A model generated the notes under the pieces. The model was not told where the DNA came from. It was given only the letters and a program-made list of their open reading frames with translations, and did not search any database. Made by a program: the position numbers and the translations under genes. A DNA stretch of 64,000 nt. It comes from Massiliimalia sp. (lineage in GTDB: Bacteria > Bacillota > Clostridia > Oscillospirales > Ruminococcaceae). Positions 1-64,000 of the stretch are shown one piece after another (position 1 is the stretch's first letter; each line of letters opens with the position of its first letter). The DNA is taken from positions 28,916 to 92,915 of the forward strand of contig JBMNPJ010000010.1 in NCBI GenBank assembly GCA_050943535.1. Direction: 5' to 3'.

Positions 1-420
1 CTGGTGCTTTTCTTCCAGCTGACAGAGTACGAACGTAGTGGCATTGCCCCACCGCCAGGTGGTTAGCGCCGCAGCGCTTTCCAAAAGTGTCGTTTAGTAT
101 AGATGTGTAAACAACTCTTGTGGGTGTAGAGAAAGCCTTCGGCTATCTCCAGGGGCAGGCCGACTAACTATATATTTCCGGAAGACGCCCCTCTGGTGTG
201 CTTTTCATCCAATGCTTTTGCACATCAAAAGCATTGGTGCAGGTGTGGGCTGCATAAGCCCACTATTAAGTGGCGGACTCGGTCCGCCACGGCAACGCCG
301 GTGCCAATCATCTTCCATGTGTACGATGTTAGGAAATTAAAAACTATTTGATATTTTCGATTTACTGATAGAGTATGCACCGTAGGCGGTTGGTACCGGG
401 TACTGTCCGACGGTTGTATA
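1..420 (-). repeat. Composite intergenic repeat element, partial at window edge
   Basis: Contains the reverse complement of the module ggggcgtgctccggaaatat..gttagtcg..ctgcccc..gaaagcgctgcggcgctaa (62-190) and ctgacagagta arms (19-42, 365-387) shared with seven other loci. Confidence 0.85.
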
Positions 421-481
421 TGTTTCACAAGGCTTGTCCATAAAAATTTCCGGAAAGTCTATTCTCAAAATCCATGTTTTG

Positions 482-524
482 TGCTATACTGAAAACAAAG
501 GTGGCTCGTGTTCGAGCACGAACA
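482..524 (+). promoter_or_regulatory. Extended -10 promoter element (TGcTATACT, 482-490) and downstream inverted repeat TGTTCG-N4-CGAACA (509-524), possible operator
   Basis: Motifs read directly, upstream of the RBS aaggag and ATG 562. Confidence 0.45.
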
Positions 525-561
525 AACACATAAACGGAATTAATAAAGGAGTGCAAAACCT

Positions 562-2085
562 ATGGCTTATTTATTGGGAATTGACGTGGGAACTTCCGGG
601 ACAAAAACCGTTCTGTTTTCCGAAGACGGAAAAGCGGCAGCGTCTTATACGGTAGAATATCCTATGAGTCAGCCGAAAAACGGATACGCAGAACAAAATC
701 CAGAAGACTGGTGGAATGCGGCAGTACAGACCATTCAGGCAGTTTTGGGAAAATCCGGCGTAGATCCGAAAGAAGTAAAAGGGATTGGGATTTCCGGACA
801 AATGCACAGTCTGGTAATGCTGGATAAAGACGGGAAAGTAATTCGTCCGTCTATTTTGTGGTGCGATGCCAGAACCGGAGAAGAATGTGCGGAAATCACC
901 GAAATCATCGGTGCAAAACGGCTGATTGAAATTACTGCCAATCCGGCATTGGCTGGATTTACCGCAGGAAAAATCCGCTGGGTACAGAAGCACGAACCAG
1001 AAAATTATGCAAGATGTGCTCACATTCTGCTGCCCAAAGACTATATCCGCTATCAGCTGACCGGCGAATTTGCGACCGAAGTATCTGACGCTTCCGGAAT
1101 GCAGCTTTTGGATGTGCCAAACCGCTGCTGGTCTGATGAAGTGCTGACCAAACTGGGCATTGATAAGGGCTTGCTGGGCAAAGTCTATGAATCTCAGGAA
1201 ATTACCGGTACTGTTTCTGCTTCTGTGGCAAAACTCACCGGTTTGGCAGAAGGCACCCCAGTGGTAGGGGGCGCTGCTGATAACGCAGGAGCCGCAGTGG
1301 GCACCGGCGTAGTGCGCAACGGAAAGGCATTCACCACCATCGGTTCTTCCGGTGTTGTATATACTCATTCTTCTAAAGTCGCTATTGACCAGGGCGGCAG
1401 AGTACACACCTTCTGTTCCTGTGTACCAGGCGAATGGCTGGTCATGGGATGTACTTTAAGCGCTGGCATGTCTTTGAAATGGCTGAGAGATAACTTCTTT
1501 GCAGCAGAAATGGAAACTGCCGGCCGTATGGGTGTTGACCCGTATTATCTCATGGACAAAGAAGCAGCTCAGGTGGAAATCGGTTCCAACAAACTGATTT
1601 ATCTGCCATATCTCATGGGCGAACGCAGCCCGATTTTGGATCCAAACGCCAGAGGCGTGTTCTTTGGTCTGTCTGGAATGCATACGAAGAAAGAAATGCT
1701 CCGTGCCGTTATGGAAGGGGTTACCTATTCTCAGCGTCACTGCATGGAAGTGATTAAAGCAATGGGCGTAGAGTTCAGCGAAATGCTGGCATGCGGCGGC
1801 GGTGGTTCTTCTCCTCTGTGGCGCCAGATGCTGGCAGATGTATATGGCATTCCGGTTATGACTCTGGAAAACCGGGAAGGTCCGGCAATGGGTGTTGCCA
1901 TCCTTGCAGGGGTAGGCGCCGGCATTTACGACAGCGTAACTTCTGCCTGCGACCAGCTGATCCGAGTAAAAGACCAGCATGCTCCGATTCCGGAAAATGT
2001 AGTGGAATATGAAAAATTCTATCAGCTGTATACCCAGATTTATCCTCAGCTGAAAGAACAGTTTGCAGCGCTGCAAAAACTGTAA
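562..2085 (+). CDS. xylB: FGGY-family sugar kinase, xylulokinase-like
   Basis: GIDVGTSGTK, GQMHSLV, PSILWCDAR, PYLMGERSP and GGGGSSPLWRQMLAD motifs; RBS aaggag. Confidence 0.85.
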   Translation: MAYLLGIDVGTSGTKTVLFSEDGKAAASYTVEYPMSQPKNGYAEQNPEDWWNAAVQTIQAVLGKSGVDPKEVKGIGISGQMHSLVMLDKDGKVIRPSILWCDARTGEECAEITEIIGAKRLIEITANPALAGFTAGKIRWVQKHEPENYARCAHILLPKDYIRYQLTGEFATEVSDASGMQLLDVPNRCWSDEVLTKLGIDKGLLGKVYESQEITGTVSASVAKLTGLAEGTPVVGGAADNAGAAVGTGVVRNGKAFTTIGSSGVVYTHSSKVAIDQGGRVHTFCSCVPGEWLVMGCTLSAGMSLKWLRDNFFAAEMETAGRMGVDPYYLMDKEAAQVEIGSNKLIYLPYLMGERSPILDPNARGVFFGLSGMHTKKEMLRAVMEGVTYSQRHCMEVIKAMGVEFSEMLACGGGGSSPLWRQMLADVYGIPVMTLENREGPAMGVAILAGVGAGIYDSVTSACDQLIRVKDQHAPIPENVVEYEKFYQLYTQIYPQLKEQFAALQKL

Positions 2086-2098
2086 TCAAAAGGATTCT

Positions 2099-2345
2099 CC
2101 AACCACCTGGCGGGCAGTGCCCGCACCCAATGACGCTGCGCTCGCATTCTGCCAGCTGGGTGATAAAAACAAGCGATTTCCACTTTGCCGACAAAGTTTG
2201 AGCCGAAGGCGGGCAGTGCCCGCATCCAATGACGCTGCGCTCGTATTCTGTCAGCTGGGTGATAAAAACAAGCGATTTCCACTTTACTGACAGAGTATGC
2301 GCCGTAGGTGGTTTTCGCCGGTCAGTACCGGACACCGTCCGGAAA
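2099..2345 (+). repeat. Two tandem ~99-bp copies of the palindromic repeat module
   Basis: gacgctgcgctcg at 2132 and 2231; arms ctg(c/t)cag...c(c/t)gaca around a 32-nt loop. Confidence 0.9.
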
Positions 2346-2429
2346 AAATAATTGAGATGATTACAAGGGACGCTGCAAGCCGTTTTTATGGCGGCGTCCC
2401 TTGTTCGATTTACAGAAAGGCGGGTGCTT

Positions 2430-4400
2430 ATGATGAAGCAACTTTCTCCCCGACAGATTCATTTGGATTTTCATACCTCCGAACACATTCCTCACATTGG
2501 GTCTGATTTTGACCCAAAAGCTTTTGCAAAAACAGCCAAAGAAGCATATATCAGCTCCATGACCGTGTTTGCCCGGTGCCATCACGGCTGGCTTTATTAT
2601 CCTTCCAAAAAATTTCCGGATCGGATCCATCCCAATCTGGAATATCCTAATCTCTTATTAGATCAGGTGCGGGCGCTCCATGCAGAAGGGATCAAAGCGC
2701 CGGTTTATATTACAGTGCAGTGGGATTATCACACAGCCACCACCCATCCGGAATGGCTGATTCGCAAACGGGATGGTTCCCATGAAGGCGGCCCGTTTAC
2801 CGAACCAGGATTTTATCAGTCTTTGTGTGTCAACACCGGCTACTGGGAGTTTCTCAAAGAACAGACCGCGGAGGTCTGTGAAATGCTGGGCGACGAATTG
2901 GACGGCATCTTTTTTGACATTGTAGGAATTCGCCCCTGCCTGTGTGCTTCCTGCCGGGCAGAGATGAAACAGCGGGGCATGGATCCAGGCGATGACCGTC
3001 AGGTACGGGAATTTGCCGTGATGGTGATGAACCGGTTTAAGGAAAATATGACCGCTTTGGTGCGGCAGTACAACAAGGACTGTACCATTTTTTACAATGC
3101 CGGTCATGTAGGCCCCTGCACCAAAGAAAGCCGGGAAGCCTACACTCATTTTGAACTGGAAAGCCTGCCTTCCGGTGCGTGGGGATATCTTCATTTTCCG
3201 GTGACTGCCCGCTATGCCAGAACCCTGGGAAAAGACTGTATGGGTATGACCGGAAAATTCCATACTGAATGGGGAGATTTCCACAGCTTAAAAAATCAGG
3301 CGGCGCTGGAGTTCGAGTGTTTCCGCATGCTCAGTTTTGGGTTTGCCAGTTCCATCGGCGATCAGCTGGAACCCTTTGGCCGGCTGAATCCTGCCGCGTA
3401 CCGACTGATTGGCAGGGTATACCAGCAGTTTGCTGAGCGGGAAGAATGGGCACGTCCCTCCACTCCGCTGGTAGAGGCGGCAGTAGTAACGCCGGAATCT
3501 CCGCTTTATGAACAGCAGATCCCGGAAAGCGTTATGGGTGCGGTACAGATGCTGGAAGAACTGGCAGTGCAGTTTGATGTGATCGATCCCCAGATGGATT
3601 TAGAACGGTATCCACTGATTATTCTCCCGGATGATTTGGTAGTAGACCATGAATTCCAGCAAAAACTGGAACAGTATGTATCCCGAGGCGGTCGGGTAAT
3701 CGCCTGTGCCAAAGGGGGACAGAATGAACAGGGAGAATATCCTGCCTGCTTTGGTGCCAAGTCCATGGGTGCTCAGCCAGTTTATCCGGACTTTATTGTT
3801 GCTGAGGGAGAACTGGCACAGGGCTTGGAACCGGACAATGAATATGTCATCTATCTTCAGGGAGAAAAACTGGAGCTTTCAGGAGGAGAAGTCCTGCTGT
3901 CTGCCCGGGCGCCTTATTTTAAACGGGAAAAAGACTGGTTCTGTTCTCATCGGTATACTCCGTCCGCCAAAGGAGAACGCTATCCTGCCGCTGTGCGCAA
4001 TGGAAATATCATTGTGTTTGGTCACCGGATTTTCGAACAGTACCGGGCAAACGCACCGTTCTGGTGTAAAAAGCTGATGGAAAACGCCGTCAATCTGCTT
4101 TTGTCCAATCGGTTGGTGACCCACAACGGACCATCTACCATGACGGTGAGCCTATTGGCACAGCCGGAAAAAGAGCGGGTAAATATTCATCTGCTGTCCT
4201 ATATTCCGGTTCGGAAAAGCGCTACCATCGACCTGATTGAAGAGCGTACGGTGTTGAGAAATGTTACCCTGAAACTGAATCTGCCGGAAGGATTTTCTTC
4301 TGCCCGGCTGGTACCGGAAAACCGGGTGATTCCAGTAGAGGGAAATACCATTACCCTTGAAGAAATCAACGGTTATGCCATTGTAGAATTGACCAAATAA
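2430..4400 (+). CDS. Putative glycoside hydrolase, GHL6-like TIM barrel with C-terminal beta-galactosidase trimerisation-like domain
   Basis: N-terminal QIHLDFHTSEHIP..VFARCHHGWLYYPS and ELESLPSGAWGY typical of this uncharacterised family; RBS gaaagg supports ATG 2430 rather than 2388. Confidence 0.65.
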   Translation: MMKQLSPRQIHLDFHTSEHIPHIGSDFDPKAFAKTAKEAYISSMTVFARCHHGWLYYPSKKFPDRIHPNLEYPNLLLDQVRALHAEGIKAPVYITVQWDYHTATTHPEWLIRKRDGSHEGGPFTEPGFYQSLCVNTGYWEFLKEQTAEVCEMLGDELDGIFFDIVGIRPCLCASCRAEMKQRGMDPGDDRQVREFAVMVMNRFKENMTALVRQYNKDCTIFYNAGHVGPCTKESREAYTHFELESLPSGAWGYLHFPVTARYARTLGKDCMGMTGKFHTEWGDFHSLKNQAALEFECFRMLSFGFASSIGDQLEPFGRLNPAAYRLIGRVYQQFAEREEWARPSTPLVEAAVVTPESPLYEQQIPESVMGAVQMLEELAVQFDVIDPQMDLERYPLIILPDDLVVDHEFQQKLEQYVSRGGRVIACAKGGQNEQGEYPACFGAKSMGAQPVYPDFIVAEGELAQGLEPDNEYVIYLQGEKLELSGGEVLLSARAPYFKREKDWFCSHRYTPSAKGERYPAAVRNGNIIVFGHRIFEQYRANAPFWCKKLMENAVNLLLSNRLVTHNGPSTMTVSLLAQPEKERVNIHLLSYIPVRKSATIDLIEERTVLRNVTLKLNLPEGFSSARLVPENRVIPVEGNTITLEEINGYAIVELTK

Positions 4401-4401
4401 A

Positions 4402-4432
4402 AGCAGTCTGTATTTGGGGGAAAGACGGTTTT
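4402..4432 (+). terminator. Intrinsic terminator after the glycosidase gene
   Basis: aagcagtct/agacggttt stem followed by a T run. Confidence 0.5.
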
Positions 4433-4444
4433 TATGGGGTGCCC

Positions 4445-4474
4445 TTGACAAAAAGGACTTGTTTGGTGTACAAT
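4445..4474 (+). promoter_or_regulatory. sigmaA promoter TTGACA-N18-TACAAT with no downstream + strand CDS
   Basis: Near-consensus -35 (4445-4450) and -10 (4469-4474). Confidence 0.7.
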
Positions 4475-4480
4475 GAACTT

Positions 4481-4607
4481 ATCATAAAACTCTCAAGAGG
4501 GATGACCATCCCGGGCGTCTGTGGACGCTGAGACCCAAGTGATGACTTGTTTGTGAGACAGACCGCAGCGGCCGGAGCAATTCGGCGGATGCGGTCTGTC
4601 TTTTTTA
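4481..4607 (+). ncRNA. Candidate structured small RNA (~127 nt), family not recognised
   Basis: Own promoter, three internal hairpins, 12-bp terminator stem (4556-4567/4590-4601) plus T tract; no ORF with a usable RBS. Confidence 0.6.
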
Positions 4608-4608
4608 T

Positions 4609-4650
4609 AAAAAAATCTCCCCCGGAAGCCTAAAGGACTTCAGGGGGAGA
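4609..4650 (-). terminator. Intrinsic terminator of the kinase/nucleotidyltransferase operon
   Basis: tctccccc/gggggaga stem followed by T7 on the minus strand. Confidence 0.7.
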
Positions 4651-4672
4651 AGGCAAAAACAGGTAAGTGAAA

Positions 4673-5773
4673 TTAACGGTATTTTGCCACAATGGCTTTC
4701 ATTTCATCCCAGTGGCGTTCCATATCAGCAACCAATTTGAACTGGGTGCGGGTACGGTCTAAATTATGGCCTGGACGGGATACTTTAAAGTAGGTGTCCC
4801 CTTCCAGATAGTCGGTCAAAAACCGGATGCCGCATTCCAGGGTCATCATTTTGGCGCCCATAGGCAGCATGTCCAGTTCGGTTTCGGTCAGGCTTCCGTT
4901 ACAGCCAGCCAAAAATCCTTTGGTATACAGTTCAAACAGTTCTAAGCTCAGCCATACTTTGGATAAATCCGGTTCGTCTTCGGCTCCGGTGCTGGCGCCG
5001 AAACGGATAGAGTCTCCAAAGTCGGTGACAGAAAATCCAGGCATGACAGTATCCAGGTCGATGACACAGATGGCTTTTTTTGTCTGATTGTCAATCATAA
5101 TGTTGTTGAGCTTGGTGTCATTGTGGGTTACCCGCAAAGGCAGTTTTCCTTCTTTGAGCAGATCCAGCAGTACATGGGTGTCTTTTTCCCGGGCAAGAGC
5201 AAAGTTAATTTCTTCCTGTACTTCCTTGGCACGTCCCATGGTGTCGGCTTGTACTGCTTCTTTCAGCCGCTGAAGCCGTTTTGGGGTGTTGTGGAAGTCT
5301 ACAATGGTTTCGTGAAGGGTTTCAGCAGGGTAGTCTGCCAGCAGCCGCTGGAAGTGGCCAAATGCCACAGCAGTTTCATAGAAATCTTCCGGAGATTCTA
5401 CCTGGTCATAGGTAGCTGCTCCTTCAATAAACTGGTAAACCCGCCAGTAACCGTCCTGATCGTGGCAGTAGCAGCCGGAATCTTTGGTGGGAACCAAGTT
5501 CATGGTTTCCCGTTCCGGATCGCCGCCGTTTGCAATAATTTTCTTTCTCAGGAACTGGGTGACCCCTACAATATTTTCCATCAGCTGATCTGGGTGGAGG
5601 AAAATGTTGTGGTTCATTCGCTGGAGAATGTATTTTTTAATGGAGCCGTCTTCCAAAGTGCAGCGGATTAAAAAGGTGTCGTTAATGTGGCCGCTGCCGT
5701 AAGAAGTTCCGTCCAGATAGGTGCCTTCCAGCTGGAACATCTGGGCTTTTTCCTGCAAGTTAAAAGAATTCAT
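4673..5773 (-). CDS. APH-fold sugar kinase, N-acetylhexosamine 1-kinase (NahK)-like
   Basis: GSGHINDTF, RVTHNDTKLNN and CVIDLDT motifs. Confidence 0.75.
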   Translation of the reverse strand: MNSFNLQEKAQMFQLEGTYLDGTSYGSGHINDTFLIRCTLEDGSIKKYILQRMNHNIFLHPDQLMENIVGVTQFLRKKIIANGGDPERETMNLVPTKDSGCYCHDQDGYWRVYQFIEGAATYDQVESPEDFYETAVAFGHFQRLLADYPAETLHETIVDFHNTPKRLQRLKEAVQADTMGRAKEVQEEINFALAREKDTHVLLDLLKEGKLPLRVTHNDTKLNNIMIDNQTKKAICVIDLDTVMPGFSVTDFGDSIRFGASTGAEDEPDLSKVWLSLELFELYTKGFLAGCNGSLTETELDMLPMGAKMMTLECGIRFLTDYLEGDTYFKVSRPGHNLDRTRTQFKLVADMERHWDEMKAIVAKYR

Positions 5774-5791
5774 GGTATGGGGTCTCCTTTC

Positions 5792-6712
5792 TCAGTTCCA
5801 AAAATGGGTGGGGTAAACGCCGTCGTCTTTTAATTTCTGGATTGCTTGTTCTACTTTTTCTTTATCTTCCCGGTAGGTGACGCCGTACCATTTATCCTGG
5901 GATTTCAGTACATGAACATCTGCTTTTCCTTCGGCAATTAAATCGCCTACTACTGTGGGCAGGAAGTATTCGCATTTAATTGGGTTAACCGGCAGATTTT
6001 TCTCTAAAAATGCGGCAAACCGCTGGTTGAGCTGGGTCAGAATGCTTTCTGTGAATCCCCACATATTCATGGAAACAATGCTGCCTTCCGGAATGGTAAC
6101 CCAGGTTTTGCCGTCGTCTTCGGTATACTGGGCGCCTTCTGGGTGCTTTTCAATGCGGGTGCGTTCGTGGATGCCGGTGAGCATGTGGTTTTCGTCTACT
6201 TCACAGATTCCTCGTGCAACATGACCGTTTTCGGTGAGGGTGTTTTCCAGAATATAGCCTACCATGGTATAGTGGAATTTTTCGTCATCCTGAGCTTTGA
6301 TCAGGTAGTTGTAAATTTCCTGGAATGCGGTAGGACCGTAGTAGTCGTCTGCATTAATGACTGCAAACGGTGCGTTGACAGTACCCAGACAGCTTAAAAT
6401 AGCATGACCGGTGCCCCATGGTTTGGTTCTGCCTTCTGGAACAGAAAAACCTTCTGGCAGGGAATCTACTTCCTGGAATACATAGGAAACATCTGCAACC
6501 TTTTCCATCCGTTTGCCGATTCGTTCTTTAAAATCGTCTTCGATCTGATGTTTGATAATAAATACAATCTTTTTAAATCCTGCTTTGACTGCATCGTAAA
6601 TAGAAAAATCGATAATCAGGTGACCTTCCCGGTCAACTGGGTCAATTTGTTTTAAGCCGCCGTATCGGCTTCCCATACCTGCTGCCATAATGACTAATAC
6701 TGGTTCTTTCAT
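5792..6712 (-). CDS. Sugar-phosphate nucleotidyltransferase
   Basis: MAAGMGSRYGGLKQ, KPWGTGHA and VINADDYYG motifs. Confidence 0.85.
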   Translation of the reverse strand: MKEPVLVIMAAGMGSRYGGLKQIDPVDREGHLIIDFSIYDAVKAGFKKIVFIIKHQIEDDFKERIGKRMEKVADVSYVFQEVDSLPEGFSVPEGRTKPWGTGHAILSCLGTVNAPFAVINADDYYGPTAFQEIYNYLIKAQDDEKFHYTMVGYILENTLTENGHVARGICEVDENHMLTGIHERTRIEKHPEGAQYTEDDGKTWVTIPEGSIVSMNMWGFTESILTQLNQRFAAFLEKNLPVNPIKCEYFLPTVVGDLIAEGKADVHVLKSQDKWYGVTYREDKEKVEQAIQKLKDDGVYPTHFWN

Positions 6713-6884
6713 CGTAAATCCGCTCCTTTATGTGGGGACTCCTTGGTCCCATCGGGGTTTGTTCCGCTGTTTGTTCATCTGTCTTGATTATAGCTGGAAC
6801 GCAGGGGGAAATCTCTGCAAAATCGTCTTAGAATTAGTAATTTTGTATGATTTTTTATAAATTTACTCTTTAGGAGGAAAGTTG

Positions 6885-7715
6885 ATGAAACAGGCAATAC
6901 AGCTGATTGATATTTTAAAGGAACTTCATAATATTTCCGGGTTTCGCATATCCATTTACGATATTCACCGAAATCAGATTGGGGTGTATCCTCAGGAAGT
7001 AGGACCTTTTTGCCAGTTGGTTCAGCAAAACCCTAAAGCAAAGGAAATCTGCCTGGAAACCGACCGGCAGGCCTTTGAAACCGTGTCCCGCACAGGGGAA
7101 CCCTATGTATACCAGTGTCGGTTCGGGCTGTACGAAGCGGTGGCGCCTCTTTATTATTTTGGAACACCGGCGGGATTTTTAATGATGGGGCAGGCGGCAG
7201 ATACTTCCAGCTCCATCAAAGAGCATTTATACCAGATGGCGCTGCCATACTGCGGCAATCAAAAGCAGCAATTGCTGGCAGCAGTGGAGCAGGTGCCGGC
7301 CAGTACCAAAGATAAAATTTTATCCTGTATTACCATTATGAATATTTGTGCAGAATACATTACTTTGGGCAACAGGATGAATTTAACCGGACAGGATTTG
7401 GCACAGGAGACCTTAAAATATCTGCATGAACATTATTCTGAAAATATTGCCATCCCGGATTTGTGCCGCCACTTTTTCTGCAGCAAAGCGACTTTGTCCG
7501 GGGCGTTTAAGCACACCTACGGCAAAACCATTCACCAGTGTCTGGTGCAGATTCGGCTGCAGCGGGCGCGGGAGCTTTTGGACGACAGCCGCAACAGCGT
7601 GCGGGCAGTGGCGGAACGGTGCGGTTTTTCTGACCAAAATTATTTTTCCAAGGCGTTTTTTCGGGAATTTCATATGACGCCCACCCAGTACCGGAATCAT
7701 CGTCCCAATCCATAA
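6885..7715 (+). CDS. AraC-family regulator with PocR-type sensor domain
   Basis: N-terminal FCQLV..C...D and YQCRFGLYEAVAP; C-terminal AERCGFSDQNYFSKAF HTH; RBS aggagg. Confidence 0.85.
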   Translation: MKQAIQLIDILKELHNISGFRISIYDIHRNQIGVYPQEVGPFCQLVQQNPKAKEICLETDRQAFETVSRTGEPYVYQCRFGLYEAVAPLYYFGTPAGFLMMGQAADTSSSIKEHLYQMALPYCGNQKQQLLAAVEQVPASTKDKILSCITIMNICAEYITLGNRMNLTGQDLAQETLKYLHEHYSENIAIPDLCRHFFCSKATLSGAFKHTYGKTIHQCLVQIRLQRARELLDDSRNSVRAVAERCGFSDQNYFSKAFFREFHMTPTQYRNHRPNP

Positions 7716-7749
7716 AAGGTAGGATGCAGAACAGAAAATTCGTCTTTAT

Positions 7750-7777
7750 TTTACATGAATTTTATCTTTCTTTTACA
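7750..7777 (+). promoter_or_regulatory. Possible PhoP-type box: TTTACA/TTTATC/TTTACA at 11-bp period
   Basis: Hexamers at 7750, 7761 and 7772, upstream of ppx-ppk1. Confidence 0.4.
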
Positions 7778-7977
7778 GTTAAACGGTGGCAAAATTTTGC
7801 AGAATGGTTATGATACAGTTAGGGCAGTTTGTCTGCTGAAAAAATTTAAAATCTTGGGAAAAAATTCCTGTTTTTGCGTGCAAAATACCTGGACCTGTGG
7901 TACAATATAGGTAATCATTTACGGTTTTGCAGAGGCGGAAATGACAGGCAAAACCACAAAACAGGGACGGTGATTGG

Positions 7978-8862
7978 GTGCATAAAATCGGACTAATTGA
8001 TGTGGGTTCCAATACCATTAAAATGGCGGTGTATTCTGTGGAGGGAAAGCAGTTTGTTCAGGACTGGTACCATGCAGAATATGCCTATCTGGTCAGCTGT
8101 ATGGAACAGGGAAATCTGTCTCAGGAGGGGATCCGGCGGGCAGGTGATGTCATCGGGCAGTTTGCCCAAAAAGCAAAAGAGCTAAACTGTGAACAGGTGT
8201 ACTGCTTTTCTACAGCTTCGCTGCGCTGGGTAAAAAACCAGGAGGAGGTCATCCGTGCAGTGCGTGAAACTGCCGGAATCCAGATTCACCCCATATCCGG
8301 GGAAGAAGAAGCCCGGTATAATTTTTTGAGTATGCGGGCGGCGGTAAAAGAAGATACCTTTATTGGCGGAGATTTAGGGGGCGGAAGCGCCCAGCTGTTT
8401 TACTGCCAGCAGGGAAACTATGGGGGATGCGAGAGTTTTCCCATCGGTGCCTTAAAACTAAAAGAGGAATTTGTCGCAGGAGCGTATCCGGACCCAGATG
8501 AGATGGGGCGGATCAAAGATCATGTGAAAAAGACCATTGCTCAGTTTGGAAAAGGTGCGGCATTTTCACGGCTTTATATGATGGGGGGAACCATGCGGCT
8601 TGCCTCACAGCTTTTGGGGGCAAAACAGGGAGAACCTGTTTTGCTGAATCAGATGAATGAACTGCTGAACCGGTATCTGAGTGATCTTTCTGCCATGGAG
8701 CGGGAAGTTTCCGCCATCCAGCCAGAAAGAAAAAACACTATTTTGCCCGGACTGGGAGTTTTAACTGGTTTGGCGGAACAATTAGGTGCCCAGGAGCTGG
8801 TTTATCTTCAGGTAAGTGTTCGGGAAGGACTGCTGATGGATCGGTTTCTTACTGAGTCATAA
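7978..8862 (+). CDS. ppx: Ppx/GppA-family exopolyphosphatase
   Basis: IDVGSNTIK, ISGEEEARY, GDLGGGSAQ and SVREGLL motifs; adjacent to ppk1. Confidence 0.85.
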   Translation: MHKIGLIDVGSNTIKMAVYSVEGKQFVQDWYHAEYAYLVSCMEQGNLSQEGIRRAGDVIGQFAQKAKELNCEQVYCFSTASLRWVKNQEEVIRAVRETAGIQIHPISGEEEARYNFLSMRAAVKEDTFIGGDLGGGSAQLFYCQQGNYGGCESFPIGALKLKEEFVAGAYPDPDEMGRIKDHVKKTIAQFGKGAAFSRLYMMGGTMRLASQLLGAKQGEPVLLNQMNELLNRYLSDLSAMEREVSAIQPERKNTILPGLGVLTGLAEQLGAQELVYLQVSVREGLLMDRFLTES

Positions 8863-8982
8863 AAAGCATCGGAAATGAAGATGTACAGGTTTGGGCAAAA
8901 GGGACTATTTTTGATCATGGTAAAAACAAACCTGTCGGTTTTTGAATAGATAAAAAATCTTTTTGGAAAGGATGAAATTTGA

Positions 8983-11151
8983 ATGTCTAAAAATCATGAT
9001 GCCGGGGTATATACCAATCGGGAATTGAGCTGGCTTCAGTTTAACGAACGGGTACTGGAAGAGTCTGAGGATCTTTCTGTCCCTTTATATGAACGGCTGC
9101 GTTTTATTGCCATTTTCCAGAGCAACCTGGATGAATTTTTTATGGTTCGTGTAGGGAGCTTGTTTGACCAGTTTTTGCTGGACGAAACGGTATACGACTC
9201 CAAAACCAATATGACTGCGGATCAGCAGCTGTCCCATATTTTTAAACGGGTAAAAGAACTGCTGCCCCGCAAAGCCATTTCTTATTTGGAATTGTGGAAA
9301 CAGCTGGCACAACAGGGAATCCAGCATGTAAGCGTGCAGAAACTCACCGCAGAACAGCATGACTTTTTAAAACTCTATTTTGAAAAGGAAATTGCGCCGT
9401 TAATTTCTCCTCAGATTATTGATAAGCGGCAGCCATTCCCGTTTTTGAAAAACAAGGAAATTTACGTAGGGGTTCATCTGGCCAGTAAGAGCGGCAATGT
9501 GCGTTTGGGCATGATTCCTGCCAGCGGACATTTTAACCGGATGGTTTTCCTGCCCTGCAAAGAAGGCATCCAGTTTGTACTGGTAGAAGACCTGATCTGG
9601 CTGTTTGCAGAACAGGTGTTTAATAAACATCAGGTGCTGGATAAAACCATCTTCCGCATCACTCGAAATGCAGATATTGACGTGGAAGACGAAATGGTGG
9701 ACGTGGACTTTGACTACCGGGATGCCATGGAAAGCCTTTTGAAAAAGCGGAAAAAACTGGCTCCGGTGCGTTTGGAATTACATACTCAAATTAGCAATGA
9801 ATTAATGGGCTATATGTGCGACCAGCTGGGCGTAGCGCCGGAGCAGGTATTTGTAGATGCCTGCCCGCTGGATCTTTCCTATGTATTTGCCCTGGAAAAT
9901 AAGGTGAACAAAAATCATCCGGACCTATTCTTCCGTCCGGTGACTCCTCAGATTTCCAATCAGATCAACGAAAAAGAATCCATGATCGCTCAGATTGAAC
10001 GAAAGGACATTTTGTTCCATTATCCATACAATTCGATCAATCCGTTTATTTCTCTGCTCAACGAAGCGGCTACAGACCCCAATGTTATTTCCATTAAGAT
10101 TACCCTGTACCGGGTGGCCAAGGATTCCAAAGTGGTAAACGCTTTGATTAATGCGGCAGAAAACGGAAAAGAAGTCAACGTTGTGGTGGAACTGCGGGCT
10201 CGATTTGACGAAGAAAACAACATCGACTGGTCCAAACGTCTGGAAGAAGCAGGATGCAACGTAATGTACGGTCTGCCTGGATACAAGGTGCATTCCAAAC
10301 TGCTGCTGATTACCCGGAAGGTGGGCAATAAGATCGAGTATATCACACAGGTGGGAACCGGAAACTACAATGAAAAGACCTCCCGGCTGTACACCGACCT
10401 TTCTTTGATGACAGCCAAGAAAGAGATTGGCGCAGATGCTTCCGTTGTGTTCAACAGCCTGTTTATGGGGTCTGTGGTGGATTCTGTATCACAGCTTTTG
10501 GTAGCGCCTTTGTGCTTTAAGCCTCAGGTCATCAATTTAATTGACCAGGAAATCGCTTTTGCAAAACAGGGTCAGCCAGCACAAATTTTATTAAAGATGA
10601 ATTCTGTGACTGATAAAGTGCTCATTGACAAGCTGATTGAAGCATCCTGTGCAGGGGTGAAAATCAAGATGCTGGTGCGGGGAATCTGCTGTTTCAAACC
10701 GGGTATTCCGGGAATTACCGAGAATATTGAAGTATACAGCATTGTAGGACGGTTTTTGGAACACTCCAGAATTTTGGTATTCGGCATGGGCGAACGGCAA
10801 AAGATCTATATCTCTTCCGCTGACTTTATGACCCGAAATACCGAACGCCGGGTAGAGGTAGCGGCTCCCATTTACAGCGAAGCGTTAAAACAGAAAATTC
10901 TGGCGATTTTAGACCTGATGTTCCGGGATACTCAGAAAATCCGCAAACAGGGACCAGACGGCATTTACCGTCATATCGAAAACCCACAGGGAGCAAAACT
11001 GAATTCTCAGGAACGGCTGTATGCCATTGCCTATGAACAGGCTGAACAGGCTCAGAAAGCCAAAAAGGCGATGCCAGTGAAACCGGTGCCTCATCGCCGA
11101 TCTGCGGGAGGATGGCTCAGCCGCATTTTTAAAAATAAAAAAGGCAAGTAA
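8983..11151 (+). CDS. ppk1: Polyphosphate kinase 1
   Basis: NRELSWLQFNERVL, ELRARFDEENNI, KVHSKL, TGNYN, SIVGRFLEHSR and SADFMTRN motifs. Confidence 0.97.
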   Translation: MSKNHDAGVYTNRELSWLQFNERVLEESEDLSVPLYERLRFIAIFQSNLDEFFMVRVGSLFDQFLLDETVYDSKTNMTADQQLSHIFKRVKELLPRKAISYLELWKQLAQQGIQHVSVQKLTAEQHDFLKLYFEKEIAPLISPQIIDKRQPFPFLKNKEIYVGVHLASKSGNVRLGMIPASGHFNRMVFLPCKEGIQFVLVEDLIWLFAEQVFNKHQVLDKTIFRITRNADIDVEDEMVDVDFDYRDAMESLLKKRKKLAPVRLELHTQISNELMGYMCDQLGVAPEQVFVDACPLDLSYVFALENKVNKNHPDLFFRPVTPQISNQINEKESMIAQIERKDILFHYPYNSINPFISLLNEAATDPNVISIKITLYRVAKDSKVVNALINAAENGKEVNVVVELRARFDEENNIDWSKRLEEAGCNVMYGLPGYKVHSKLLLITRKVGNKIEYITQVGTGNYNEKTSRLYTDLSLMTAKKEIGADASVVFNSLFMGSVVDSVSQLLVAPLCFKPQVINLIDQEIAFAKQGQPAQILLKMNSVTDKVLIDKLIEASCAGVKIKMLVRGICCFKPGIPGITENIEVYSIVGRFLEHSRILVFGMGERQKIYISSADFMTRNTERRVEVAAPIYSEALKQKILAILDLMFRDTQKIRKQGPDGIYRHIENPQGAKLNSQERLYAIAYEQAEQAQKAKKAMPVKPVPHRRSAGGWLSRIFKNKKGK

Positions 11152-11191
11152 TTTCTGAATACAATCACGTAAAGTATAGCCAAAAAACAAC

Positions 11192-11228
11192 TGCGCCTAA
11201 GAAAAAGCATTTCTTTTTCTTAGGCGCA
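11192..11228. terminator. 16-bp hairpin terminator after ppk1
   Basis: tgcgcctaagaaaaag/ctttttcttaggcgca. Confidence 0.7.
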
Positions 11229-11275
11229 TCATTTTCATTTTATTTGATAGGGTTTATGAAAAAAGGGGGAAGAGG

Positions 11276-11791
11276 ATGAAATTATATATTACAGGATCGG
11301 TGGCAAGCGGAAAATCCACCCTTGCCCGACAGATTTCTGCCAAAACCGGGATTGTGTGCACCCATCTGGACGAGGTTGTGTACAAAAAAGCCCCTGAAAA
11401 TCCTCAGGGAGATGTAAAGCGGCCGCCGGAAGAACGGGACAGGCTGTTTGAGCAGGTGTTGGCACAGTCCGATTTTATTATGGAGGATGCAGGACGGGAA
11501 TGTTTTTTGCGTGGAATGGAACAGGCAGACCAAATTATTTTACTGGAAATTCCACTGTGGATTCGAAACAAGCGGATTGTGTGGCGATGGATGAAACAGA
11601 ATCTGGGGTTGGAAGACTGCCTTTACAAACCTGATTGGGTGATGCTAAAAGCCATGTTGGAATGGGCCAAAAACTATGACCGGGGAATAGACGGAACCAA
11701 AAGAAGAGTAGCCCAATATTCGGACAAGGTAATTGTTTTGAAAAACAACCGGGAAATCCGCAGATATTTATGGGAACAGTACCCTCGGTAA
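11276..11791 (+). CDS. P-loop kinase/ATPase, FlaR (topology modulation protein)-like
   Basis: ITGSVASGKSTLA Walker A, HLDE and adenylate-kinase-like layout. Confidence 0.7.
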   Translation: MKLYITGSVASGKSTLARQISAKTGIVCTHLDEVVYKKAPENPQGDVKRPPEERDRLFEQVLAQSDFIMEDAGRECFLRGMEQADQIILLEIPLWIRNKRIVWRWMKQNLGLEDCLYKPDWVMLKAMLEWAKNYDRGIDGTKRRVAQYSDKVIVLKNNREIRRYLWEQYPR

Positions 11792-12150
11792 TGATATTGC
11801 GTTCGTGTTCTGCCAGTTGGAAGATAAAAACAAGCGATTTCTGCTTTACTGACAGTGTATGCCCGTAGGCGATTGGCACTGGCGCTGCCCGGTGGGCTTA
11901 CGGCGGACGGTGTCCGCCGCCCTGTTTTGTGGGCAGCGCTGCCCACACCTGCGCCCTATTTTCTGAGGCCAGAAAATAGGGGGAAAGAGCCTTCCTCAAA
12001 CGCCGGAAGAGCTTACGGGGGGCGTGCTCCGGAAATATTTTGTTAGTCGCCCTGCCCCAGGAGATAGCCGAAGGCTTTCTCTCCTCCCAAAGTACAGTTT
12101 TTACATTTGGGGAAAATTTCTATTAGTGGAAAGCGCTGCGGCGCTAATCG
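11775..12150 (+). repeat. Composite repeat element between convergent genes
   Basis: Palindromic module (11798-11872), acacctgc hairpin module and ggggcgtgctccggaaatat..gaaagcgctgcggcgctaa module (12018-12148). Confidence 0.9.
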
Positions 12151-12220
12151 GTTCAATGAGTCTAGTGTAATTCTTTTATTTGTGCAATTCGCTAGTTTAC
12201 ATTACCTTTTTCTATAGACT

Positions 12221-13036
12221 TTACTGGCGAAGCCTTTTTGGGTCCAGGGGTGTGAACCCCTGGCGGCGGTATTCCCTGGGGGTAGTTTGAGTGTATTTGG
12301 AAAACGCCCGGTTAAAGGAACGGGGAGAAGAAAATCCGCAGCGAAATGCAATTTCGGTAATGGGCAGATCACTCATTCGCAGCATGCGGCAAGCATCAGA
12401 GATGCGCAGGGAACTGATATAGTCGGCAAAGGTCATATGCATTTTCTGCCGAAACAGGTGAGAAAGGTAGTATTTGCTTAAATGAAGCATTTGAGCCACC
12501 TGTTCCAAAGAGAGGTCTTCCAGATAGTGCTGGGAGCAGTAGGTGAGCACGTCGCCGATGGTGTTGCTTTTTTTGGCAGAGGTTTCGGTCAGTTCCAGCA
12601 TGTCAAACAGTTCGCTTAACAGCAGCAGAAAATATCCCCGGATGCGTTCCTGCTGAAAAGTGCCTGCATTCATTGCTTGAGAAATACCTTCCAGCAGAGG
12701 GAGAATCCGTGGATTGGAAGTGCCGCCAGAAATCACCGGAGAGACAGGCACTTTGTTTTGAAATAAGGGTAAAAATTCCGGACAAATTTCCGGCGGAAAA
12801 ATGCATAGAATGTGATGCTCTAATCCCATATTTTGATATTGATGGATCTGGTTGGAAAATACAAGAAAGATGTCTCCGCCTTTGATCACATACTCTTCGG
12901 AGTCTACAAAGGCGCGGGAATATCCGTCAAACAGATACACCAGCTCAATGTGGCTGTGAAGATGGGCATCAAATCCCAGGCTGGTGCCGTAGCTGAACTG
13001 AATATCCGGACTTCGATTTTCGTAGAAAAATTTCAT
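12221..13036 (-). CDS. AraC-family regulator with cupin sensor domain
   Basis: AHLHSHIEL cupin motif; LSKYYLSHLF and IAFRCGFSSPRSFNRAF HTH; second Met (13036) taken as start. Confidence 0.85.
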   Translation of the reverse strand: MKFFYENRSPDIQFSYGTSLGFDAHLHSHIELVYLFDGYSRAFVDSEEYVIKGGDIFLVFSNQIHQYQNMGLEHHILCIFPPEICPEFLPLFQNKVPVSPVISGGTSNPRILPLLEGISQAMNAGTFQQERIRGYFLLLLSELFDMLELTETSAKKSNTIGDVLTYCSQHYLEDLSLEQVAQMLHLSKYYLSHLFRQKMHMTFADYISSLRISDACRMLRMSDLPITEIAFRCGFSSPRSFNRAFSKYTQTTPREYRRQGFTPLDPKRLRQ

Positions 13037-13212
13037 GAAAGATACCGCCTTGCTCAAGAAACAATTTCCCGGGAAACAAAAAAGACAGCAATATTTGTCT
13101 GATTTTTCCCGGTTTATGACTTGTATTATAGCATTTTTGAGCCTAAAATACAAATAAACGGATTGAAAGCCGCATGGATGAAAATGCGGCAGAACAAAAG
13201 GAGGATACGATC

Positions 13213-14031
13213 ATGAAGTTTCCAATTGCGCTGCAATTGTATACCGTGCGGGATGACCTGGAACGGGATTTTGAAGGAACCTTAAGAAAAGTAAAAGCTT
13301 TGGGATATGATGGTGTAGAATTTGCCGGACTGTATGGCCATAAACCGGAAGAAATTAAAAACCTGCTGAGTGAAATTGGGTTAAAACCATTGTCTGCTCA
13401 TGTTCCTTATCTGGATTTAATGGGTGATCCAGATAAAGTGCTGGGGGATTATGCTGAGATCGGCTGTGAATATGTAGCAATCCCTTATTTGACCGATGAA
13501 TATCATCCTGGTCAGGAAAAATTCTTCGAAGTGATTGAAGGGGCAAAAATGCTGGGCGAAAAAGCAAATAGCTTGGGGATGACCCTTTTGTACCACAATC
13601 ACGACTTTGAATTTGAAAAAGTAAACGGGGAATATGCACTGGATCTGCTGTACCGGGAAGTTCCTGAAACACTGCTGAAAACCGAACTGGATACCTGTTG
13701 GGTGAAAGTAAGCGGAGTAAATCCAGCAGAATATATTCTGAAATACACCGGCCGTGCTCCAGTAGTACACCTGAAAGATTTTTATATGCCAGGCGCAAAA
13801 CCAGAACAGATGTATGAACTGATCGGCATTGAAGATGACGGCAAAAAGAGCCGGGAAGGCTTTGAATTCCGTCCAGTAGGAAGCGGTATGCAGGATTTCC
13901 CATCCATTCTCAAAGCAGCAGAACAGGCAGGCGCTCGTTGGGTTGTTGTGGAACAGGATGCTCCTTCCATGGAAAAAACTCCAATGGAATGTGCTCAGAT
14001 GAGCATTGAATATCTGCGCTCTTTGGCGTAA
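13213..14031 (+). CDS. TIM-barrel sugar-phosphate isomerase/epimerase (AP endonuclease 2 fold)
   Basis: LQLYTVRD, YHNHDFEF, ELDTCW, HLKD and VVEQD metal motifs; RBS ggagg. Confidence 0.85.
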   Translation: MKFPIALQLYTVRDDLERDFEGTLRKVKALGYDGVEFAGLYGHKPEEIKNLLSEIGLKPLSAHVPYLDLMGDPDKVLGDYAEIGCEYVAIPYLTDEYHPGQEKFFEVIEGAKMLGEKANSLGMTLLYHNHDFEFEKVNGEYALDLLYREVPETLLKTELDTCWVKVSGVNPAEYILKYTGRAPVVHLKDFYMPGAKPEQMYELIGIEDDGKKSREGFEFRPVGSGMQDFPSILKAAEQAGARWVVVEQDAPSMEKTPMECAQMSIEYLRSLA

Positions 14032-14064
14032 TAAATAGACAAACGAAAGAGAGGAAATAGCATT

Positions 14065-15213
14065 ATGTCAGATGCAGTATTAAATCAGTTTACTCCCCAA
14101 AATCACGATGAACCGGAAATTGATACTACCCACAAATTAAAATTCGGGATTATCGGAACCGGATGGATTGCAGAATCCCATGTAGAAAGCTTAAAACAGA
14201 TGCCGGATGTTGAAATTGTAGCAGGCGCTGATTTGATTCCGGGCAAAGCAGAAAAATTCTTTAAACGGTATGAACTGCCGGATGTACGCTGCTACCCAGA
14301 TCACAAATCCATGCTGGAAGCAGAAGAACTGGATGCAGTATGTGTCTGCACCTACAACTGTCAGCACGCAGTCTGCGCTATTGATGCACTGAAACGCGGT
14401 GTACATGTTCTGCTGGAAAAACCATTTACTGTAACTTTGGAAGAAGCTGCTGAAGTAATGCGTGCGGAAAAAGAATCCAGCGCAATTTTGTCCCTGGGCT
14501 TCCAGCCTCGTATGGACGACAACATGCAGATGATCAAAAAAATTGTAGATTCCGGAGAACTGGGTAAAATCTATTATATCCAGACCGGCGGCGGACGGAG
14601 AAGAGGAATTCCAAACAGCACCTTTATCGAAGAAAAAACCGCAGGGATCGGCGCTTTGGGCGACATTGGATGCTATTCTTTGGATATGGTGCTCAATGCC
14701 ATTGGTTATCCAAAACCGCTGACCGTTTCCGGTTATCGTTCCAGCTACTTTGGAACCAACCCGAAATACAACAACCCTGCTGATGCAGCACGGTTTAATG
14801 TAGACGACTTTGCAGCTGCTTTTGTTCGTCTGGAAGGGGATATTATTCTGGACTTCCGGATTGCATGGGCAATGCACATTGACACTCCAGGGGACACCAT
14901 TATTATGGGTACCGAAGGTGCTCTGCGGATTCCTTCTACAGAATGTTGGAACGGCACAGTAGGCGGACCAATGAAACTGTACCGGGATGTAGCCGGCAAA
15001 CAGGTAGAAATGGAAATTCCTCTGTGTCCAGAAGGGGACAGCTTTGGCGGACTGTTCTACAAGAAACTGCGTTCTTTTGCAGATGCCATTAAAAACGGCG
15101 GCGAAGCTCCAGTTCCATCCAGCCAGATTCTGTACAATCAGGCTATCATCGACGGAATTGTGAAATCTGCGAAAGCTGGCAGAGAAGTAGAAATTCAGAT
15201 TCCGGAAATCTGA
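14065..15213 (+). CDS. Gfo/Idh/MocA-family oxidoreductase
   Basis: GIIGTGWIA, VLLEKP and GALGDIGCYSLD motifs. Confidence 0.9.
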   Translation: MSDAVLNQFTPQNHDEPEIDTTHKLKFGIIGTGWIAESHVESLKQMPDVEIVAGADLIPGKAEKFFKRYELPDVRCYPDHKSMLEAEELDAVCVCTYNCQHAVCAIDALKRGVHVLLEKPFTVTLEEAAEVMRAEKESSAILSLGFQPRMDDNMQMIKKIVDSGELGKIYYIQTGGGRRRGIPNSTFIEEKTAGIGALGDIGCYSLDMVLNAIGYPKPLTVSGYRSSYFGTNPKYNNPADAARFNVDDFAAAFVRLEGDIILDFRIAWAMHIDTPGDTIIMGTEGALRIPSTECWNGTVGGPMKLYRDVAGKQVEMEIPLCPEGDSFGGLFYKKLRSFADAIKNGGEAPVPSSQILYNQAIIDGIVKSAKAGREVEIQIPEI

Positions 15214-15246
15214 GTTTATCTTAAAAAATAAAAGCAAATACATATG

Positions 15247-15282
15247 ACACGGTCTGCGTCCAATTGGCGCAGGCCGTGTTTT
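15247..15282 (+). terminator. Intrinsic terminator
   Basis: acacggtctgcg/cgcaggccgtgt stem plus T run. Confidence 0.7.
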
Positions 15283-15289
15283 ATCATCA

Positions 15290-15690
15290 GAGGGTCACAC
15301 CCCTGGCGGGTAGTACCCGCTGACAAAGACGCTACGCTCGTGTTCTGTCAGTTGGAAGATAAAAATAAGCGATTTTTGCTTTACTGACAGAGTATGCGCC
15401 GTAGGCGATTGGCTCCGGACACTGTCCGCTGACCACACCTGCATCCTTTCTTTTGACGCCCAAAAGAAAGGAAAAGAAAACGGCGCTTGGGGGCGTGCTC
15501 CGGAAATATTCGGTTAGTCGCACTGCCCCCAAGACCCCCAGGTACAGTTTACACATCTGAGGAAAACGGTTGTTTTGCAAAAAGCGCTGCGGCGCTAATA
15601 CTCTACTTATCGATTGTGTGGTAAAAGCTGGTGATTTTTACTTTCCTGACAGAACACGTGCCGTAGGCCAATTGCACCGGCGCTTCGCCG
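15290..15690 (+). repeat. Composite repeat element
   Basis: Palindromic module (15329-15406), acacctgc hairpin, ggggcgtgctccggaaatattcggttagtcgcactgccccc module and a second partial palindrome ending gccgtaggc (15660-15668). Confidence 0.9.
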
Positions 15691-15806
15691 GTTTTGAACA
15701 AAAAGCAAAGACTTCTCATACATTTTGAAAATCCGTCAAAAAACAGTTGACTTTTCCCATGCTTTAAGATACGCTGAAAGAAGAGTAATCCGAAGGAGGA
15801 GAATTT

Positions 15807-17006
15807 GTGAATCTGGATCGAAAAAACATGAAGCGGCTGATGCTGTTGATTGTGTTTGCCGTAGTGATTTTTTTAGGAATTCAGCACCTGTCTTTGGTAG
15901 GACAGGCGGGAATGTTTGTGCTGGAACTTTTGGCGCCTTTTTTGGTTGGGGGTGCCATGGCATTTATTATCAATGTTCCCATGCGCTTTTTAGAACGTGT
16001 GCTGTTTTCTAAAACCAAAAATAAAATTTTGAAAAAATTCAGCAGGATCTTAAGCTTTCTTTTGACGCTGATTTTGATTTTAGGGGTATTGGCAGTTGTC
16101 ATGTTTTTGATCCTGCCGGAACTGGGAAAAACCCTTTATTCCATCAGCGCTACCATCCCAGTTTTTCTGGCGCATATTCAGACCTGGGCGGAACAGCTGG
16201 CCAAAGAATACCCTCAGGCCGGGCAGTATCTGCAGAATATCCAGTTTGATATTGACTGGGAAAAACTGATTACCACCGTGTTCGGATTTTTGAAAAACGG
16301 GGTGGGCAGTGTGCTCAGCACTACAGTACAGGCGGTAAGCTCGGTTGCCAATGGGGTGTTTAATACCTTTGTTTCCTTTGTGTTTGCCATCTATCTGCTG
16401 ATGCAGAAAGAAAAACTGGGCGGACAGGTTCGCCAGGTGCTGCGGGCATTTTTACCGGAGCATCGGTCTCAACGGGTGTTGGAAATCACCCGGTTGACCG
16501 AAAGAACCTTTTCCAAGTTTTTGTCTGGCCAGTGTATGGAAGCCGTGATTTTAGGCACCATGTTCTTTGTTGCCATGAGCATTTTCCGGTTCCCTTATGC
16601 GCTTTTGGTTGGGGTGCTGATTGCAGTAACTGCTTTGATTCCGATTTTCGGGGCATTTATTGGATGTTTTGTAGGGGCGTTTTTAATTTTGATGGTGGAC
16701 CCCATGAAAGCAGTCTGGTTTGTAGTGATGTTTTTGGTGATTCAGCAGCTGGAGGGAAATCTGATTTATCCTCATGTGGTAGGCGGTTCTATTGGATTGC
16801 CGTCTATTTGGGTGTTGGTAGCAGTTACCTTGGGCGGAAGCCTGATGGGCGTTTTGGGAATGCTTTTATTTATCCCATTAAGTTCTGTTTTGTATACCCT
16901 GTTCCGTGAGATGGTGAAAAAACGGCTGAAAGAAAAAGAAACACCTGTATCCCCTGAACCGGAACTTGTTCCGGAATCCAGCGGGGAAACGGAAGCCAAA
17001 CAATAA
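15807..17006 (+). CDS. AI-2E family transporter
   Basis: Multiple TM segments; IPIFGAFIG and QQLEGNLIYPHVVG motifs; GTG start with RBS ggaggag. Confidence 0.9.
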   Translation: MNLDRKNMKRLMLLIVFAVVIFLGIQHLSLVGQAGMFVLELLAPFLVGGAMAFIINVPMRFLERVLFSKTKNKILKKFSRILSFLLTLILILGVLAVVMFLILPELGKTLYSISATIPVFLAHIQTWAEQLAKEYPQAGQYLQNIQFDIDWEKLITTVFGFLKNGVGSVLSTTVQAVSSVANGVFNTFVSFVFAIYLLMQKEKLGGQVRQVLRAFLPEHRSQRVLEITRLTERTFSKFLSGQCMEAVILGTMFFVAMSIFRFPYALLVGVLIAVTALIPIFGAFIGCFVGAFLILMVDPMKAVWFVVMFLVIQQLEGNLIYPHVVGGSIGLPSIWVLVAVTLGGSLMGVLGMLLFIPLSSVLYTLFREMVKKRLKEKETPVSPEPELVPESSGETEAKQ

Positions 17007-17217
17007 TTATTTTTTCTGTCCATATTGTCTTTTTCCTCTTGTGCAGGGAAAAGGATTGTGGTATTATTACCTGTGCCTGAACCTGAGGGCACTTTGTGAA
17101 ACAGATTTGCCGGCTTTTTATAGACTGTGAAAAAGGAAATTCGGCAAATTACGGGGAATGCGCAAACGTTTGAACTTGGTGCACATCCTCGGGAAATGTT
17201 CAGAAAGAAAGGACGAA

Positions 17218-18507
17218 ATGATCATGAACGCAGCAATTCCTGCAATTTTACAGCAAAAAGCAAAAGAACTGAAAGCTTATTATGAAGCTCATTTTCCGGC
17301 ACTGGCACCTTTGGCAGAACAGTGCTTTCTCAATACCATCCAGACAACGGTAAAACAGTTGGATGACGGAAGCTATTTTGTCATTACCGGGGATATTCCG
17401 GCTATGTGGCTGAGAGATTCCGCAGCACAGGTAAAGCCGTACATCAAATATGCGGCAGAAGATGCAGATTTGCAGAAGATTCTGGAAGGTGTCATCGCAA
17501 AACAGGCAGAATGTGTATGCATCGACCCGTATGCCAACGCATTTAACGAAGGCCCTTTGGATGTGGGCGCACCGGATGACACCTGGCTGGACAGCCGGGT
17601 ATGGGAACGGAAATACGAGGTAGACTCCTTGTGTGCACCGTTATATCTGTCTTATGAATACTGGAAAACTACCGGAAAAGAAACCATTTTTACCAAGACC
17701 TTTTTGGATATGCTCCGTAAAATTCTTCATACTTTTACAGAAGAACAGGATCATTCCCGTTCCAGCTATTATTTCCGTCGGAGCGACTGCCCTCATTCTG
17801 ATACCCTTACCAATCGCGGAAAAGGCCGTCCGGTCAATGTTACCGGCATGACCTGGTCTGGATTCCGTCCGTCTGATGATGCCTGCCGGTTTGGATATCT
17901 GATTCCTTCCAACATGATGGCATATGTGGCTTTGGGATACGGAGAAGAAATGCTCCGTCAGGTATACCATGATGAAAAACTGGCAGAACAGTATGCGTTT
18001 CTGCGGGATGAAATCTACTGGGGAATTGAAGACTATGCTGTGGTGCATCATCCAAAATACGGAGAAATGTATGCTTACGAAACCGATGGTTTTGGAAACT
18101 ATAATCTGATGGATGACGCAAACTCTCCAAGCCTGCTCGCAATGCCATATCTGGGATTCTGTGGCAAAGACAATGCCCGTTATCAAAACACCCGTGCGTT
18201 TATCCTGTCTAAGGACAATCCTTATTTTGCAGAAGGGGCTTTGGCAAAAGGCGTAGGCAGCCCGCACACACCGGAAGGATATGTATGGCATATTGGAATT
18301 ACCATGCAGGCACTGACTTCAAACAACCGGGAAGAAATTCTCGCCTGTCTGAAAATGCTGTCTCAGACCCATGCGGGAACCTGCTTTATGCATGAGTCTT
18401 TCCATCCAGATCGTCCGGAAGAATTTACCCGTCCTTGGTTTGCTTGGGCAAACACCCTGTTTGCACAGCTTTTGGATCAGCTGAAGGACGAAGACTTTTT
18501 TGAATAA
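17218..18507 (+). CDS. GH125 exo-alpha-1,6-mannosidase-like glycoside hydrolase
   Basis: TGDIPAMWLRDS, ERKYEVDSL, SGFRPSDDA, MDDANSPSLL and FTRPWFAWAN motifs. Confidence 0.92.
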   Translation: MIMNAAIPAILQQKAKELKAYYEAHFPALAPLAEQCFLNTIQTTVKQLDDGSYFVITGDIPAMWLRDSAAQVKPYIKYAAEDADLQKILEGVIAKQAECVCIDPYANAFNEGPLDVGAPDDTWLDSRVWERKYEVDSLCAPLYLSYEYWKTTGKETIFTKTFLDMLRKILHTFTEEQDHSRSSYYFRRSDCPHSDTLTNRGKGRPVNVTGMTWSGFRPSDDACRFGYLIPSNMMAYVALGYGEEMLRQVYHDEKLAEQYAFLRDEIYWGIEDYAVVHHPKYGEMYAYETDGFGNYNLMDDANSPSLLAMPYLGFCGKDNARYQNTRAFILSKDNPYFAEGALAKGVGSPHTPEGYVWHIGITMQALTSNNREEILACLKMLSQTHAGTCFMHESFHPDRPEEFTRPWFAWANTLFAQLLDQLKDEDFFE

Positions 18508-18521
18508 TAAACTCCAAGAAC

Positions 18522-18554
18522 AAAGCGCAGATCACAAATCGTGGTCTGCGCTTT
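18522..18554. terminator. Intrinsic terminator after GH125
   Basis: aaagcgcagatcac/gtggtctgcgcttt. Confidence 0.7.
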
Positions 18555-18591
18555 AGCTTGTCGATCAAGTATATATTAAGAAAAAGTTGCA

Positions 18592-18745
18592 CCACCAGGG
18601 GTTTACACCCCTGGACCCGAAGAGGCTACGCTCGTATTCTGCCAGCTGAGAGGAAATTACCACATATTTTCGCTTTACTAACAAAGTTCGCGCCGAAGGC
18701 TATTTGCTCCGGCTCTTAGCCGGTTGTCCCACCGCCAGGTGGTTT
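18592..18745 (+). repeat. Repeat element (ccagggg..acacccctggaccc module plus palindromic module)
   Basis: gaggctacgctcgtattctgccag-32 nt-ctaacaaagttcgcgccgaaggc; ends ccaccgccaggtggtt as at 48-63. Confidence 0.9.
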
Positions 18746-18867
18746 GTGTTTTTAGGCAAAAAATTAAAATAAATCGTAAATATTTTCTATCTTTTTACCT
18801 TTCCTCAGTGTATAATGAAAAAGATACTGGGAGTGTTTTTCAAAAATTGGTATCAAATCATAAAAGC

Positions 18868-18888
18868 AAAACCGGATGATCCGGTTTT
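18868..18888. promoter_or_regulatory. Perfect 21-bp palindrome AAAACCGGAT-G-ATCCGGTTTT, probable operator
   Basis: Lies between TATAAT (18811-18816) and the RBS of the ROK gene. Confidence 0.5.
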
Positions 18889-18915
18889 TATTTTCAGGAA
18901 AGTGAGACTGATGAT

Positions 18916-19854
18916 ATGAAATATTATATTGGTGTAGACTTGGGCGGTACCGGAATCAAAGCCGGCATCGTAGATGAAAACGGAACCATTTTACATAAAA
19001 ATTCCTGCCCTACCCGGGTGGAAATGGGCTATGAAACCATTGTGGCGGATATGGCGCAGTTGGTAGATCAGGTACTGCAGGAAAGCGGACACAGTATGGA
19101 TGACATTCAGGCAGTAGGGGTGGGGATTCCCGGCGTAGTGGATCCCAGAAACGGAGTGGTTCCCCTGTGCTCTAACTTAAACTGGCGGCGGGTACCGCTG
19201 ATGGCGGAACTGAAAAAGTATTTTACCAAACCTCTTTATGTAGACAATGATGCAACGGTTGCCGCTATGGCAGAGGCGGTTTCCGGTGTGTCTGCCGGTG
19301 TTGCCAACAGCGTGTTCCTGATTTTGGGAACCGGTGTCGGCGGAGGTATTATCCTCAACGGAAAGGTGTATTCCGGCGCCCATGGGGTTGGATCTGAGAT
19401 TGGACACACGGTCATGAATATGGACGGGGTGCCTTGCCCCAGCGGAACCCATCGGGGATGTATTGACCGCTATGGAAGTGCCACTGCTCTGATCCGTATG
19501 GGAAAAGAAGCAGCGGCACGTCATCCAGAAAGTAAGCTCAATCAAATGGAAACCTTTAACGCCAAACAGGTGATGGATCTTGCACGGGAACAGGATGTGG
19601 CTGCCGTAGAAGCGTTTGAAGAATACACCGATTGTCTGGCTGTGGCAATGCTCAATATTATTAACTTTATTGACCCGGAAGTGATTGTCATTGGCGGAGG
19701 GGTTTCCGGTGCAGGCGAATTTTTGCTGGAACCGATTCGCCGGAAATTAAAAGATATGATCTTTTTCCCGGAAATGCCGTATGCAGAAATTAAACAGGCA
19801 AAACTGGGCAATGACGCCGGCATTATCGGCGCTGCTATGCTGGGCAGAGACTAA
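18916..19854 (+). CDS. ROK-family sugar kinase (glucokinase-like)
   Basis: GVDLGGTGIK, VDNDATVAA, GTGVGGG and EIGH motifs; C-x-S-G-x-x-G-C variant; no HTH. Confidence 0.9.
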   Translation: MKYYIGVDLGGTGIKAGIVDENGTILHKNSCPTRVEMGYETIVADMAQLVDQVLQESGHSMDDIQAVGVGIPGVVDPRNGVVPLCSNLNWRRVPLMAELKKYFTKPLYVDNDATVAAMAEAVSGVSAGVANSVFLILGTGVGGGIILNGKVYSGAHGVGSEIGHTVMNMDGVPCPSGTHRGCIDRYGSATALIRMGKEAAARHPESKLNQMETFNAKQVMDLAREQDVAAVEAFEEYTDCLAVAMLNIINFIDPEVIVIGGGVSGAGEFLLEPIRRKLKDMIFFPEMPYAEIKQAKLGNDAGIIGAAMLGRD

Positions 19855-19878
19855 TACAGGAGAGGGAGACAAAGCAAT

Positions 19879-21315
19879 ATGAAAATTCTGATTGGACATT
19901 TATACCATGAATCCAATACCTTTTCTCCTTTTCCTACCACCAAAGATTCCTTTGAGTTTTACGAAGGAGAAGAAATGATTGACAAACTGTTCGGTTCTGA
20001 GGTTCTCCGGGAAGAAGGGGTGGAGATCATCCCTTCTGTCTATGCTGCCCGGTGGTCTTCCGGAACTGTGGAACAGGAAGCATATGAATATTATGAACAG
20101 AAGATTTTGGATGTGGTGCGCCAAAATCGGGATAATCTGGACGGCATCTGGCTGTCCCTTCACGGCGGCATGACCGTTGCCGGAATCGGTTCCGGGGAAT
20201 ACCGGATTCTGCGGGATGTACGGGAAATCGTAGGGAATCAGCTGCCCATTTCCATTTCTTTGGATATGCACGCCAACAATCAGGAGGGAATTCAAGCCCT
20301 TACCAATATTATGAACGGGTACCATACTGCACCCCATGTGGATACTGCCGAAACCCAGAAAAAGGCAGCGCGGGCGCTGGTGCGTCTGATCCGCAGCGGA
20401 GAACAGGGGGTTCATCCCCAGATGGTGCGGGTGCCGATGCTCTTGTTTGGAGAACGCGCGATCAGCAGTGATCCGCCTTTCCAGGAAATCTATGACCGAT
20501 GCCGGGAACTGGAGGCAGATCCAAGAATTTTAGCGGCGACCCTGTACGTAGGAATGGCGTGGGGAGATACCCCGAATACTTCCGTGACCGTAGCAGTGAC
20601 CCCGTCCAAACAGGAATATGCAGATTTTGCTGAGCAGGAAGCACAGTCCATGGCGGATTATTTGTTTGAACGGCGGAATGAATGTCGGTACGCCCATCCG
20701 TCCTATCTGCCGGAAGAAGCGGTAAAACGAGCGGTGGAAAGCGAAAATAGCCCCTTGTTTCTGTCCGATTCCGGGGACAATCCCACTGCCGGAGGCGTGG
20801 GGAACAATACAGTCCTGCTGGAGCTGATGCTGCATACAGACTTAAAAGGGAAAAAGGTGCTGTTTGCGCCTATTTACGACAGCAATGCTGTGGAACTTTT
20901 AAAAACAAAACAGCCAGGGGAAACGGTGGCTTTTTCCATCGGTATGAACTGGGATGAAAACAGCCGTCCGGTTCCAGTGACCGGAGAGATCCTGCGGTTT
21001 GGAGAAATTTGGGCTTATCACGAACTGACCTATGAAAAAAAGGCGGACTATGCCATGGTTCGGATAGGAACCGTAGATGTAATTTTAGCAGATCATCAGC
21101 TTTCCTTCACCGGCATGGAATGCTTTGAAACCGCCGGAGTAACCATTTCAGACTACGATATTTTAGTTTTGAAGATGGGGTATCTGTTTGCGGAAATTGC
21201 AGACAGCTGTCGGGAAAATATGATGGCGCTTACACCGGGATGCACGCCGCTTTTGGTGACAACCCGCCAGTATCATCATCTGCCCCGGCCGATCTGGCCT
21301 TTGGATATGGAATAA
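19879..21315 (+). CDS. M81 (MlrC-like) metallopeptidase/amidohydrolase
   Basis: HESNTFS, LSLHGGM, SLDMHAN, YHTAPHVD and DSGDNPTAG motifs. Confidence 0.85.
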   Translation: MKILIGHLYHESNTFSPFPTTKDSFEFYEGEEMIDKLFGSEVLREEGVEIIPSVYAARWSSGTVEQEAYEYYEQKILDVVRQNRDNLDGIWLSLHGGMTVAGIGSGEYRILRDVREIVGNQLPISISLDMHANNQEGIQALTNIMNGYHTAPHVDTAETQKKAARALVRLIRSGEQGVHPQMVRVPMLLFGERAISSDPPFQEIYDRCRELEADPRILAATLYVGMAWGDTPNTSVTVAVTPSKQEYADFAEQEAQSMADYLFERRNECRYAHPSYLPEEAVKRAVESENSPLFLSDSGDNPTAGGVGNNTVLLELMLHTDLKGKKVLFAPIYDSNAVELLKTKQPGETVAFSIGMNWDENSRPVPVTGEILRFGEIWAYHELTYEKKADYAMVRIGTVDVILADHQLSFTGMECFETAGVTISDYDILVLKMGYLFAEIADSCRENMMALTPGCTPLLVTTRQYHHLPRPIWPLDME

Positions 21316-21364
21316 TGACAGTTTCAGGGGATGATCCCCATAACAGGAAAGGAATCGAAAGACA

Positions 21365-22780
21365 ATGAATATTTTTCCTACACAGATTGGATATACCAAG
21401 GTAACACCGCCTGTATTTGAAATGCCGAAACGTCCGGCAGATCTTTCTGATCAAGTATATGAAGCGCACAAATCCCGCACCCTTTCCGCAATGAAAAACC
21501 TGGGCATGGATGCTCTGGTCGTTTACGCAGACCGGGAACACGGGAGCAATTTTGGATATTTAACCGGGTTTGAGCCCCGGTTTGAAGAGGCGGTTTTGGT
21601 TCTGCTGCCAGATGGAACAGCCTCTGTCCTGCTGGGAAATGAATGCCTCAAAATGCATGCTTACAGTCGGATTCCAGTTACCCCGATTCACACTCCATTT
21701 TTCTCACTGCCCAACCAGCCTATGGAAGGGGAACGTCCTTTGGAACAGGTTTTTGCTCAGGCAGGAATCCAGGAAGGGATGACCGTTGGGGTAGCAGGAT
21801 GGAAACTGTTTACCGGAAAGGATCCCCGCAATACCTTTCTTATGGATGTGCCCCATTTTATTGTACAGGCGCTGATTGAAGCAGTAGGGGATACAGGAAT
21901 TTTGAAAAACGGAACTGGACTGTTTATTCATGCAGATACTGGGGTGAGAAATACTGTATGCGCTGAAGAAGCTGCCGCTTATGAATTTGGTGCGGCAATG
22001 GCGTCTTATTGTGTACAGCAGGTATTGGAATCTCTGTGTGTGGGTGCCAATGAACAGGAACTGGCAAGTTTGCTCAGCCGTTACGGAATGCCTCTTTCCT
22101 GCTACAGCATGTGTGCTACCGGCGAACGGTTTACCAATGGGGTGGTATATCCCCGGGATAAAAAGGTATGTTTAGGGGATAAGTTTACCACATCTATGGG
22201 TCTGCGGGGCGGTTTGACCTGCCGCGCAGGATATGTGGCTGATACCGCCCAGGATCTTCCACAGGAAGTGGAAGACTATGTGGAAAAAGTAGCAAAACCT
22301 TATTTTGCCGCCACTGCCACTTGGTACAGTACCGTGGGAATCGGTGTTTCCGGCGGAGAAGTTTATTGGGCAGTAGATGGTGTATTTCCGAAAAAGGATT
22401 ATGGCTGGAAACTTAATCCGGGACATCTTTCTTCTTCAGAAGAATGGATGAGTTCTCCGATTAGTGCCGGGTCTCCTGTTCTGCTTCGCAGCGGCATGAT
22501 GCTGCAGATGGATATTATTCCGTCTGTTCCCGGATACGGCGGCATCAATGCGGAGGATGGCGTTCTTTTGGCAGACGAACGGCTGCGGGAAGAAATCCAC
22601 ACCCAGTTCCCAGAAGTTTGGAACCGGATGCAGCGCCGGAGAGAATACATGATAAAAGAACTGGGAATCCCGCTGAAAGAGGAAGTACTCCCTATGACCG
22701 ACTCTGTGGGATACCTGCGGCCTTTGCTGTTAAACCGGGAGATGGCATTGAAGGTAACCCATCTGGCAGTGGGCAGGTAA
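21365..22780 (+). CDS. M24/creatinase (pita-bread) fold protein, Xaa-Pro aminopeptidase-like
   Basis: YADREHGSNFGYLTGFEPRFEEA N-domain; LNPGHL and INAEDG C-terminal motifs. Confidence 0.65.
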   Translation: MNIFPTQIGYTKVTPPVFEMPKRPADLSDQVYEAHKSRTLSAMKNLGMDALVVYADREHGSNFGYLTGFEPRFEEAVLVLLPDGTASVLLGNECLKMHAYSRIPVTPIHTPFFSLPNQPMEGERPLEQVFAQAGIQEGMTVGVAGWKLFTGKDPRNTFLMDVPHFIVQALIEAVGDTGILKNGTGLFIHADTGVRNTVCAEEAAAYEFGAAMASYCVQQVLESLCVGANEQELASLLSRYGMPLSCYSMCATGERFTNGVVYPRDKKVCLGDKFTTSMGLRGGLTCRAGYVADTAQDLPQEVEDYVEKVAKPYFAATATWYSTVGIGVSGGEVYWAVDGVFPKKDYGWKLNPGHLSSSEEWMSSPISAGSPVLLRSGMMLQMDIIPSVPGYGGINAEDGVLLADERLREEIHTQFPEVWNRMQRRREYMIKELGIPLKEEVLPMTDSVGYLRPLLLNREMALKVTHLAVGR

Positions 22781-22784
22781 CATC

Positions 22785-22935
22785 TGCCGGCAATGACGAT
22801 TTGCCGCTAGGGGTTGAATCCCCCGGACTGGAAGAGGATAAACTGGTATTTTGTGGGGAAAGCGAAATAATCGCTTTTTATTATCCAACTGACAGAATAC
22901 GAACGTAGTGTCAGTGGGGGCGGCAGCTTGCCGCG
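22785..22935. repeat. Degenerate copy of the repeat family
   Basis: ctgacagaatacgaacgtagtg (reverse arm) with a 32-nt loop; ggcaatgacg..aggggttgaatcccc resembles other copies. Confidence 0.65.
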
Positions 22936-22998
22936 AGTGTTCGTTTCTGTTGGTTTTTATATGGTTTTTTAAACATTCTTTGCGCATTTTCTGTTTAG

Positions 22999-23235
22999 TT
23001 TTTCACATTTTCCACCGAGTTTTTGACTATACGGTTTGTATATCGGGAAAGAAAGTGGAAAATACGGTAGAGAAAGTGGAAAACACTTGATAAATTAACA
23101 GGGTTTTCAACGTTTTCAACCAAGTTTTCAACACAAATTGAAAAAAGTGGGAAAAGCAGGGAAAATACTCGTTTACAATTTGTATATTTGTGGAAAACAC
23201 TTTGGACATGATGGGGAAAACTTTTCTGTACAGTG
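22999..23235. promoter_or_regulatory. Cluster of DnaA-box-like 9-mers
   Basis: Perfect TTWTNCACA at 22999 (+) and 23189-23197 (-); single-mismatch boxes at 23008, 23054, 23075, 23125, 23212, 23227; two-mismatch TTTTCAAC(G/C) at 23104 and 23113. Confidence 0.7.
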
Positions 23236-23248
23236 TTTTTCCAAAGAA

Positions 23249-23286
23249 AAAGGGTCTGTCTCAATTCCTTTTGAGACAGACCCTTT
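23249..23286. terminator. Strong bidirectional terminator hairpin
   Basis: aaagggtctgtctcaa/ttgagacagacccttt. Confidence 0.8.
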
Positions 23287-23324
23287 CGTTATTCAATCGT
23301 TGACACTGTTATGATGCGGTTTTA

Positions 23325-23480
23325 TCAGCCCACACCGCAGTCATCGTAATCTTTCCACTTATCATGATAGGCTTTGTCGCTTAAAAAACGGCATACCATA
23401 TACATAGCGGCAACTGCGGCGCCAACCAGTCCCAGCACCAGTGCGATAATTGAAAATGCGTTTGTACGGTGTTCTTTCAT
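23325..23480 (-). CDS. Small single-pass membrane protein (51 aa), absent from the ORF track
   Basis: MKEHRTNAFSIIALVLGLVGAAVAAMYMVCRFLSDKAYHDKWKDYDDCGVG; RBS aaggag 8 nt upstream; terminator downstream. Confidence 0.75.
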   Translation of the reverse strand: MKEHRTNAFSIIALVLGLVGAAVAAMYMVCRFLSDKAYHDKWKDYDDCGVG

Positions 23481-23626
23481 GGCTTTGCATCTCCTTTTTT
23501 TCTCATGATAACCAAAAATTACCTTCGTGTCAATGGATTTGGCGCCTGTTTTACAATTTGTTTTCAGTTGAGTTTCTTTGCCTTTACATTATAATTGGGT
23601 TTACTCGTTTCTGTGTCTGTAAAACT

Positions 23627-25810
23627 TTATTCAACGTAAAGGAAAGGCCAGTAAAATTGTTCTGCAGAATCTGGTTCCCGATTTCCCATGGATTCCTGGG
23701 TAGCAGGCACCATCACCATCTTTTGTGAATCCTCTAAACGGTAAACGGAATAAGTATGTTCCAAAATAGATTGGATTTCTTGCGGATCAGTTACTTTTCG
23801 GAAAGGAATACTGCGGTTAGTCAAACTGCTTTGCGGATAGTATCCATCCCCCAAAGATCCGGGCAGATCATACTTGGAGTAAACACCCTGACGCGTCCAA
23901 ATAAATTCGCCCTGATATCCTTCGTCTGCTACCATCAGATATTCGATGGCGCTGTAATCCGGCTCTAAATAGGACAGAACACCGGAGGATTCCAGCACAC
24001 TCAGCGTGTTTTTGTAACAGGATTTTACAGGCAGATAGATGGTCCCCCAGGAGCCGTGAGTGTTTTTCAGCCCAGTGAGCTGGATCATTCCGGCATCCGG
24101 AGCAGAAGGTGTCTGGAAGTCTTCCAGAGTTTCGTCCAGCACGTCCTGCTGATAGGCTTTTTGCAAAGCGTCAAAATCCACTTGACCGGTTACCTCGGTA
24201 AATCGGGTGCCAAACTGGTCGCTGACACTCAGGGTTGTATAGTCTGTAAATGAAGTCTGAAATGCTGTGTGCCGGTATTTTGCAAAGTCGTCGGCAAAGT
24301 TCAGGGACAGCAGCGCTTCATCAGCAGTGTCGGAAATATCATAATAAGTTCGAGAGACCGTTTTGCCGTTTTTCAGAGTATAAATTAAAGATAAGCTGCG
24401 GCTTCCGGAATAGGCATCTTCTTTGGTGTCCAAAATGGTTTGGTTGATGTTCCATACGGTTTCAATGGTATCCGGTTCAGAAGAAGTGAAGTTTTCCCCC
24501 AGATGTTCCATGGAGTAAAAACCATTGTAATTGGTGGTAACAGATTTAATTTCGTCAATCTGGGGAATGTGATTATAAATGCCAAATCCGTTGGTAAAGA
24601 TAGCGGCAAAAAATACTGCGTAGAAAGGCAGTACGGCCAGATATCCTTTCATGGAACGGAAAGACTCTTTCACAGAGCGGCGGATAATGACCTGGAAAAT
24701 AAAGAATCCGCACAGAGTAATCAAAAAGAATAGAGGATACTGAAGAGGGACGAAAATACTTTCTCTGCCCCACAGGTTTTGGCACAGGAACATGACAAAC
24801 AGTCCCGCTACAGTAATGCCGAATGTGCCGCTGAGCCAGGTCAGTACCCGGCATCCGTCTCGTTTTCCGGCCAGTTCGCTGGGGCGGCGCTGATAAAAAT
24901 AAAAGCCGAGTCCCATAAAAATGACGGTGAGCAGAACCCATACAATGATGGCGGTAGCACAGGGATGGAGATACTGAGAAAAAGTGGATACTGGAGTATT
25001 CGCTTCCGGAGCGGTTGCTGCAAAGTATTCCTGCCGGATCATTTCCTGAGAGATTCCCTGAATCAGATCCGTTTCTCCAAAGGGGAATATAAACGGAAAC
25101 AGCAGATAAAATACGGACATAGAAGAACTCATAGAGAATCCGTAAATCCCGTTATATTCAGAAAAACGCTGGGTAACCAAGCCATAGATTGCTACCGGCA
25201 TTACCAGCAAAAGAGGCGGATACAGCACATTTTCCACAATGGTTCCGGTCAAAGCACAGACCATAATGGTAATGGAATAGACAATCAATAAGTAAAATAA
25301 AGAGAGGAAAATATCAAGGAGCAGCTCCCAGAACAGGTACAGGGTAAACCCGTATACACTGCCGTTGAGCAAAAATAAAATCAGATAGCTGAGCACGGTG
25401 GGAACAGTGAGCATTATGCCGGCAGAAGCCACTTTTGCCCAGAACAGGTGTGTCCGTTTAATAGGAAGTGAGCCATATACATCCATAGCTCGCCGGTTGG
25501 TCAAAAAGGCAAACTGCAAAAGTCCCAGCAAAAATGCCATGGCAGGGAAAAAGATTACAGAAAATGGGTTCAGCCCAAATTGATATACATTTATAACCGT
25601 TTCTGTTTTCCCCATGCGCACCAGATTTGCGGCAACAGCATTTCCAGTATTTTGGTCATTAAAAATGGCCAGCATCATAGGCAGAATCAGAATTACAAGG
25701 CAAAGTACGCAAAAACAGATGAAATAGGGCAAATTTCGCCGCAGGTCATCCCGTACAGCTTGCCCAAAACGACTGGATTTAGGATTCAAAGGTGAGGTGT
25801 TTAAAGTCAT
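23627..25810 (-). CDS. ABC transporter permease with large C-terminal soluble domain
   Basis: Many TM segments; LPIKRTHLFWAK motif typical of YtrC-like permeases; operonic with ATPase and GntR. Confidence 0.8.
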   Translation of the reverse strand: MTLNTSPLNPKSSRFGQAVRDDLRRNLPYFICFCVLCLVILILPMMLAIFNDQNTGNAVAANLVRMGKTETVINVYQFGLNPFSVIFFPAMAFLLGLLQFAFLTNRRAMDVYGSLPIKRTHLFWAKVASAGIMLTVPTVLSYLILFLLNGSVYGFTLYLFWELLLDIFLSLFYLLIVYSITIMVCALTGTIVENVLYPPLLLVMPVAIYGLVTQRFSEYNGIYGFSMSSSMSVFYLLFPFIFPFGETDLIQGISQEMIRQEYFAATAPEANTPVSTFSQYLHPCATAIIVWVLLTVIFMGLGFYFYQRRPSELAGKRDGCRVLTWLSGTFGITVAGLFVMFLCQNLWGRESIFVPLQYPLFFLITLCGFFIFQVIIRRSVKESFRSMKGYLAVLPFYAVFFAAIFTNGFGIYNHIPQIDEIKSVTTNYNGFYSMEHLGENFTSSEPDTIETVWNINQTILDTKEDAYSGSRSLSLIYTLKNGKTVSRTYYDISDTADEALLSLNFADDFAKYRHTAFQTSFTDYTTLSVSDQFGTRFTEVTGQVDFDALQKAYQQDVLDETLEDFQTPSAPDAGMIQLTGLKNTHGSWGTIYLPVKSCYKNTLSVLESSGVLSYLEPDYSAIEYLMVADEGYQGEFIWTRQGVYSKYDLPGSLGDGYYPQSSLTNRSIPFRKVTDPQEIQSILEHTYSVYRLEDSQKMVMVPATQESMGNREPDSAEQFYWPFLYVE

Positions 25811-26684
25811 AGCCAGCTTCCTCCATTTCTTGAATAAATACTTCCTCCAGGGTCAGGGGCAGCGCTTCCTGGAACAGGGGGTTCAGTCCCTCGATAAAGG
25901 TTTCGATTTCATCCCGAGGACCTTCTGCCGTAAAGGTAATTAAATTTCCCTTCTTTTCAAATTTCAGCAGGTGCAGTGCCTCAAACGCTTCTCTTCCCGG
26001 AGCTTTATGGAAGGCGCAGTGGAATTTGCACAGGTTCATCTTTAAAGAGTCGATGTCTTTTTCCAGCAGAATTCCTCCTTGATGGAGCAGTGCAATGTGG
26101 TCGCACAGGTCTTCCAGTTCCCGAAGATTGTGAGAAGAGATGAGGATGGTGGAACCGTCTTTTGCCACAGATTCTGCCAAAATGCGGCGCACGGCGTTTC
26201 GCACCACCGGGTCCAGTCCGTCAAATGCTTCGTCCAAAAGCAGGTACTTGGGACGGGTGGACAATGCCAGAATCAGTCCAGCCTGGCGCTGCATCCCTTT
26301 GGAAAAGGTGTGGATGGATTTTCTGATATCCAGAGGGAAAATTCGGCACAATTCCTGGAATAGTTCCCAGTCAAACCGGCTGTAATATCCGGCGTAGAAT
26401 TTGGCCATGGATAAAATAGTGGACTGAGCGGGAAAATACAGTTCGTCAGAGAGATAGAAAACACAGTCTTTTTTGGGAATATTTTCAAAAATATTTTCTC
26501 CGTCCACCAGCACAACCCCATGATCGGCTTTGTATACGCCGGCAATCAGCCGCAGCAGGGTGGACTTTCCGGCGCCATTGGAGCCTACCAGGCCATAGAT
26601 ACTTTCGTTTTCGATGGTACAGGTGATTTTATTCAGGGCGGTAAATCCGCCGAATTGTTTTGATGTTTCGCAAATCTCGATCAT
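25779..26684 (-). CDS. ABC transporter ATP-binding protein (YtrB-like)
   Basis: GSNGAGKST, FSKGMQ, LLLDEAFDGLD and SSHNL motifs. Confidence 0.93.
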   Translation of the reverse strand: MIEICETSKQFGGFTALNKITCTIENESIYGLVGSNGAGKSTLLRLIAGVYKADHGVVLVDGENIFENIPKKDCVFYLSDELYFPAQSTILSMAKFYAGYYSRFDWELFQELCRIFPLDIRKSIHTFSKGMQRQAGLILALSTRPKYLLLDEAFDGLDPVVRNAVRRILAESVAKDGSTILISSHNLRELEDLCDHIALLHQGGILLEKDIDSLKMNLCKFHCAFHKAPGREAFEALHLLKFEKKGNLITFTAEGPRDEIETFIEGLNPLFQEALPLTLEEVFIQEMEEAGYDFKHLTFES

Positions 26685-26689
26685 ACGGC

Positions 26690-27064
26690 TTAGTCCCCTT
26701 CCTGTTGTGCAAAAATTTCTTCTGCCAGTTTTTGAACATCTTCCAATGTGATTTGATAAATTAAATTTTTTCGGATGGTAAGGGCAATTTCATCCAGGGC
26801 TTTTTTGCGGAAAAGAGAGGCATGGTTTGCCTTTCCGTCAACAAAGGAACCTTTTCCGGCCACGGAATAGATGATGCCGTCCCGTTCCAACAGGGAAAAT
26901 GCCTTTTGAATGGTGTTGTGGTTAATGCCAATTTCCTGTGCTAGGGCGCGGACAGCAGGAAGCTGATCTCCGTCTTTCAGTTCGCCGGTTGCCACCATCT
27001 CTTTGATTTTGTCGCAGATTTGTTCATAGATTGGTTTGCGGCTGCGAAAATCCAGTTCAATCAA
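26690..27064 (-). CDS. GntR-family regulator, YtrA subfamily
   Basis: PIYEQI..LPAVRALAQEIGINHNTIQKAF..GKGSFV with short C-terminus. Confidence 0.9.
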   Translation of the reverse strand: MIELDFRSRKPIYEQICDKIKEMVATGELKDGDQLPAVRALAQEIGINHNTIQKAFSLLERDGIIYSVAGKGSFVDGKANHASLFRKKALDEIALTIRKNLIYQITLEDVQKLAEEIFAQQEGD

Positions 27065-27101
27065 AGACGGTTCCTCCTTTCTGATGGTTTTTATTATCCT
27101 A

Positions 27102-27158
27102 ACTGTACTATATCATATGGTACACTTAGATTATAGCTTTGCCGAGTGGTTCTGTCAA
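27102..27158 (-). promoter_or_regulatory. sigmaA promoter TTGACA-N17-TATAAT (27158-27130) with YtrA-type operator ACTGTA-N13-TACACT (27102-27126)
   Basis: Perfect promoter consensus; operator matches the B. subtilis YtrA site AGTGTA-N13-TACACT with one mismatch. Confidence 0.8.
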
Positions 27159-27279
27159 CAGCAAAGTAAAATTTGTAACTGAATTGTCACTGCCTGGAAA
27201 AAGAGGAGAAAAACCTTGTAAAACAAAAAAGCTGCCTGCCAAATCCTTTTAAAAGGCTTGACAGACAGCTTTACATTTT

Positions 27280-27801
27280 TTATTGGTTCTGGTCCCAGGA
27301 AGGATCCAGGACAGAAATTTTTTCTAATATGGTTTTTGCGATTTGCTGAGGAGCACCTTCTCCGGAAACAGACAGCACACTCCATTTCTGATAGTGGGGT
27401 AGGCGCTGTTCATAAAGGGCCAGCAGTTCTTCCAGTGTACGGGAAACCGCATTGGGACGGTTTTCGTCCCCACGAATTCGCTGATAACACAGGGAAAATG
27501 GGGTATCCAGAAAGACCAAAATCCCCATTTGGTTGAGCAGCCGGCCGTTTTCCTCCTGGGTGAGGATGCCGCCGCCTGTGGCGTAAATCCCGGGAACAGA
27601 GCCGGTAGCCCGCAGGGCAGCTGTTTCTGCCTGGCGAAAAAAGGCTTCTCCCCGTTCAAATATTTGAGGAATGGTCATCCCCTGTTGTTTTACAATCAGA
27701 GCGTCGATGTCATAACAGGGCAAACTGCTTTGTTTTGCCAAAGCATGGGCAATGGTGGTTTTTCCGCAGCCCATAAAACCGCATAAGTAGATATTTTTCA
27801 T
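27280..27801 (-). CDS. aroK: Shikimate kinase
   Basis: LCGFMGCGKTT, DIDALI, FRQAET and ATGGG motifs; start at MKNIY. Confidence 0.92.
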   Translation of the reverse strand: MKNIYLCGFMGCGKTTIAHALAKQSSLPCYDIDALIVKQQGMTIPQIFERGEAFFRQAETAALRATGSVPGIYATGGGILTQEENGRLLNQMGILVFLDTPFSLCYQRIRGDENRPNAVSRTLEELLALYEQRLPHYQKWSVLSVSGEGAPQQIAKTILEKISVLDPSWDQNQ

Positions 27802-27823
27802 GGAATACGGTTCCTCTTTTCGG

Positions 27824-28705
27824 TTAGATCTGGGTTGCCCGGTCAGAAATTTTGGAGACAAACTGGGTGTTTACCATTTCCTGAGCATCGGTAATCAGCT
27901 GTTCAATGTCTTCCAGGCGGAAATTTGCCTGGTACCAGATTTTGTGTGCGTAAACTGCCTGCCATACCAGCATGGAAATACCATTGGCAGCCGGAATATT
28001 ATTTTTTCTGGCTAACTGAATCAATTGTGTTTCAGTGGGGTTATAGATTAAATCATATACATAGGCGCAGTTTTTTACCACATCCTCTGTTACAGGACAT
28101 TCAGAGCTTTTTGGGAACATGCCGCAAGGGGTAGCATTAATCAACAGATTGTAGGTTCCAGAAATGTGGTTGATATCCACCAGCTGTACCGGAGCAGCTG
28201 CGCTGATATTCAAAAGCTGGCTGCGGAGCAGTTCTGCTTTCTGCAGGCTGCCTTCCCGTACTGCAATGGTTAGGGGAGAACCTACCAAAACCGTTTCAGA
28301 AGCGATCATGTGAGCGGCACCGCCAGCCCCCAGCAGGAGCACCGGACCGTCGCTTAAACTGGTTCCCAGTTCTTCCAGTCCTTTAAACAGACCATAGCAG
28401 TCTGTGTTATATCCAATGTTGGACCCAGTACCGCGGCAGTCAACGGTATTTACCGCATTGTACAGCCGGGCTTTTTCATCCAATTTATCCAAATGTTTAA
28501 TAATATCTGTCTTATACGGAATGGTGACATTAAATCCGTCGTTTTCCAGCAAATCTTCCACATTCGCGTCAAAATCCTGTTTTGAAATCGCGTACAAGTC
28601 ATAAATCGAATTCTTTTTACTGAGCTGGAACAATCTTTCATGGATAAAAGGTGAAAGTGAATGGGACAATGGGTATCCGATTAATTTGAATTTTCCTTGT
28701 TTCAT
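27824..28705 (-). CDS. aroE: Shikimate dehydrogenase
   Basis: HSLSP, NVTIPYK, AVNT, GYNTD, GAGGAA, NATPCG and DLIYNP motifs. Confidence 0.93.
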   Translation of the reverse strand: MKQGKFKLIGYPLSHSLSPFIHERLFQLSKKNSIYDLYAISKQDFDANVEDLLENDGFNVTIPYKTDIIKHLDKLDEKARLYNAVNTVDCRGTGSNIGYNTDCYGLFKGLEELGTSLSDGPVLLLGAGGAAHMIASETVLVGSPLTIAVREGSLQKAELLRSQLLNISAAAPVQLVDINHISGTYNLLINATPCGMFPKSSECPVTEDVVKNCAYVYDLIYNPTETQLIQLARKNNIPAANGISMLVWQAVYAHKIWYQANFRLEDIEQLITDAQEMVNTQFVSKISDRATQI

Positions 28706-28931
28706 TCGAGATCACATCCTTTATCAAGCAATCAAAATCATATTTCTTCATTTCCTCTACTGGTACGTCTACATCATATCCCCATGATTTTCTTTTTTCA
28801 AGGGTTTTCAGGGATTCCTCACAGGAATTCTACGGAATCAAAAGGAATTACAAAAGCTAGAATTCGTTTTTTGGGGATATTTGCCAAAGGAAAGTGGAGT
28901 TTTTTAGGGAAAATAAAGGATGCTAAAAGAA

Positions 28932-28972
28932 ACAGGAAGGACTGTGAAAAAGCAGATCACAGTCCTTCCTGT
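28932..28972 (-). terminator. Terminator after fabD
   Basis: acaggaaggactgtga/tcacagtccttcctgt 16-bp stem. Confidence 0.75.
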
Positions 28973-28998
28973 GGGAAGAGAACAGGGCAAATTGCCTG

Positions 28999-29922
28999 TT
29001 ATTTCAGGATTTCCAGGGCTTTGTCCAGAGTTTTATTGTTTTCTACATTCATAACAGAAGCGCCTTTGAGGGTCTTTTTCACCAGACCGGTGAGCACCTT
29101 GTTTGGCCCCAGTTCTACATAGTGTTCAAAGCCAACCTGTTCCATCAGAGCCAGTTCGCTGGTGAACCGAACCGGAGATACCAGATGAGCTGCCAGATAT
29201 GTCGGCATGTTGGAAACATCGGTCAGCACTTCTCCGGTTACATTAGAATAAAAGGCAACCTGAGGTTCATGGAATGGAACCGCAGAAATTTCGCTTAAAA
29301 ATTGGTCGGCAGCCGGCTGCATCAGTTTGGAGTGGAAGGCGGCGCTGACAGCTAGTTTCATGCACCGTTTGCCCATACCGGCAAAGGTTTCTGCTGCTTT
29401 TTCGGCAGCTGCGGTTTCTCCGGCGATGACAGTCTGTACCGGGGAATTGTAGTTTACCGGAACCACATAACCGTCCACCTGTTCGCAAACTGCTCCAATT
29501 TCATCGGCAGACATGCCGATAACTGCGTACATAGCACCTGGATTTTGTTCCGCACAGGCCTGCATCGCTGCGGCACGGTGGCCGATCAGACGGTAACCGT
29601 CTTCCATAGATACCACACCGGCAGCAACCATGGCGGCATATTCTCCCAGAGAATGGCCGGCTACTGCATCAAAAGAGATTCCTTCTTCTTTCATGGCATT
29701 GAGTGCCAGCAGGGAAACGGTGAAAATAGCAGGCTGGGAGATTTTGGTCTGAGAGAGTTCTTCCGCAGAGCTTTCCGCAAAAATCTTTTTTAAATCCAAA
29801 GAGAGGATGTCTTCAGCGCAGGTAAAAATGTCCTGGGAAGAAGCATAGCGTTCTGCTAATTCCAGCCCCATGCCGGGATACTGAGACCCCTGTCCGGAAA
29901 ATAAGAATACATTTTTTGACAT
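28999..29922 (-). CDS. fabD: Malonyl-CoA:ACP transacylase
   Basis: FSGQGSQ, GHSLGEY and SAAFHS motifs. Confidence 0.95.
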   Translation of the reverse strand: MSKNVFLFSGQGSQYPGMGLELAERYASSQDIFTCAEDILSLDLKKIFAESSAEELSQTKISQPAIFTVSLLALNAMKEEGISFDAVAGHSLGEYAAMVAAGVVSMEDGYRLIGHRAAAMQACAEQNPGAMYAVIGMSADEIGAVCEQVDGYVVPVNYNSPVQTVIAGETAAAEKAAETFAGMGKRCMKLAVSAAFHSKLMQPAADQFLSEISAVPFHEPQVAFYSNVTGEVLTDVSNMPTYLAAHLVSPVRFTSELALMEQVGFEHYVELGPNKVLTGLVKKTLKGASVMNVENNKTLDKALEILK

Positions 29923-30132
29923 ATACAAAAACCTTCCTTTATTATAATATAAAAATATAAACCGTACAGGACAAACTGGCTTGGATTTGCCCTTATATGA
30001 AAATATCAGTAGAACTCGGCTTGAATCGACAAAAAATTTGGTTAAAACGTTTACTTAATCGTGTGGAATGGCAAAATATGCCGGTTTGCACAAACAAATA
30101 CGGTTTATTCTCACAAAACAAGTCGTTTTTTA

Positions 30133-30161
30133 TTGACTTTTTCTGAAAAAAAACCTACTAT
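30133..30161 (+). promoter_or_regulatory. sigmaA promoter of the fab/acc operon, TTGACT-N17-TACTAT
   Basis: Spacing and sequence near consensus, ~140 nt upstream of fabH. Confidence 0.6.
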
Positions 30162-30308
30162 TATTTATATTGGCGTATTTTGCCTCCCGCTATTTTCGCG
30201 GAAAAGCTGAATTCAACTTAGTTCAAATATAACATATTATCCCACCGGATTGCAAGGGCATTTCGTCCGCTCTCGGGGACAGGGGAATACCAAAGGAGGA
30301 TCTCACAG

Positions 30309-31298
30309 ATGGGACTGAATATCATTGGAGCAGGCATGTATGTGCCGGAAACGGTTGCAACCAACGACGACTTTGCCAAAATTGTAGACACCAGTGATGA
30401 ATGGATTACCACCAGAACCGGAATCAAAACCCGGCATATTAATAACGGGGAGCTTACCTTTCAAATGGGCGCAAAAGCAGCTGACCTGGCTGTAAAAGAC
30501 GCAGGAATCGACATGAGCCAGATTGACATGGTACTGGCGACTACAGTAACCAGCGACTTTTTGACCCCTTCTCTGGCATGTATGGTGGCAAAGGAAATCG
30601 GCATTGAAGACGCTGCCTGCATGGATTTGAATGCTGCCTGCAGCGGATATGTGTTTGCTTTGGATGTGGCGAAAAAATATCTGGACAGCGGAGATTTCCA
30701 CACCATTTTGATTGTTTCCGCTGAGATCGTTACCCGTATGGTAGACTATACTGACCGAGGCACCTGTGTACTGTTCGGCGACGGAGCCGCAGCTACTGTG
30801 GTGACCAAAGGGGAAGGAATTTATGCAGCAGCACTGCGCAGCTCTCCTCAGGGGGCACTGAAAATCTTTACCAAGCTTCCGGAACCGGAAAACCCATTTA
30901 AAACCCAAGGTTCTGACTGGGGTGACGAACGGGTACAGCAGGCGGCACCTTATCAGATGCAGATGCTGGGACATGACGTGTACAAATTCGCTACTGTTGC
31001 TATGGCAGATGCAGTAGAACAGGCTGCCCAGAAAGCGGGAATCTCTGTAGAAGACCTGAAACTGATTATTCCTCACCAGGCCAATATCCGGATTGTACAG
31101 ACCGCTATTAAGCGTCTGAAACTGCCGGTAGAACGGTTTTATGTAAACATTGAAAAATACGGAAATATTTCCAGCGCCTGCATTCCTTTGGCGCTGGCAG
31201 AACTGAAAGCACAGGGCCGGCTGGAAAAAGGGGACAAGATCTGTGTAGTAGGATTTGGCGCAGGTCTTACTTACGGAGCAGCCGTATTTGAATATTAA
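30309..31298 (+). CDS. fabH: 3-oxoacyl-ACP synthase III
   Basis: NAACSG, PHQAN, GNISSA and FGAGLTYG motifs. Confidence 0.95.
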   Translation: MGLNIIGAGMYVPETVATNDDFAKIVDTSDEWITTRTGIKTRHINNGELTFQMGAKAADLAVKDAGIDMSQIDMVLATTVTSDFLTPSLACMVAKEIGIEDAACMDLNAACSGYVFALDVAKKYLDSGDFHTILIVSAEIVTRMVDYTDRGTCVLFGDGAAATVVTKGEGIYAAALRSSPQGALKIFTKLPEPENPFKTQGSDWGDERVQQAAPYQMQMLGHDVYKFATVAMADAVEQAAQKAGISVEDLKLIIPHQANIRIVQTAIKRLKLPVERFYVNIEKYGNISSACIPLALAELKAQGRLEKGDKICVVGFGAGLTYGAAVFEY

Positions 31299-31392
31299 GG
31301 CACCGCAGTATGGTTGTGGGGAATTGCCTTAACCCTTAAGGAATCCTGTCAAATCAGACAGGGAAAACGTTGGAAAGGAAGGTTGTTACAAG

Positions 31393-32346
31393 ATGCAGAC
31401 ACAGATTACAAAATTACTGGGAATTAAATATCCAATTATTCAGGGCGGTATGGCATGGGTAGCCAACGCTCAGCTGGCGGCGGCAGTATCCAACGCAGGC
31501 GGTCTGGGACTGATTGCTGGCGGAAGTGCAACAGCTGACATTGTTCGGGAAGAAATCAAAAAAGCAAAGGCTTTGACCGAAAAGCCGTTTGGGGTAAATG
31601 TCATGCTGATGAACCCTCATGCAGAAGCCATTATTCAGGCTTGTATTGAAGAAAAAGTAAAAGTAGTAACCACCGGTGCAGGAAATCCGGGGAAATACAT
31701 TCCTGCTATGAAAGAAGCAGGCATTAAGGTGATTCCGGTTGTTGCTTCTGTTGCTTTGGCAAAACGGATGGAACGTGCAGGCGCTGATGCAGTGGTTGCA
31801 GAAGGCTGTGAAGCAGGCGGCCACATTGGTGAAATCACCACCATGTGTCTGATTCCGCAGATTGCGGATGCAGTATCCATTCCAGTGATTGCTGCAGGCG
31901 GGATTGCAGACGGCAGAGGAATGGCAGCTGCTTTGATCCTGGGCGCTCAGGGCGTACAGGTAGGTACCCGGTTCTTGGTTGCAAATGAATGTACCATTCA
32001 CCAGAACTATAAAGATTTGGTGCTGAAAGCAAAAGATACTGATTCTATCGTTACTGGACGGTCTACCGGTCATCCGGTACGGTCCGTAAAAAATAAATTT
32101 GCAAAAACTCTGCTGGAAATGGAAAAAGAACATGTGGATCCAGCTCAGTTTGAAGAGATGAGTGTAGGCTCTCTGCGCAAAGCAGTAGTAGACGGCAACG
32201 TGGACGAAGGCAGCTTCATGGCAGGACAGATCGCAGGTATGGTAACCAAACAGGAAAGCTGTCATGACATTGTACGGAGCCTGACCAATGAAGCCAGACA
32301 TATTCTGACAAACTTTGAAATGATTAGGGGGATTGAACTTGAGTAA
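31393..32346 (+). CDS. fabK: Enoyl-ACP reductase FabK
   Basis: IKYPIIQGGMAWV, EGCEAGGHIG and IAAGGIADGRG motifs. Confidence 0.93.
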   Translation: MQTQITKLLGIKYPIIQGGMAWVANAQLAAAVSNAGGLGLIAGGSATADIVREEIKKAKALTEKPFGVNVMLMNPHAEAIIQACIEEKVKVVTTGAGNPGKYIPAMKEAGIKVIPVVASVALAKRMERAGADAVVAEGCEAGGHIGEITTMCLIPQIADAVSIPVIAAGGIADGRGMAAALILGAQGVQVGTRFLVANECTIHQNYKDLVLKAKDTDSIVTGRSTGHPVRSVKNKFAKTLLEMEKEHVDPAQFEEMSVGSLRKAVVDGNVDEGSFMAGQIAGMVTKQESCHDIVRSLTNEARHILTNFEMIRGIELE

Positions 32347-33082
32347 AACAGCGTTGATTACAGGTGCTTCCCAGGGATTGGGAGCAGCGATGGCCAAAAA
32401 ATTGGCTGCAGACGGATTTAATATTGCCATTAACTGCCGGGGTGAGGCAGAACTGGAAAACGGCGGCGTGCAGACCAAAGCGGAATGCGAAGCTTTTGGA
32501 GTAAAAGCAGAATGCTTTATCGCCGATGTTTCTGATTTTGAAAGCTGCAAAAATATGGTAGCTCAGGTGAAAGAAACCTTTGGCACCATTGATGTATTGG
32601 TAAACAATGCCGGAATTACCAAGGATGGTTTGATTGCCCGTATGAGCGAAGCGCAGTTTGACATTGTAACCAGCGTAAACTATAAAAGCGTATTTAATAT
32701 GATCCGTCATGTGGCTCCGGTAATGATGCGCCAGAGAAGTGGAAGAATTATTAACGTATCTTCTGTAGCGGGTCTGTACGGCAATCCGGGACAGTTTAAC
32801 TATTCCGCTACCAAAGCAGGGGTTGTTGGTATGACTTTGACCGCTGCAAAAGAACTGGGACCGAGAAATATTACCGTAAACGCCATTGCACCCGGCTTTA
32901 TTGAAACTCCTATGACCGACGTACTGCCGGAAGATGTGAAAGAAACCTGTAAAAATGCGGTTGCTCTGCGCCGGTTTGGAAAACCGGAAGAAGTGGCTTC
33001 TGTAGTAGCATTTTTGGCAGGAGACGGCGCTAGCTACATATCCGGACAGGTGATCGTCATCGACGGTGCCATGAGCATGTAA
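32339..33082 (+). CDS. fabG: 3-oxoacyl-ACP reductase
   Basis: TGASQGLG, NNAGIT and YSATK SDR motifs; TTG start. Confidence 0.93.
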   Translation: MSKTALITGASQGLGAAMAKKLAADGFNIAINCRGEAELENGGVQTKAECEAFGVKAECFIADVSDFESCKNMVAQVKETFGTIDVLVNNAGITKDGLIARMSEAQFDIVTSVNYKSVFNMIRHVAPVMMRQRSGRIINVSSVAGLYGNPGQFNYSATKAGVVGMTLTAAKELGPRNITVNAIAPGFIETPMTDVLPEDVKETCKNAVALRRFGKPEEVASVVAFLAGDGASYISGQVIVIDGAMSM

Positions 33083-33103
33083 CAGACAGGAGGAAAAGGG
33101 CAG

Positions 33104-34339
33104 ATGAATCGAGTAGTAATTACAGGGATGGGCGTTGTCAGCCCAGTAGGAAACGACCTGAATACATTCTGGTCCAATATTACAGCAGGAAAACACGGTC
33201 TGTCTGTGATTGACCGGTTTGATGTAACAGAAAGCGAAGTAAAAGTAGCCGGTCAGGTAAAGGACTTTGACCCTTCCAAAGCGTTTGAGAAAAAAGAACT
33301 GCGTCACACCGATCTGTTTACCCAATATGCAGTAGAAGCAGCTAGACAGGCTCTGGAAGACGCTGGAAGCGACTTTAAAGATCTGGATCCATTCCGCGTA
33401 GGCGTCATTGTGGGCAGCGGAATCGGCGGCTTTGGTTCTACAGAAGTGGAACATGCCAAATTCCTGCAAAAGGGAGGCAAACGGGTTTCCCCTTACTATA
33501 TCCCAATGATGATTTCCAACATGGCAGCAGGAACCATTGCGATCCACACTGGCTTTAAAGGTGCAAACTATGCGCCGGTAACAGCTTGCGCTACTTCTTC
33601 CCATGCAGTGGGAGAAGCTTTCCGGAAAATCAAAGACGGTTATCTGGATGTTTGTGTAGCAGGTGGTTCTGAAGCGGCAATCAGTGAATTTGCTATCGCT
33701 GGCTTTAACAATATGAAAGCGCTGTCTCACAGCACTGACCCAGACCGGGCATCTATTCCGTTTGACAAGGAACGGGATGGCTTTGTTATGGCAGAAGGCG
33801 GCGGAATTTTGATTCTGGAAGAACTGGAACACGCCAAAGCAAGAGGCGCTCATATTTATGCAGAAATTACCGGCTACGGCGCAACTGGCGACGCTTATCA
33901 CATTACCAGCCCGGATCCGGACGGCGAAGGTGCAGCAAAAGGCATGCAGCTGGCATTTGAAGAAGCTGGCCTGCGTGCAGAAGATGTAGATTACATCAAT
34001 GCTCACGGTACTTCTACCCCTTTGAACGAACGGTATGAAACCATCGCTATTAAAAAGGCGCTGGGGGATGCTGCAAAACAAGCTCTGGTAAGCTCCACCA
34101 AGTCTATGACCGGACACCTTTTGGGTGCAGCTGGTGCCGTAGAAGCGATTGTATGTGCAAAAGCTTTGGAAGAAGGCATTGTACCGGCTACCATTGGATA
34201 TCAGGTACCGGACGAAGACTGTGACCTGAATCTGGTTGTAAACCAGGCAGTGAAAAAAGAAATTCGCGTAGCTTTGTCCAACTCCTTGGGATTTGGCGGA
34301 CACAACGCTACTTTGTGCTTGCAGAAATATGAAGGCTGA
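33104..34339 (+). CDS. fabF: 3-oxoacyl-ACP synthase II
   Basis: TACATS, NAHGTST, KSMTGHLLG and NSLGFGGHN motifs. Confidence 0.96.
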   Translation: MNRVVITGMGVVSPVGNDLNTFWSNITAGKHGLSVIDRFDVTESEVKVAGQVKDFDPSKAFEKKELRHTDLFTQYAVEAARQALEDAGSDFKDLDPFRVGVIVGSGIGGFGSTEVEHAKFLQKGGKRVSPYYIPMMISNMAAGTIAIHTGFKGANYAPVTACATSSHAVGEAFRKIKDGYLDVCVAGGSEAAISEFAIAGFNNMKALSHSTDPDRASIPFDKERDGFVMAEGGGILILEELEHAKARGAHIYAEITGYGATGDAYHITSPDPDGEGAAKGMQLAFEEAGLRAEDVDYINAHGTSTPLNERYETIAIKKALGDAAKQALVSSTKSMTGHLLGAAGAVEAIVCAKALEEGIVPATIGYQVPDEDCDLNLVVNQAVKKEIRVALSNSLGFGGHNATLCLQKYEG

Positions 34340-34354
34340 GGACGGGAAGAGACG

Positions 34355-34819
34355 ATGAGTGAATTGAGATTAACAGTAGAAGAAATTCGCAGTTTAATGG
34401 ATCAGATGTCCCGGACTGGTCTGGGACAGATGGTGCTGGAAGACGGCGATTTTAAACTGAAATTGTCCGCTCAGCGGGAGCAGGTAGTCATGGCTCCGGC
34501 AGCCGTTCCGGCTCCAGTTCCGGCGGCAGCTCCAGCAGCGGCAGCAGCTGCTCCGGCAGAAGAAACAGGCGAAGCACCTGTTTCCGGAAACGTGGTAAAA
34601 TCCCCAATTATCGGAACCTTCTATGCAGCTCCTTCTCCGGACAAAGATGCATTTGCACCAGTTGGCAAACAGGTTCGCCAGGGCGATGTGCTGTTTATCA
34701 TTGAATCTATGAAGCTGATGAATGAAGTGCAGAGCGAGTTTGACGGTGAAGTTGTAGAAGTTTTGGTAAAAGACGGCGAACCAGTAGAATATGATCAGCC
34801 GATTATGGTGATCCGATAA
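34355..34819 (+). CDS. accB: Biotin carboxyl carrier protein
   Basis: IESMKLMN biotinylation motif; Ala/Pro linker. Confidence 0.95.
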   Translation: MSELRLTVEEIRSLMDQMSRTGLGQMVLEDGDFKLKLSAQREQVVMAPAAVPAPVPAAAPAAAAAAPAEETGEAPVSGNVVKSPIIGTFYAAPSPDKDAFAPVGKQVRQGDVLFIIESMKLMNEVQSEFDGEVVEVLVKDGEPVEYDQPIMVIR

Positions 34820-34834
34820 CAGGAGGGTTTTGCA

Positions 34835-35281
34835 ATGCATCTGGATTTAGAACAGATTAAAGAAATTATTCCCCATCGGGATCCGTTTCTGCTGATTGAT
34901 GAAGTAGAAGAACTGGAACCTGGTGTTCGGGTAGTAGCAAAAAAACATTTAAAAGAAGACGAATACTGGTTTAAAGGACATTTTCCGGGACAGCCGGTTC
35001 AGCCAGGCGTGCTGATGATTGAAATGCTGGCACAGGCAGGGGCAGTATGTGCTTTGAGCCTGCCGGAAAATAAAGGGAAAGTGGCATTTTTTGCTGGGAT
35101 TGACAAAGCTCGTTTTAAAGGGATTGTAAAACCAGGAGATACCCTGACCCTGTCTGTAGAAATCACAAAAACCCGGGGCGCCATCGGCTTCGGCAAAGGG
35201 ATTGCTACCAATCAGGATGGAAAAAAAGTAGTAGTAGCAGAAATCAGCTTTGCTATCGGCGAACGGGAAAACCAGCCGTAA
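34835..35281 (+). CDS. fabZ: 3-hydroxyacyl-ACP dehydratase
   Basis: IPHRDPFLLID and FKGHFPGQPVQPGVL motifs. Confidence 0.95.
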   Translation: MHLDLEQIKEIIPHRDPFLLIDEVEELEPGVRVVAKKHLKEDEYWFKGHFPGQPVQPGVLMIEMLAQAGAVCALSLPENKGKVAFFAGIDKARFKGIVKPGDTLTLSVEITKTRGAIGFGKGIATNQDGKKVVVAEISFAIGERENQP

Positions 35282-35327
35282 TCTGACAGAATCAGCAGAA
35301 TACGGTTGAGAAAGGAGCAATCCTGCC

Positions 35328-36680
35328 ATGTTTAATAAAGTGCTTATTGCAAACCGGGGCGAAATTGCGGTGCGGATTATCCGTGCCTGCCGGGAATTGG
35401 GCATCCGCACAGTTGCGGTATATTCCACAGCAGACCGGGACGCCCTTCACGCCAAGCTGGCGGACGAAGCTATCTGCATCGGTCCTGCCGCAACCAAAGA
35501 CAGCTATTTGAATATGAAAGCAATTTTGGCGGCGTGCGATTTAACCGGATGCGATGCGGTTCATCCCGGATTTGGATTTTTATCTGAAAACGCAAGTTTT
35601 GCTAAAAACTGCAGCCGGTGCGGCGTTAAGTTCATCGGTCCCAGCAGTGAAGCAATGGAATTGATGGGCGATAAGGCAAGAGCCAAAGAAACCATGAAAT
35701 CTGCCGGAGTTCCGGTGGTTCCTGGTTCTGACGGCGAGATCCAGTCCATTGATGAGGCCAAGGAAATTGCCGCTCGGATTGGATATCCTGTGATGGTGAA
35801 GGCGTCTGCCGGCGGCGGCGGACGGGGAATCCGAAAAGTGACCCAGGAAGGGGAACTGGAAGGAGCAATTATTGCTGCCAAACAGGAAGCCCTCAGCTTT
35901 TTCGGCAATGATGGTGTGTATCTGGAAAAACTGATCGTCAACCCTCGCCATGTAGAAATTCAGGTGCTGGCGGATGCATGGGGCAATGTGGTTCACCTGG
36001 GAGAACGGGACTGTTCTGTACAGCGCCGGAACCAAAAGGTGTTGGAAGAATCCCCTTGTCCGGTCATGAGCGAAGAACTGCGCCAGCGGATGGGCGAAGC
36101 GGCGGTAAAAGCCGCCAAAGCCTGCGGATATGAAAACGCAGGAACCATTGAATTTTTGCTGGATGACAACCGGGATTTCTACTTTATGGAGATGAACACC
36201 CGGATTCAGGTAGAACATCCAATCACTGAGTTGGTAACCGGTGTGGATCTGGTAAAAGAACAGATTTTGATTGCGCAGGGAGAAAAACTCACCTGGCGTC
36301 AGGAAGACATCCACTTGACAGGTCACGCCATAGAGTGTAGAATAAACGCAGAAAATCCAAAGCTGAATTTCCGTCCGTCTCCGGGCAGAATCCAGTCTTT
36401 GAACCTTCCGGGAGGACCGGGAGTGCGGATTGATTCCGCAGTATATCAGGGCTATGAAATCACCCCTTACTATGACAGTATGATCGCAAAGCTGATTGTG
36501 TATGCAGCTGACCGGGATACTGCGATTAAGAAGATGAAATGGGCGCTGGCGGAATTTTTGGTAGAAGGTGTAGACACCAATATTGATTTTCAGCTTTCTA
36601 TTCTGCGGGATCCGGACTTTGTTCAGGGTCGTGTGGATAATGGCTTTTTGGATCGAAAAATGGCAAACGGAGAACTGTAA
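35328..36680 (+). CDS. accC: Acetyl-CoA carboxylase biotin carboxylase subunit
   Basis: [26 protein letters not shown] and YYDSMIAK motifs. Confidence 0.96.
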
Positions 36681-36736
36681 CCGGAACATGGGACACAGTT
36701 TGAGTCCGGCAGTTTGAAGGAAAGGGTTGAAACGGA

Positions 36737-37612
36737 TTGTTAGAAGATTTGTTTAAAACAGTGCGGTCGCGGTTTGATACCGATTCGCTCAGTGAAAAGC
36801 GAAGCAAAGTATCTATTCCATCCGACCTGTTGTTCAAATGCCCCCGATGCAGCAACGTCATGTTTATGGAAGACTTTATCGGTGCGGGCAAAGTTTGTTC
36901 TGAATGTAATTACCATTCCCGTCTGACTGCCAAAGAACGTTTGGACATGACCATTGACAAGGGCAGTTTTAAAGAACTGGATGGAAATATGGTCAGCAAA
37001 AATCCCATGGATTTTGAAAATTACGAAGACAAGATTGCGGCAATGCAGAAAAAAACTGGTCTGAAAGATGCAGTGATTACCGGGGAATGTACCATTAAAA
37101 CCAAACCCTGTGTCATCGGGGTTATGGACTCCCATTTTATGATGGCTTCTATGGGAAGCGTCGTAGGGGAAAAAATCACTCGGGCATTTGAATATGCCTG
37201 TGAAAAAAATCTGCCGGTGATTTTATTTACTGCTTCCGGCGGTGCCAGAATGCAGGAGGGGATTGTTTCCCTGATGCAGATGGCAAAAACTTCTGCGGCA
37301 GTCAAGCGGCACAGCGACAAAGGGCTGTTGTACATTACTGTTTTGACTGACCCAACCACCGGTGGGGTCACCGCATCCTTTGCGTCTTTGGGAGATATTA
37401 TTATTGCCGAACCAAAAGTGCTGGTTGGCTTTGCAGGACGGCGAGTTATTGAAGATACCATCCGCCAGCGTCTGCCGGACGATTTTCAGTCTGCAGAGTT
37501 TTTGCTGGAACACGGATTTGTGGATATGATTGTACCACGCCAGAATATGAGAAGAACTTTGTCAAAGCTTTTGCGGCATCACGGATATCCCGGAAAAACA
37601 GCGGCGCAGTAA
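36737..37612 (+). CDS. accD: Acetyl-CoA carboxylase carboxyltransferase beta
   Basis: CPRC/CSEC zinc ribbon; SGGARMQEG and [11 protein letters not shown] motifs. Confidence 0.96.
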
Positions 37613-37624
37613 TACCCAGCAACG

Positions 37625-37832
37625 CTTGACAATTTTAGTTATACTGACAAAGTGCGAACGAAGCCGGACAGTGTCCGGTGCCAACCGCCTTCGGCGCATA
37701 CTCTGTTAGGAAAGCGGAAATTATTTGTTGTTATTGCTCAACTGACAAAATACGAGCGTAGCCTTTTGGGTCCAGGAGTGGGAACCCCTGGCGAGCGAAG
37801 CGTCATTGGGAATGAGTACTGCCAGAAGAAAG
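37625..37832 (-). repeat. Repeat element between accD and accA
   Basis: gccttcggcgcatactctgttag-32 nt-ctgacaaaatacgagcgtagcc plus gggtccagg..acccctgg and gcgtcattggg modules, in reverse orientation. Confidence 0.88.
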
Positions 37833-37847
37833 GAAAGGTTTTGGATT

Positions 37848-38675
37848 ATGTCAAATTTGACAACTTGGGAAAGAATTGAAATCGTTCATCGAAAGGATCG
37901 TCCCACAATCCGGGACTATATTCCTGCAATTTTCAAAGATTTTTATGAGTTTCACGGAGACCGTTTTTGCGGAGACGACCATGCGATTATGGGCGGTATC
38001 GGCAGCTTTAAAGGTCAGCCGGTAACCGTTATTGCAGAGGTAAAGGGCAGAAATCTGGAAGAGAATAAAGACACCAATTTTGCCATGCCTCATCCGGAAG
38101 GATATCGAAAAGCCCTTCGCCTGGCAAAACAGGCAGAAAAATTCCATCGGCCAGTGATTTTCTTTATTGATACACCGGGTGCCTTCTGCGGAATTGCTGC
38201 AGAAGAACGTGGTCAGGGCGAAGCCATTGCCCGCAACCTGATGGAACTGAGCACCCTGAAAACTCCGGTGATCTCCATTGTACTGGGAGAAGGGGGCAGC
38301 GGCGGTGCGCTGGCGCTGGGGGTATGCGATGAACTGGCGATGCTGGAAAACGCAGTGTACTCTGTGGTATCTCCCAGAAGCTTTGCGAATATTTTGTGGA
38401 AAGACCCCAGCCGGGAAAAAGAAGCGGCGCAGGCCATGAAGATGACGGCTGAAGATTTGATGGAACTGGGAATTGCAGATGCCATTATTGCGGAACCTGC
38501 CGGAGGCGCACACAACAATGTGACCCTGATGGTAGAAAATATTTCCGATTATATGGAAAAAGCAATTGAAAAATTATCCAGAGAACCTATTGCAAATTTA
38601 TTAGAGAACCGATATAATAAGTTCAGAAAGATTGGCGAGTTTGAAGAAGGCATCACGCCGGACGCCGATTGTTGA
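37848..38675 (+). CDS. accA: Acetyl-CoA carboxylase carboxyltransferase alpha
   Basis: [15 protein letters not shown] and [10 protein letters not shown] motifs; start at MSNLT. Confidence 0.96.
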
Positions 38676-38760
38676 TTTTGTTTATGAGAGAGGGCAACCT
38701 TTCTTAGAGATAGCCGGCTGTTTACAGCAGGCACAACAGCAGAAAAGGAGGGAATACAAG

Positions 38761-38991
38761 ATGGTATTCGAAAAAGTAAAAGAAATTCTTTGCGATCAGC
38801 TGGATTTAGATGAGGACAAAGTAACTATGGAAGCATCCATCACCGACGATCTGGGAGCAGATTCTTTGGAAGTGGTTGACCTGGTAATGTCTTTGGAAGA
38901 TGAATTCAACATTGAAATTCCGGATGAGGAAGTTGAAAACATCAAAGTTGTAGGCGATATCGTAAAATATATCGAAGACAAAGCAGACTAA
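38761..38991 (+). CDS. acpP: Acyl carrier protein
   Basis: [12 protein letters not shown] phosphopantetheine motif. Confidence 0.96.
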
Positions 38992-39006
38992 TTGTTAAGG
39001 CTGTGT

Positions 39007-39033
39007 CGGGCGTCGGATTTCGGCGCCCGTTTT
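39007..39033 (+). terminator. Terminator of the fab/acc operon
   Basis: cgggcgtcg/cggcgcccg stem plus T run. Confidence 0.75.
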
Positions 39034-39158
39034 GTTTTTTCACTTTGCTTTTTTTGTCTTTGGATCAAAACGGCAAGAAGAAAAAAAGATTTGGCAATAT
39101 ACACAAAAAAGTGTGGGATATCTTTTAAAAGATTTCATCCGCGGATTTTGTAAAACAC

Positions 39159-39498
39159 TTGCAAAAGCCGGGGTGGTATGGTATTATAATTCTTGCGTGA
39201 CTGCAACAGATATGCGATGAAGCGGAAGGTTGCCGCAAAGAAATTTGCGGGTTTTTTCGTGGAGTATGTCCGATTTTAAACCGGGCGACCAATTTTGAAC
39301 ATTTTCCTATGGCCAGCAATATCCCGGCGATTTGCGCCGATGTGATTGCCATAACGTTATAGGAGTTTGCCTGCCCCGGAAAAACAGTATTGTTTTTTCG
39401 GTATTTTTATCGAGTGAGGATGAAACGCACGGCAACGTGTTTGAATTTTGCGTCTAACCCCCATTAATTTTTATGAATGCTTTAAGGAGGCGACGACA
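39159..39498 (+). promoter_or_regulatory. S10 operon promoter (TTGCAA at 39159; TATTAT/TATAAT at 39182-39190) and ~300-nt structured leader
   Basis: Hairpin plus U tract at 39233-39257; nested stems at 39305-39364. Confidence 0.6.
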
Positions 39499-39810
39499 GT
39501 GGCAGTCAAAGAAAAAATCAGAATCAGACTGAAAAGTTATGACCACAGCTTAATTGATGCTGCAGCAACCAAAATCGTTGAAACAGCAAAAAGAACCGGC
39601 GCAAGAGTGAGCGGACCTATCCCGCTGCCGACTCAGAAAGAGATCGTAACCATTCTGCGTGCTGTACACAAATACAAAGACAGCCGTGAACAGTTTGAGA
39701 TGAGAACTCACAAGAGACTGATTGATATCCTGAGACCGTCTAACAAGACAGTGGAAGCTCTTCAGAGTCTCGAACTTCCTGCTGGTGTAGACTTAGAAAT
39801 CAAACTGTGA
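39499..39810 (+). CDS. rpsJ: 30S ribosomal protein S10
   Basis: [29 protein letters not shown]; GTG start after aaggagg. Confidence 0.98.
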
Positions 39811-39878
39811 TTTCGTTTGAGGTCAACACAACAGGTCATGTTGGCACAGCCAACCAATAACCTTAAGGAGGTAGCAAA

Positions 39879-40514
39879 ATGAAAAATGCTATTATCGGTA
39901 AGAAAATCGGTATGACCCAGATTTTCGATGAAACTGGAAAAGTAATTCCTGTAACAGTAGTAGAAGCTGGCCCTTGCGTTGTTGTTCAGAAAAAAACAAT
40001 GGAAAACGATGGCTACGAAGCTTTGCAGGTGGGCTTTGGCGATTTGAAAGCAAACAAAGTCAACAAACCTCAGAAGGGTCACTTTGCTAAAGGAGACGTT
40101 GCTCCAAAAAGAACCCTGAAAGAATTCAAATTTGATGACTGCTCTGTTATGAACGTGGGCGACATCATCAAAGCTGACGTGTTCGCAGCAGGCGACATCG
40201 TTGACGTAACCGGCACCAGCAAAGGTAAAGGTTTCGCAGGCGTAATCAAACGTTACAATGCACAGCGTTTGAAAGAAACACACGGTACCGGCCCTGTTCA
40301 CAGACATGCAGGTTCTATGGGCGCATGTTCTACCCCATCCAGAATCTTCAAAGGCAAAATCATGCCGGGCCATATGGGTGTTGAAACTGTTACAGTTCAG
40401 AATCTTGAAGTTGTAAAAGTTGACGCAGAAAACAATCTGATCGCACTGAAGGGCGCTGTTCCTGGTCCGAAAAACGGCATCGTTACAGTAATCAACAGTG
40501 TGAAGAAAGCTTAA
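39879..40514 (+). CDS. rplC: 50S ribosomal protein L3
   Basis: KKIGMTQIF and SKGKGFAG motifs; operon position. Confidence 0.98.
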
Positions 40515-40531
40515 TGGAAGGAGGAAGCAAG

Positions 40532-41155
40532 ATGCCAAGAGTACAAGTATTTGATATGAACGGCGAAAAGCTCAAACAGATGAATGTTTCCAAAGAAATC
40601 TTTGGGATTGAGCCAAATGAAGTCGTAATGCATGCGGCAGTTGTGAACTACCTTGCAAATCAGCGTCAGGGTACACAGTCTACTTTGACCCGTACAGAAG
40701 TTCGCGGCGGTGGCCGTAAACCTTGGAGACAGAAAGGTACCGGTCATGCAAGACAGGGTTCCATCCGTGCTCCACAGTGGCGTCATGGTGGTGTGGCTCT
40801 GGGCCCGAAACCACGGGATTACAGCTACTCCTTAAACAAAAAAGTTAAGAGATTAGCAATGAAATCTGCTTTGTCCAGCAAGGTGTTGGATAAAAACATG
40901 ATCGTTGTTGACAAGATTGCTCTGGAAGGTTACAAAACCAAAGCGATCGTAAACATGATCAAAGCATTGGAAGTATCCGGAAAAGCGCTGATCGTTATGC
41001 CGGAAATCGATGCTAAGGTAATCAAATCCGCAAACAACATTCCTGGCGTAAAAACCACTTTGGTAAATACCCTGAATGTATACGATATCCTGAACTACGA
41101 CAGCATGATCGTAACAGTAGATGCGGTTAAGAAGATCGAGGAGGTGTACGCATAA
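40532..41155 (+). CDS. rplD: 50S ribosomal protein L4
   Basis: [19 protein letters not shown] motif. Confidence 0.98.
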
Positions 41156-41445
41156 TGGTTGCACAAGACGTTATCATTAAGCCGATCATCACAGAACGTT
41201 CCATGGAAGCATTGGGAATGAAAAAATACACCTTCAAAGTTGCGAAAAACGCAAACAAAATTGAAATCGCAAAAGCTGTGGAAGAACTTTTCGGCGTAAA
41301 AGTTGAAAAAGTAAACACCATGAGCGTAAAAGGCCGTTTCAAAAGAATGGGTAGACACGAAGGTTTTAAACCTGACTGGAAAAAAGCAATTGTTACCCTG
41401 ACTGAAGAATCCAAGACTATTGAATTCTTTGAAGGTATGCTGTAA
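41155..41445 (+). CDS. rplW: 50S ribosomal protein L23
   Basis: [24 protein letters not shown]. Confidence 0.97.
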
Positions 41446-41563
41446 GCCTGAATTTGTGTAAATTCAAATTCAGTCCTTGCATTTGAGAGGCCTGGCCTCT
41501 CAGGTGATGTATGGAGGGCACTGTAAAGCCCTTCGCTAAACCGATAAAGGAGAGTGAACTGTA

Positions 41564-42397
41564 ATGGCTATTAAGTCTTACAAAGCGACATCTGCAGCAA
41601 GAAGACAGATGACTGTTACTGATTACAGCGGATTGTCTAAAGTTGCTCCTGAAAAAAGTTTGCTGGAAACTTTAAAGAAAAAATCAGGACGCAACAGCTA
41701 TGGTAGAATCACCGTTCGTCATCGCGGCGGCGGCAACAGAGTAAAATACCGCGTAATCGATTTTAAAAGAGATAAAGTTGGCATGAACGCTAACGTTATG
41801 ACTCTGGAATACGACCCGAACCGTTCTGCACACATTGCTCTGGTTCAGTACGAAGACGGCGAAAAGAGATATATCCTGGCTCCAAACGATCTGAAAGTTG
41901 GCGACGTAGTTCGTTCTGGCGCAGACGCTGATATTAAACCAGGTAACGCTCTGCCTCTGGCAAACATCCCAGTAGGTACCTTTATCCACAACGTAGAACT
42001 GTACGCTGGTAAAGGCGCTCAGCTGGTTCGTGCAGCTGGTAACATGGCTCAGCTGATGGCAAAAGAAGGTGCATATGCCCTGATCCGTCTGCCTTCCGGC
42101 GAATTGAGAAATGTTTCTGTAAACTGCATGGCTACTATCGGCCAGGTAGGCAACATCGACCATGAAAACGTAAATATCGGTAAAGCCGGTAAAAAACGTC
42201 ACATGGGCTGGAGACCAACCGTTCGTGGTTCTGCAATGAACCCATGCGACCATCCTCACGGTGGTGGTGAAGGTAAATCTCCGATCGGTCGTCCAGGACC
42301 TGTTACTCCTTGGGGTAAACCAACTCTGGGCTACAAGACCCGCGCAAAACATCATCGCTCCAATAAATTTATCGTGAAGCGCAGAAATGATAAGTAA
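41564..42397 (+). CDS. rplB: 50S ribosomal protein L2
   Basis: [12 protein letters not shown] and [12 protein letters not shown] motifs. Confidence 0.98.
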
Positions 42398-42418
42398 TCG
42401 AAAGGAGGCAGATGATTA

Positions 42419-42700
42419 ATGGGTAGAAGCATTAAAAAAGGACCTTTCGTACAGCCGGTCCTGTTAAAAAGAGTTATTGAAATGAATGAAGCAGGCGAGA
42501 AGAAGGTTTTGAAAACCTGGAGCCGTGCATCCACTATCTTCCCTGATTTCGTTGGTCACACATTCGCAGTACATGACGGACGCAAACACGTTCCGGTATA
42601 CGTTACTGAAGATATGGTAGGTCACAAGCTGGGCGAATTCGCTCCAACCAGAACCTACAAAGGACATGCTGGTTCCAAAACCAGTAACAATGGTAAATAA
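42419..42700 (+). CDS. rpsS: 30S ribosomal protein S19
   Basis: [24 protein letters not shown]. Confidence 0.98.
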
Positions 42701-42722
42701 GGGGTCGGAAGGAGGATTTTAA

Positions 42723-43058
42723 ATGGAAGCAAAAGCACATTTAAGATATGCCCGCATCTCCCCGAGAAAAGTTCAGATCGTTTTGGATCTGATCAGAGGT
42801 AAAGATGTCAACTATGCAATGGCTATCTTGAAACACACACCAAAAGCTGCTTGCGAACAGCTGGAAAAACTTCTGAATTCCGCCGCAGCTAATGCTGAAA
42901 ACAATTTTCACATGGACAGAGACAACCTGTACATCAGTGAATGTTTCGTTTGCCCTGGCCCGATTCTGAAGAGAATCAGACCAAGAGCACAGGGTCGTGC
43001 ATATCGCGTTCTGAAAAGAACATCTCATATTACAATTGTTGTGAAAGAAAAAGAATAA
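42723..43058 (+). CDS. rplV: 50S ribosomal protein L22
   Basis: [14 protein letters not shown]. Confidence 0.98.
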
Positions 43059-43078
43059 GCTGAAAGAGGAGGTAAACT

Positions 43079-43795
43079 ATGGGACAGAAAGTAAACCCAC
43101 ATGGTATTAGAGTGGGCGTTATTAAAGATTGGGATTCCCGCTGGTTTGCGAAAGACAGTGCTTTCGGCGATACTTTAGTGGAAGACTTCAAAGTTCGTAA
43201 GTTCCTGAAAAAGACTTTATATGCAGCAGGCGTTCCGCGCATTGAAATTGAACGTGATGCAGTAAGAGTTAGAATTCACATCCACTGCGCAAAACCAGGT
43301 TTGGTAATCGGTAAAGGCGGCGCTGAAATCGAAAAGCTGAAAAAACAGCTGGAAGGTATGATCAGCGGCAACAAACAGGTTATCATCAACATCGTTGAAG
43401 TAAAACAGCCAGACATGTCTGCTCAGCTGGTAGCTGAAAACATCGCTGGTCAGCTGGAACGCCGTGTTTCCTTCAGACGTGCAATGAAACAGGCAATCGG
43501 CCGTACCATGAGACTGGGCGCTAAAGGTATCAAAACCCGCGTTTCCGGACGTTTGGGCGGTGCTGAAATTGCTCGTTGCGAAGACTATCATGAAGGTACC
43601 ATCCCGCTGCAGACTTTGAGAGCTGACATCGACTATGGTTTTGCAGAAGCAAATACCACTTATGGTAAACTGGGCGTAAAAGTTTGGATTTACAAAGGCG
43701 AAGTTTTGAAGGGTGAAATTGCCAGCACAAACACTGCAAAAGAAGCTCCGAGAAACAACCGCAGAAGACCTCGTAAGGAAGGAGCAAGTAGATAA
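43079..43795 (+). CDS. rpsC: 30S ribosomal protein S3
   Basis: [21 protein letters not shown]. Confidence 0.98.
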
Positions 43796-44220
43796 TGTTA
43801 TTACCAAAACGTGTGAAATTCCGCCGTCCACAAAGAGGCAGAATGAAAGGTAAAGCTACTCGTGGTAACTTTGTAAGCCACGGTGAGTTCGGTATCCAGG
43901 CACTGGAACCAGCATGGATTACTTCCAACCAGATCGAGGCTGCCCGTATCGCTATGACCCGTTACATCAAACGTGGCGGTCAGGTATGGATCAAAATTTT
44001 CCCAGACAAACCGGTAACTCAGAAACCTGCTGAAACTCGAATGGGTAACGGTAAAGGTTCTCCGGAATACTGGGTAGCAGTAGTAAAACCAGGAAGAGTT
44101 CTGTTTGAAATCGCTGGCGTCAGTGAAGAAGTTGCAAGAGAAGCTATGAGACTGGCAATGTACAAACTTCCAATCAAATGTAAGTTTGTGACTAAGGAAG
44201 AAACAGGTGGTGAGCAGTAA
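43795..44220 (+). CDS. rplP: 50S ribosomal protein L16
   Basis: [17 protein letters not shown]. Confidence 0.98.
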
Positions 44221-44417
44221 TGAAAGCGAAAGAAATCAGAGAAATGTCACTTGTTGAATTAAATCAGAAACTGAGCGATTTAAAAGCTGAGCTTTTTAAC
44301 CTTCGCTTCCAACTTGCCGTAAATCAGCTGGATAACCCAATGCGGATTAAAGCAGTAAAAAGAGATATTGCTCGCATTAACACCGTTATCACTGAGTTAG
44401 AATCTAAAGCGGAATAA
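44220..44417 (+). CDS. rpmC: 50S ribosomal protein L29
   Basis: [16 protein letters not shown]. Confidence 0.97.
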
Positions 44418-44441
44418 TAGGGAAGGGAGATTTTCAAAGCT

Positions 44442-44699
44442 ATGAGCGAAAGAAACCTCAGGAAAACTAGGGTTGGAACGGTTGTTAGCGATAAAATGGA
44501 TAAAACCGTAGTTGTAGCCATTGCTGACAATGTAAAACATCCCCTGTACAAAAAGATCATCAAACGCACAATTAAGCTGAAAGCGCATGACGAACAAAAC
44601 CAGTGCGGAATCGGTGACCGTGTGCTCGTTATGGAAACTCGCCCACTGTCTAAGGACAAACGCTGGAGAGTTGTAGAAATTATTGAAAAGGCAAAATAA
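44442..44699 (+). CDS. rpsQ: 30S ribosomal protein S17
   Basis: [20 protein letters not shown]. Confidence 0.98.
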
Positions 44700-44732
44700 T
44701 TTTTCTGTTCATACCGAAAGGAGGAACGCACT

Positions 44733-45101
44733 GTGATACAGATGCAAACTTACCTTAAGGTTGCCGACAATACAGGTGCAAAAGAACTGATGTGCATCCG
44801 CGTATTGGGCGGTTCCCGCAGAAGGTACGCTAATATTGGCGACGTTGTGGTTGCTTCCGTTAAAAAAGCAGCACCAGGCGGCGTTGTAAAAAAAGGCGAT
44901 GTTGTGAAAGCAGTAATCGTTCGTTCAGCTAAAGGGTTACGTCGTGAAGATGGTTCTTACATCAGATTTGACGATAACGCAGCTGTTATTATTAGAGAAG
45001 ATAAAAACCCAAGAGGCACCCGTATTTTTGGGTCTGTTGCAAGAGAGCTTCGTGATAAAGAATACATGAAGATTCTGTCCCTTGCTCCAGAAGTGCTTTA
45101 A
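44733..45101 (+). CDS. rplN: 50S ribosomal protein L14
   Basis: [24 protein letters not shown]. Confidence 0.98.
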
Positions 45102-45118
45102 TGGGAGGTGCGATGGAT

Positions 45119-45442
45119 ATGAATAAAAAATTGCACGTAAGAACCGGCGATAACGTAATGATTATCTCTGGTAAAGATAAGGGCAAAACCGGTAAAGTAC
45201 TGGAAGTAAGCCCAAAAGAAGGTAAAGTCATCGTTGAAGGCTTGAATGTTGTTACAAAACACATGAAACCAAGACGCATGGGTGAAACCGGCGGCATTGT
45301 AAAGGCCGAAGGCGCTATGTACGCTTGCAAAGTGATGCCAGTTTGTCCGAAATGCGGTAAACCAACCAGAGTTGGTCATATCGTAAAAGACGGCAAAAAA
45401 GTTCGTGTTTGCAAACATGCAGGATGCGGCGAAACATTCTGA
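45119..45442 (+). CDS. rplX: 50S ribosomal protein L24
   Basis: KOW motif GDNVMIISGKDKGK; start chosen by RBS spacing. Confidence 0.96.
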   Translation: MNKKLHVRTGDNVMIISGKDKGKTGKVLEVSPKEGKVIVEGLNVVTKHMKPRRMGETGGIVKAEGAMYACKVMPVCPKCGKPTRVGHIVKDGKKVRVCKHAGCGETF

Positions 45443-45458
45443 GTAAGGAGAAGAAAGT

Positions 45459-45998
45459 ATGGCAAGATTAAAGGATTACTACAAAAGTGAAGTAGCTCCG
45501 GCTTTGCTGAAAAAGTTTGGCTACAAGAGTGTCATGCAGATTCCGAAGCTTGATAAAATCGTCGTCAATGTTGCTTGCGGCGAAGCTGCTGGCAACGCCA
45601 AAATGTTGGACGCTGTAGTTGCTGATTTAGCTAAGATCACCGGTCAGAAACCGATCATCTGCCGCGCTAGAAAATCAGTTGCAAACTTCAAACTTCGTGA
45701 AGGCATGCCGATTGGCGCGAAGGTTACTCTTCGCAACGAAATGATGTACGAATTTTTGGACAGATTCTTCAACGTAGCTCTGCCACGAGTTCGTGACTTC
45801 AGAGGAATCAACCCTAACTCTTTCGACGGCAGAGGTAACTACTCTGTAGGTCTGAGAGAACAGTTGATTTTCCCAGAAATCGAATACGATAAAATTGACA
45901 AAATCCGCGGTATGGATATCACTTTTATCACCACTGCAAAAACAGACGAAGAAGCACGCGAGCTGCTGGCTCTGATGGGTGCTCCATTCGCTAAGTAA
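45459..45998 (+). CDS. rplE: 50S ribosomal protein L5
   Basis: [15 protein letters not shown]. Confidence 0.98.
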
Positions 45999-46013
45999 GG
46001 GAGGAAATAGAAA

Positions 46014-46199
46014 ATGGCAAAAACGTCCATGAAGGTTAAACAGCAAAGAGAACCTAAGTTTTCTACCCGTGCTTATAACAGATGTAAAATCTGCGGTAGA
46101 CCGCACGCTTATCTGAGAAAATACGGTATCTGCCGTATCTGCTTCAGAGAACTCGCTTACAAAGGCCAGATTCCTGGCGTTAAAAAGGCTAGCTGGTAA
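46014..46199 (+). CDS. rpsZ: 30S ribosomal protein S14 type Z
   Basis: RCKICGR..ICRIC zinc-binding form. Confidence 0.98.
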
Positions 46200-46256
46200 A
46201 ACTGGGTGCAACTGGGCATCCAAAGTTATCCAGCGTGAGCAAAGGAGGTTGACGAA

Positions 46257-46655
46257 ATGCAAATCACCGATACTATTGCTGATATGCTTACAAGAATTAG
46301 AAATGCTAATTCTGCAAAACATGACACCGTTGATGTGCCTGCGTCTAACATGAAAAAGGCGATTGCCCAGATCCTGGAAGAAGAAGGTTATATTAAATCT
46401 TACCAGGTAATCGATGACGGCAAACAGGGCATTATCCGTATTACTTTGAAATACGGCGAAAACAAGACACAGATTATCTCTGGTCTGCGCAGAGTTTCCA
46501 AACCAGGTCTGCGTATCTACGCTAGCTGCGAAGATATGCCAAAAGTTATGAAAGGTTTGGGTATCGCAGTTGTTTCCACCTCTAAAGGTGTAATGACAGA
46601 CAGAGAAGCCCGTAAACAGAATGTTGGCGGCGAAATCTTGGCATTTATTTGGTAA
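46257..46655 (+). CDS. rpsH: 30S ribosomal protein S8
   Basis: [21 protein letters not shown]. Confidence 0.98.
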
Positions 46656-46667
46656 GGAGGGGCTACA

Positions 46668-47213
46668 ATGTCACGAATCGGTAGAAAACCAATCGAAGTT
46701 CCCTCCGGCGTCGAAGTAAAAATCGACGGCAATCACATTACTGTGAAAGGTCCTAAGGGAACCATCGAAAGAGATGTCCACAAAGACATGACTGTTACAC
46801 TGGAAGGCAACGTAATCAACGTTACCCGTCCAAGTGATGAAAAAGAACACAGATCCTTGCACGGCTTAACCAGAACTCTGGTTGCTAACATGGTAGAAGG
46901 TGTTTCCAAAGAATTTACCAAAGAACTGGAAATCCAGGGTGTTGGTTATCGTGCTGCAAAACAGGGTAAAAACCTGGTGATGAACCTGGGTTACTCCCAT
47001 CAGGTAATTGTACCTGAAGTTGACGGCATCACCATTGATGTTCCGGCAGCAAACAAGATCATTATTCATGGTCCTGATAAACAGCAGGTAGGACAGTTCG
47101 CTGCAGAAGTACGCGAAAAACGTCCGCCGGAACCATATAAAGGCAAAGGTATCAGATACGTTGGCGAATATGTACAGCGTAAAGAAGGTAAAGCTGGTAA
47201 AGGCAGCAAGTAA
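46668..47213 (+). CDS. rplF: 50S ribosomal protein L6
   Basis: [19 protein letters not shown]. Confidence 0.98.
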
Positions 47214-47234
47214 AGTTAAAGGAGTGACAAACAA

Positions 47235-47594
47235 ATGGTGAATAAGCCGGATAAAAACAAGGCTCGGTTAAAAAGACACCGCAGAGTACGTGCGAAAGTA
47301 AGCGGAACTGCAAGTTGTCCACGCCTGAACGTATTCCGCTCCAGCAAGCACATTTACGCACAGTTGATCGATGATGTTAATGGTGTAACTTTGGTTGCTG
47401 CGTCTTCTATGGATAAAGACTTTGAAGGCAATGGCGGTAACAAAGAAGCAGCTAAAAAAGTTGGTCAGCTGATCGGTAAAAAAGCGATGGAAAAAGGTAT
47501 CGAAGAAGTGGTATTCGACCGCGGCGGTTACCTGTATCATGGCAGAGTGAAAGAATTAGCTGATGGAGCCCGTGAGAGCGGCCTCAAATTCTAA
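47235..47594 (+). CDS. rplR: 50S ribosomal protein L18
   Basis: [26 protein letters not shown]. Confidence 0.98.
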
Positions 47595-47610
47595 TGAGGA
47601 GGTAATTCGT

Positions 47611-48114
47611 TTGGCTAGTAGAATCGACGCAACAGGGTTGGAACTGCAAGAAAAAGTTGTAGCGATCAACCGTGTATCTAAAACTGTAAAAGGCGGCCGT
47701 ATTTTCAAATTTGCAGCGCTGGTCGTTGTAGGTGACGGAAACGGTATTGTTGGCTTCGGTCTGGGTAAATCTGGAGAAGTTCCGGATGCAATCCGCAAAG
47801 GTATCGAAGACGCAAAGAAAAACCTGATTAAAGTTTCTTTGAAGGGTACATCTATCCCTCACGAAATTATTGGTAACTTTGGCGCTGGTAGCGTACTGCT
47901 GAAACCGGCTCCACAGGGTACCGGAGTTATCGCAGGTGGTCCTGTCCGTGCGGTAATCGAAGTTTGCGGTATTAAAGATATCCGTACAAAAGCTCTGCGT
48001 TCTAACAATCCTTGCAACGTAGTAAGAGCTACTATCAATGGTCTGGCTTCCCTGCGCACCGCAGAAGAAGTTGCAGCCATCCGCGGCAAGTCCGTACAGG
48101 AAATTTTGGGTTAA
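47611..48114 (+). CDS. rpsE: 30S ribosomal protein S5
   Basis: [15 protein letters not shown]; TTG start after ggaggt. Confidence 0.97.
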
Positions 48115-48129
48115 GGAGGCAGACTGATT

Positions 48130-48306
48130 ATGGCATTAGAAGTAAAATTAGTAAGAGGTCTGGCCGGCGCCCGTAAAGACCAAATTGAAATTGTAAAATC
48201 TTTGGGCCTGAGAAAGACCAACGATGTTACAGTTCAGCCAGATAACGCAGCAACAAGAGGTAAAATCGTAAAGGTTTCTCATCTCGTTGAAGTTACTGAA
48301 AGATAA
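48130..48306 (+). CDS. rpmD: 50S ribosomal protein L30 (58 aa, not in the ORF track)
   Basis: Translated by hand: [58 protein letters not shown]; between rpsE and rplO. Confidence 0.93.
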
Positions 48307-48326
48307 CAAGAGGAGGTGCGACTACA

Positions 48327-48770
48327 ATGAAACTGCACGAGTTATCACCAGCACCAGGCTCTGTAAGAGACGTAAAACGTATCGGTAGAGGTCATGGTTC
48401 CGGTAATGGTAAAACAGCAGGGAAAGGTCACAAAGGCCAGAAAGCTCGTTCCGGCGGCAGCATCCGTCCAGGATTTGAAGGCGGCCAGATGCCTTTGCAG
48501 AGACGTGTTCCAAAAAGAGGTTTCAACAATATTTTCGCAAAACAGTATGTTATTGTTAACGTATCTGATTTAGACGCTAAATTTGAAGCGGGAGCTGTAG
48601 TTGATACAAACGCTTTGATGGAAGCTGGTTTGGTTAAAAAACCAATGGACGGCGTTAAAATCCTCGGCAACGGCGAAGTAACCAAGAACTTCACTGTGAA
48701 AGCAGCTGCTTTCTCTAAATCTGCCATTGAAAAAATTGAAAAAGCAGGTGGAAAGACTGAGGTGATGTAA
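48327..48770 (+). CDS. rplO: 50S ribosomal protein L15
   Basis: [17 protein letters not shown]. Confidence 0.98.
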
Positions 48771-48771
48771 G

Positions 48772-50058
48772 GTGTTTGATGTCCTCAAGAATGCCTTTAA
48801 ATCCCCTGAGCTGCGAAAGAAGATACTTTACACACTGTTGATTTTAGTCATCTTCCGCATCGGATCTTATATTCCGGTGCCGTTCGCTAACAGCGAAGCG
48901 CTGATGGCGGCAACTGAAGGGAATAGCTTTTTGGGCTATCTGAATATGATGAGCGGTGGTGCGTTTAACAACGCGACCCTGTTCGCCATGTCCATTACAC
49001 CTTACATTAATGCGAGCATCATCATCCAACTTTTGACGGTAGCGATTCCAGCTTTGGAACGCCTGTCAAGAGAAGGTGGTGAAGGGCGCAAAAAGATCAA
49101 TCGGATTACGCGTTATGTGACAGCAGGTCTTGCTATTTTCCAGGCAATTGGGTTATACTTCCTGCTGCGCAGCAACGGCGGGTTTGAAGCACAGTATACA
49201 ACTGGTTGGGCACAATTTTTTGTAGCGGCCGTTGTGGTAGTTACCTTTACGGCAGGCGCTTCCCTGATCATGTGGCTGGGTGAGCAGATCAATGACAAAG
49301 GTCTTGGAAACGGGATCTCCATCATTCTGTTTGCCGGAATTATTGCCAGAGGACCTGACGCCATCGTTATTTTGGTGGAAAACTTCAAAAAGGGCGGCAT
49401 GAATGTGTTGCTGGTTCCGCTGGTTGTAGTGATTTTTGCATTTGTCATTGTGTTTATTGTCATCATGACAAATTCCGAACGTCGGATTCCCGTTCAGTAC
49501 GCGAAACGTGTGGTCGGAAGAAAAATGTATGGCGGCCAGTCTAGCTATATTCCGATTAAAATCAGCATGAGCGGCGTTATGCCGATCATCTTCGCAAGCG
49601 CATTTTTGTCCTTGCCTGGAATGATTTCTCTGTTCTATACTCCAGAAGCGGGTACTTGGCAGTATTCATTCCTGAATGCATTTTCTCCACAGGGTTGGGT
49701 ATATGGAGTTTTGTACTTCTTCCTGATTATTGCATTTAACTTCTTCTATGTAACCATTCAGTACAACCCAGTTGAAATTGCAAACGGTATTAAGAGCAAT
49801 AATGGCGCAATTCCAGGAATTCGTCCTGGTAAACCAACTGTAACATTTATTTCCAAGGTAATTTCCAAGATTTCTTTGCTGGGCGCATTGTTCCTCGGCA
49901 TTATCGCAGTATTCCCAATTGTGTTTACTGCACTGACCGATATGAACATCTCCCTGGGCGGTACCTCCATTATCATTTTGGTAGGGGTTGCACAGGATAC
50001 TATGCGTCAGTTGGAATCCCAGCTGACAGTCCGGCATCATAAAGGTTTCTTGGCATAA
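48772..50058 (+). CDS. secY: Preprotein translocase SecY
   Basis: SITPYINASII, WLGEQI..GLGNGIS and GGTSIIILVGV motifs. Confidence 0.98.
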   Translation: MFDVLKNAFKSPELRKKILYTLLILVIFRIGSYIPVPFANSEALMAATEGNSFLGYLNMMSGGAFNNATLFAMSITPYINASIIIQLLTVAIPALERLSREGGEGRKKINRITRYVTAGLAIFQAIGLYFLLRSNGGFEAQYTTGWAQFFVAAVVVVTFTAGASLIMWLGEQINDKGLGNGISIILFAGIIARGPDAIVILVENFKKGGMNVLLVPLVVVIFAFVIVFIVIMTNSERRIPVQYAKRVVGRKMYGGQSSYIPIKISMSGVMPIIFASAFLSLPGMISLFYTPEAGTWQYSFLNAFSPQGWVYGVLYFFLIIAFNFFYVTIQYNPVEIANGIKSNNGAIPGIRPGKPTVTFISKVISKISLLGALFLGIIAVFPIVFTALTDMNISLGGTSIIILVGVAQDTMRQLESQLTVRHHKGFLA

Positions 50059-50082
50059 CGTTTTTGAATAGGAGGCAGTAAA

Positions 50083-50715
50083 ATGAATTTAATTTTATTA
50101 GGTGCCCCAGGTGCAGGCAAAGGAACTCAGGCAGAAGTCATCTGTGATCATTTGAAAATCCCTGCAATTTCTACTGGTAATATTATCAGAGAAGCGTTGA
50201 AAAACGGAACCGAGTTGGGACTGAAAGCAAAATCCTTTATGGATAGCGGTGCTTTGGTTCCTGACGAAGTAGTCATCGACATTATTAAAGAACGTCTTGC
50301 CAAGGATGACTGCCAGAATGGTTTTATTCTGGATGGTTTCCCAAGAACTGTTCCACAGGCAGAAGCTTTGGACAAAATGGGAATCCAAATTGATAAAGTA
50401 ATCGACATTGAAGTTGCCGATGAAAAAATTATGCAAAGACTGTCTGGTAGACGGGTGTGCCAGGACTGCGGTGCTTCCTACCATGTAGATTATAAACCTT
50501 CCAAAACCGAAGGTGTATGCGACAAATGCGGAGGCAAAACGGTTCAGAGAAAAGACGACCATCCGGATACCATTAAGGATCGGCTGCATGTATACCATGA
50601 ACAGACCGAACCATTAAAAGAATACTATGCAAAAACCGGTAAATTAACCGTAGTAGAAGGACAGGAAGAAGTAGCAGATACCTCTGCACTGACCTTGAAA
50701 GCCTTGGAGGCGTAA
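50083..50715 (+). CDS. adk: Adenylate kinase with Cys4 zinc LID
   Basis: GAPGAGKGTQ, LDGFPR and CQDC..CDKC motifs. Confidence 0.98.
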   Translation: MNLILLGAPGAGKGTQAEVICDHLKIPAISTGNIIREALKNGTELGLKAKSFMDSGALVPDEVVIDIIKERLAKDDCQNGFILDGFPRTVPQAEALDKMGIQIDKVIDIEVADEKIMQRLSGRRVCQDCGASYHVDYKPSKTEGVCDKCGGKTVQRKDDHPDTIKDRLHVYHEQTEPLKEYYAKTGKLTVVEGQEEVADTSALTLKALEA

Positions 50716-50722
50716 TTATAAT

Positions 50723-51472
50723 ATGGTTGTACTCAAAAACACCGGTGAAATTAAAAGAATGAGCGCCGCCTGCAAAATCTCCGCGCAAGCCTTAAAGGTT
50801 GCGGGAGAATATATGCAGCCGGGTGTATCCACAAAGGAAATTGACGAAGCGGTGAAAAAATTCATCCTGTCAACTGGGGCAAAACCCAACTTCCTGGGAT
50901 ACGGCGGTTTTCCAGGCAGCGCGTGTATTTCTGTAAACAACGTGGTGATCCATGGGATCCCTTCCAAAAAGATTATCTTGAAAGAAGGGGACATCGTCAG
51001 CGTAGACGTTGGAGCGTTTTATGACGACTTTAACGGCGACAATGCTTATACCTTCGCTGTGGGAGAAATCTCCGACGAAGCAAAGCAGCTGCTGCGGGTC
51101 ACCGAAGAGTGTTTATATAAAGGGATCGAAGCCGCCACTGTAGGAAATCGCATCGGCGATATCTCCCATGCAGTACAGGCGCACGCAGAAAGCTATGGTT
51201 ATGGAGTTGTCCGGAAGTTTGTTGGCCACGGTGTGGGACGCAAGCTTCATGAAGACCCTGAAGTTCCAAACTTTGGGCGTCCGGGACATGGCCTGAGACT
51301 GGCAGCGGGAATGACACTTGCAATTGAACCTATGATCAACCTGATAGGCGAAGATGTAAGGACGTTGGAAGACGGCTGGACAACAGTCACCGCATCCGGA
51401 AGCATAGCAGCTCATTTTGAACACAGTATCGTCATCACCGATGACGGACCGAAAATCCTTACCAAAGCGTAA
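50723..51472 (+). CDS. map: Methionine aminopeptidase type I
   Basis: VIHGIP, SVDVG, GHGVG..HEDP, AIEP and AHFEH motifs. Confidence 0.97.
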   Translation: MVVLKNTGEIKRMSAACKISAQALKVAGEYMQPGVSTKEIDEAVKKFILSTGAKPNFLGYGGFPGSACISVNNVVIHGIPSKKIILKEGDIVSVDVGAFYDDFNGDNAYTFAVGEISDEAKQLLRVTEECLYKGIEAATVGNRIGDISHAVQAHAESYGYGVVRKFVGHGVGRKLHEDPEVPNFGRPGHGLRLAAGMTLAIEPMINLIGEDVRTLEDGWTTVTASGSIAAHFEHSIVITDDGPKILTKA

Positions 51473-51484
51473 CGGAGGGTTCAA

Positions 51485-51763
51485 ATGGCGCAGCGTATTG
51501 AAACCGGCTCGATCGTATGGTCAAAATCCGGTCACGACAGCGGAAGTTTTTACCTGGTGGTAAAGGTGGAAAATGGATTTGCTTATATTGCTGACGGCAG
51601 ACGCCGAAAGCTGAATGCCCCAAAACGCAAAAATATGCGGCACCTAAGCCCGGTAAACCGAATGGTGGACGTGGCAGAAATGGACACTGACAAAAAAATC
51701 AGGCGCGTATTGTGGGACTATAATTTTGGTTTGACAATTCCGTCTCCGAGCAAAGGGGGTTAA
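51485..51763 (+). CDS. KOW-domain RNA-binding protein (L14e-like)
   Basis: [25 protein letters not shown]; conserved position between map and infA. Confidence 0.85.
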
Positions 51764-51768
51764 TCCGC

Positions 51769-51987
51769 TTGGCAAAAGAAGATGTTATTGAAATTGAAGG
51801 CACTGTAGTAGATACTTTGCCAAACGCTCAGTTCAAAGTTGAACTGCCGAATGGACACACAATTTTGGCCCATATTTCAGGTAAACTGCGTATGAACTTC
51901 ATCCGCATCCTGCCCGGAGACAAAGTAACTGTTGAAATGTCTCCATATGACCTGACAAAAGGGCGCATTACTTGGCGTTCCAAATAA
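51769..51987 (+). CDS. infA: Translation initiation factor IF-1
   Basis: [22 protein letters not shown]. Confidence 0.98.
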
Positions 51988-52094
51988 ATTGGATCAAATG
52001 ATCCGCAAATGGGAATTGAATCATTTTTGAATTCATCACATTAGAGAAAAATCCTCAGTTAAGCCGTTGTTTAGCTGATAAACTAAGGAGGTAA

Positions 52095-52214
<120 letters not shown>

Positions 52215-52300
52215 TAGTGAAACCTTAATGTGGTTAATACATCTATTAAAAACACAGGGACACAAAATGTGTCAGAACTGTTATTGGAGGTGCAACTTTA

Positions 52301-52669
52301 ATGGCTCGTATAGCTGGTGTTGACTTGCCGAGAGATAAAAGAATCGAAATTGGGTTGACTTATATTTTCGGTATTGGTCGTAAATCTGCTGATGATATTC
52401 TTGCAGCAACAGGTGTTAATCCTGACATCCGCGTAAAAGATATCACTGAAGACGATTTAGCAAAACTGCGTGATTATATTGACAAAAACTATGAAGTTGA
52501 GGGTGACCTGCGCAGAAGTACCGCTCTTAACATCAAACGGTTGATTGAAATTGGATGCTACCGCGGCGTGCGTCACAGAAAAGGCCTGCCTGTTAGAGGA
52601 CAGCGTACAAAAACTAACGCTCGTACCAGAAAAGGTCCAAAGAAAACGATCGCTAACAAGAAGAAATAA
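52301..52669 (+). CDS. rpsM: 30S ribosomal protein S13
   Basis: [23 protein letters not shown]. Confidence 0.98.
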
Positions 52670-52687
52670 TAGGAGGGATTCTGAGAG

Positions 52688-53089
52688 ATGGCAAAGCAAA
52701 GTGCTACTAAAAAACCAATCCGTAGACGCCGCGAACGTAAAAACATCGAACGTGGTGCTGTTCATATTCAGTCTACCTTTAATAACACAATCGTAACCAT
52801 TACCGATACTCAGGGTAATGCGATTTCTTGGGCAAGCGCTGGTGAAATGGGCTTTAGAGGTTCTAAAAAATCCACACCGTTTGCTGCTCAGACTGCTGCA
52901 GAAACCGCTGCAAAAGCTGCTATGGATCACGGTCTGAAAACCGTTGAAGTATATGTAAAAGGTCCTGGATCCGGACGTGAAGCTGCAATTCGTGCTCTGC
53001 AGGGTGTAGGTTTGGAAGTTTCTATGATTAAAGACGTTACTCCAATTCCTCACAATGGCTGCCGTCCGCCAAAAAGAAGACGTGTTTAA
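52688..53089 (+). CDS. rpsK: 30S ribosomal protein S11
   Basis: [25 protein letters not shown]. Confidence 0.98.
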
Positions 53090-53114
53090 TCTTAATCAGG
53101 AGGTGTACCCATAA

Positions 53115-53744
53115 ATGGCTAGATATACTGGTGCGGTATGTAAAATGTGCCGTCGTGAAGGTCAGAAACTGTTCCTGAAAGGCGAAAGATGCTATTCTGA
53201 TAAATGTTCTTTCACCAGCCGTGGCTATGCTCCAGGCCAGCACGGACAGAACCGCAAAAAGATTTCTGAATATGGTATTCAGTTGAGAGAAAAACAAAAA
53301 GTAAGACGTTACTATGGTATTCTGGAAGGCCAGTTTGCAAAATACTTTGATATGGCTGAAAGAAAACCTGGTATGACCGGTCCGGCTTTGTTGGAAATCT
53401 GTGAATCCCGTCTGGATAACGTTGTTTACAGACTGGGCTTTGCTAGCTCCAGAGCAGAAGCTCGTCAGCTGGTAGTTCATGGTCATTATACAGTAAACGG
53501 CAAACGGGTTGACATTCCTTCTTACCTGGTAAAAGCAGGCGAAGTAATTGCAATCTGTGAAAAGAGCCGTTCTTCTGAAAAAATCAAAGCTGTTTTGGAA
53601 GCAAATGGTTCTCGCCCGGTTCCAATGTGGTTAGAATTAGACAAAGACAAATTAGAAGCAAAAGTTGCTCGTATGCCAAGTCGTGACGATATTGACTACG
53701 AAGTACAGGAAAATCTGATCGTCGAATTCTATTCCAAAAACTAA
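53115..53744 (+). CDS. rpsD: 30S ribosomal protein S4 (Cys-containing form)
   Basis: [28 protein letters not shown]. Confidence 0.98.
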
Positions 53745-53874
53745 TTAAATTGTTAGTTTTTGGAAGGAGTCTCTCCGGAGTTATGTTTGATCGGGAGTGT
53801 GTAACTCTAACAATCGCCATGGGAACAAAGAAACTGATGCAGAGCTTTCATTCTGCATTTAGGAGGGTATTTGA

Positions 53875-54825
53875 ATGATTGAAATTGAAAAGCCAAGAAT
53901 TGAGACAGCTGAAATGAAGCCAGACGGTACGTATGGTAAATTCGTTGTAGAGCCTCTTGAACGTGGCTACGGTACCACATTAGGTAACAGCCTAAGAAGA
54001 GTACTGCTCTCCTCTCTACCGGGCGTTGCGGTTGCATCTATCAAAATCGATGGCGTGCAGCACGAATTTTCAACCATTCCCGGTGTTAAAGAAGATGTAA
54101 CAGAGATTGTGCTGAACATCAAAGGATTGACTGCAAAAATTCACGGCGAAGCCCCAAAAACCGTTTACATTGAAGCGGAAGGGGAAGGCCAGGTGACAGC
54201 CGGAGACATTAAAGCGGATTCTGAAGTGGAAATACTCAATCCAACTATGCATATTGCGACTTTGGATCAAGGCGCAAAACTGTATATGGAAATTGTATTG
54301 GACAAAGGCCGCGGATATGTAACTGCTGAACGGAATAAAGCAAAAATCCAAAATATTGTGGGAGCAATCCCAGTAGACAGTATTTATACACCGGTTTTAA
54401 AAGTAAACTATACTGTTGAAAATACACGTGTTGGACAAATTACTGACTATGATAAGTTGAGTCTAGAGGTATGGACTGACGGCACAATTTCAGCAAAAGA
54501 ATCTATATCTCTTGCGGCCAAGGTTCTGAATGAGCATCTTAACTTATTTGTAGATCTATCTGAAGAAGCGGCTAGCGCTGAAATCATGGTAGAAAAGGAC
54601 GATAAAGGTAACGAAAAAGTCCTCGAGATGACTATTGAGGAGCTTGACTTATCTGTACGTTCATTCAACTGCTTGAAACGTGCAGGAATTAATACGGTGG
54701 GCGACTTAATCAATAAATCTGAAGACGACATGATGAAGGTAAGAAACCTGGGTAAAAAGTCTTTGGAAGAAGTTATCTGTAAATTGAATTCTCTGGGTTT
54801 TGATTTGAATCCAGAAGATGAGTAA
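53875..54825 (+). CDS. rpoA: RNA polymerase alpha subunit
   Basis: [30 protein letters not shown]. Confidence 0.98.
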
Positions 54826-54881
54826 GAGGCAGAAAAACAACTAGATTAAATCCCAAAACCATGTAAGGAGTGAATTTCTAA

Positions 54882-55223
54882 ATGGCAGGAAGCAGAAAAC
54901 TTGGAAGAACCTCTGATCACAGAAAAGCTATGCTGAGAGCTATGGTTACTTTTTTGCTGGAAAACGGTAAAATTGAAACCACAGTATCCAGAGCAAAAGA
55001 GGTTCGTGCTATGACCGAGAAAATGATTACTCTCGGCAAAACAAACGACCTCCACTCCAAGCGTCAGGCATTTGCATACATCACGAAAGAAGATGTGGTT
55101 AAGAAATTATTCGATGAGATTGCACCAAAATACGCTGAAGTAAGCGGTGGTTATACTCGCATCGTTAAGATCGGCCCACGTCGCGGTGACGCTGCTGAGA
55201 TGGCTGTTATTGAATTGATCTAA
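54882..55223 (+). CDS. rplQ: 50S ribosomal protein L17
   Basis: [25 protein letters not shown]. Confidence 0.98.
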
Positions 55224-55241
55224 TTTTCAATACGGAAATAG

Positions 55242-55270
55242 AAAAAGCGCTGCAATTGCAGCGCTTTTTT
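55242..55270 (+). terminator. Terminator of the ribosomal protein cluster
   Basis: aaaaagcgctgc/gcagcgcttttt. Confidence 0.85.
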
Positions 55271-55409
55271 ATGTTATGTAAAATAAAACAAATCCGCAAG
55301 AAATCATAAAAACCACAAAAAATTTTGTTAAATATTTTTGCAAAAATGAAGGAATTATTTCGAAATATAATACAAATAGGAAATTATTGTGTAATTATTA
55401 TGGAACTGA

Positions 55410-55438
55410 TTGACAATTAATGGAATTTAATGTAGAAT
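55410..55438 (+). promoter_or_regulatory. sigmaA promoter TTGACA-N17-TAGAAT
   Basis: Near-perfect consensus upstream of the AbrB-like gene. Confidence 0.75.
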
Positions 55439-55490
55439 AATGGTTGTAATCGTTGTAAACAATTGTTCCATTGAAAGAAAGGCGGATAAC

Positions 55491-55742
55491 ATGAAAGCAA
55501 CAGGAATTACAAGACAATTGGACAAATTGGGAAGAATTGTACTGCCCAAAGAACTGCGGAGAACATTAAACATTGAAAACGAAGATTACTTGGAAATTTT
55601 CGTGGAAGACAATGATCGGATTGTTTTGAAAAAGTATGAACCAACCTGCCTGTTTTGCGGCAGCAAACAAAATGTGGTGGAATACAAAGATAAGAAGATC
55701 TGCGCCGCATGTTTAAATGAACTTTCCAAAATGGGAAAATAA
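55491..55742 (+). CDS. abrB: AbrB/MazE/SpoVT-family transition-state regulator
   Basis: MKATGITRQLDKLGRIVLPKELRR..KKYEPTCLFCG. Confidence 0.88.
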   Translation: MKATGITRQLDKLGRIVLPKELRRTLNIENEDYLEIFVEDNDRIVLKKYEPTCLFCGSKQNVVEYKDKKICAACLNELSKMGK

Positions 55743-55755
55743 TTTGTCGAACAGC

Positions 55756-55789
55756 AAAAAGGACCGCTCTTATAAAGAGCGGTCCTTTT
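55756..55789. terminator. Bidirectional terminator between abrB and the HD gene
   Basis: aaaaaggaccgctctt/aagagcggtcctttt. Confidence 0.8.
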
Positions 55790-56366
55790 CATTTTCCAAG
55801 AAATAGGTGGCTTCCATATCAGCTGTGCTTAGGGCAAACGCCAACGGAAACATCTCAAAAGCCTTGGACACACTGCGGCTGTCTTCAGTAGAGGCAAACC
55901 CCATGTGATAGCGGATGGCAAAGGATTCTTCCCGGCTTAGGCGCATAAATCCGCTGATAATGTATACCGATTTTTCTCCGTGACCATAGGGCAGCGGATC
56001 CTCAAATTCAAAGGTGGGAACTTTCTGCCAGACGCCGTTGTCGTCTTTTACATTCCGGAATCCTGGTTTATAGCAGTTGATTTTGCAGATGTCGTGGAGC
56101 AGAGCTACAATAGCAATGCTTTCTTCGGAGGGTTCCAGGTGATACTGTTCTTTCACCCGTGGACGGGAAAGATAGTCTTTTAAGCAGTGATATACATTCA
56201 GGCTGTGCTCCAACAAACCTCCTGGATAGCTGCCGTGAAATCGGGTGCTGGCAGGCGCAGTAAAAAAGTCGGAATGTTTGGAAAGCAGGTACTCTTTCAG
56301 CTTATCTGCTCCGTCCCGATGAATGTGCTGGTCATAAATTGTGAGAAATTTTTCTTTGAAATCCAT
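55770..56366 (-). CDS. HD-domain metal-dependent hydrolase
   Basis: APASTRFHG..GGLLEHS, LLHDICK, GHGEKS and AIRYHMG motifs. Confidence 0.85.
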   Translation of the reverse strand: MDFKEKFLTIYDQHIHRDGADKLKEYLLSKHSDFFTAPASTRFHGSYPGGLLEHSLNVYHCLKDYLSRPRVKEQYHLEPSEESIAIVALLHDICKINCYKPGFRNVKDDNGVWQKVPTFEFEDPLPYGHGEKSVYIISGFMRLSREESFAIRYHMGFASTEDSRSVSKAFEMFPLAFALSTADMEATYFLENEKDRSL

Positions 56367-56442
56367 AAAATCACCTTGTCTTTCTAAAAGAGGGGTATCT
56401 GTTTATTTCCTGAAATTCCCTGTGTGAAACAGGGTTTGTTCC

Positions 56443-56472
56443 TTGACAAGAACATATGTTCTTTGTTATAAT
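56443..56472 (+). promoter_or_regulatory. sigmaA promoter TTGACA-N18-TATAAT (extended -10) with LexA/SOS box GAAC-ATAT-GTTC (56450-56461) in the spacer
   Basis: Matches the Firmicute SOS box core GAAC-N4-GTTC in a repressor position. Confidence 0.8.
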
Positions 56473-56603
56473 AAGTACAGAAAATCAATGAAATGGTAAA
56501 AGAGGGAACAGTTTTATTGTAACCTACGGATCAATTTTTTTCAACGGTCCCCGGCATCCGGGAACGCGGTCTGAACAAAGCCAGGGCAGAAAGGAAGACT
56601 CCT

Positions 56604-57929
56604 ATGGATTTATTTGAAAAACTTCGGATTTTGTCCGATTCCGCAAAGTATGATGTGGCCTGTACATCCAGCGGAGTGGATCGCAAGGCGTCTCCCGGCG
56701 GCATTGGCAGTGCGGCGTCCTATGGGATCTGTCACAGCTTTGCGGCAGACGGGCGGTGTATTTCGCTGTTAAAGGTGCTAATGACCAATTACTGCGTTTA
56801 TGACTGCAGATATTGTGTGAACCGATGTTCCAATGATGTTCCCAGAACGGCGTTTACCCCCAGGGAATTGGCGGATTTGACCATTCAGTTTTATCAGAGA
56901 AATTATATTGAAGGACTGTTTTTAAGTTCCGGGATTTTAAAAAATCCAGATTATACCTGCGAAAAAATGATTCAGGCGCTAGAGATTCTTCGGTATGAAT
57001 ATCATTTTTGCGGTTATATCCACGCAAAAGCTATTCCGGGGGCAGATGAACGGCTGATTTCCCGGCTGGGAATGCTGGCAGATCGAATGAGCATCAATAT
57101 TGAAATGCCCTCTCAAAAAAGTTTACAGATGCTGGCACCCAACAAGAAAAAAGAGGCGATTTTAAAACCCATGAGCTTGATCCGAGAGAAGATTACAGAA
57201 AACAGTACCGACTTGGTGCGCTACCGCCATGCCCCAAAATTTGCTCCGGCAGGGCAAAGCACCCAGATGATCATTGGGGCTACCCCGGAAACCGATTACC
57301 AGATTCTGCGGCTTGCGGAAGGACTGTACCGGAAATATGAGCTGAAACGGGTGTTTTTCTCCGCCTATATGCCGGTGGTGGAACATTCTCTGCTTCCTTC
57401 TCTGGATACAAAACCGCCGCTGCTGCGGGAACACCGCCTATATCAGGCAGATTGGCTTTTGCGGTATTACGGATTTGAGGCAAAGGAAATTCTGGACGAA
57501 GATCACCCCAGCTTTAATCCCCTGGTAGATCCCAAATGTAATTGGGCATTGAATCATATGGAGTTATTTCCGGTAGATGTAAACCGGGCCTCCTACGAGG
57601 TGCTGCTGCGGGTTCCGGGAATCGGGGTAACCAGTGCCCGAAGAATTGTCAAAGCCAGAAAGGCAGGTCCCCTTCACTATGAGGGGCTAAAAAAAATTGG
57701 AGTGGTGCTCAAGCGGGCACAGTATTTTATTACCTGCGGAGGAAAACTGCGGGAAGGGCTTCGGATTACACAGGACGGAATGCTGCGCAGCCTGATTTCC
57801 CAGCAGGGGATCAGCCTTTTGCGCAATGAGCTGGTTTCTGACCAGGCCGAGCAGCTTTCCCTGTTTCGGCAGGAGACTCAGCAGGTGACCGGGGAGGATG
57901 TAAGGCAATGTCTCACAGGACAGATATAA
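56604..57929 (+). CDS. Putative DNA modification/repair radical SAM protein with HhH motifs (TIGR03916-like)
   Basis: NYCVYDCRYC (CxxxCxxC), REHRLYQADWLLRYYGF and LLRVPGIG motifs. Confidence 0.9.
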   Translation: MDLFEKLRILSDSAKYDVACTSSGVDRKASPGGIGSAASYGICHSFAADGRCISLLKVLMTNYCVYDCRYCVNRCSNDVPRTAFTPRELADLTIQFYQRNYIEGLFLSSGILKNPDYTCEKMIQALEILRYEYHFCGYIHAKAIPGADERLISRLGMLADRMSINIEMPSQKSLQMLAPNKKKEAILKPMSLIREKITENSTDLVRYRHAPKFAPAGQSTQMIIGATPETDYQILRLAEGLYRKYELKRVFFSAYMPVVEHSLLPSLDTKPPLLREHRLYQADWLLRYYGFEAKEILDEDHPSFNPLVDPKCNWALNHMELFPVDVNRASYEVLLRVPGIGVTSARRIVKARKAGPLHYEGLKKIGVVLKRAQYFITCGGKLREGLRITQDGMLRSLISQQGISLLRNELVSDQAEQLSLFRQETQQVTGEDVRQCLTGQI

Positions 57930-58765
57930 CATGGGCGAATAAGCCTTTGATTTATGAGTATGACGGCAGTTATGACGGGTTGATGTGCTGTGTATTCGAA
58001 GCATTTCTGTGCAAAGAACTGCCTATGGAAATTCGGTGGGAAGAAACCCCGTTGGGCGGTCTTTGCGGACAGACTGGGTTTGCGCCGGTAAAATGGATTG
58101 AAACAGACAGGGAAAAAGCCAGCCGAGTTAAACGGTGGATTCCCAAAAAGATTTCCCGGGGAGCTGAAGAGCTGGTGCAAAAAGGATTTCTCAGCTGTCT
58201 GGAGCAAAAGGAACTGTGTATTTTACGCTTTTTGGTGCGGGGGTACCAATATGGTCCCGCTGTCATGAACCGGCTTGCAGACCCGGCAGTGCACCCTCTG
58301 TGGAAGGCGGTGGGGCACTATAACAAAGAAGCTCATCTGCTGACTGGGTTTGTCCGGTTTTCGATGCACAATGGGGTGCTGGTCAGTGTTATCGGTCCCA
58401 AAAACATGGTGCTTCCTGCCTTGCAGCTGCATTTCTGCGCCAGATATCCAAACCAAACTTTTATGATTTACGACTCGACTCATGGAATGGCGCTGGTACA
58501 TCAGCCGGGCAGAACGGGAATTATTCCTATGGATGAATTTGTCATGTCAGCGCCGGATGTAGAAGAGCAAAAGTACCGGAAGCTTTGGAAACTGTTTTAC
58601 GATACCATTGCAGTAGAAGGCCGGGAAAATCCCAGATGCCGCATGAGTCATATGCCAAAACGGTACTGGAGCTATATGACCGAGTTTTGTTCCCTTCCAA
58701 CCGATACACCCCAGACAGGAGAACTATCTCCTCATAATCATACAACACCCAGGGCTTTTCCTTGA
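57908..58765 (+). CDS. Putative DNA metabolism protein, TIGR03915/DUF4130-like
   Basis: YDGSYDGLMCCVF, EAHLLTGFVRF and NPRCRMSHMPKRYW; overlaps the radical SAM gene. Confidence 0.88.
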   Translation: MSHRTDITWANKPLIYEYDGSYDGLMCCVFEAFLCKELPMEIRWEETPLGGLCGQTGFAPVKWIETDREKASRVKRWIPKKISRGAEELVQKGFLSCLEQKELCILRFLVRGYQYGPAVMNRLADPAVHPLWKAVGHYNKEAHLLTGFVRFSMHNGVLVSVIGPKNMVLPALQLHFCARYPNQTFMIYDSTHGMALVHQPGRTGIIPMDEFVMSAPDVEEQKYRKLWKLFYDTIAVEGRENPRCRMSHMPKRYWSYMTEFCSLPTDTPQTGELSPHNHTTPRAFP

Positions 58766-58790
58766 AGGAATTCCCTGGGTGTTATATAAT
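58762..58790 (+). promoter_or_regulatory. Promoter TTGAAG-N17-TATAAT overlapping a cccaggg/ccctggg hairpin
   Basis: Suggests the downstream genes are a separate transcription unit. Confidence 0.55.
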
Positions 58791-58863
58791 GGAATCAGAA
58801 AACCGCAGGTAAGCCGTTGCAGGGGAATCTTTCGATGATAAAACAGAAAGGATGGGGTAGCCG

Positions 58864-59235
58864 GTGAAAAGAAAAACAGTGCTTGTCATTATCTGTCTCT
58901 TGTTTTGTCTGGCTGGATGTGTCAGAGAGGACGCACAGCAGCAAAACAGCAACCCTTATTTTAACGCGGCTGTTTTGCAGGTGCAGGACCATTCTGTTCT
59001 GGTAGAGCCGTTTCCCGGGGAAGAAGAGCGCAGGTCTTCGGATCAAATCTGGTTTAGGCTGCCGGAAAACGAGCAAAATTCTAATTTGTCAGTGAAAGAG
59101 GGAGCCTTGATCCGGGTAGTTTATAGCGGTGAAATTATGGAGTCTTATCCAGCTCAGTTGGGGCGGGTATTTGCCGTTTATCCTGTGGATGAGCAGGGAA
59201 ATCTGGTGGAGGAAACCCAATCCACTGAGAAATAA
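58864..59235 (+). CDS. Putative lipoprotein (DUF3221-like OB-type domain)
   Basis: Signal peptide with LAGC lipobox; YSGEIMESYPAQL motif. Confidence 0.7.
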   Translation: MKRKTVLVIICLLFCLAGCVREDAQQQNSNPYFNAAVLQVQDHSVLVEPFPGEEERRSSDQIWFRLPENEQNSNLSVKEGALIRVVYSGEIMESYPAQLGRVFAVYPVDEQGNLVEETQSTEK

Positions 59236-59319
59236 CCCAGAAAACAAAACCGGTTGCCAGACAGAGAAAAATCTGGTATCCTTAAAATACAGCATTCCAG
59301 CAGGCAAGGGGGCAGAAGC

Positions 59320-59922
59320 ATGGAACAAAAGAAAAAACGGTATGAGCATGCGGAATTTGTAGACTGTAATTTTCAGCAGAGAGAATTGAGCGGGTTTGTG
59401 TTTGAACACTGCACCTTTCGCAACTGTAACTGGAAAGAGGCAGTCACCCGGGGATGCCAGTTTGTAAACTGTGATTTTACCTTTGCCCAGATGAACGAAT
59501 CCCGGCATGAAAGCAGCGGGTTTATTAACTGCAAGTTTTACAGTGCCAAACTGTTTGCTGCATCTTTTGTCCAGTGCAAATGCATGGGTTCTGTTTTTAC
59601 TGATGCGGATCTCACAGCCCTAACCATTACCGGAGGCAATTTTGACTATGTGAACTTTCAGGACTGCGATCTGCGGGGCATGAATCTGTCCGGGATGTCT
59701 CTCAAGCAGGCAGATTTGCGCAAAGCGAATTTGCAGAAAGCGGTGATTCGGGATACAGATTTGACCGGCGCTATGCTCAGCGGTGCGAATCTGTTCCAGG
59801 CCGATTTGCGGGACAGCGTGCTGGATGGAGTGTATCTGAAAGATGTGAATTTCAGAAAGACCAAAATAGATCTGCAGCAGGCAGTGCTTCTGGCGGAATG
59901 TTTGGGCGGCATTGTGTGCTGA
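59320..59922 (+). CDS. Pentapeptide repeat protein (Qnr/MfpA-like fold)
   Basis: Tandem [A/C/S]-[D/N/K]-[L/F]-x-x repeats through the whole length; start at MEQKK. Confidence 0.88.
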   Translation: MEQKKKRYEHAEFVDCNFQQRELSGFVFEHCTFRNCNWKEAVTRGCQFVNCDFTFAQMNESRHESSGFINCKFYSAKLFAASFVQCKCMGSVFTDADLTALTITGGNFDYVNFQDCDLRGMNLSGMSLKQADLRKANLQKAVIRDTDLTGAMLSGANLFQADLRDSVLDGVYLKDVNFRKTKIDLQQAVLLAECLGGIVC

Positions 59923-59942
59923 CAAAATGGCAATAGAAAAGG

Positions 59943-60281
59943 ATGGGCAGTATGAATTTGTTTTCTCAAGTTCCCCATACACTTTTTGAGGAGGAACAGG
60001 TACAGGTTATCCATCAGGATGAAACCTGTCGAATTGAACGGATTCTATCCTGTGGTCAGTGTTCACCAGATGGATTCTGGTATGATCAGGAGGAAAACGA
60101 ATGGGTGACCCTGATTCAGGGAGAAGCTATCCTGAATGTAGACGGAAAACAGGTTTCTCTGCATCCGGGAGATTGCATTTTTCTCCCGAAACATCAAAAA
60201 CATCGAGTAGAATATACTAGCAAAAATCCAATTTGTATTTGGGTTTGCGTGTTTTACCCAGAAAAAGGAGAAGAAATATGA
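59943..60281 (+). CDS. Cupin-domain protein
   Basis: IERILSCGQ..WYDQEENEWV..GEA..IFLPKHQKHRV. Confidence 0.8.
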   Translation: MGSMNLFSQVPHTLFEEEQVQVIHQDETCRIERILSCGQCSPDGFWYDQEENEWVTLIQGEAILNVDGKQVSLHPGDCIFLPKHQKHRVEYTSKNPICIWVCVFYPEKGEEI

Positions 60282-60484
60282 ATCAAAAACAATTTGACCG
60301 GATTAACGAACTGGCAAGAAAAGCAAAAACCGTAGGACTCAGCGAAGAGGAAAAAGCAGAACAGAAGGCGCTGCGGGAAGAGTATATTAAGGCATACCGT
60401 GAAAGCCTGCGCAGTCAGCTGGACAACATGGTATTGGTTGATCCAGACGGAACAGAGAGAACCTTAAAACGCAAAGGAAAATAA
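60278..60484 (+). CDS. ynzC: DUF896/YnzC-family protein
   Basis: RINELARKAK..GLSEEEKAEQKALREEYI. Confidence 0.85.
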   Translation: MNQKQFDRINELARKAKTVGLSEEEKAEQKALREEYIKAYRESLRSQLDNMVLVDPDGTERTLKRKGK

Positions 60485-60519
60485 ACCGATCGATGATTCC
60501 AGGAAAGAGGGAATAGGCT

Positions 60520-61032
60520 GTGGAACTGTGGGATTTATATACCGAAAACCGGGAACCCACCGGAGAGGTTCATGTGAGGGGCAAAGCATTGCCAGCGGAA
60601 CGGTACCATTTGGTGGTTCATGTGTGGATCAAAAATCAGAAAGGGCAGTATCTGATCTCCCAGCGTTCTGCCAGCCGGCCAACCTTTCCCCTGATGTGGG
60701 AATGCGTGGGCGGTTCTGTGCTTAAAGGAGAGGACAGTTTTCAGGGGGCCTTGCGAGAGGTACAGGAAGAAGTGGGAATTGATCTTTCCCGCAATATGGG
60801 CAGGCGGCTGTTTACAAAAGTGCGGGGAACCATAGACGGAAAAACCTTTAACGACATTATGGATGTCTGGTTGTTTGCATATGACGGAGAGGCCAATCTG
60901 GCACAGGCGACCACACCGGAAGTAGTACAGAGCCGGTGGATGAGTCCAGATGAGATTCGGGCACTTTATGATAGCCATCAACTGGTAGACAGTTTAAGTT
61001 ATTTCTTTGAAAAGGTTCAAAATGAAACATAA
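60520..61032 (+). CDS. NUDIX hydrolase
   Basis: GGSVLKGEDSFQGALREVQEEVG Nudix box. Confidence 0.9.
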   Translation: MELWDLYTENREPTGEVHVRGKALPAERYHLVVHVWIKNQKGQYLISQRSASRPTFPLMWECVGGSVLKGEDSFQGALREVQEEVGIDLSRNMGRRLFTKVRGTIDGKTFNDIMDVWLFAYDGEANLAQATTPEVVQSRWMSPDEIRALYDSHQLVDSLSYFFEKVQNET

Positions 61033-61042
61033 GGGACAGAAA

Positions 61043-61084
61043 AAAATCCCCCAAGAAAGCTAAATGGCTTTCTTGGGGGATTTT
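61043..61084. terminator. Strong terminator after NUDIX
   Basis: aaaatcccccaagaaagc/gctttcttgggggatttt. Confidence 0.85.
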
Positions 61085-61189
61085 AGTTTGCATTACAGAA
61101 ACAGGTAGAACCTGTTGAAACGGTTGAGAAGAAATCGCCTGATATTTTCGCACTGCTATAGGGTACGCGCTGAAGGTCATTAGCACCAG

Positions 61190-61730
61190 ACATTGTCCGG
61201 CAGTGTCCTGCCGGGGCGAACCGAGTTCGCCAAGGAACTTTGTTCATTTTCTTATGGAAGAAAACGAACCAAAAGACCATTCCTCAAACGCCGGAACGGC
61301 TTACAGTGGGGCGTGCTCCGGAAATATTCGGTTAGTCGCACTGCCCCCCTGAGAGCGCCATTGACGCTCTCTTCCCCCCAAGTATAGTTTGCACATCTGA
61401 CGAAAACAGCTGTTTTCTAAAAACGGTCGTTGGGTGGAAAGCGCTGCGGCGCTAGCGGGCACTGCCCGGCGGGTAGCACCCGCAGGCAATAACGCTACGC
61501 TCTCCAGGGGTTCACACCCCTGGACCACCTGCGGTGGGACAAAGACGCTACGCCCGCCAGGGGTTCACACCCCTGAACCCGAAGAGGCTACGCTCGTGTT
61601 CTATCAGTTGAGTGGAAAATACATATTATTTCCGCTTTACTGACAGGGTACGTGCCGAAGGCCATTTGCTCCGGCTCTTAGCCGGTTGGCACCGGGCACT
61701 GCCCGGCGGACATTGTCCGGTCAGCTTGCC
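61190..61730 (+). repeat. Longest composite repeat element (~540 bp)
   Basis: ggggcgtgctccggaaatattcggttagtcgcactgccccc..gaaagcgctgcggcgct module, two ccaggggttcacacccctg modules, palindromic module (61584-61662) and tttgctccggctcttagccggttg tail. Confidence 0.9.
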
Positions 61731-62920
61731 TCCTGCTCTTTTTTTGCTACAGAACGGTACCATAAAATTCCGATAATCAAAATCAGCGGGAATACGGAAG
61801 CCAATAAAAGCCCTACTTTCAGGTTTTCTCCAAAAGCTTCGGAAATCATCCCGACTGCTGCCGGTCCAGCAGAGCATCCAAAGTCTCCGGCCAATGCCAG
61901 CAGGGCAAACATGGCGGTGCCGCCTTTGGGCAAAGCTTTGGCCGCAGTGCTGAAACTTCCCGGCCACATAATCCCAACGGATAATCCGCACAATGCACAG
62001 CCGATCAGGCTCAGTACCGGATTTGGGGACAAAGCGGCAGTCAGATAGCTGATGATGCACAATCCGCTGCTTAATAACATAAACCGGTGCAGATGAATTT
62101 TTTCACTGAATTTGCCGTAAAACGCCCGGGAACATCCCATTAAAATGGCGAAGGAACAAGGGCCTGCCAAATCTCCCACGGTTTTGGAAACCTTTAGACC
62201 GGATTCTGCAAAGGCAGAAGCCCACTGGCTCATTCCCTGTTCAGATGCGGCTGAACAGATCATCAATAGACATAAAATCCAGAATACCTTGTTTTTAAAC
62301 AGGCCGGTAATGGACATGCTTTCTCCGTCTTCCACCAGTACTCGGATAGGAACAAGGGAGAAATACACACAGTTGAGCAGGGGAACCAGTGCCCAAATGC
62401 AGGCTAAAATCCGCCAGTTTTGGATTCCAGCCAGTGTAAAGAATATGGTGGACATAATGACAACAAATACATGTCCCCAACAGTAAAAGGAATGAAGCAA
62501 GCTCATGGCAGCTTCTTTTTTGGTGGTGGGGCAGGCCTCTACAATGGGGCTTACCAGTACTTCAATCAAACCTCCGCCGATGGCGTAGAAAAATACCGCT
62601 GTCAGCATGCCGATGTAAGGGTCTGGGAATAGATCTGGCAGAATTGCCAGCCCGATCAATCCGGCTGCGGAACAGACATGGGCAGCTAAAATGCAGGGAC
62701 GATAGCCGATTCGGTCCACAAATTTTGCTGCCAAAAAGTCTACCAGCAGCTGAACGGCAAAGTTAAAGCTGACCAGCAAAGCAATTTTATCCAGAGAGAT
62801 GGAAAAACTGCTCTGGAAGGTTAAAAACAGCAGAGGAGCGAAGTTATTGATAATTGCCTGGGTAATATAACCGATATATGCGGCATAGATGGTGTGATTA
62901 TAATTGTTTCGGATATTCAT
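61721..62920 (-). CDS. MFS transporter (fucose permease-like)
   Basis: 12 hydrophobic segments; DRIGYR, GGGLIEVLVSP and LLHSFYCWG motifs. Confidence 0.88.
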   Translation of the reverse strand: MNIRNNYNHTIYAAYIGYITQAIINNFAPLLFLTFQSSFSISLDKIALLVSFNFAVQLLVDFLAAKFVDRIGYRPCILAAHVCSAAGLIGLAILPDLFPDPYIGMLTAVFFYAIGGGLIEVLVSPIVEACPTTKKEAAMSLLHSFYCWGHVFVVIMSTIFFTLAGIQNWRILACIWALVPLLNCVYFSLVPIRVLVEDGESMSITGLFKNKVFWILCLLMICSAASEQGMSQWASAFAESGLKVSKTVGDLAGPCSFAILMGCSRAFYGKFSEKIHLHRFMLLSSGLCIISYLTAALSPNPVLSLIGCALCGLSVGIMWPGSFSTAAKALPKGGTAMFALLALAGDFGCSAGPAAVGMISEAFGENLKVGLLLASVFPLILIIGILWYRSVAKKEQEAS

Positions 62921-62947
62921 GCAGAAATCTCCTTGTCAGTTTGTGAG

Positions 62948-62965
62948 TTTTAAACATGTTTCAAA
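62948..62965. promoter_or_regulatory. Near-perfect palindrome TTTTAAACATGTTTCAAA upstream of the MFS gene, possible operator
   Basis: Read directly; 28 bp upstream of the MFS start. Confidence 0.3.
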
Positions 62966-62975
62966 AAAGATATTG

Positions 62976-63007
62976 AAAAATATGCCCGGGGCGGCTGCCC
63001 CGGGCAT
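62976..63007 (-). terminator. Terminator after proS
   Basis: atgcccggggc/gccccgggcat stem followed by T5 on the minus strand. Confidence 0.75.
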
Positions 63008-63024
63008 GGTTCGCCGATGAATCA

Positions 63025-64000
63025 TTAATATTGGCGTCCCCAGTAAACCTGATGTTTCGCAGGTTTTCCGCAGCAAACGCATACATCGGAAATATGTTCT
63101 TCTTCAAACGGAATACACCGGGATTTTACACCGCCGGTTTCGTCTTTAATTTTGTTTTCGCATTCTACATCGCCGCACCACATGGCTTTGATAAAGCCTG
63201 GATGATTTTTGGAGATATCCAAAAATTCTTCATAGTTGTGAGCGGTAAAGGTTTTTTCATTCAGGTTTTCCAGTGCCCGTTCATACAAACCGTCGTGAAC
63301 TGCCTGGAGCTGTTTCGGGATTTCTTCCATCAGGTTGTCCAGAGAAACCACGGTTTTTTCACGGTTGTCGCGGCGAACCAGAACACACTGATTCTGTTCG
63401 ATATCTTTCGGACCGATTTCCAGACGAACCGGAACCCCTTTCATTTCATACTGGCTGAATTTCCATCCAGGAGAGTTGTCGGAGTCGTCCAGTTTTACCC
63501 GGAAGGTATCCCGCAGTTTTTCTTCCAGTTCCCGTGCTTTTTCCAGTACCCCTTCTTTATGCTGAGCAATCGGAATAATCGCTACCTGAATCGGAGCGAT
63601 TTTCGGAGGCAGAACCAAACCGTTGTCGTCGCCGTGAACCATGATAATAGCACCGATCATACGGGTAGAAACGCCCCAGGAAGTCTGGTATGGGTTCTGC
63701 AAAGTGTTATCCCGGCCGGTGAAGGTAATGCCAAAGCTCTTAGTGAAGTGGTTGCCGAAATAGTGGGAGGTACCGCCCTGCAGTGCAACCCCATTGTGCA
63801 TCATTGGTTCAATGGTATAGGTTGCCTGAGCGCCTGCGAATTTTTCTTTTTCGGTTTTCTGACCGGTAATTGCCGGAATTGCCAGAGTTTCCCGATAGAA
63901 GTCTTCGTATACTTTCAGCATCCGCATGGTTTCTTCCTGAGCTTCTTCAGCGGTTTCATGCATAGTGTGACCTTCCTGCCATAAAAATTCAGAAGAACGC
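63025..64000 (-). CDS. proS: Prolyl-tRNA synthetase (archaeal/eukaryote-type), 5' end outside the window
   Basis: Frame stays open to the window edge ([12 protein letters not shown] motif 2); [20 protein letters not shown] and C-terminal zinc cysteines. Confidence 0.95.

Follow-up and report, generated by a model that had tools for sequence, protein, structure and literature searches.

Our analysis revealed that a little-sampled Clostridia bacterium of the gut and of bioreactors carries real intergenic, hairpin-forming repeats, which combine a palindromic module (A), a longer unit (B), and several classes of short GC hairpins. The window, that is, the whole stretch of 64,000 nucleotides that was analysed, contains 12 A copies, 4 B units, and approximately 25 short GC hairpins in 5–6 classes, against approximately none in shuffled sequences; A, B, and the short hairpin classes all occur beyond chance expectation. 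The repeat units code for no protein and cannot mobilise themselves. They resemble the REP/BIME mosaics of E. coli: the kind is already known, while the family itself is uncatalogued. We see about an even chance that they form a family of REP/BIME-like extragenic palindromes, mosaic in structure and restricted to the lineage of an uncultured Oscillospiraceae-type host, and spread, as we infer, by a Y1 HUH nuclease. Self-BLAST and a repeat search linked all eight loci listed in the initial annotation to each other through modules shared in both orientations, and its description of a non-coding, non-autonomous, mosaic palindromic family is supported. The eight loci were not the full set, since a ninth was found at 12222–12283, within the 3′-terminal part of an AraC-type gene, and the last locus begins near 61095, not at 61190.

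Module A is an imperfect hairpin of approximately 95 nt whose feet read CTAC...GTAG; small GC hairpins flank it on both sides, giving the layout of a REPIN-like inverted doublet. Its arms, GCTACGCTCGTRTTCTGYCAG and CTGACAGAGTATGCGCCGWAGGC, pair over approximately 22 bp and enclose an AT-rich loop of approximately 30 nt; on the outer side of each arm, a spacer of 6–12 nt is followed by a short GC hairpin. Degenerate patterns for the two arms gave 8 matches each, compared with 0 in 100 shuffles. A covariance model was built from 8 copies, and the whole window was scanned with filters off. It recovered 11 copies and one cut by the window edge (1–46): copies on the + strand (2125–2219, 2224–2318, 11786–11879, 15321–15415, 18615–18709, and 61577–61671), copies on the − strand (22832–22919 and 37678–37772), degenerate copies (302–396 and 15590–15677), and a weak match (61095–61186). 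Degenerate copies scored 12–59 bits, compared with approximately 100 for the best, and the pieces formerly described as the 3′ arm of A only are in fact degenerate whole copies. Two subfamilies were distinguished, h1/GTAG/h3 and E/GAAG/h5. The tag is GTAG in five copies and GAAG in five, and CTAC is changed to CTGC or TTGC in three. The GTAG tag is paired within the long stem, 6–12 nt off the flanking short hairpins, and not at their foot as in canonical REPs, for which PMC6006769 and PMC3733652 describe a conserved 5′ GT[AG]G tetranucleotide at the hairpin foot.

The best A copies fold into a long imperfect hairpin with a minimum free energy of −31 to −33 kcal/mol (z = −3.2 to −3.7). In the three best-kept copies, the element strand folds 7–9 kcal/mol better, via 5–7 G-U/G-T pairs; this strand asymmetry was seen in only 5 of 8 copies. 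Self-BLAST showed that the A- and E-bearing loci at 18592 and 61554 are 85% identical over 135 nt. E was found six times and the short hairpins h1, h3, h4, h5, and h6 three to six times each, compared with 0–0.2 in shuffles. Small-hairpin pairing is kept through two-sided changes, from C-G to T-A in h1 and from G-C to A-T in h6; template switching can, however, produce compensatory changes in palindromes even when structure is not under selection. There are arrays of “hairpin + GACGCTACGC” units and common linkers such as GATTGGCA; inside the arrays the units are mostly direct, not strictly alternating as in BIMEs, where a small set of conserved linkers joins REPs of alternating orientation.

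Unit B is 170–230 nt long and always adjoins an A. The earlier count of four copies was correct, with exactly four occurrences of the terminal hairpin AAAGCGCTGCGGCGCTA in the window, but B is not the independent module first proposed, as all four copies come after A and its tail hairpins in the same order. Of the module D reported to precede B, the A/T hairpin accompanies every one of the four copies and the motif acacctgc three of them. B consists of invariant stretches (a 41-nt core and the 17-nt terminal hairpin) and of hairpins that are variable in sequence yet conserved in pairing, or optional. Over 41 nt, the cores at 15490 and 61308 do not differ. Comparison of the four copies gave seven covarying pairs, and the D hairpin retains its pairing although both of its sides have changed. 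The ends of B are not definable, because its left junction differs by 0–3 hairpins. An AT-rich trailer, F, also follows further B copies in contigs (loose ends) of run X1, a metagenome.

The modules are arranged differently at each locus. Locus 1 (1–420) comprises the edge-cut A in − orientation (1–46), h4 (49–62), B unit 1 on the − strand (63–262; D hairpin at 205–248), h6 (272–288), and a degenerate A on the + strand (302–396) with a tail hairpin. Locus 2 (2099–2345, +), downstream of an FGGY kinase gene, consists of two tandem 99-nt units with 91% identity, each with h1 and A (2125–2219 and 2224–2318), and tail hairpins after the second A (2319–2342); the tandem 99-nt duplication spans 2109–2306. 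At locus 3 (11770–12220, +), an h1-like hairpin overlaps the last 7 codons and the stop of the gene at 11276–11791. A (11786–11879) is followed there by tail hairpins including h6 (11902–11918), and B unit 2 (11938–12147) by trailer F (12148–12220); this B unit contains the D hairpin, module G (11992–12008), the core (12019–12058), a variable hairpin, and the terminal hairpin (12130–12146). The ninth locus (12222–12283, −) holds E (12244–12263) and a truncated A leader, which match the leaders of E and A found at 18592 and 61549 at 84–87%. It makes up the last approximately 14 codons of the AraC-family gene at 12221–13153(−), in which the HTH domain extends to residue 298 out of 310.

Locus 4 (15287–15691, +) runs in the order E-like hairpin, h1, the best-preserved A (15321–15415), h3 (15415–15429), B unit 3 without G and the variable hairpin (15430–15598), a degenerate A (15590–15677), and a tail hairpin (15677–15691). 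Locus 5 (18592–18745, +) contains E (18595–18614), A of subfamily 2 (18615–18709), h5 (18709–18723), h4 (18729–18742), and then a T-rich tract. Locus 6 (22781–22940, −) begins directly after the stop of the gene at 21365–22780 and carries an E-like hairpin (approximately 22800–22822), a degenerate A in − orientation (22832–22919, 59 bits), and an h1-like hairpin (22921–22935). Locus 7 (37613–37832, −) lies inside the accD-accA operon and has, all in − orientation, a degenerate h1, a CGTC-type leader, E (37772–37791), A of subfamily 2 (37678–37772), h3 (37664–37678), and a 5′-arm remnant (37625–37660). Locus 8 (61095–61723, +) starts with a weak A remnant (61095–61186), followed by h3, h6, B unit 4 (61225–61454, with G at 61280–61296), two h1 hairpins, two “hairpin + GACGCTACGC” leader units with E at 61504–61523 and 61557–61576, and A of subfamily 2 (61577–61671). 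Its tails (h5, h1-like, and h3) stop one base from the stop of the MFS gene at 61721–62920(−). Both self-BLAST and the covariance model confirmed that the ribosomal cluster (39–55 kb) is free of copies.

Among the loci with two flanking genes, four lie between same-direction genes (one of them inside the accD-accA operon), three between convergent genes, and none between divergent genes. The same distribution, between convergent or same-direction genes, is reported for REPs in PMC3733652. When copies were scored on both strands, the better-folding strand was on the + strand for 9 of 11 A and 3 of 4 B copies. The + strand is the G-rich leading-strand sequence and therefore corresponds to the lagging-strand template. 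The orientation bias of A and B has the direction expected for Y1 single-strand transposition; for A, the 9:2 ratio is suggestive but does not reach significance in this sample.

Orthologous sites differ: sister species have no copy at the accD-accA site, and strains vary in module content. The spacer between accD and accA measures 232 nt here, compared with 12, 21, and 68 nt in relatives with 82–85% AccA identity, while a relative with 94% AccA identity has a decayed 138-nt copy in the spacer. Since the decayed copy is common to this relative, the insertion is old. Comparison of the accD-accA junctions with the empty sites in L001, L004, and L027 showed no direct repeats and no terminal inverted repeat (TIR) around the inserted block. 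Neither a TIR nor a target-site duplication (TSD) is visible at this one insertion with a known empty site, and, as first reported, neither was seen at any copy. The strain differences are module swaps at occupied, fixed sites, not clean presence or absence. In run X1, contig depth was 550–3560 on modules, compared with approximately 42 on unique sequence. This module depth of 13–85 times the unique depth, to which other organisms in the metagenome may contribute, suggests roughly 30–85 genome equivalents per module and agrees with the expectation of many more copies elsewhere.

The suggestion that the family is undescribed held in our searches, which gave no match in Rfam, GTDB representative genomes, JGI metagenomes, IMG/VR, plasmids, or phages. 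With Rfam 15, the S10 leader was the sole match in the window at the gathering threshold, and nothing exceeded 20 bits on the repeat loci even at E values up to 5–10, including the HEARO, IS605-orfB, and group II intron motifs. Pattern and BLAST searches revealed no sequence similarity to the REPs tested, and none of the window's tested ORFs has a transposase domain, Y1_Tnp included. Integron attC sites were also considered and rejected: the A arms are without GTTRRRY/RYYYAAC cores, copies point in either direction, housekeeping genes (the acc operon and sugar kinases) lie next to them, and no integrase was found in the window.

The REP/REPIN/BIME elements of Enterobacteria and Pseudomonas, with their RAYT nucleases, are likewise imperfect palindromes outside genes, numbering from tens to hundreds, and are similar in having inverted doublets that give long hairpins (REPINs), singlets, doublets, and mosaic arrays that share linkers (BIMEs), a GTAG/CTAC foot motif, and several subfamilies per genome. 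Their convergent or same-direction placement, the overlap of some gene 3′ ends, and the lack of TIRs or TSDs are also shared. In contrast, the present family resides in a Clostridia (Oscillospiraceae) host, its arms are longer (a stem of approximately 22 bp with a loop of approximately 30 nt), its GTAG tag is degenerate, reading GAAG in half of the copies, and stands apart from the short hairpins, and it has the extra 170–230-nt B unit. The designation BIME-like fits the inverted doublets, flanking GC hairpins, and gene placement and, in part, the CTAC/GTAG feet; it does not fit the B unit, which is without a counterpart in described BIMEs. The BOX elements of Streptococcus pneumoniae are modular intergenic repeats of a Firmicute (boxA-boxB(n)-boxC) with stable secondary structures, a fixed A-B-C order, and terminal modules; their module number is variable, and they have no known dedicated transposase. 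The present family instead has a core unit that is palindromic, hairpins of many classes, and modules in both orientations within one locus. PATEs, which are derived from IS200/IS605 and depend on Y1 TnpA, are likewise without TIRs or TSDs; their subterminal hairpins are recognised on one strand, a replication-related orientation bias is expected, and non-autonomous copies are moved in trans. However, the left and right ends of PATEs are defined and carry similar hairpins, and their target tetranucleotide is fixed; neither ends nor target are definable here, and in our window there is no tnpA or tnpB, nor a match to the IS605-related RNA motifs of Rfam.

BIME/REP mosaics in Proteobacteria are spread by HUH (RAYT/TnpA-REP) nucleases, whose gene, usually single-copy, has the cognate REPs on its flanks (a REPtron). 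For the present family, a Y1/RAYT mobiliser encoded elsewhere in the genome is plausible. A Y1 HUH nuclease of the RAYT or TnpA-IS200 type would act in trans and move the units as hairpins of single-stranded DNA, using the lagging-strand template; copies would then have exchanged modules by recombination or gene conversion, giving the present mosaics. The repeats would be transcribed passively in 3′ UTRs and one operon spacer, where the hairpins may affect termination or mRNA stability. RAYT Group 1, reported in Clostridia, is weakly associated with repeated 16-mers (PMC5581495).

It is unlikely that the family is a fossil or is passively kept, having once spread by an unknown route, with no dedicated mobiliser now and with mosaics and strain differences produced by homologous recombination, gene conversion, slippage, and template switching. 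The age of the accD-accA insertion, with its decayed copy in the 94% AccA relative, the many degenerate A copies (12–59 against approximately 100 bits), the module swaps at occupied sites, and the local event of the 99-nt tandem duplication at 2109–2306 favor such a history. However, dozens of dispersed copies at unrelated sites require some dispersal mechanism, and several copies are still 85–91% identical across 40–60 kb. Classical MITEs, as deletion derivatives of a cut-and-paste insertion sequence with a DDE transposase, would also be small, non-coding, multi-copy, and intergenic, with A as a long inverted repeat. We regard this origin as very unlikely, since the composite units have no bounding TIRs, no TSD was found at accD-accA, the singlets, doublets, and arrays with common sub-modules are unlike fixed-length MITEs, and no related insertion sequence was found in plasmid or phage collections.

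B, or A together with B, might instead be a functional structured RNA (a small RNA or a cis-regulatory 3′ UTR element) that was multiplied because the host uses the RNA, rather than selfish DNA. B mixes invariant stretches with pairing-conserved or optional hairpins, A folds better on one strand via G-U pairs, contigs with B, G, E, and A modules occur in metatranscriptome X25, and one RNA contig extends from accD into the element. We nevertheless consider this quite improbable. There was no Rfam match even at E = 10 and no consistent promoter or terminator around B, both orientations relative to neighbour genes occur, and approximately 13–30 copies per genome would be unusual for an RNA gene; covariation was judged on four B copies only, and the RNA contigs are unstranded with a depth of 2–5, such that multi-copy DNA carry-over would look alike. 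IS110/IS1111-family elements target REPs, and B could similarly be a separate mobile unit aimed at A-type palindromes, maybe with its own guide-type RNA. All four B units lie directly 3′ of A and tail hairpins in the same relative order, the conserved core is complex with variable loops, and B core and A are similar in depth-based copy number in run X1; on the other side, no recombinase gene was found in the window, the ends of B are not definable, and four copies are too few to judge, leaving only a slim chance for this proposal. The chance is slimmer still that B, rather than being passive DNA, acts as a guide- or bridge-type structured RNA, or as one that is retro-mobilised, within an unrecognised element homing to A-type palindromes; if true, the locus would show a parasite, RNA-guided or RNA-mediated, that exploits a REP-like family of Clostridia.

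We favor a REP/BIME-like mosaic family that would be moved in trans by a Y1 HUH nuclease. The repeats change the 3′ ends of at least three genes and put 220 nt of structured RNA into the accD-accA spacer. In addition, they break short-read assemblies of the lineage, with Logan contigs ending at repeats, and because they vary between strains, they could serve as strain markers. REP/REPIN/BIME elements are known almost only from Proteobacteria; a well-developed mosaic family in Oscillospiraceae would widen this host range and, if the mobiliser is found, would provide a Gram-positive test case for the idea of REPINs and RAYTs as vertically inherited partners.

Self-BLAST against the window joined each of the eight loci of the initial annotation, which were said to share modules in both orientations, to several of the others on both strands, with alignments of 30-180 nt showing 72-93% identity, and repeat finding returned the same families. 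A degenerate pattern for each arm of A, an imperfect hairpin repeat of about 95 nt, gave 8 matches against 0 in 100 shuffles. The covariance model of A, built from eight copies and run without filters, recovered its input at 59-108 bits and added degenerate units at 302-396 (34 bits), 15590-15677 (23 bits) and 61095-61186 (12 bits). With a copy cut by the window edge (1-46), A amounts to 12 units in 64 kb. The terminal hairpin of B, a unit of 170-230 nt adjoining an A, occurred exactly 4 times, the small module E 6 times and each of five short GC hairpin classes 3-6 times, the last two compared with 0-0.2 in shuffles. A ninth locus, absent from the initial list, lies at 12222-12283, where the final ~14 codons of an AraC-type gene consist of E and a truncated A leader. 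Repeats likewise contribute seven codons and the stop codon to the 3' end of the gene at 11276-11791, and at the MFS gene at 61721 they end one base from its stop codon.

The window (46% G+C) carries a fab/acc cluster followed by a ribosomal protein cluster. As initially proposed, the ribosomal cluster was free of repeats by both self-BLAST and the covariance model, and the window was without a mobiliser in that none of the ORFs tested contained a transposase domain. An ORF of 471 aa on the + strand (21365-22780), located in a sugar/peptidase gene cluster with a repeat beginning right after its stop codon, was considered as a possible mobiliser and set aside. It had no Pfam or NCBIfam match, and its N-terminus resembles by eye that of a creatinase/Xaa-Pro peptidase-type enzyme. 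The ribosomal cluster is preceded by a ribosomal protein leader of the S10-Clostridia type at 39209-39291 (Rfam RF03136, 52 bits); other organisms of the RNA runs have the ends of this leader in common with the window, while the interval of ~190-220 nt between leader and rpsJ differs in them. A small ORF on the + strand (55440-55742) encodes an antitoxin domain of the MazE/AbrB type, fused to a C-terminus that resembles a zinc ribbon. Directly after a degenerate A copy, an AT-rich non-coding stretch of ~340 nt (22940-23280) contains the motifs GTGGAAAAYAC and GTTTTCAAC, densely iterated in both orientations. Its appearance is that of iterons or of clustered protein-binding sites; it is no obvious origin of replication, since GC skew keeps its sign there.

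The host belongs to Massiliimalia, placed in Oscillospiraceae. Its AccA shares at most 75% identity with that of named organisms (Massiliimalia, “uncultured Ruminococcus” and Oscillospiraceae MAGs), 82-85% with MAG or Logan proteins and 94% with one Logan protein. Near-identical DNA (96% of sampled words) was found in a bioreactor metagenome (X1), and more diverged DNA in faecal, sludge, gut and bird metagenomes.

Each A consists of a 5' arm GCTACGCTCGTRTTCTGYCAG, an AT-rich loop of ~30 nt and a 3' arm CTGACAGAGTATGCGCCGWAGGC, with CTAC and GTAG as its outer feet. Beyond each foot, 6-12 nt of spacer lead to a short GC hairpin; the left spacer reads GACG... and the right one GCGATTGG. This layout on both sides indicates two “GTAG-spacer-hairpin” units placed head to head, an arrangement that A has in common with REPINs. 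The copies fall into two subfamilies. In the first (2125, 2224, 11786 and 15321), an h1 leader is combined with GTAG, an h3 tail and a TGGGTGATAAAAACAAGCG loop; in the second (18615, 61577 and 37772), the leader is E, the foot GAAG and the tail h5, and the loop differs. Here h1, h3 and h5 are classes of the GC hairpins. Leaders can stack, as in the three “hairpin + GACGCTACGC” units at 61455-61576. At 2109-2306, a 99-nt h1+A unit is duplicated in tandem in exact register (91% identity), with much of the stem pairing gone from the first copy.

Alignment of the four copies of B revealed a constant order in all of them: A, tail hairpins (often h6, GGCGGACCGAGTCCGCC), CCACACCTGC (present in three copies), the hairpin D and then the later modules. 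D is a 12-bp pyrimidine/purine hairpin whose sequence is different in each copy, with the pairing kept. It is followed by the optional module G, TTCCTCAAACGCCGGAA (11992-12008 and 61280-61296), and an invariant 41-nt core, GGGGCGTGCTCCGGAAATAT..GTTAGTCG..CTGCCCC. The core may be followed by a variable hairpin; next come AAGTACAGTTTACACATCTG, a conserved stretch, and then AAAGCGCTGCGGCGCTA as the terminal hairpin. In other genomic copies an AT-rich trailer like that at 12148-12220 follows B. RNAalifold predicted 33 pairs, and in 7 of these both partners change, which is indicative only, as the alignment holds four sequences. G is an independent module, because unrelated sequence follows it in other copies.

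The expectation of many more copies genome-wide was supported by contig depth in X1, summed at a likeness of at least 80%. Against ~42 on unique flanks, the depth was ~1320 for the A 3' arm, 550-1225 for the B core, ~3190 for G with its flanks, which exceeds the enclosing B core, and 3560 for the E/A leader. These values correspond to roughly 13-85 genome equivalents per module, to which other organisms in the metagenome may contribute. The modules were also present in the runs X2, X4 (“organism A”) and X16 (“organism B”).

The suggestion that the family was possibly undescribed agreed with every database searched, none of which yielded the repeats outside this lineage. Exact-pattern scans gave no match to the B core or the A 3' arm in 185,579 GTDB representative genomes, to the A 3' arm in JGI metagenomes, or to the B core in IMG/VR. 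A shorter B pattern gave 17 metagenome matches of 20-24 nt, all due to chance. The composite element had no BLASTN match among plasmids and phages, and Rfam, searched with the repeats up to E = 10, gave no family either. A profile of the stop-free frame running through A found no spurious ORFs of other copies among 5.8 billion proteins, and the accA look-up returned only short Logan contigs terminating in the repeat. An exact-protein look-up of the FGGY kinase that flanks the repeats gave no entry. In sister species, ~99 kb of syntenic loci contained no A by the covariance model. Two sister species have local repeats of their own on the upstream side of the S10 operon, unrelated to A or B: a 373-nt tandem duplication with 94% identity (11295-11918 of L004) and a 68-nt inverted repeat (11880-11947 and 12255-12322 of L001).

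The spacer between accD and accA provided the empty-site comparison that the initial annotation had proposed. It measures 232 nt in the window, filled by an A unit in the - orientation, compared with 12 nt in L001, 21 nt in L004 and 68 nt, unrelated in sequence, in L027, whose AccA identities are 83%, 82% and 85%, respectively. In L026 (94%), the 138-nt spacer contains the same element in diverged form, its loop having been deleted. Therefore, the site was invaded after the genus had diversified, and the insertion is old enough to be shared with L026, the nearest relative. Neither terminal inverted repeats nor a target duplication was visible at its edges, as claimed initially for the family. 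Strain comparison showed module swaps only, the public (Logan) contigs being short and breaking at repeats. L007 has an intact h1 where that of the window has decayed, with an identical accA start; X6 has an h4-type leader in place of E+h1 with exactly the same left boundary (15289), as well as an extra 28 nt (hairpin) between the tandem A copies of 2109-2306; and a contig of the metatranscriptome X25 departs from the window inside the accD-accA element at 37687.

Both RNA and single-stranded DNA were considered as the form in which the elements act. For the three best A copies, the folding energy is -32 to -33 kcal/mol on the element strand versus -23 to -26 on the opposite one, a difference owing to 5-7 G-U/G-T pairs. 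Degenerate copies lack this difference and the element strand is favoured in five of eight overall, so that the asymmetry is no proof of an RNA role; it indicates that the master A sequence was asymmetric, which is compatible with RNA and single-stranded DNA alike. Metatranscriptome contigs, low-depth, unstranded and from the only RNA runs with this organism, carry B, G, E and A modules at depth 2-5, and one of 277 nt covers part of the accD coding region and reaches 75 nt into the element. They fit passive read-through but are uninformative on discrete transcripts, and DNA carry-over is also compatible; a promoter/terminator scan in and beside the modules gave no consistent signal. GC skew is positive across the whole window, also where genes lie on the - strand, and thus the + strand is the leading-strand sequence and the parental + strand the lagging-strand template. 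Among copies scored on both strands, a small sample, the better-folding strand is the + strand in 9 of 11 A and 3 of 4 B, the direction expected for Y1 single-strand transposition.

Most of the defining features of REP, REPIN and BIME families, as set out in PMC3733652, PMC6006769, PMC3116915 and PMC2817692, are shared by the A/B family: copy number, extragenic position between genes that converge or share a direction, inverted doublets, mosaic arrays, subfamilies, the lack of terminal inverted repeats or target duplications, and occasional overlap with gene ends. The REP tag GT[AG]G is present in A but degenerate and atypically positioned. Decisive for membership would be a cognate RAYT with these palindromes on either side of it. 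For Clostridia, RAYT Group 1 is on record, but its association with repeated 16-mers is only weak (PMC5581495), and the text of the tagged-REP survey makes no mention of Firmicutes (PMC3733652). We therefore use the name “REP/BIME-like family”, and the initial reading of a BIME-like non-autonomous family is supported in part.

We are confident that A and B constitute a non-autonomous mosaic palindromic repeat family of the REP/BIME-like kind. A Y1 HUH nuclease would be the most likely agent of its mobilisation, an unproven step that we propose tentatively; for the full statement, family and mobilisation together, we regard the balance as even. B is constantly associated with A and combines a conserved core with variable hairpins; on these grounds it may be an RNA-based or REP-targeting element, a reading to which we assign a low probability. 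B is the least ordinary part of the family. The A/B repeats are a new family of a kind that is already known.

What the first reader, a model, noticed from the sequence alone, without database searches (positions are those of the whole stretch)
4445..4607. Free-standing structured RNA with its own promoter and terminator, pointing at a convergent operon
Seen: after the upstream gene's terminator there is TTGACA-N18-TACAAT, then hairpins gggat/atccc (4499-4512), ggg-cgtc/gacg-ctgaga-ccc (4513-4536) and caagt/acttg (4536-4549). A closing pair tctca (4491-4495)/tgaga (4554-4558) would give a four-way junction. A 12-bp terminator with T tract follows (4556-4606), and the closing helix overlaps its 5' strand, so the two are mutually exclusive, as in a riboswitch. 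No + strand gene follows; read-through would run antisense into the NahK-like kinase. It did not match the riboswitch, 6S, SRP or ribozyme consensuses I know. Inference: an undescribed sRNA or a switch-controlled antisense RNA.
Basis: partly seen in the sequence, partly recalled or inferred. Interest (0 to 1): 0.66.

Follow-up and report, generated by a model that had tools for sequence, protein, structure and literature searches.

The report
Conserved stand-alone small RNA gene
This is probably a real ~126-nt non-coding RNA gene with its own promoter and terminator, kept nearly unchanged in two related gut and bioreactor Clostridia, but it looks like an ordinary narrow-range bacterial small RNA and not a riboswitch.

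Summary

A sister species (L082/L088) has 84-92% identical neighbouring proteins but only 46% identity at four-fold degenerate sites. It keeps exactly the block from 2 nt before the -35 to the T-tract, at 87% identity. The DNA on both sides cannot be aligned, and the upstream gene is a different one.

Of the 15 substitutions inside the RNA, none breaks any of 45 predicted pairs. Two are compensatory double changes and three are A-U/G-U switches. The G-U pairs work only on the + strand.

The structure supported is P1 enclosing P2 (with hairpins P2a and P2b) and P3, followed by the terminator. The "switch" is not supported: forcing the proposed closing helix costs 5.5 kcal/mol and leaves the terminator hairpin standing, and no gene lies downstream on the + strand.

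No Rfam family matches, there is no conserved ORF, and no homologue turned up beyond these two species. Expression could not be tested.

Best reading: a new, genus-restricted, independently transcribed small RNA, probably trans-acting, with unknown targets.

The parts
4445..4450 (+). -35 hexamer TTGACA
   Evidence: Found by the consensus scan. Identical in the sister species, and the conserved block begins only 2 nt upstream of it.
4469..4474 (+). -10 hexamer TACAAT, 18-nt spacer
   Evidence: The sister species has TAAAAT at the same 18-nt spacing.
4481..4606 (+). Predicted transcript of about 126 nt. The start at A4481 is inferred from the position of the -10; the 3' end is the T-tract.
   Evidence: Start and end are inferred from the promoter and terminator. 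Covariance model R1 finds this unit only here, in L081 (same species) and in L082/L088 (sister species). Both species fold independently into the same architecture.
4483..4488 (+). P1 5' strand CAUAAA, pairs with 4550-4555
   Evidence: A4488-U4550 becomes G-U in the sister species.
4491..4494 (+). P2 5' strand UCUC, pairs with GAGA 4530-4533. Alternative partner: GAGA 4555-4558.
   Evidence: The pairs are invariant, so the choice between the two partners is not settled.
4499..4512 (+). Hairpin P2a: GGGAU-GACC-AUCCC
   Evidence: The outer pair G4499-C4512 becomes U-A (compensatory). The loop GACC becomes GAAA.
4514..4529 (+). Hairpin P2b: GGCGUC-UGUG-GACGCU
   Evidence: G4515-C4528 becomes A-U (compensatory). 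G4514-U4529 becomes A-U. The loop UGUG becomes UCCG.
4530..4533 (+). P2 3' strand GAGA
4536..4549 (+). Hairpin P3: CAAGU-GAUG-ACUUG. Invariant, including the loop.
4550..4555 (+). P1 3' strand UUUGUG
4555..4602 (+). Terminator hairpin (13+1+6 bp, with conserved G.A and G.G mismatches at 4568/4589 and 4570/4587)
   Evidence: -35.7 kcal/mol, z=-7.6. The stem is identical in the sister species except A4556 to G, which still pairs with U4601. The loop differs by a 2-nt indel and 2 substitutions.
4601..4606 (+). T-tract (U6). The conserved block ends here.

Best explanation
Window 4445-4606 (+) is a self-contained gene for a non-coding RNA of about 126 nt.

How it is made (inferred): a near-consensus sigma-A-type promoter starts transcription near A4481, and a very stable intrinsic terminator ends it at the U-tract at 4601-4606.

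Shape: the RNA has two parts.
- The 5' domain (4483-4555) has P1 closing a junction that carries P2, which itself carries hairpins P2a and P2b, and hairpin P3. Its shape is conserved while its loops and some stem letters change.
- The 3' half (4529-4606) comprises P3, the UUUGUG linker and the terminator hairpin. It is almost invariant in sequence.

Function (inferred, not shown): the RNA most likely acts in trans as a regulatory small RNA, through base-pairing or protein binding that involves the invariant 3' half. It does not act in cis on a neighbouring gene. Because the upstream genes have weak or T-less terminators, its terminator probably also stops transcription coming from upstream.

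Shown here: conservation, base-pair support, strand, and absence of a coding frame.
Inferred: transcription itself, the exact ends, trans action, and targets.
For: 1. The promoter matches 11 of 12 consensus positions. Sites of this quality are about 7-fold enriched over shuffles in the window.
2. A sister species (L082/L088) keeps the block from CC-TTGACA to the T-tract at 87% identity over 160 aligned nt with three small indels. Neighbouring coding DNA is 73-81% identical, four-fold degenerate sites are 46% identical, and both flanks cannot be aligned. The binomial P for 139 of 160 identical at neutral p=0.46 is about 1e-26.
3. The unit stays in place although the upstream gene differs: GHL6 glycosidase in the window, FGGY xylulokinase in the sister species.
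4. Of 15 substitutions in the RNA, 8 fall in the 28 unpaired columns and 7 in the 90 paired columns, and no pair is broken. Random placement of 15 substitutions never gave 0 broken pairs in 100,000 trials. Seven substitutions placed at random in paired columns gave 0 broken pairs in 1e-5 of trials. Two changes are compensatory double changes and three are A-U/G-U switches.
5. The tested structure is also the minimum-free-energy fold of each species taken alone.
6. The G-U pairs would be C.A mismatches on the other strand, which fixes the + strand.
7. No ORF is conserved. The 9-codon frame ATGACC..TGA differs at 4 of 9 residues, all non-synonymous, and the longer frames are broken by indels.
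8. No Rfam family scores better than E=1.3 and there is no tRNA or tmRNA.
Against: - There is no expression evidence. No RNA run holds the stretch. The metatranscriptomes that contain this organism cover the first 20 kb of the window with only four short contigs, so they say nothing either way.
- Only two species carry the unit, so covariation rests on a single pairwise comparison and cannot be assessed with R-scape-type statistics. The shuffle control has no power with two sequences (118 of 500).
- The 5' domain does not fold better than shuffled sequence.
- No target or seed emerged. Duplex scans against translation-initiation regions in the window gave nothing above background, and the neighbouring genes rank in the middle.
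- Conservation of the promoter-like hexamers could in principle serve another purpose.
Confidence: 0.6

Rival explanations
1. A switch-controlled (riboswitch-like) element. The 5' domain binds a ligand and decides between termination at 4606 and read-through, and read-through would produce an antisense RNA against the hexosamine-kinase operon.
For: The geometry fits: the unit points at the convergent kinase, which lies 66 nt downstream. UCUC 4491-94 can pair with either GAGA 4530-33 or GAGA 4555-58, and both pairings survive in the sister species. GUCUGU 4517-22 is complementary to the terminator's 5' strand ACAGAC 4558-63.
Against: - Enforcing the closing helix costs 5.5 kcal/mol and leaves a 16-bp terminator hairpin.
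- The GUCUGU/ACAGAC pairing loses 2 of 6 pairs in the sister species, where the loop UGUG becomes UCCG.
- The ggg/ccc helix needed for the four-way junction is broken.
- Junction nucleotides vary and include an indel.
- No known aptamer class matches.
- The DNA beyond the T-tract is not conserved.
- The most conserved part is the terminator half, not the putative sensor.
Confidence: 0.07
2. A structured RNA that works by binding a protein (a sponge, scaffold or processing substrate) and not by base-pairing. The invariant 20-bp hairpin with its two conserved mismatches would be the recognition element.
For: Both strands of the long hairpin, its G.A and G.G mismatches, P3 and its loop are unchanged, while neutral sites are only 46% identical. 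Pure structural constraint would allow compensatory changes, as seen in P2a and P2b. GGAUG occurs twice, at 4500-04 and 4587-91. No base-pairing target was found.
Against: No partner protein gene is linked to it. The neighbours are sugar-metabolism genes and an AraC/PocR regulator. Conserved terminator hairpins are also common in ordinary base-pairing sRNAs. One pairwise comparison cannot tell 'no time for double mutants' from sequence-specific recognition.
Confidence: 0.2
3. Not an independent gene. The block is the shared 3' UTR and terminator of whichever gene lies upstream, and the promoter-like hexamers are incidental.
For: The hairpin after the upstream gene is weak in the window (-9.3 kcal/mol, z=-0.31). 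In the sister species it is strong but lacks a T-tract. Upstream transcripts therefore probably do end at 4606.
Against: Conservation starts exactly at the -35 hexamer and not at the upstream stop codon. Both hexamers and the 18-nt spacing are kept. The upstream gene differs between the two species while the block does not. A terminator alone does not need a conserved 75-nt structured domain with compensatory changes in front of it.
Confidence: 0.1
4. A DNA-level element, such as a protein-binding palindrome or a recombination site, and not an RNA.
For: There is a long, nearly perfect, sequence-invariant palindrome at 4555-4602.
Against: G-U pairs and A-U/G-U switches make sense only in + strand RNA. 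There is no other copy in the window or in the fetched loci. There is no match in the phage or plasmid collections, and no mobile-element genes lie nearby.
Confidence: 0.03

Closest known systems
Trans-encoded, intergenic bacterial small regulatory RNAs of Firmicutes (the generic kind; for example RoxS/RsaE or SR1 of Bacillus, cited from general knowledge)
   Same: Intergenic location. Own sigma-A-type promoter. Intrinsic terminator as the 3' module. Length of 100-200 nt. Non-coding. Narrow phylogenetic range. Stem-loops kept through compensatory changes.
   Different: No sequence or model similarity to any described family. No C-rich unpaired seed was identified: only two unpaired C residues, conserved, lie between P2 and P3. 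No target, chaperone or regulator is known. Expression has not been shown.
Transcription-terminating riboswitches
   Same: A structured multi-helix domain is followed directly by an intrinsic terminator. One short segment (UCUC) has two possible partners.
   Different: No gene lies downstream on the same strand. The competitor helices are too weak or are not conserved. The junction nucleotides vary. No Rfam aptamer class matches.
BTnc201 (RF04177) and NsiR1 / L10 leader: the best Rfam 'evalue' matches
   Same: Only a generic long hairpin followed by a U-tract.
   Different: Scores are 14.5-16.8 bits against gathering thresholds of 39-105, at E=1.3-5.4. Two of the three lie on the other strand, over the kinase's own terminator. 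These are chance matches.

Membership tests
Any Rfam 15 family (4227 models) | Score at or above the family's gathering threshold | tested here: not met
   The only gathering-level hit in the window is the S10-Clostridia leader at 39209-39291. In 4380-4680 the best match is 16.8 bits at E=1.3, against gathering thresholds of 39-105.
Riboswitch (transcription-terminating) | Conserved ligand-binding core, with invariant junction nucleotides | tested here: not met
   The P2/P2a junction AAGAG becomes AA-UU. Loops vary. The most conserved part is the terminator half.
Riboswitch (transcription-terminating) | Mutually exclusive terminator and anti-terminator | tested here: not met
   The enforced closing helix costs +5.5 kcal/mol and the terminator hairpin still forms. 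The alternative GUCUGU/ACAGAC pairing is not conserved.
Riboswitch (transcription-terminating) | Regulated gene downstream on the same strand | tested here: not met
   No + strand ORF of 40 aa or more starts after 4606 before the convergent kinase; the small frames are not conserved.
Independent trans-encoded sRNA gene | Own promoter | tested here: met
   11 of 12 consensus positions. The -35, the -10 and the 18-nt spacing are conserved, and the conservation boundary lies at the -35. This is by sequence only; no transcription start site data exist.
Independent trans-encoded sRNA gene | Intrinsic terminator | tested here: met
   -35.7 kcal/mol hairpin followed by U6, conserved.
Independent trans-encoded sRNA gene | Non-coding | tested here: met
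   No frame is conserved. The substitutions preserve pairing, not codons.
Independent trans-encoded sRNA gene | Detectable discrete transcript | tested here: inconclusive
   No RNA run holds the stretch. The metatranscriptomes with this organism are far too shallow here.
Independent trans-encoded sRNA gene | Seed region and mRNA targets | tested here: inconclusive
   Duplex and k-mer scans within the 64-kb window found nothing above background. The rest of the genome is not available.
cis-antisense RNA | Overlap with a gene or UTR on the opposite strand | tested here: not met
   The transcript ends at 4606. The kinase stop codon is at 4673-4675, and the kinase's own terminator lies at 4630-4650, with its U-tract reaching 4609.
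Type I toxin-antitoxin | Small hydrophobic toxin ORF overlapping or adjacent | tested here: not met
   The ORFs of 20 aa or more in 4400-4672 are neither hydrophobic-peptide-like nor frame-conserved.
tRNA-like / tmRNA | Cloverleaf recognised by ARAGORN | tested here: not met
   No gene found in 4300-4800.

The most novel reading that the evidence does not exclude
The unit is the founding member of a new structured non-coding RNA class. Its invariant 3' half (P3, the UUUGUG linker, and a 20-bp hairpin with conserved G.A and G.G mismatches) would be a specific protein- or ligand-recognition module. One possibility is a condition-dependent terminator whose read-through silences the convergent hexosamine-salvage operon. 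On this reading it would not be an ordinary base-pairing sRNA.
Probability: 0.12. Interest if true: 0.65.

Novelty: new member of a known kind. Interest (0 to 1): 0.36.

Why it matters
Small RNAs of uncultured Oscillospirales-type gut and bioreactor Clostridia are essentially uncharted. This candidate has unusually clean comparative support: a complete promoter-to-terminator unit conserved far above the neutral rate, with every substitution compatible with the fold. It sits among sugar-salvage genes.

It is a good candidate for experimental sRNA discovery in this clade and a seed for a new RNA family. It does not bear on any long-standing open question, because narrow-range sRNAs of unknown function are common in bacteria.

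Tried and rejected
- Synteny through the upstream GHL6 glycosidase. In 80 genome loci the downstream region is not conserved, and neither nhmmer nor the covariance model found the RNA.
- Synteny through the kinase. Relatives at 68-72% identity (the nearest named ones are Blautia) have a galE-like epimerase gene after the kinase and no RNA.
- Synteny through the xylulokinase. Relatives at 79% and 74% identity lack the RNA.
- Pattern scans of JGI metagenome contigs, run twice, and of viral contigs. The first metagenome scan and the viral scan found nothing; the second metagenome scan gave one hit (L087), a chance match that the model rejects.
- blastn against the phage and plasmid collections found nothing.
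- Logan runs that hold the stretch are low-coverage fragments of the same species, with only three variable positions (4441, 4475, 4578).
- RNA-seq evidence: none usable.
- Target prediction by duplexfold or exact antisense k-mers was uninformative. The first attempt timed out.
- Considered and dropped, by inspection of the sequence only:
  - A small peptide gene.
  - A C/D-box or K-turn reading of GUGAUGA/CUGA. The motif lies inside the conserved P3 hairpin, and the Rfam snoRNA hit is at E=7.
  - A CsrA sponge. There are only two GGA motifs and both are in stems.
  - A mobile or MITE-like element. There are no terminal repeats and no second copy.

Full report
**What is in the sequence**

Between the stop codon of a 670-aa GHL6-family glycosidase (2388-4400, +) and the stop codon of a convergent APH-family kinase (4673-5773, -; Pfam PF01636) lies a 272-nt spacer. 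The kinase's relatives are annotated as phosphotransferase or 'mucin desulfatase', which fits the NahK-like reading.

On the + strand the spacer holds:
- TTGACA-18-TACAAT at 4445-4474, matching 11 of 12 consensus positions.
- Three short hairpins.
- A very stable hairpin at 4555-4602 (13+1+6 bp, -35.7 kcal/mol, z=-7.6) followed by T6.

On the - strand, back to back with this, is the kinase's own terminator. Its stem spans 4630-4650 (-24.6 kcal/mol) and its U-tract reaches 4609. Promoter matches of this quality occur 9 times in the 64-kb window against 1.2 in shuffles, so most of them are real promoters.

The 5' part of the putative RNA (4481-4560) does not fold better than shuffled sequence (z=-1.39). 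Folding energy alone therefore supports only the terminator.

**Known families**

Rfam 15 gives no hit at gathering thresholds. In a permissive search of 4380-4680, all four matches have E of 1.3 or worse and reflect generic hairpin-plus-U-tract features. ARAGORN finds nothing. There is no second copy in the window and no match in the phage or plasmid collections.

**Comparative evidence**

The glycosidase's synteny is not conserved. In 80 genome loci carrying relatives at 39-79% identity, the downstream DNA is unrelated, and neither nhmmer nor a covariance model finds the element.

The kinase has two close relatives in Logan assemblies. L081 is 99% identical and belongs to the same species. 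L082 is 84% identical. A third contig, L088, was found through the xylulokinase (92% identity). It has the same gene order as L082 and an identical RNA (same model score), so it is taken to be the same sister species.

In that sister species the glycosidase gene is absent. The element sits directly after the FGGY xylulokinase gene and is again convergent with the kinase.

The alignment is striking. Identity begins 2 nt before the -35 hexamer and ends at the T-tract, at 87% over 160 aligned nt with three small indels. Both flanks cannot be aligned. For comparison:
- The neighbouring coding sequences are 73-81% identical at the DNA level.
- Their third codon positions are 50% identical.
- Four-fold degenerate sites are 46% identical.

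The unit is therefore far above the neutral expectation (binomial P about 1e-26). What is conserved is exactly a promoter-to-terminator transcription unit. The -10 varies only between two good versions, TACAAT and TAAAAT, and the 18-nt spacing is kept.

**Structure**

The minimum-free-energy fold of the window sequence alone, the fold of the sister species alone and the RNAalifold consensus all agree:

| Helix | 5' strand | 3' strand |
|---|---|---|
| P1 | 4483-88 | 4550-55 |
| P2 | 4491-94 | 4530-33 |
| P2a | 4499-4503 | 4508-12 |
| P2b | 4514-19 | 4524-29 |
| P3 | 4536-40 | 4545-49 |

P1 closes a junction that carries P2 and P3. P2 carries P2a and P2b. The terminator follows.

The two species differ at 15 aligned positions within the structured part. 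Eight fall in the 28 unpaired columns and seven in the 90 paired columns, and none of the 45 pairs is broken. The changes in paired positions are:
- G4499-C4512 to U-A (compensatory).
- G4515-C4528 to A-U (compensatory).
- G4514-U4529 to A-U.
- A4488-U4550 to G-U.
- A4556-U4601 to G-U.

In 100,000 simulations, 15 randomly placed substitutions never left all pairs intact. Seven substitutions placed at random in paired columns left all pairs intact in 1e-5 of trials.

The wobble pairs would be C.A mismatches on the opposite strand, so the functional molecule is + strand RNA. The built-in shuffle control has no power with two distinct sequences (118 of 500). This evidence is one pairwise comparison, not a phylogenetic covariation test.

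Hairpins 1 and 3, and the core of hairpin 2, are right. The ggg/ccc extension (4513-15/4534-36) loses two of its three pairs in the sister species, so the proposed four-way junction is not supported as drawn.

The closing helix tctca/tgaga (4491-95/4554-58) remains formally possible, because UCUC can pair with either GAGA and both pairings survive. Enforcing it costs 5.5 kcal/mol and still leaves a 16-bp terminator hairpin, so the two are not mutually exclusive.

A second possible competitor is GUCUGU 4517-22 pairing with ACAGAC 4558-63. It loses two of six pairs in the sister species.

Other points against a switch:
- Junction nucleotides vary.
- No gene lies downstream on the + strand.
- The DNA after the T-tract is not conserved.

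The riboswitch-like reading is therefore unlikely.

**Coding potential**

The only frame kept between the species is a 9-codon ATG...TGA frame. Four of its nine residues differ, all by non-synonymous changes that instead preserve base pairs. Longer frames on either strand are disrupted by the indels.

**Pattern of constraint**

The 5' domain up to 4528 is about 73% identical, with its shape conserved. From 4529 to 4606 there is a single substitution plus changes in the terminator loop. The unchanged part includes both strands of the long hairpin and its two mismatches, G4568.A4589 and G4570.G4587. I read this as a sequence-specific role for the 3' half, either as a seed or as a protein-recognition module. 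One comparison cannot separate that from simple lack of time for double mutants.

**Expression and targets**

No RNA run holds the stretch. Metatranscriptomes that do contain this organism's ribosomal-protein operon cover the first 20 kb of the window with only four short contigs and have nothing at 4000-5000. They are uninformative. Scans for complementarity to translation-initiation regions within the window gave nothing above background, and the neighbouring genes rank in the middle of the distribution.

**Distribution**

The element was not found in any of these:
- JGI metagenome contigs. Two pattern scans gave one chance hit, which the model rejects.
- Viral contigs.
- Relatives of the xylulokinase at 79% and 74% identity.
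- Kinase loci at 68-72% identity (nearest named relatives are Blautia), where an epimerase gene follows the kinase.

As far as these tools reach, it is confined to two congeneric species of uncultured Clostridia. The closest glycosidase relatives are labelled Neglectibacter, Ca. Merdivicinus and Bianquea.

**Verdict**

This is a genuine, selectively maintained, + strand structured RNA gene of about 126 nt with its own promoter and terminator. It is a new, genus-restricted small RNA of unknown function, most likely acting in trans. It is not a riboswitch or a cis-antisense switch. The kind is ordinary, the family is new, and the support is good for a computational candidate.

A literature search found no description of it.

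Noticed in passing
window 2109-2306: A tandem direct repeat of 99 nt, two copies at 91% identity, fills most of the spacer between the xylulokinase and the GHL6 glycosidase gene. Its nature is unknown.
   Followed up: partly
window 2086-4444 versus L088 1777-1879: The whole GHL6 glycosidase gene, together with the repeat-bearing spacer upstream of it, is present in the window but absent at the same place in the sister species. This is a gene-cassette insertion or deletion of about 2.3 kb immediately upstream of the RNA promoter.
   Followed up: partly
window about 480-561; L088 about 170-252: The xylulokinase leader has a conserved promoter-like stretch (TTTTGTGCTATACTGAAAA) and a conserved hairpin (TCGTGTTCGAGCACGAAC) ahead of the ribosome-binding site, in an otherwise diverged spacer. 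It may be a regulatory leader or operator. There is no Rfam hit.
   Followed up: no
window 39209-39291 (+): S10-Clostridia ribosomal protein leader (RF03136), 52 bits. This is the only Rfam gathering-level hit in the window.
   Followed up: no
window 23252-23283: The hairpin GGGTCTGTCTCA-N8-TGAGACAGACCC, flanked by an A-run on one side and TTT on the other, has the form of a two-way terminator. Its stem shares the 11-mer TGAGACAGACC with the base of the RNA's terminator, probably by chance.
   Followed up: partly
window 4673-6712 (-) versus L083, L084: The NTP-transferase and APH-kinase operon ends after the kinase here. In relatives at 68-72% identity a GalE-like epimerase gene follows in the same operon. 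A divergent PocR/AraC regulator gene (6882-7715) is conserved next to the operon.
   Followed up: no
window 4398-4434: The hairpin after the glycosidase gene is weak, so its transcript probably runs on to the RNA's terminator. In the sister species the xylulokinase is followed by a strong 15-bp hairpin without a T-tract.
   Followed up: partly
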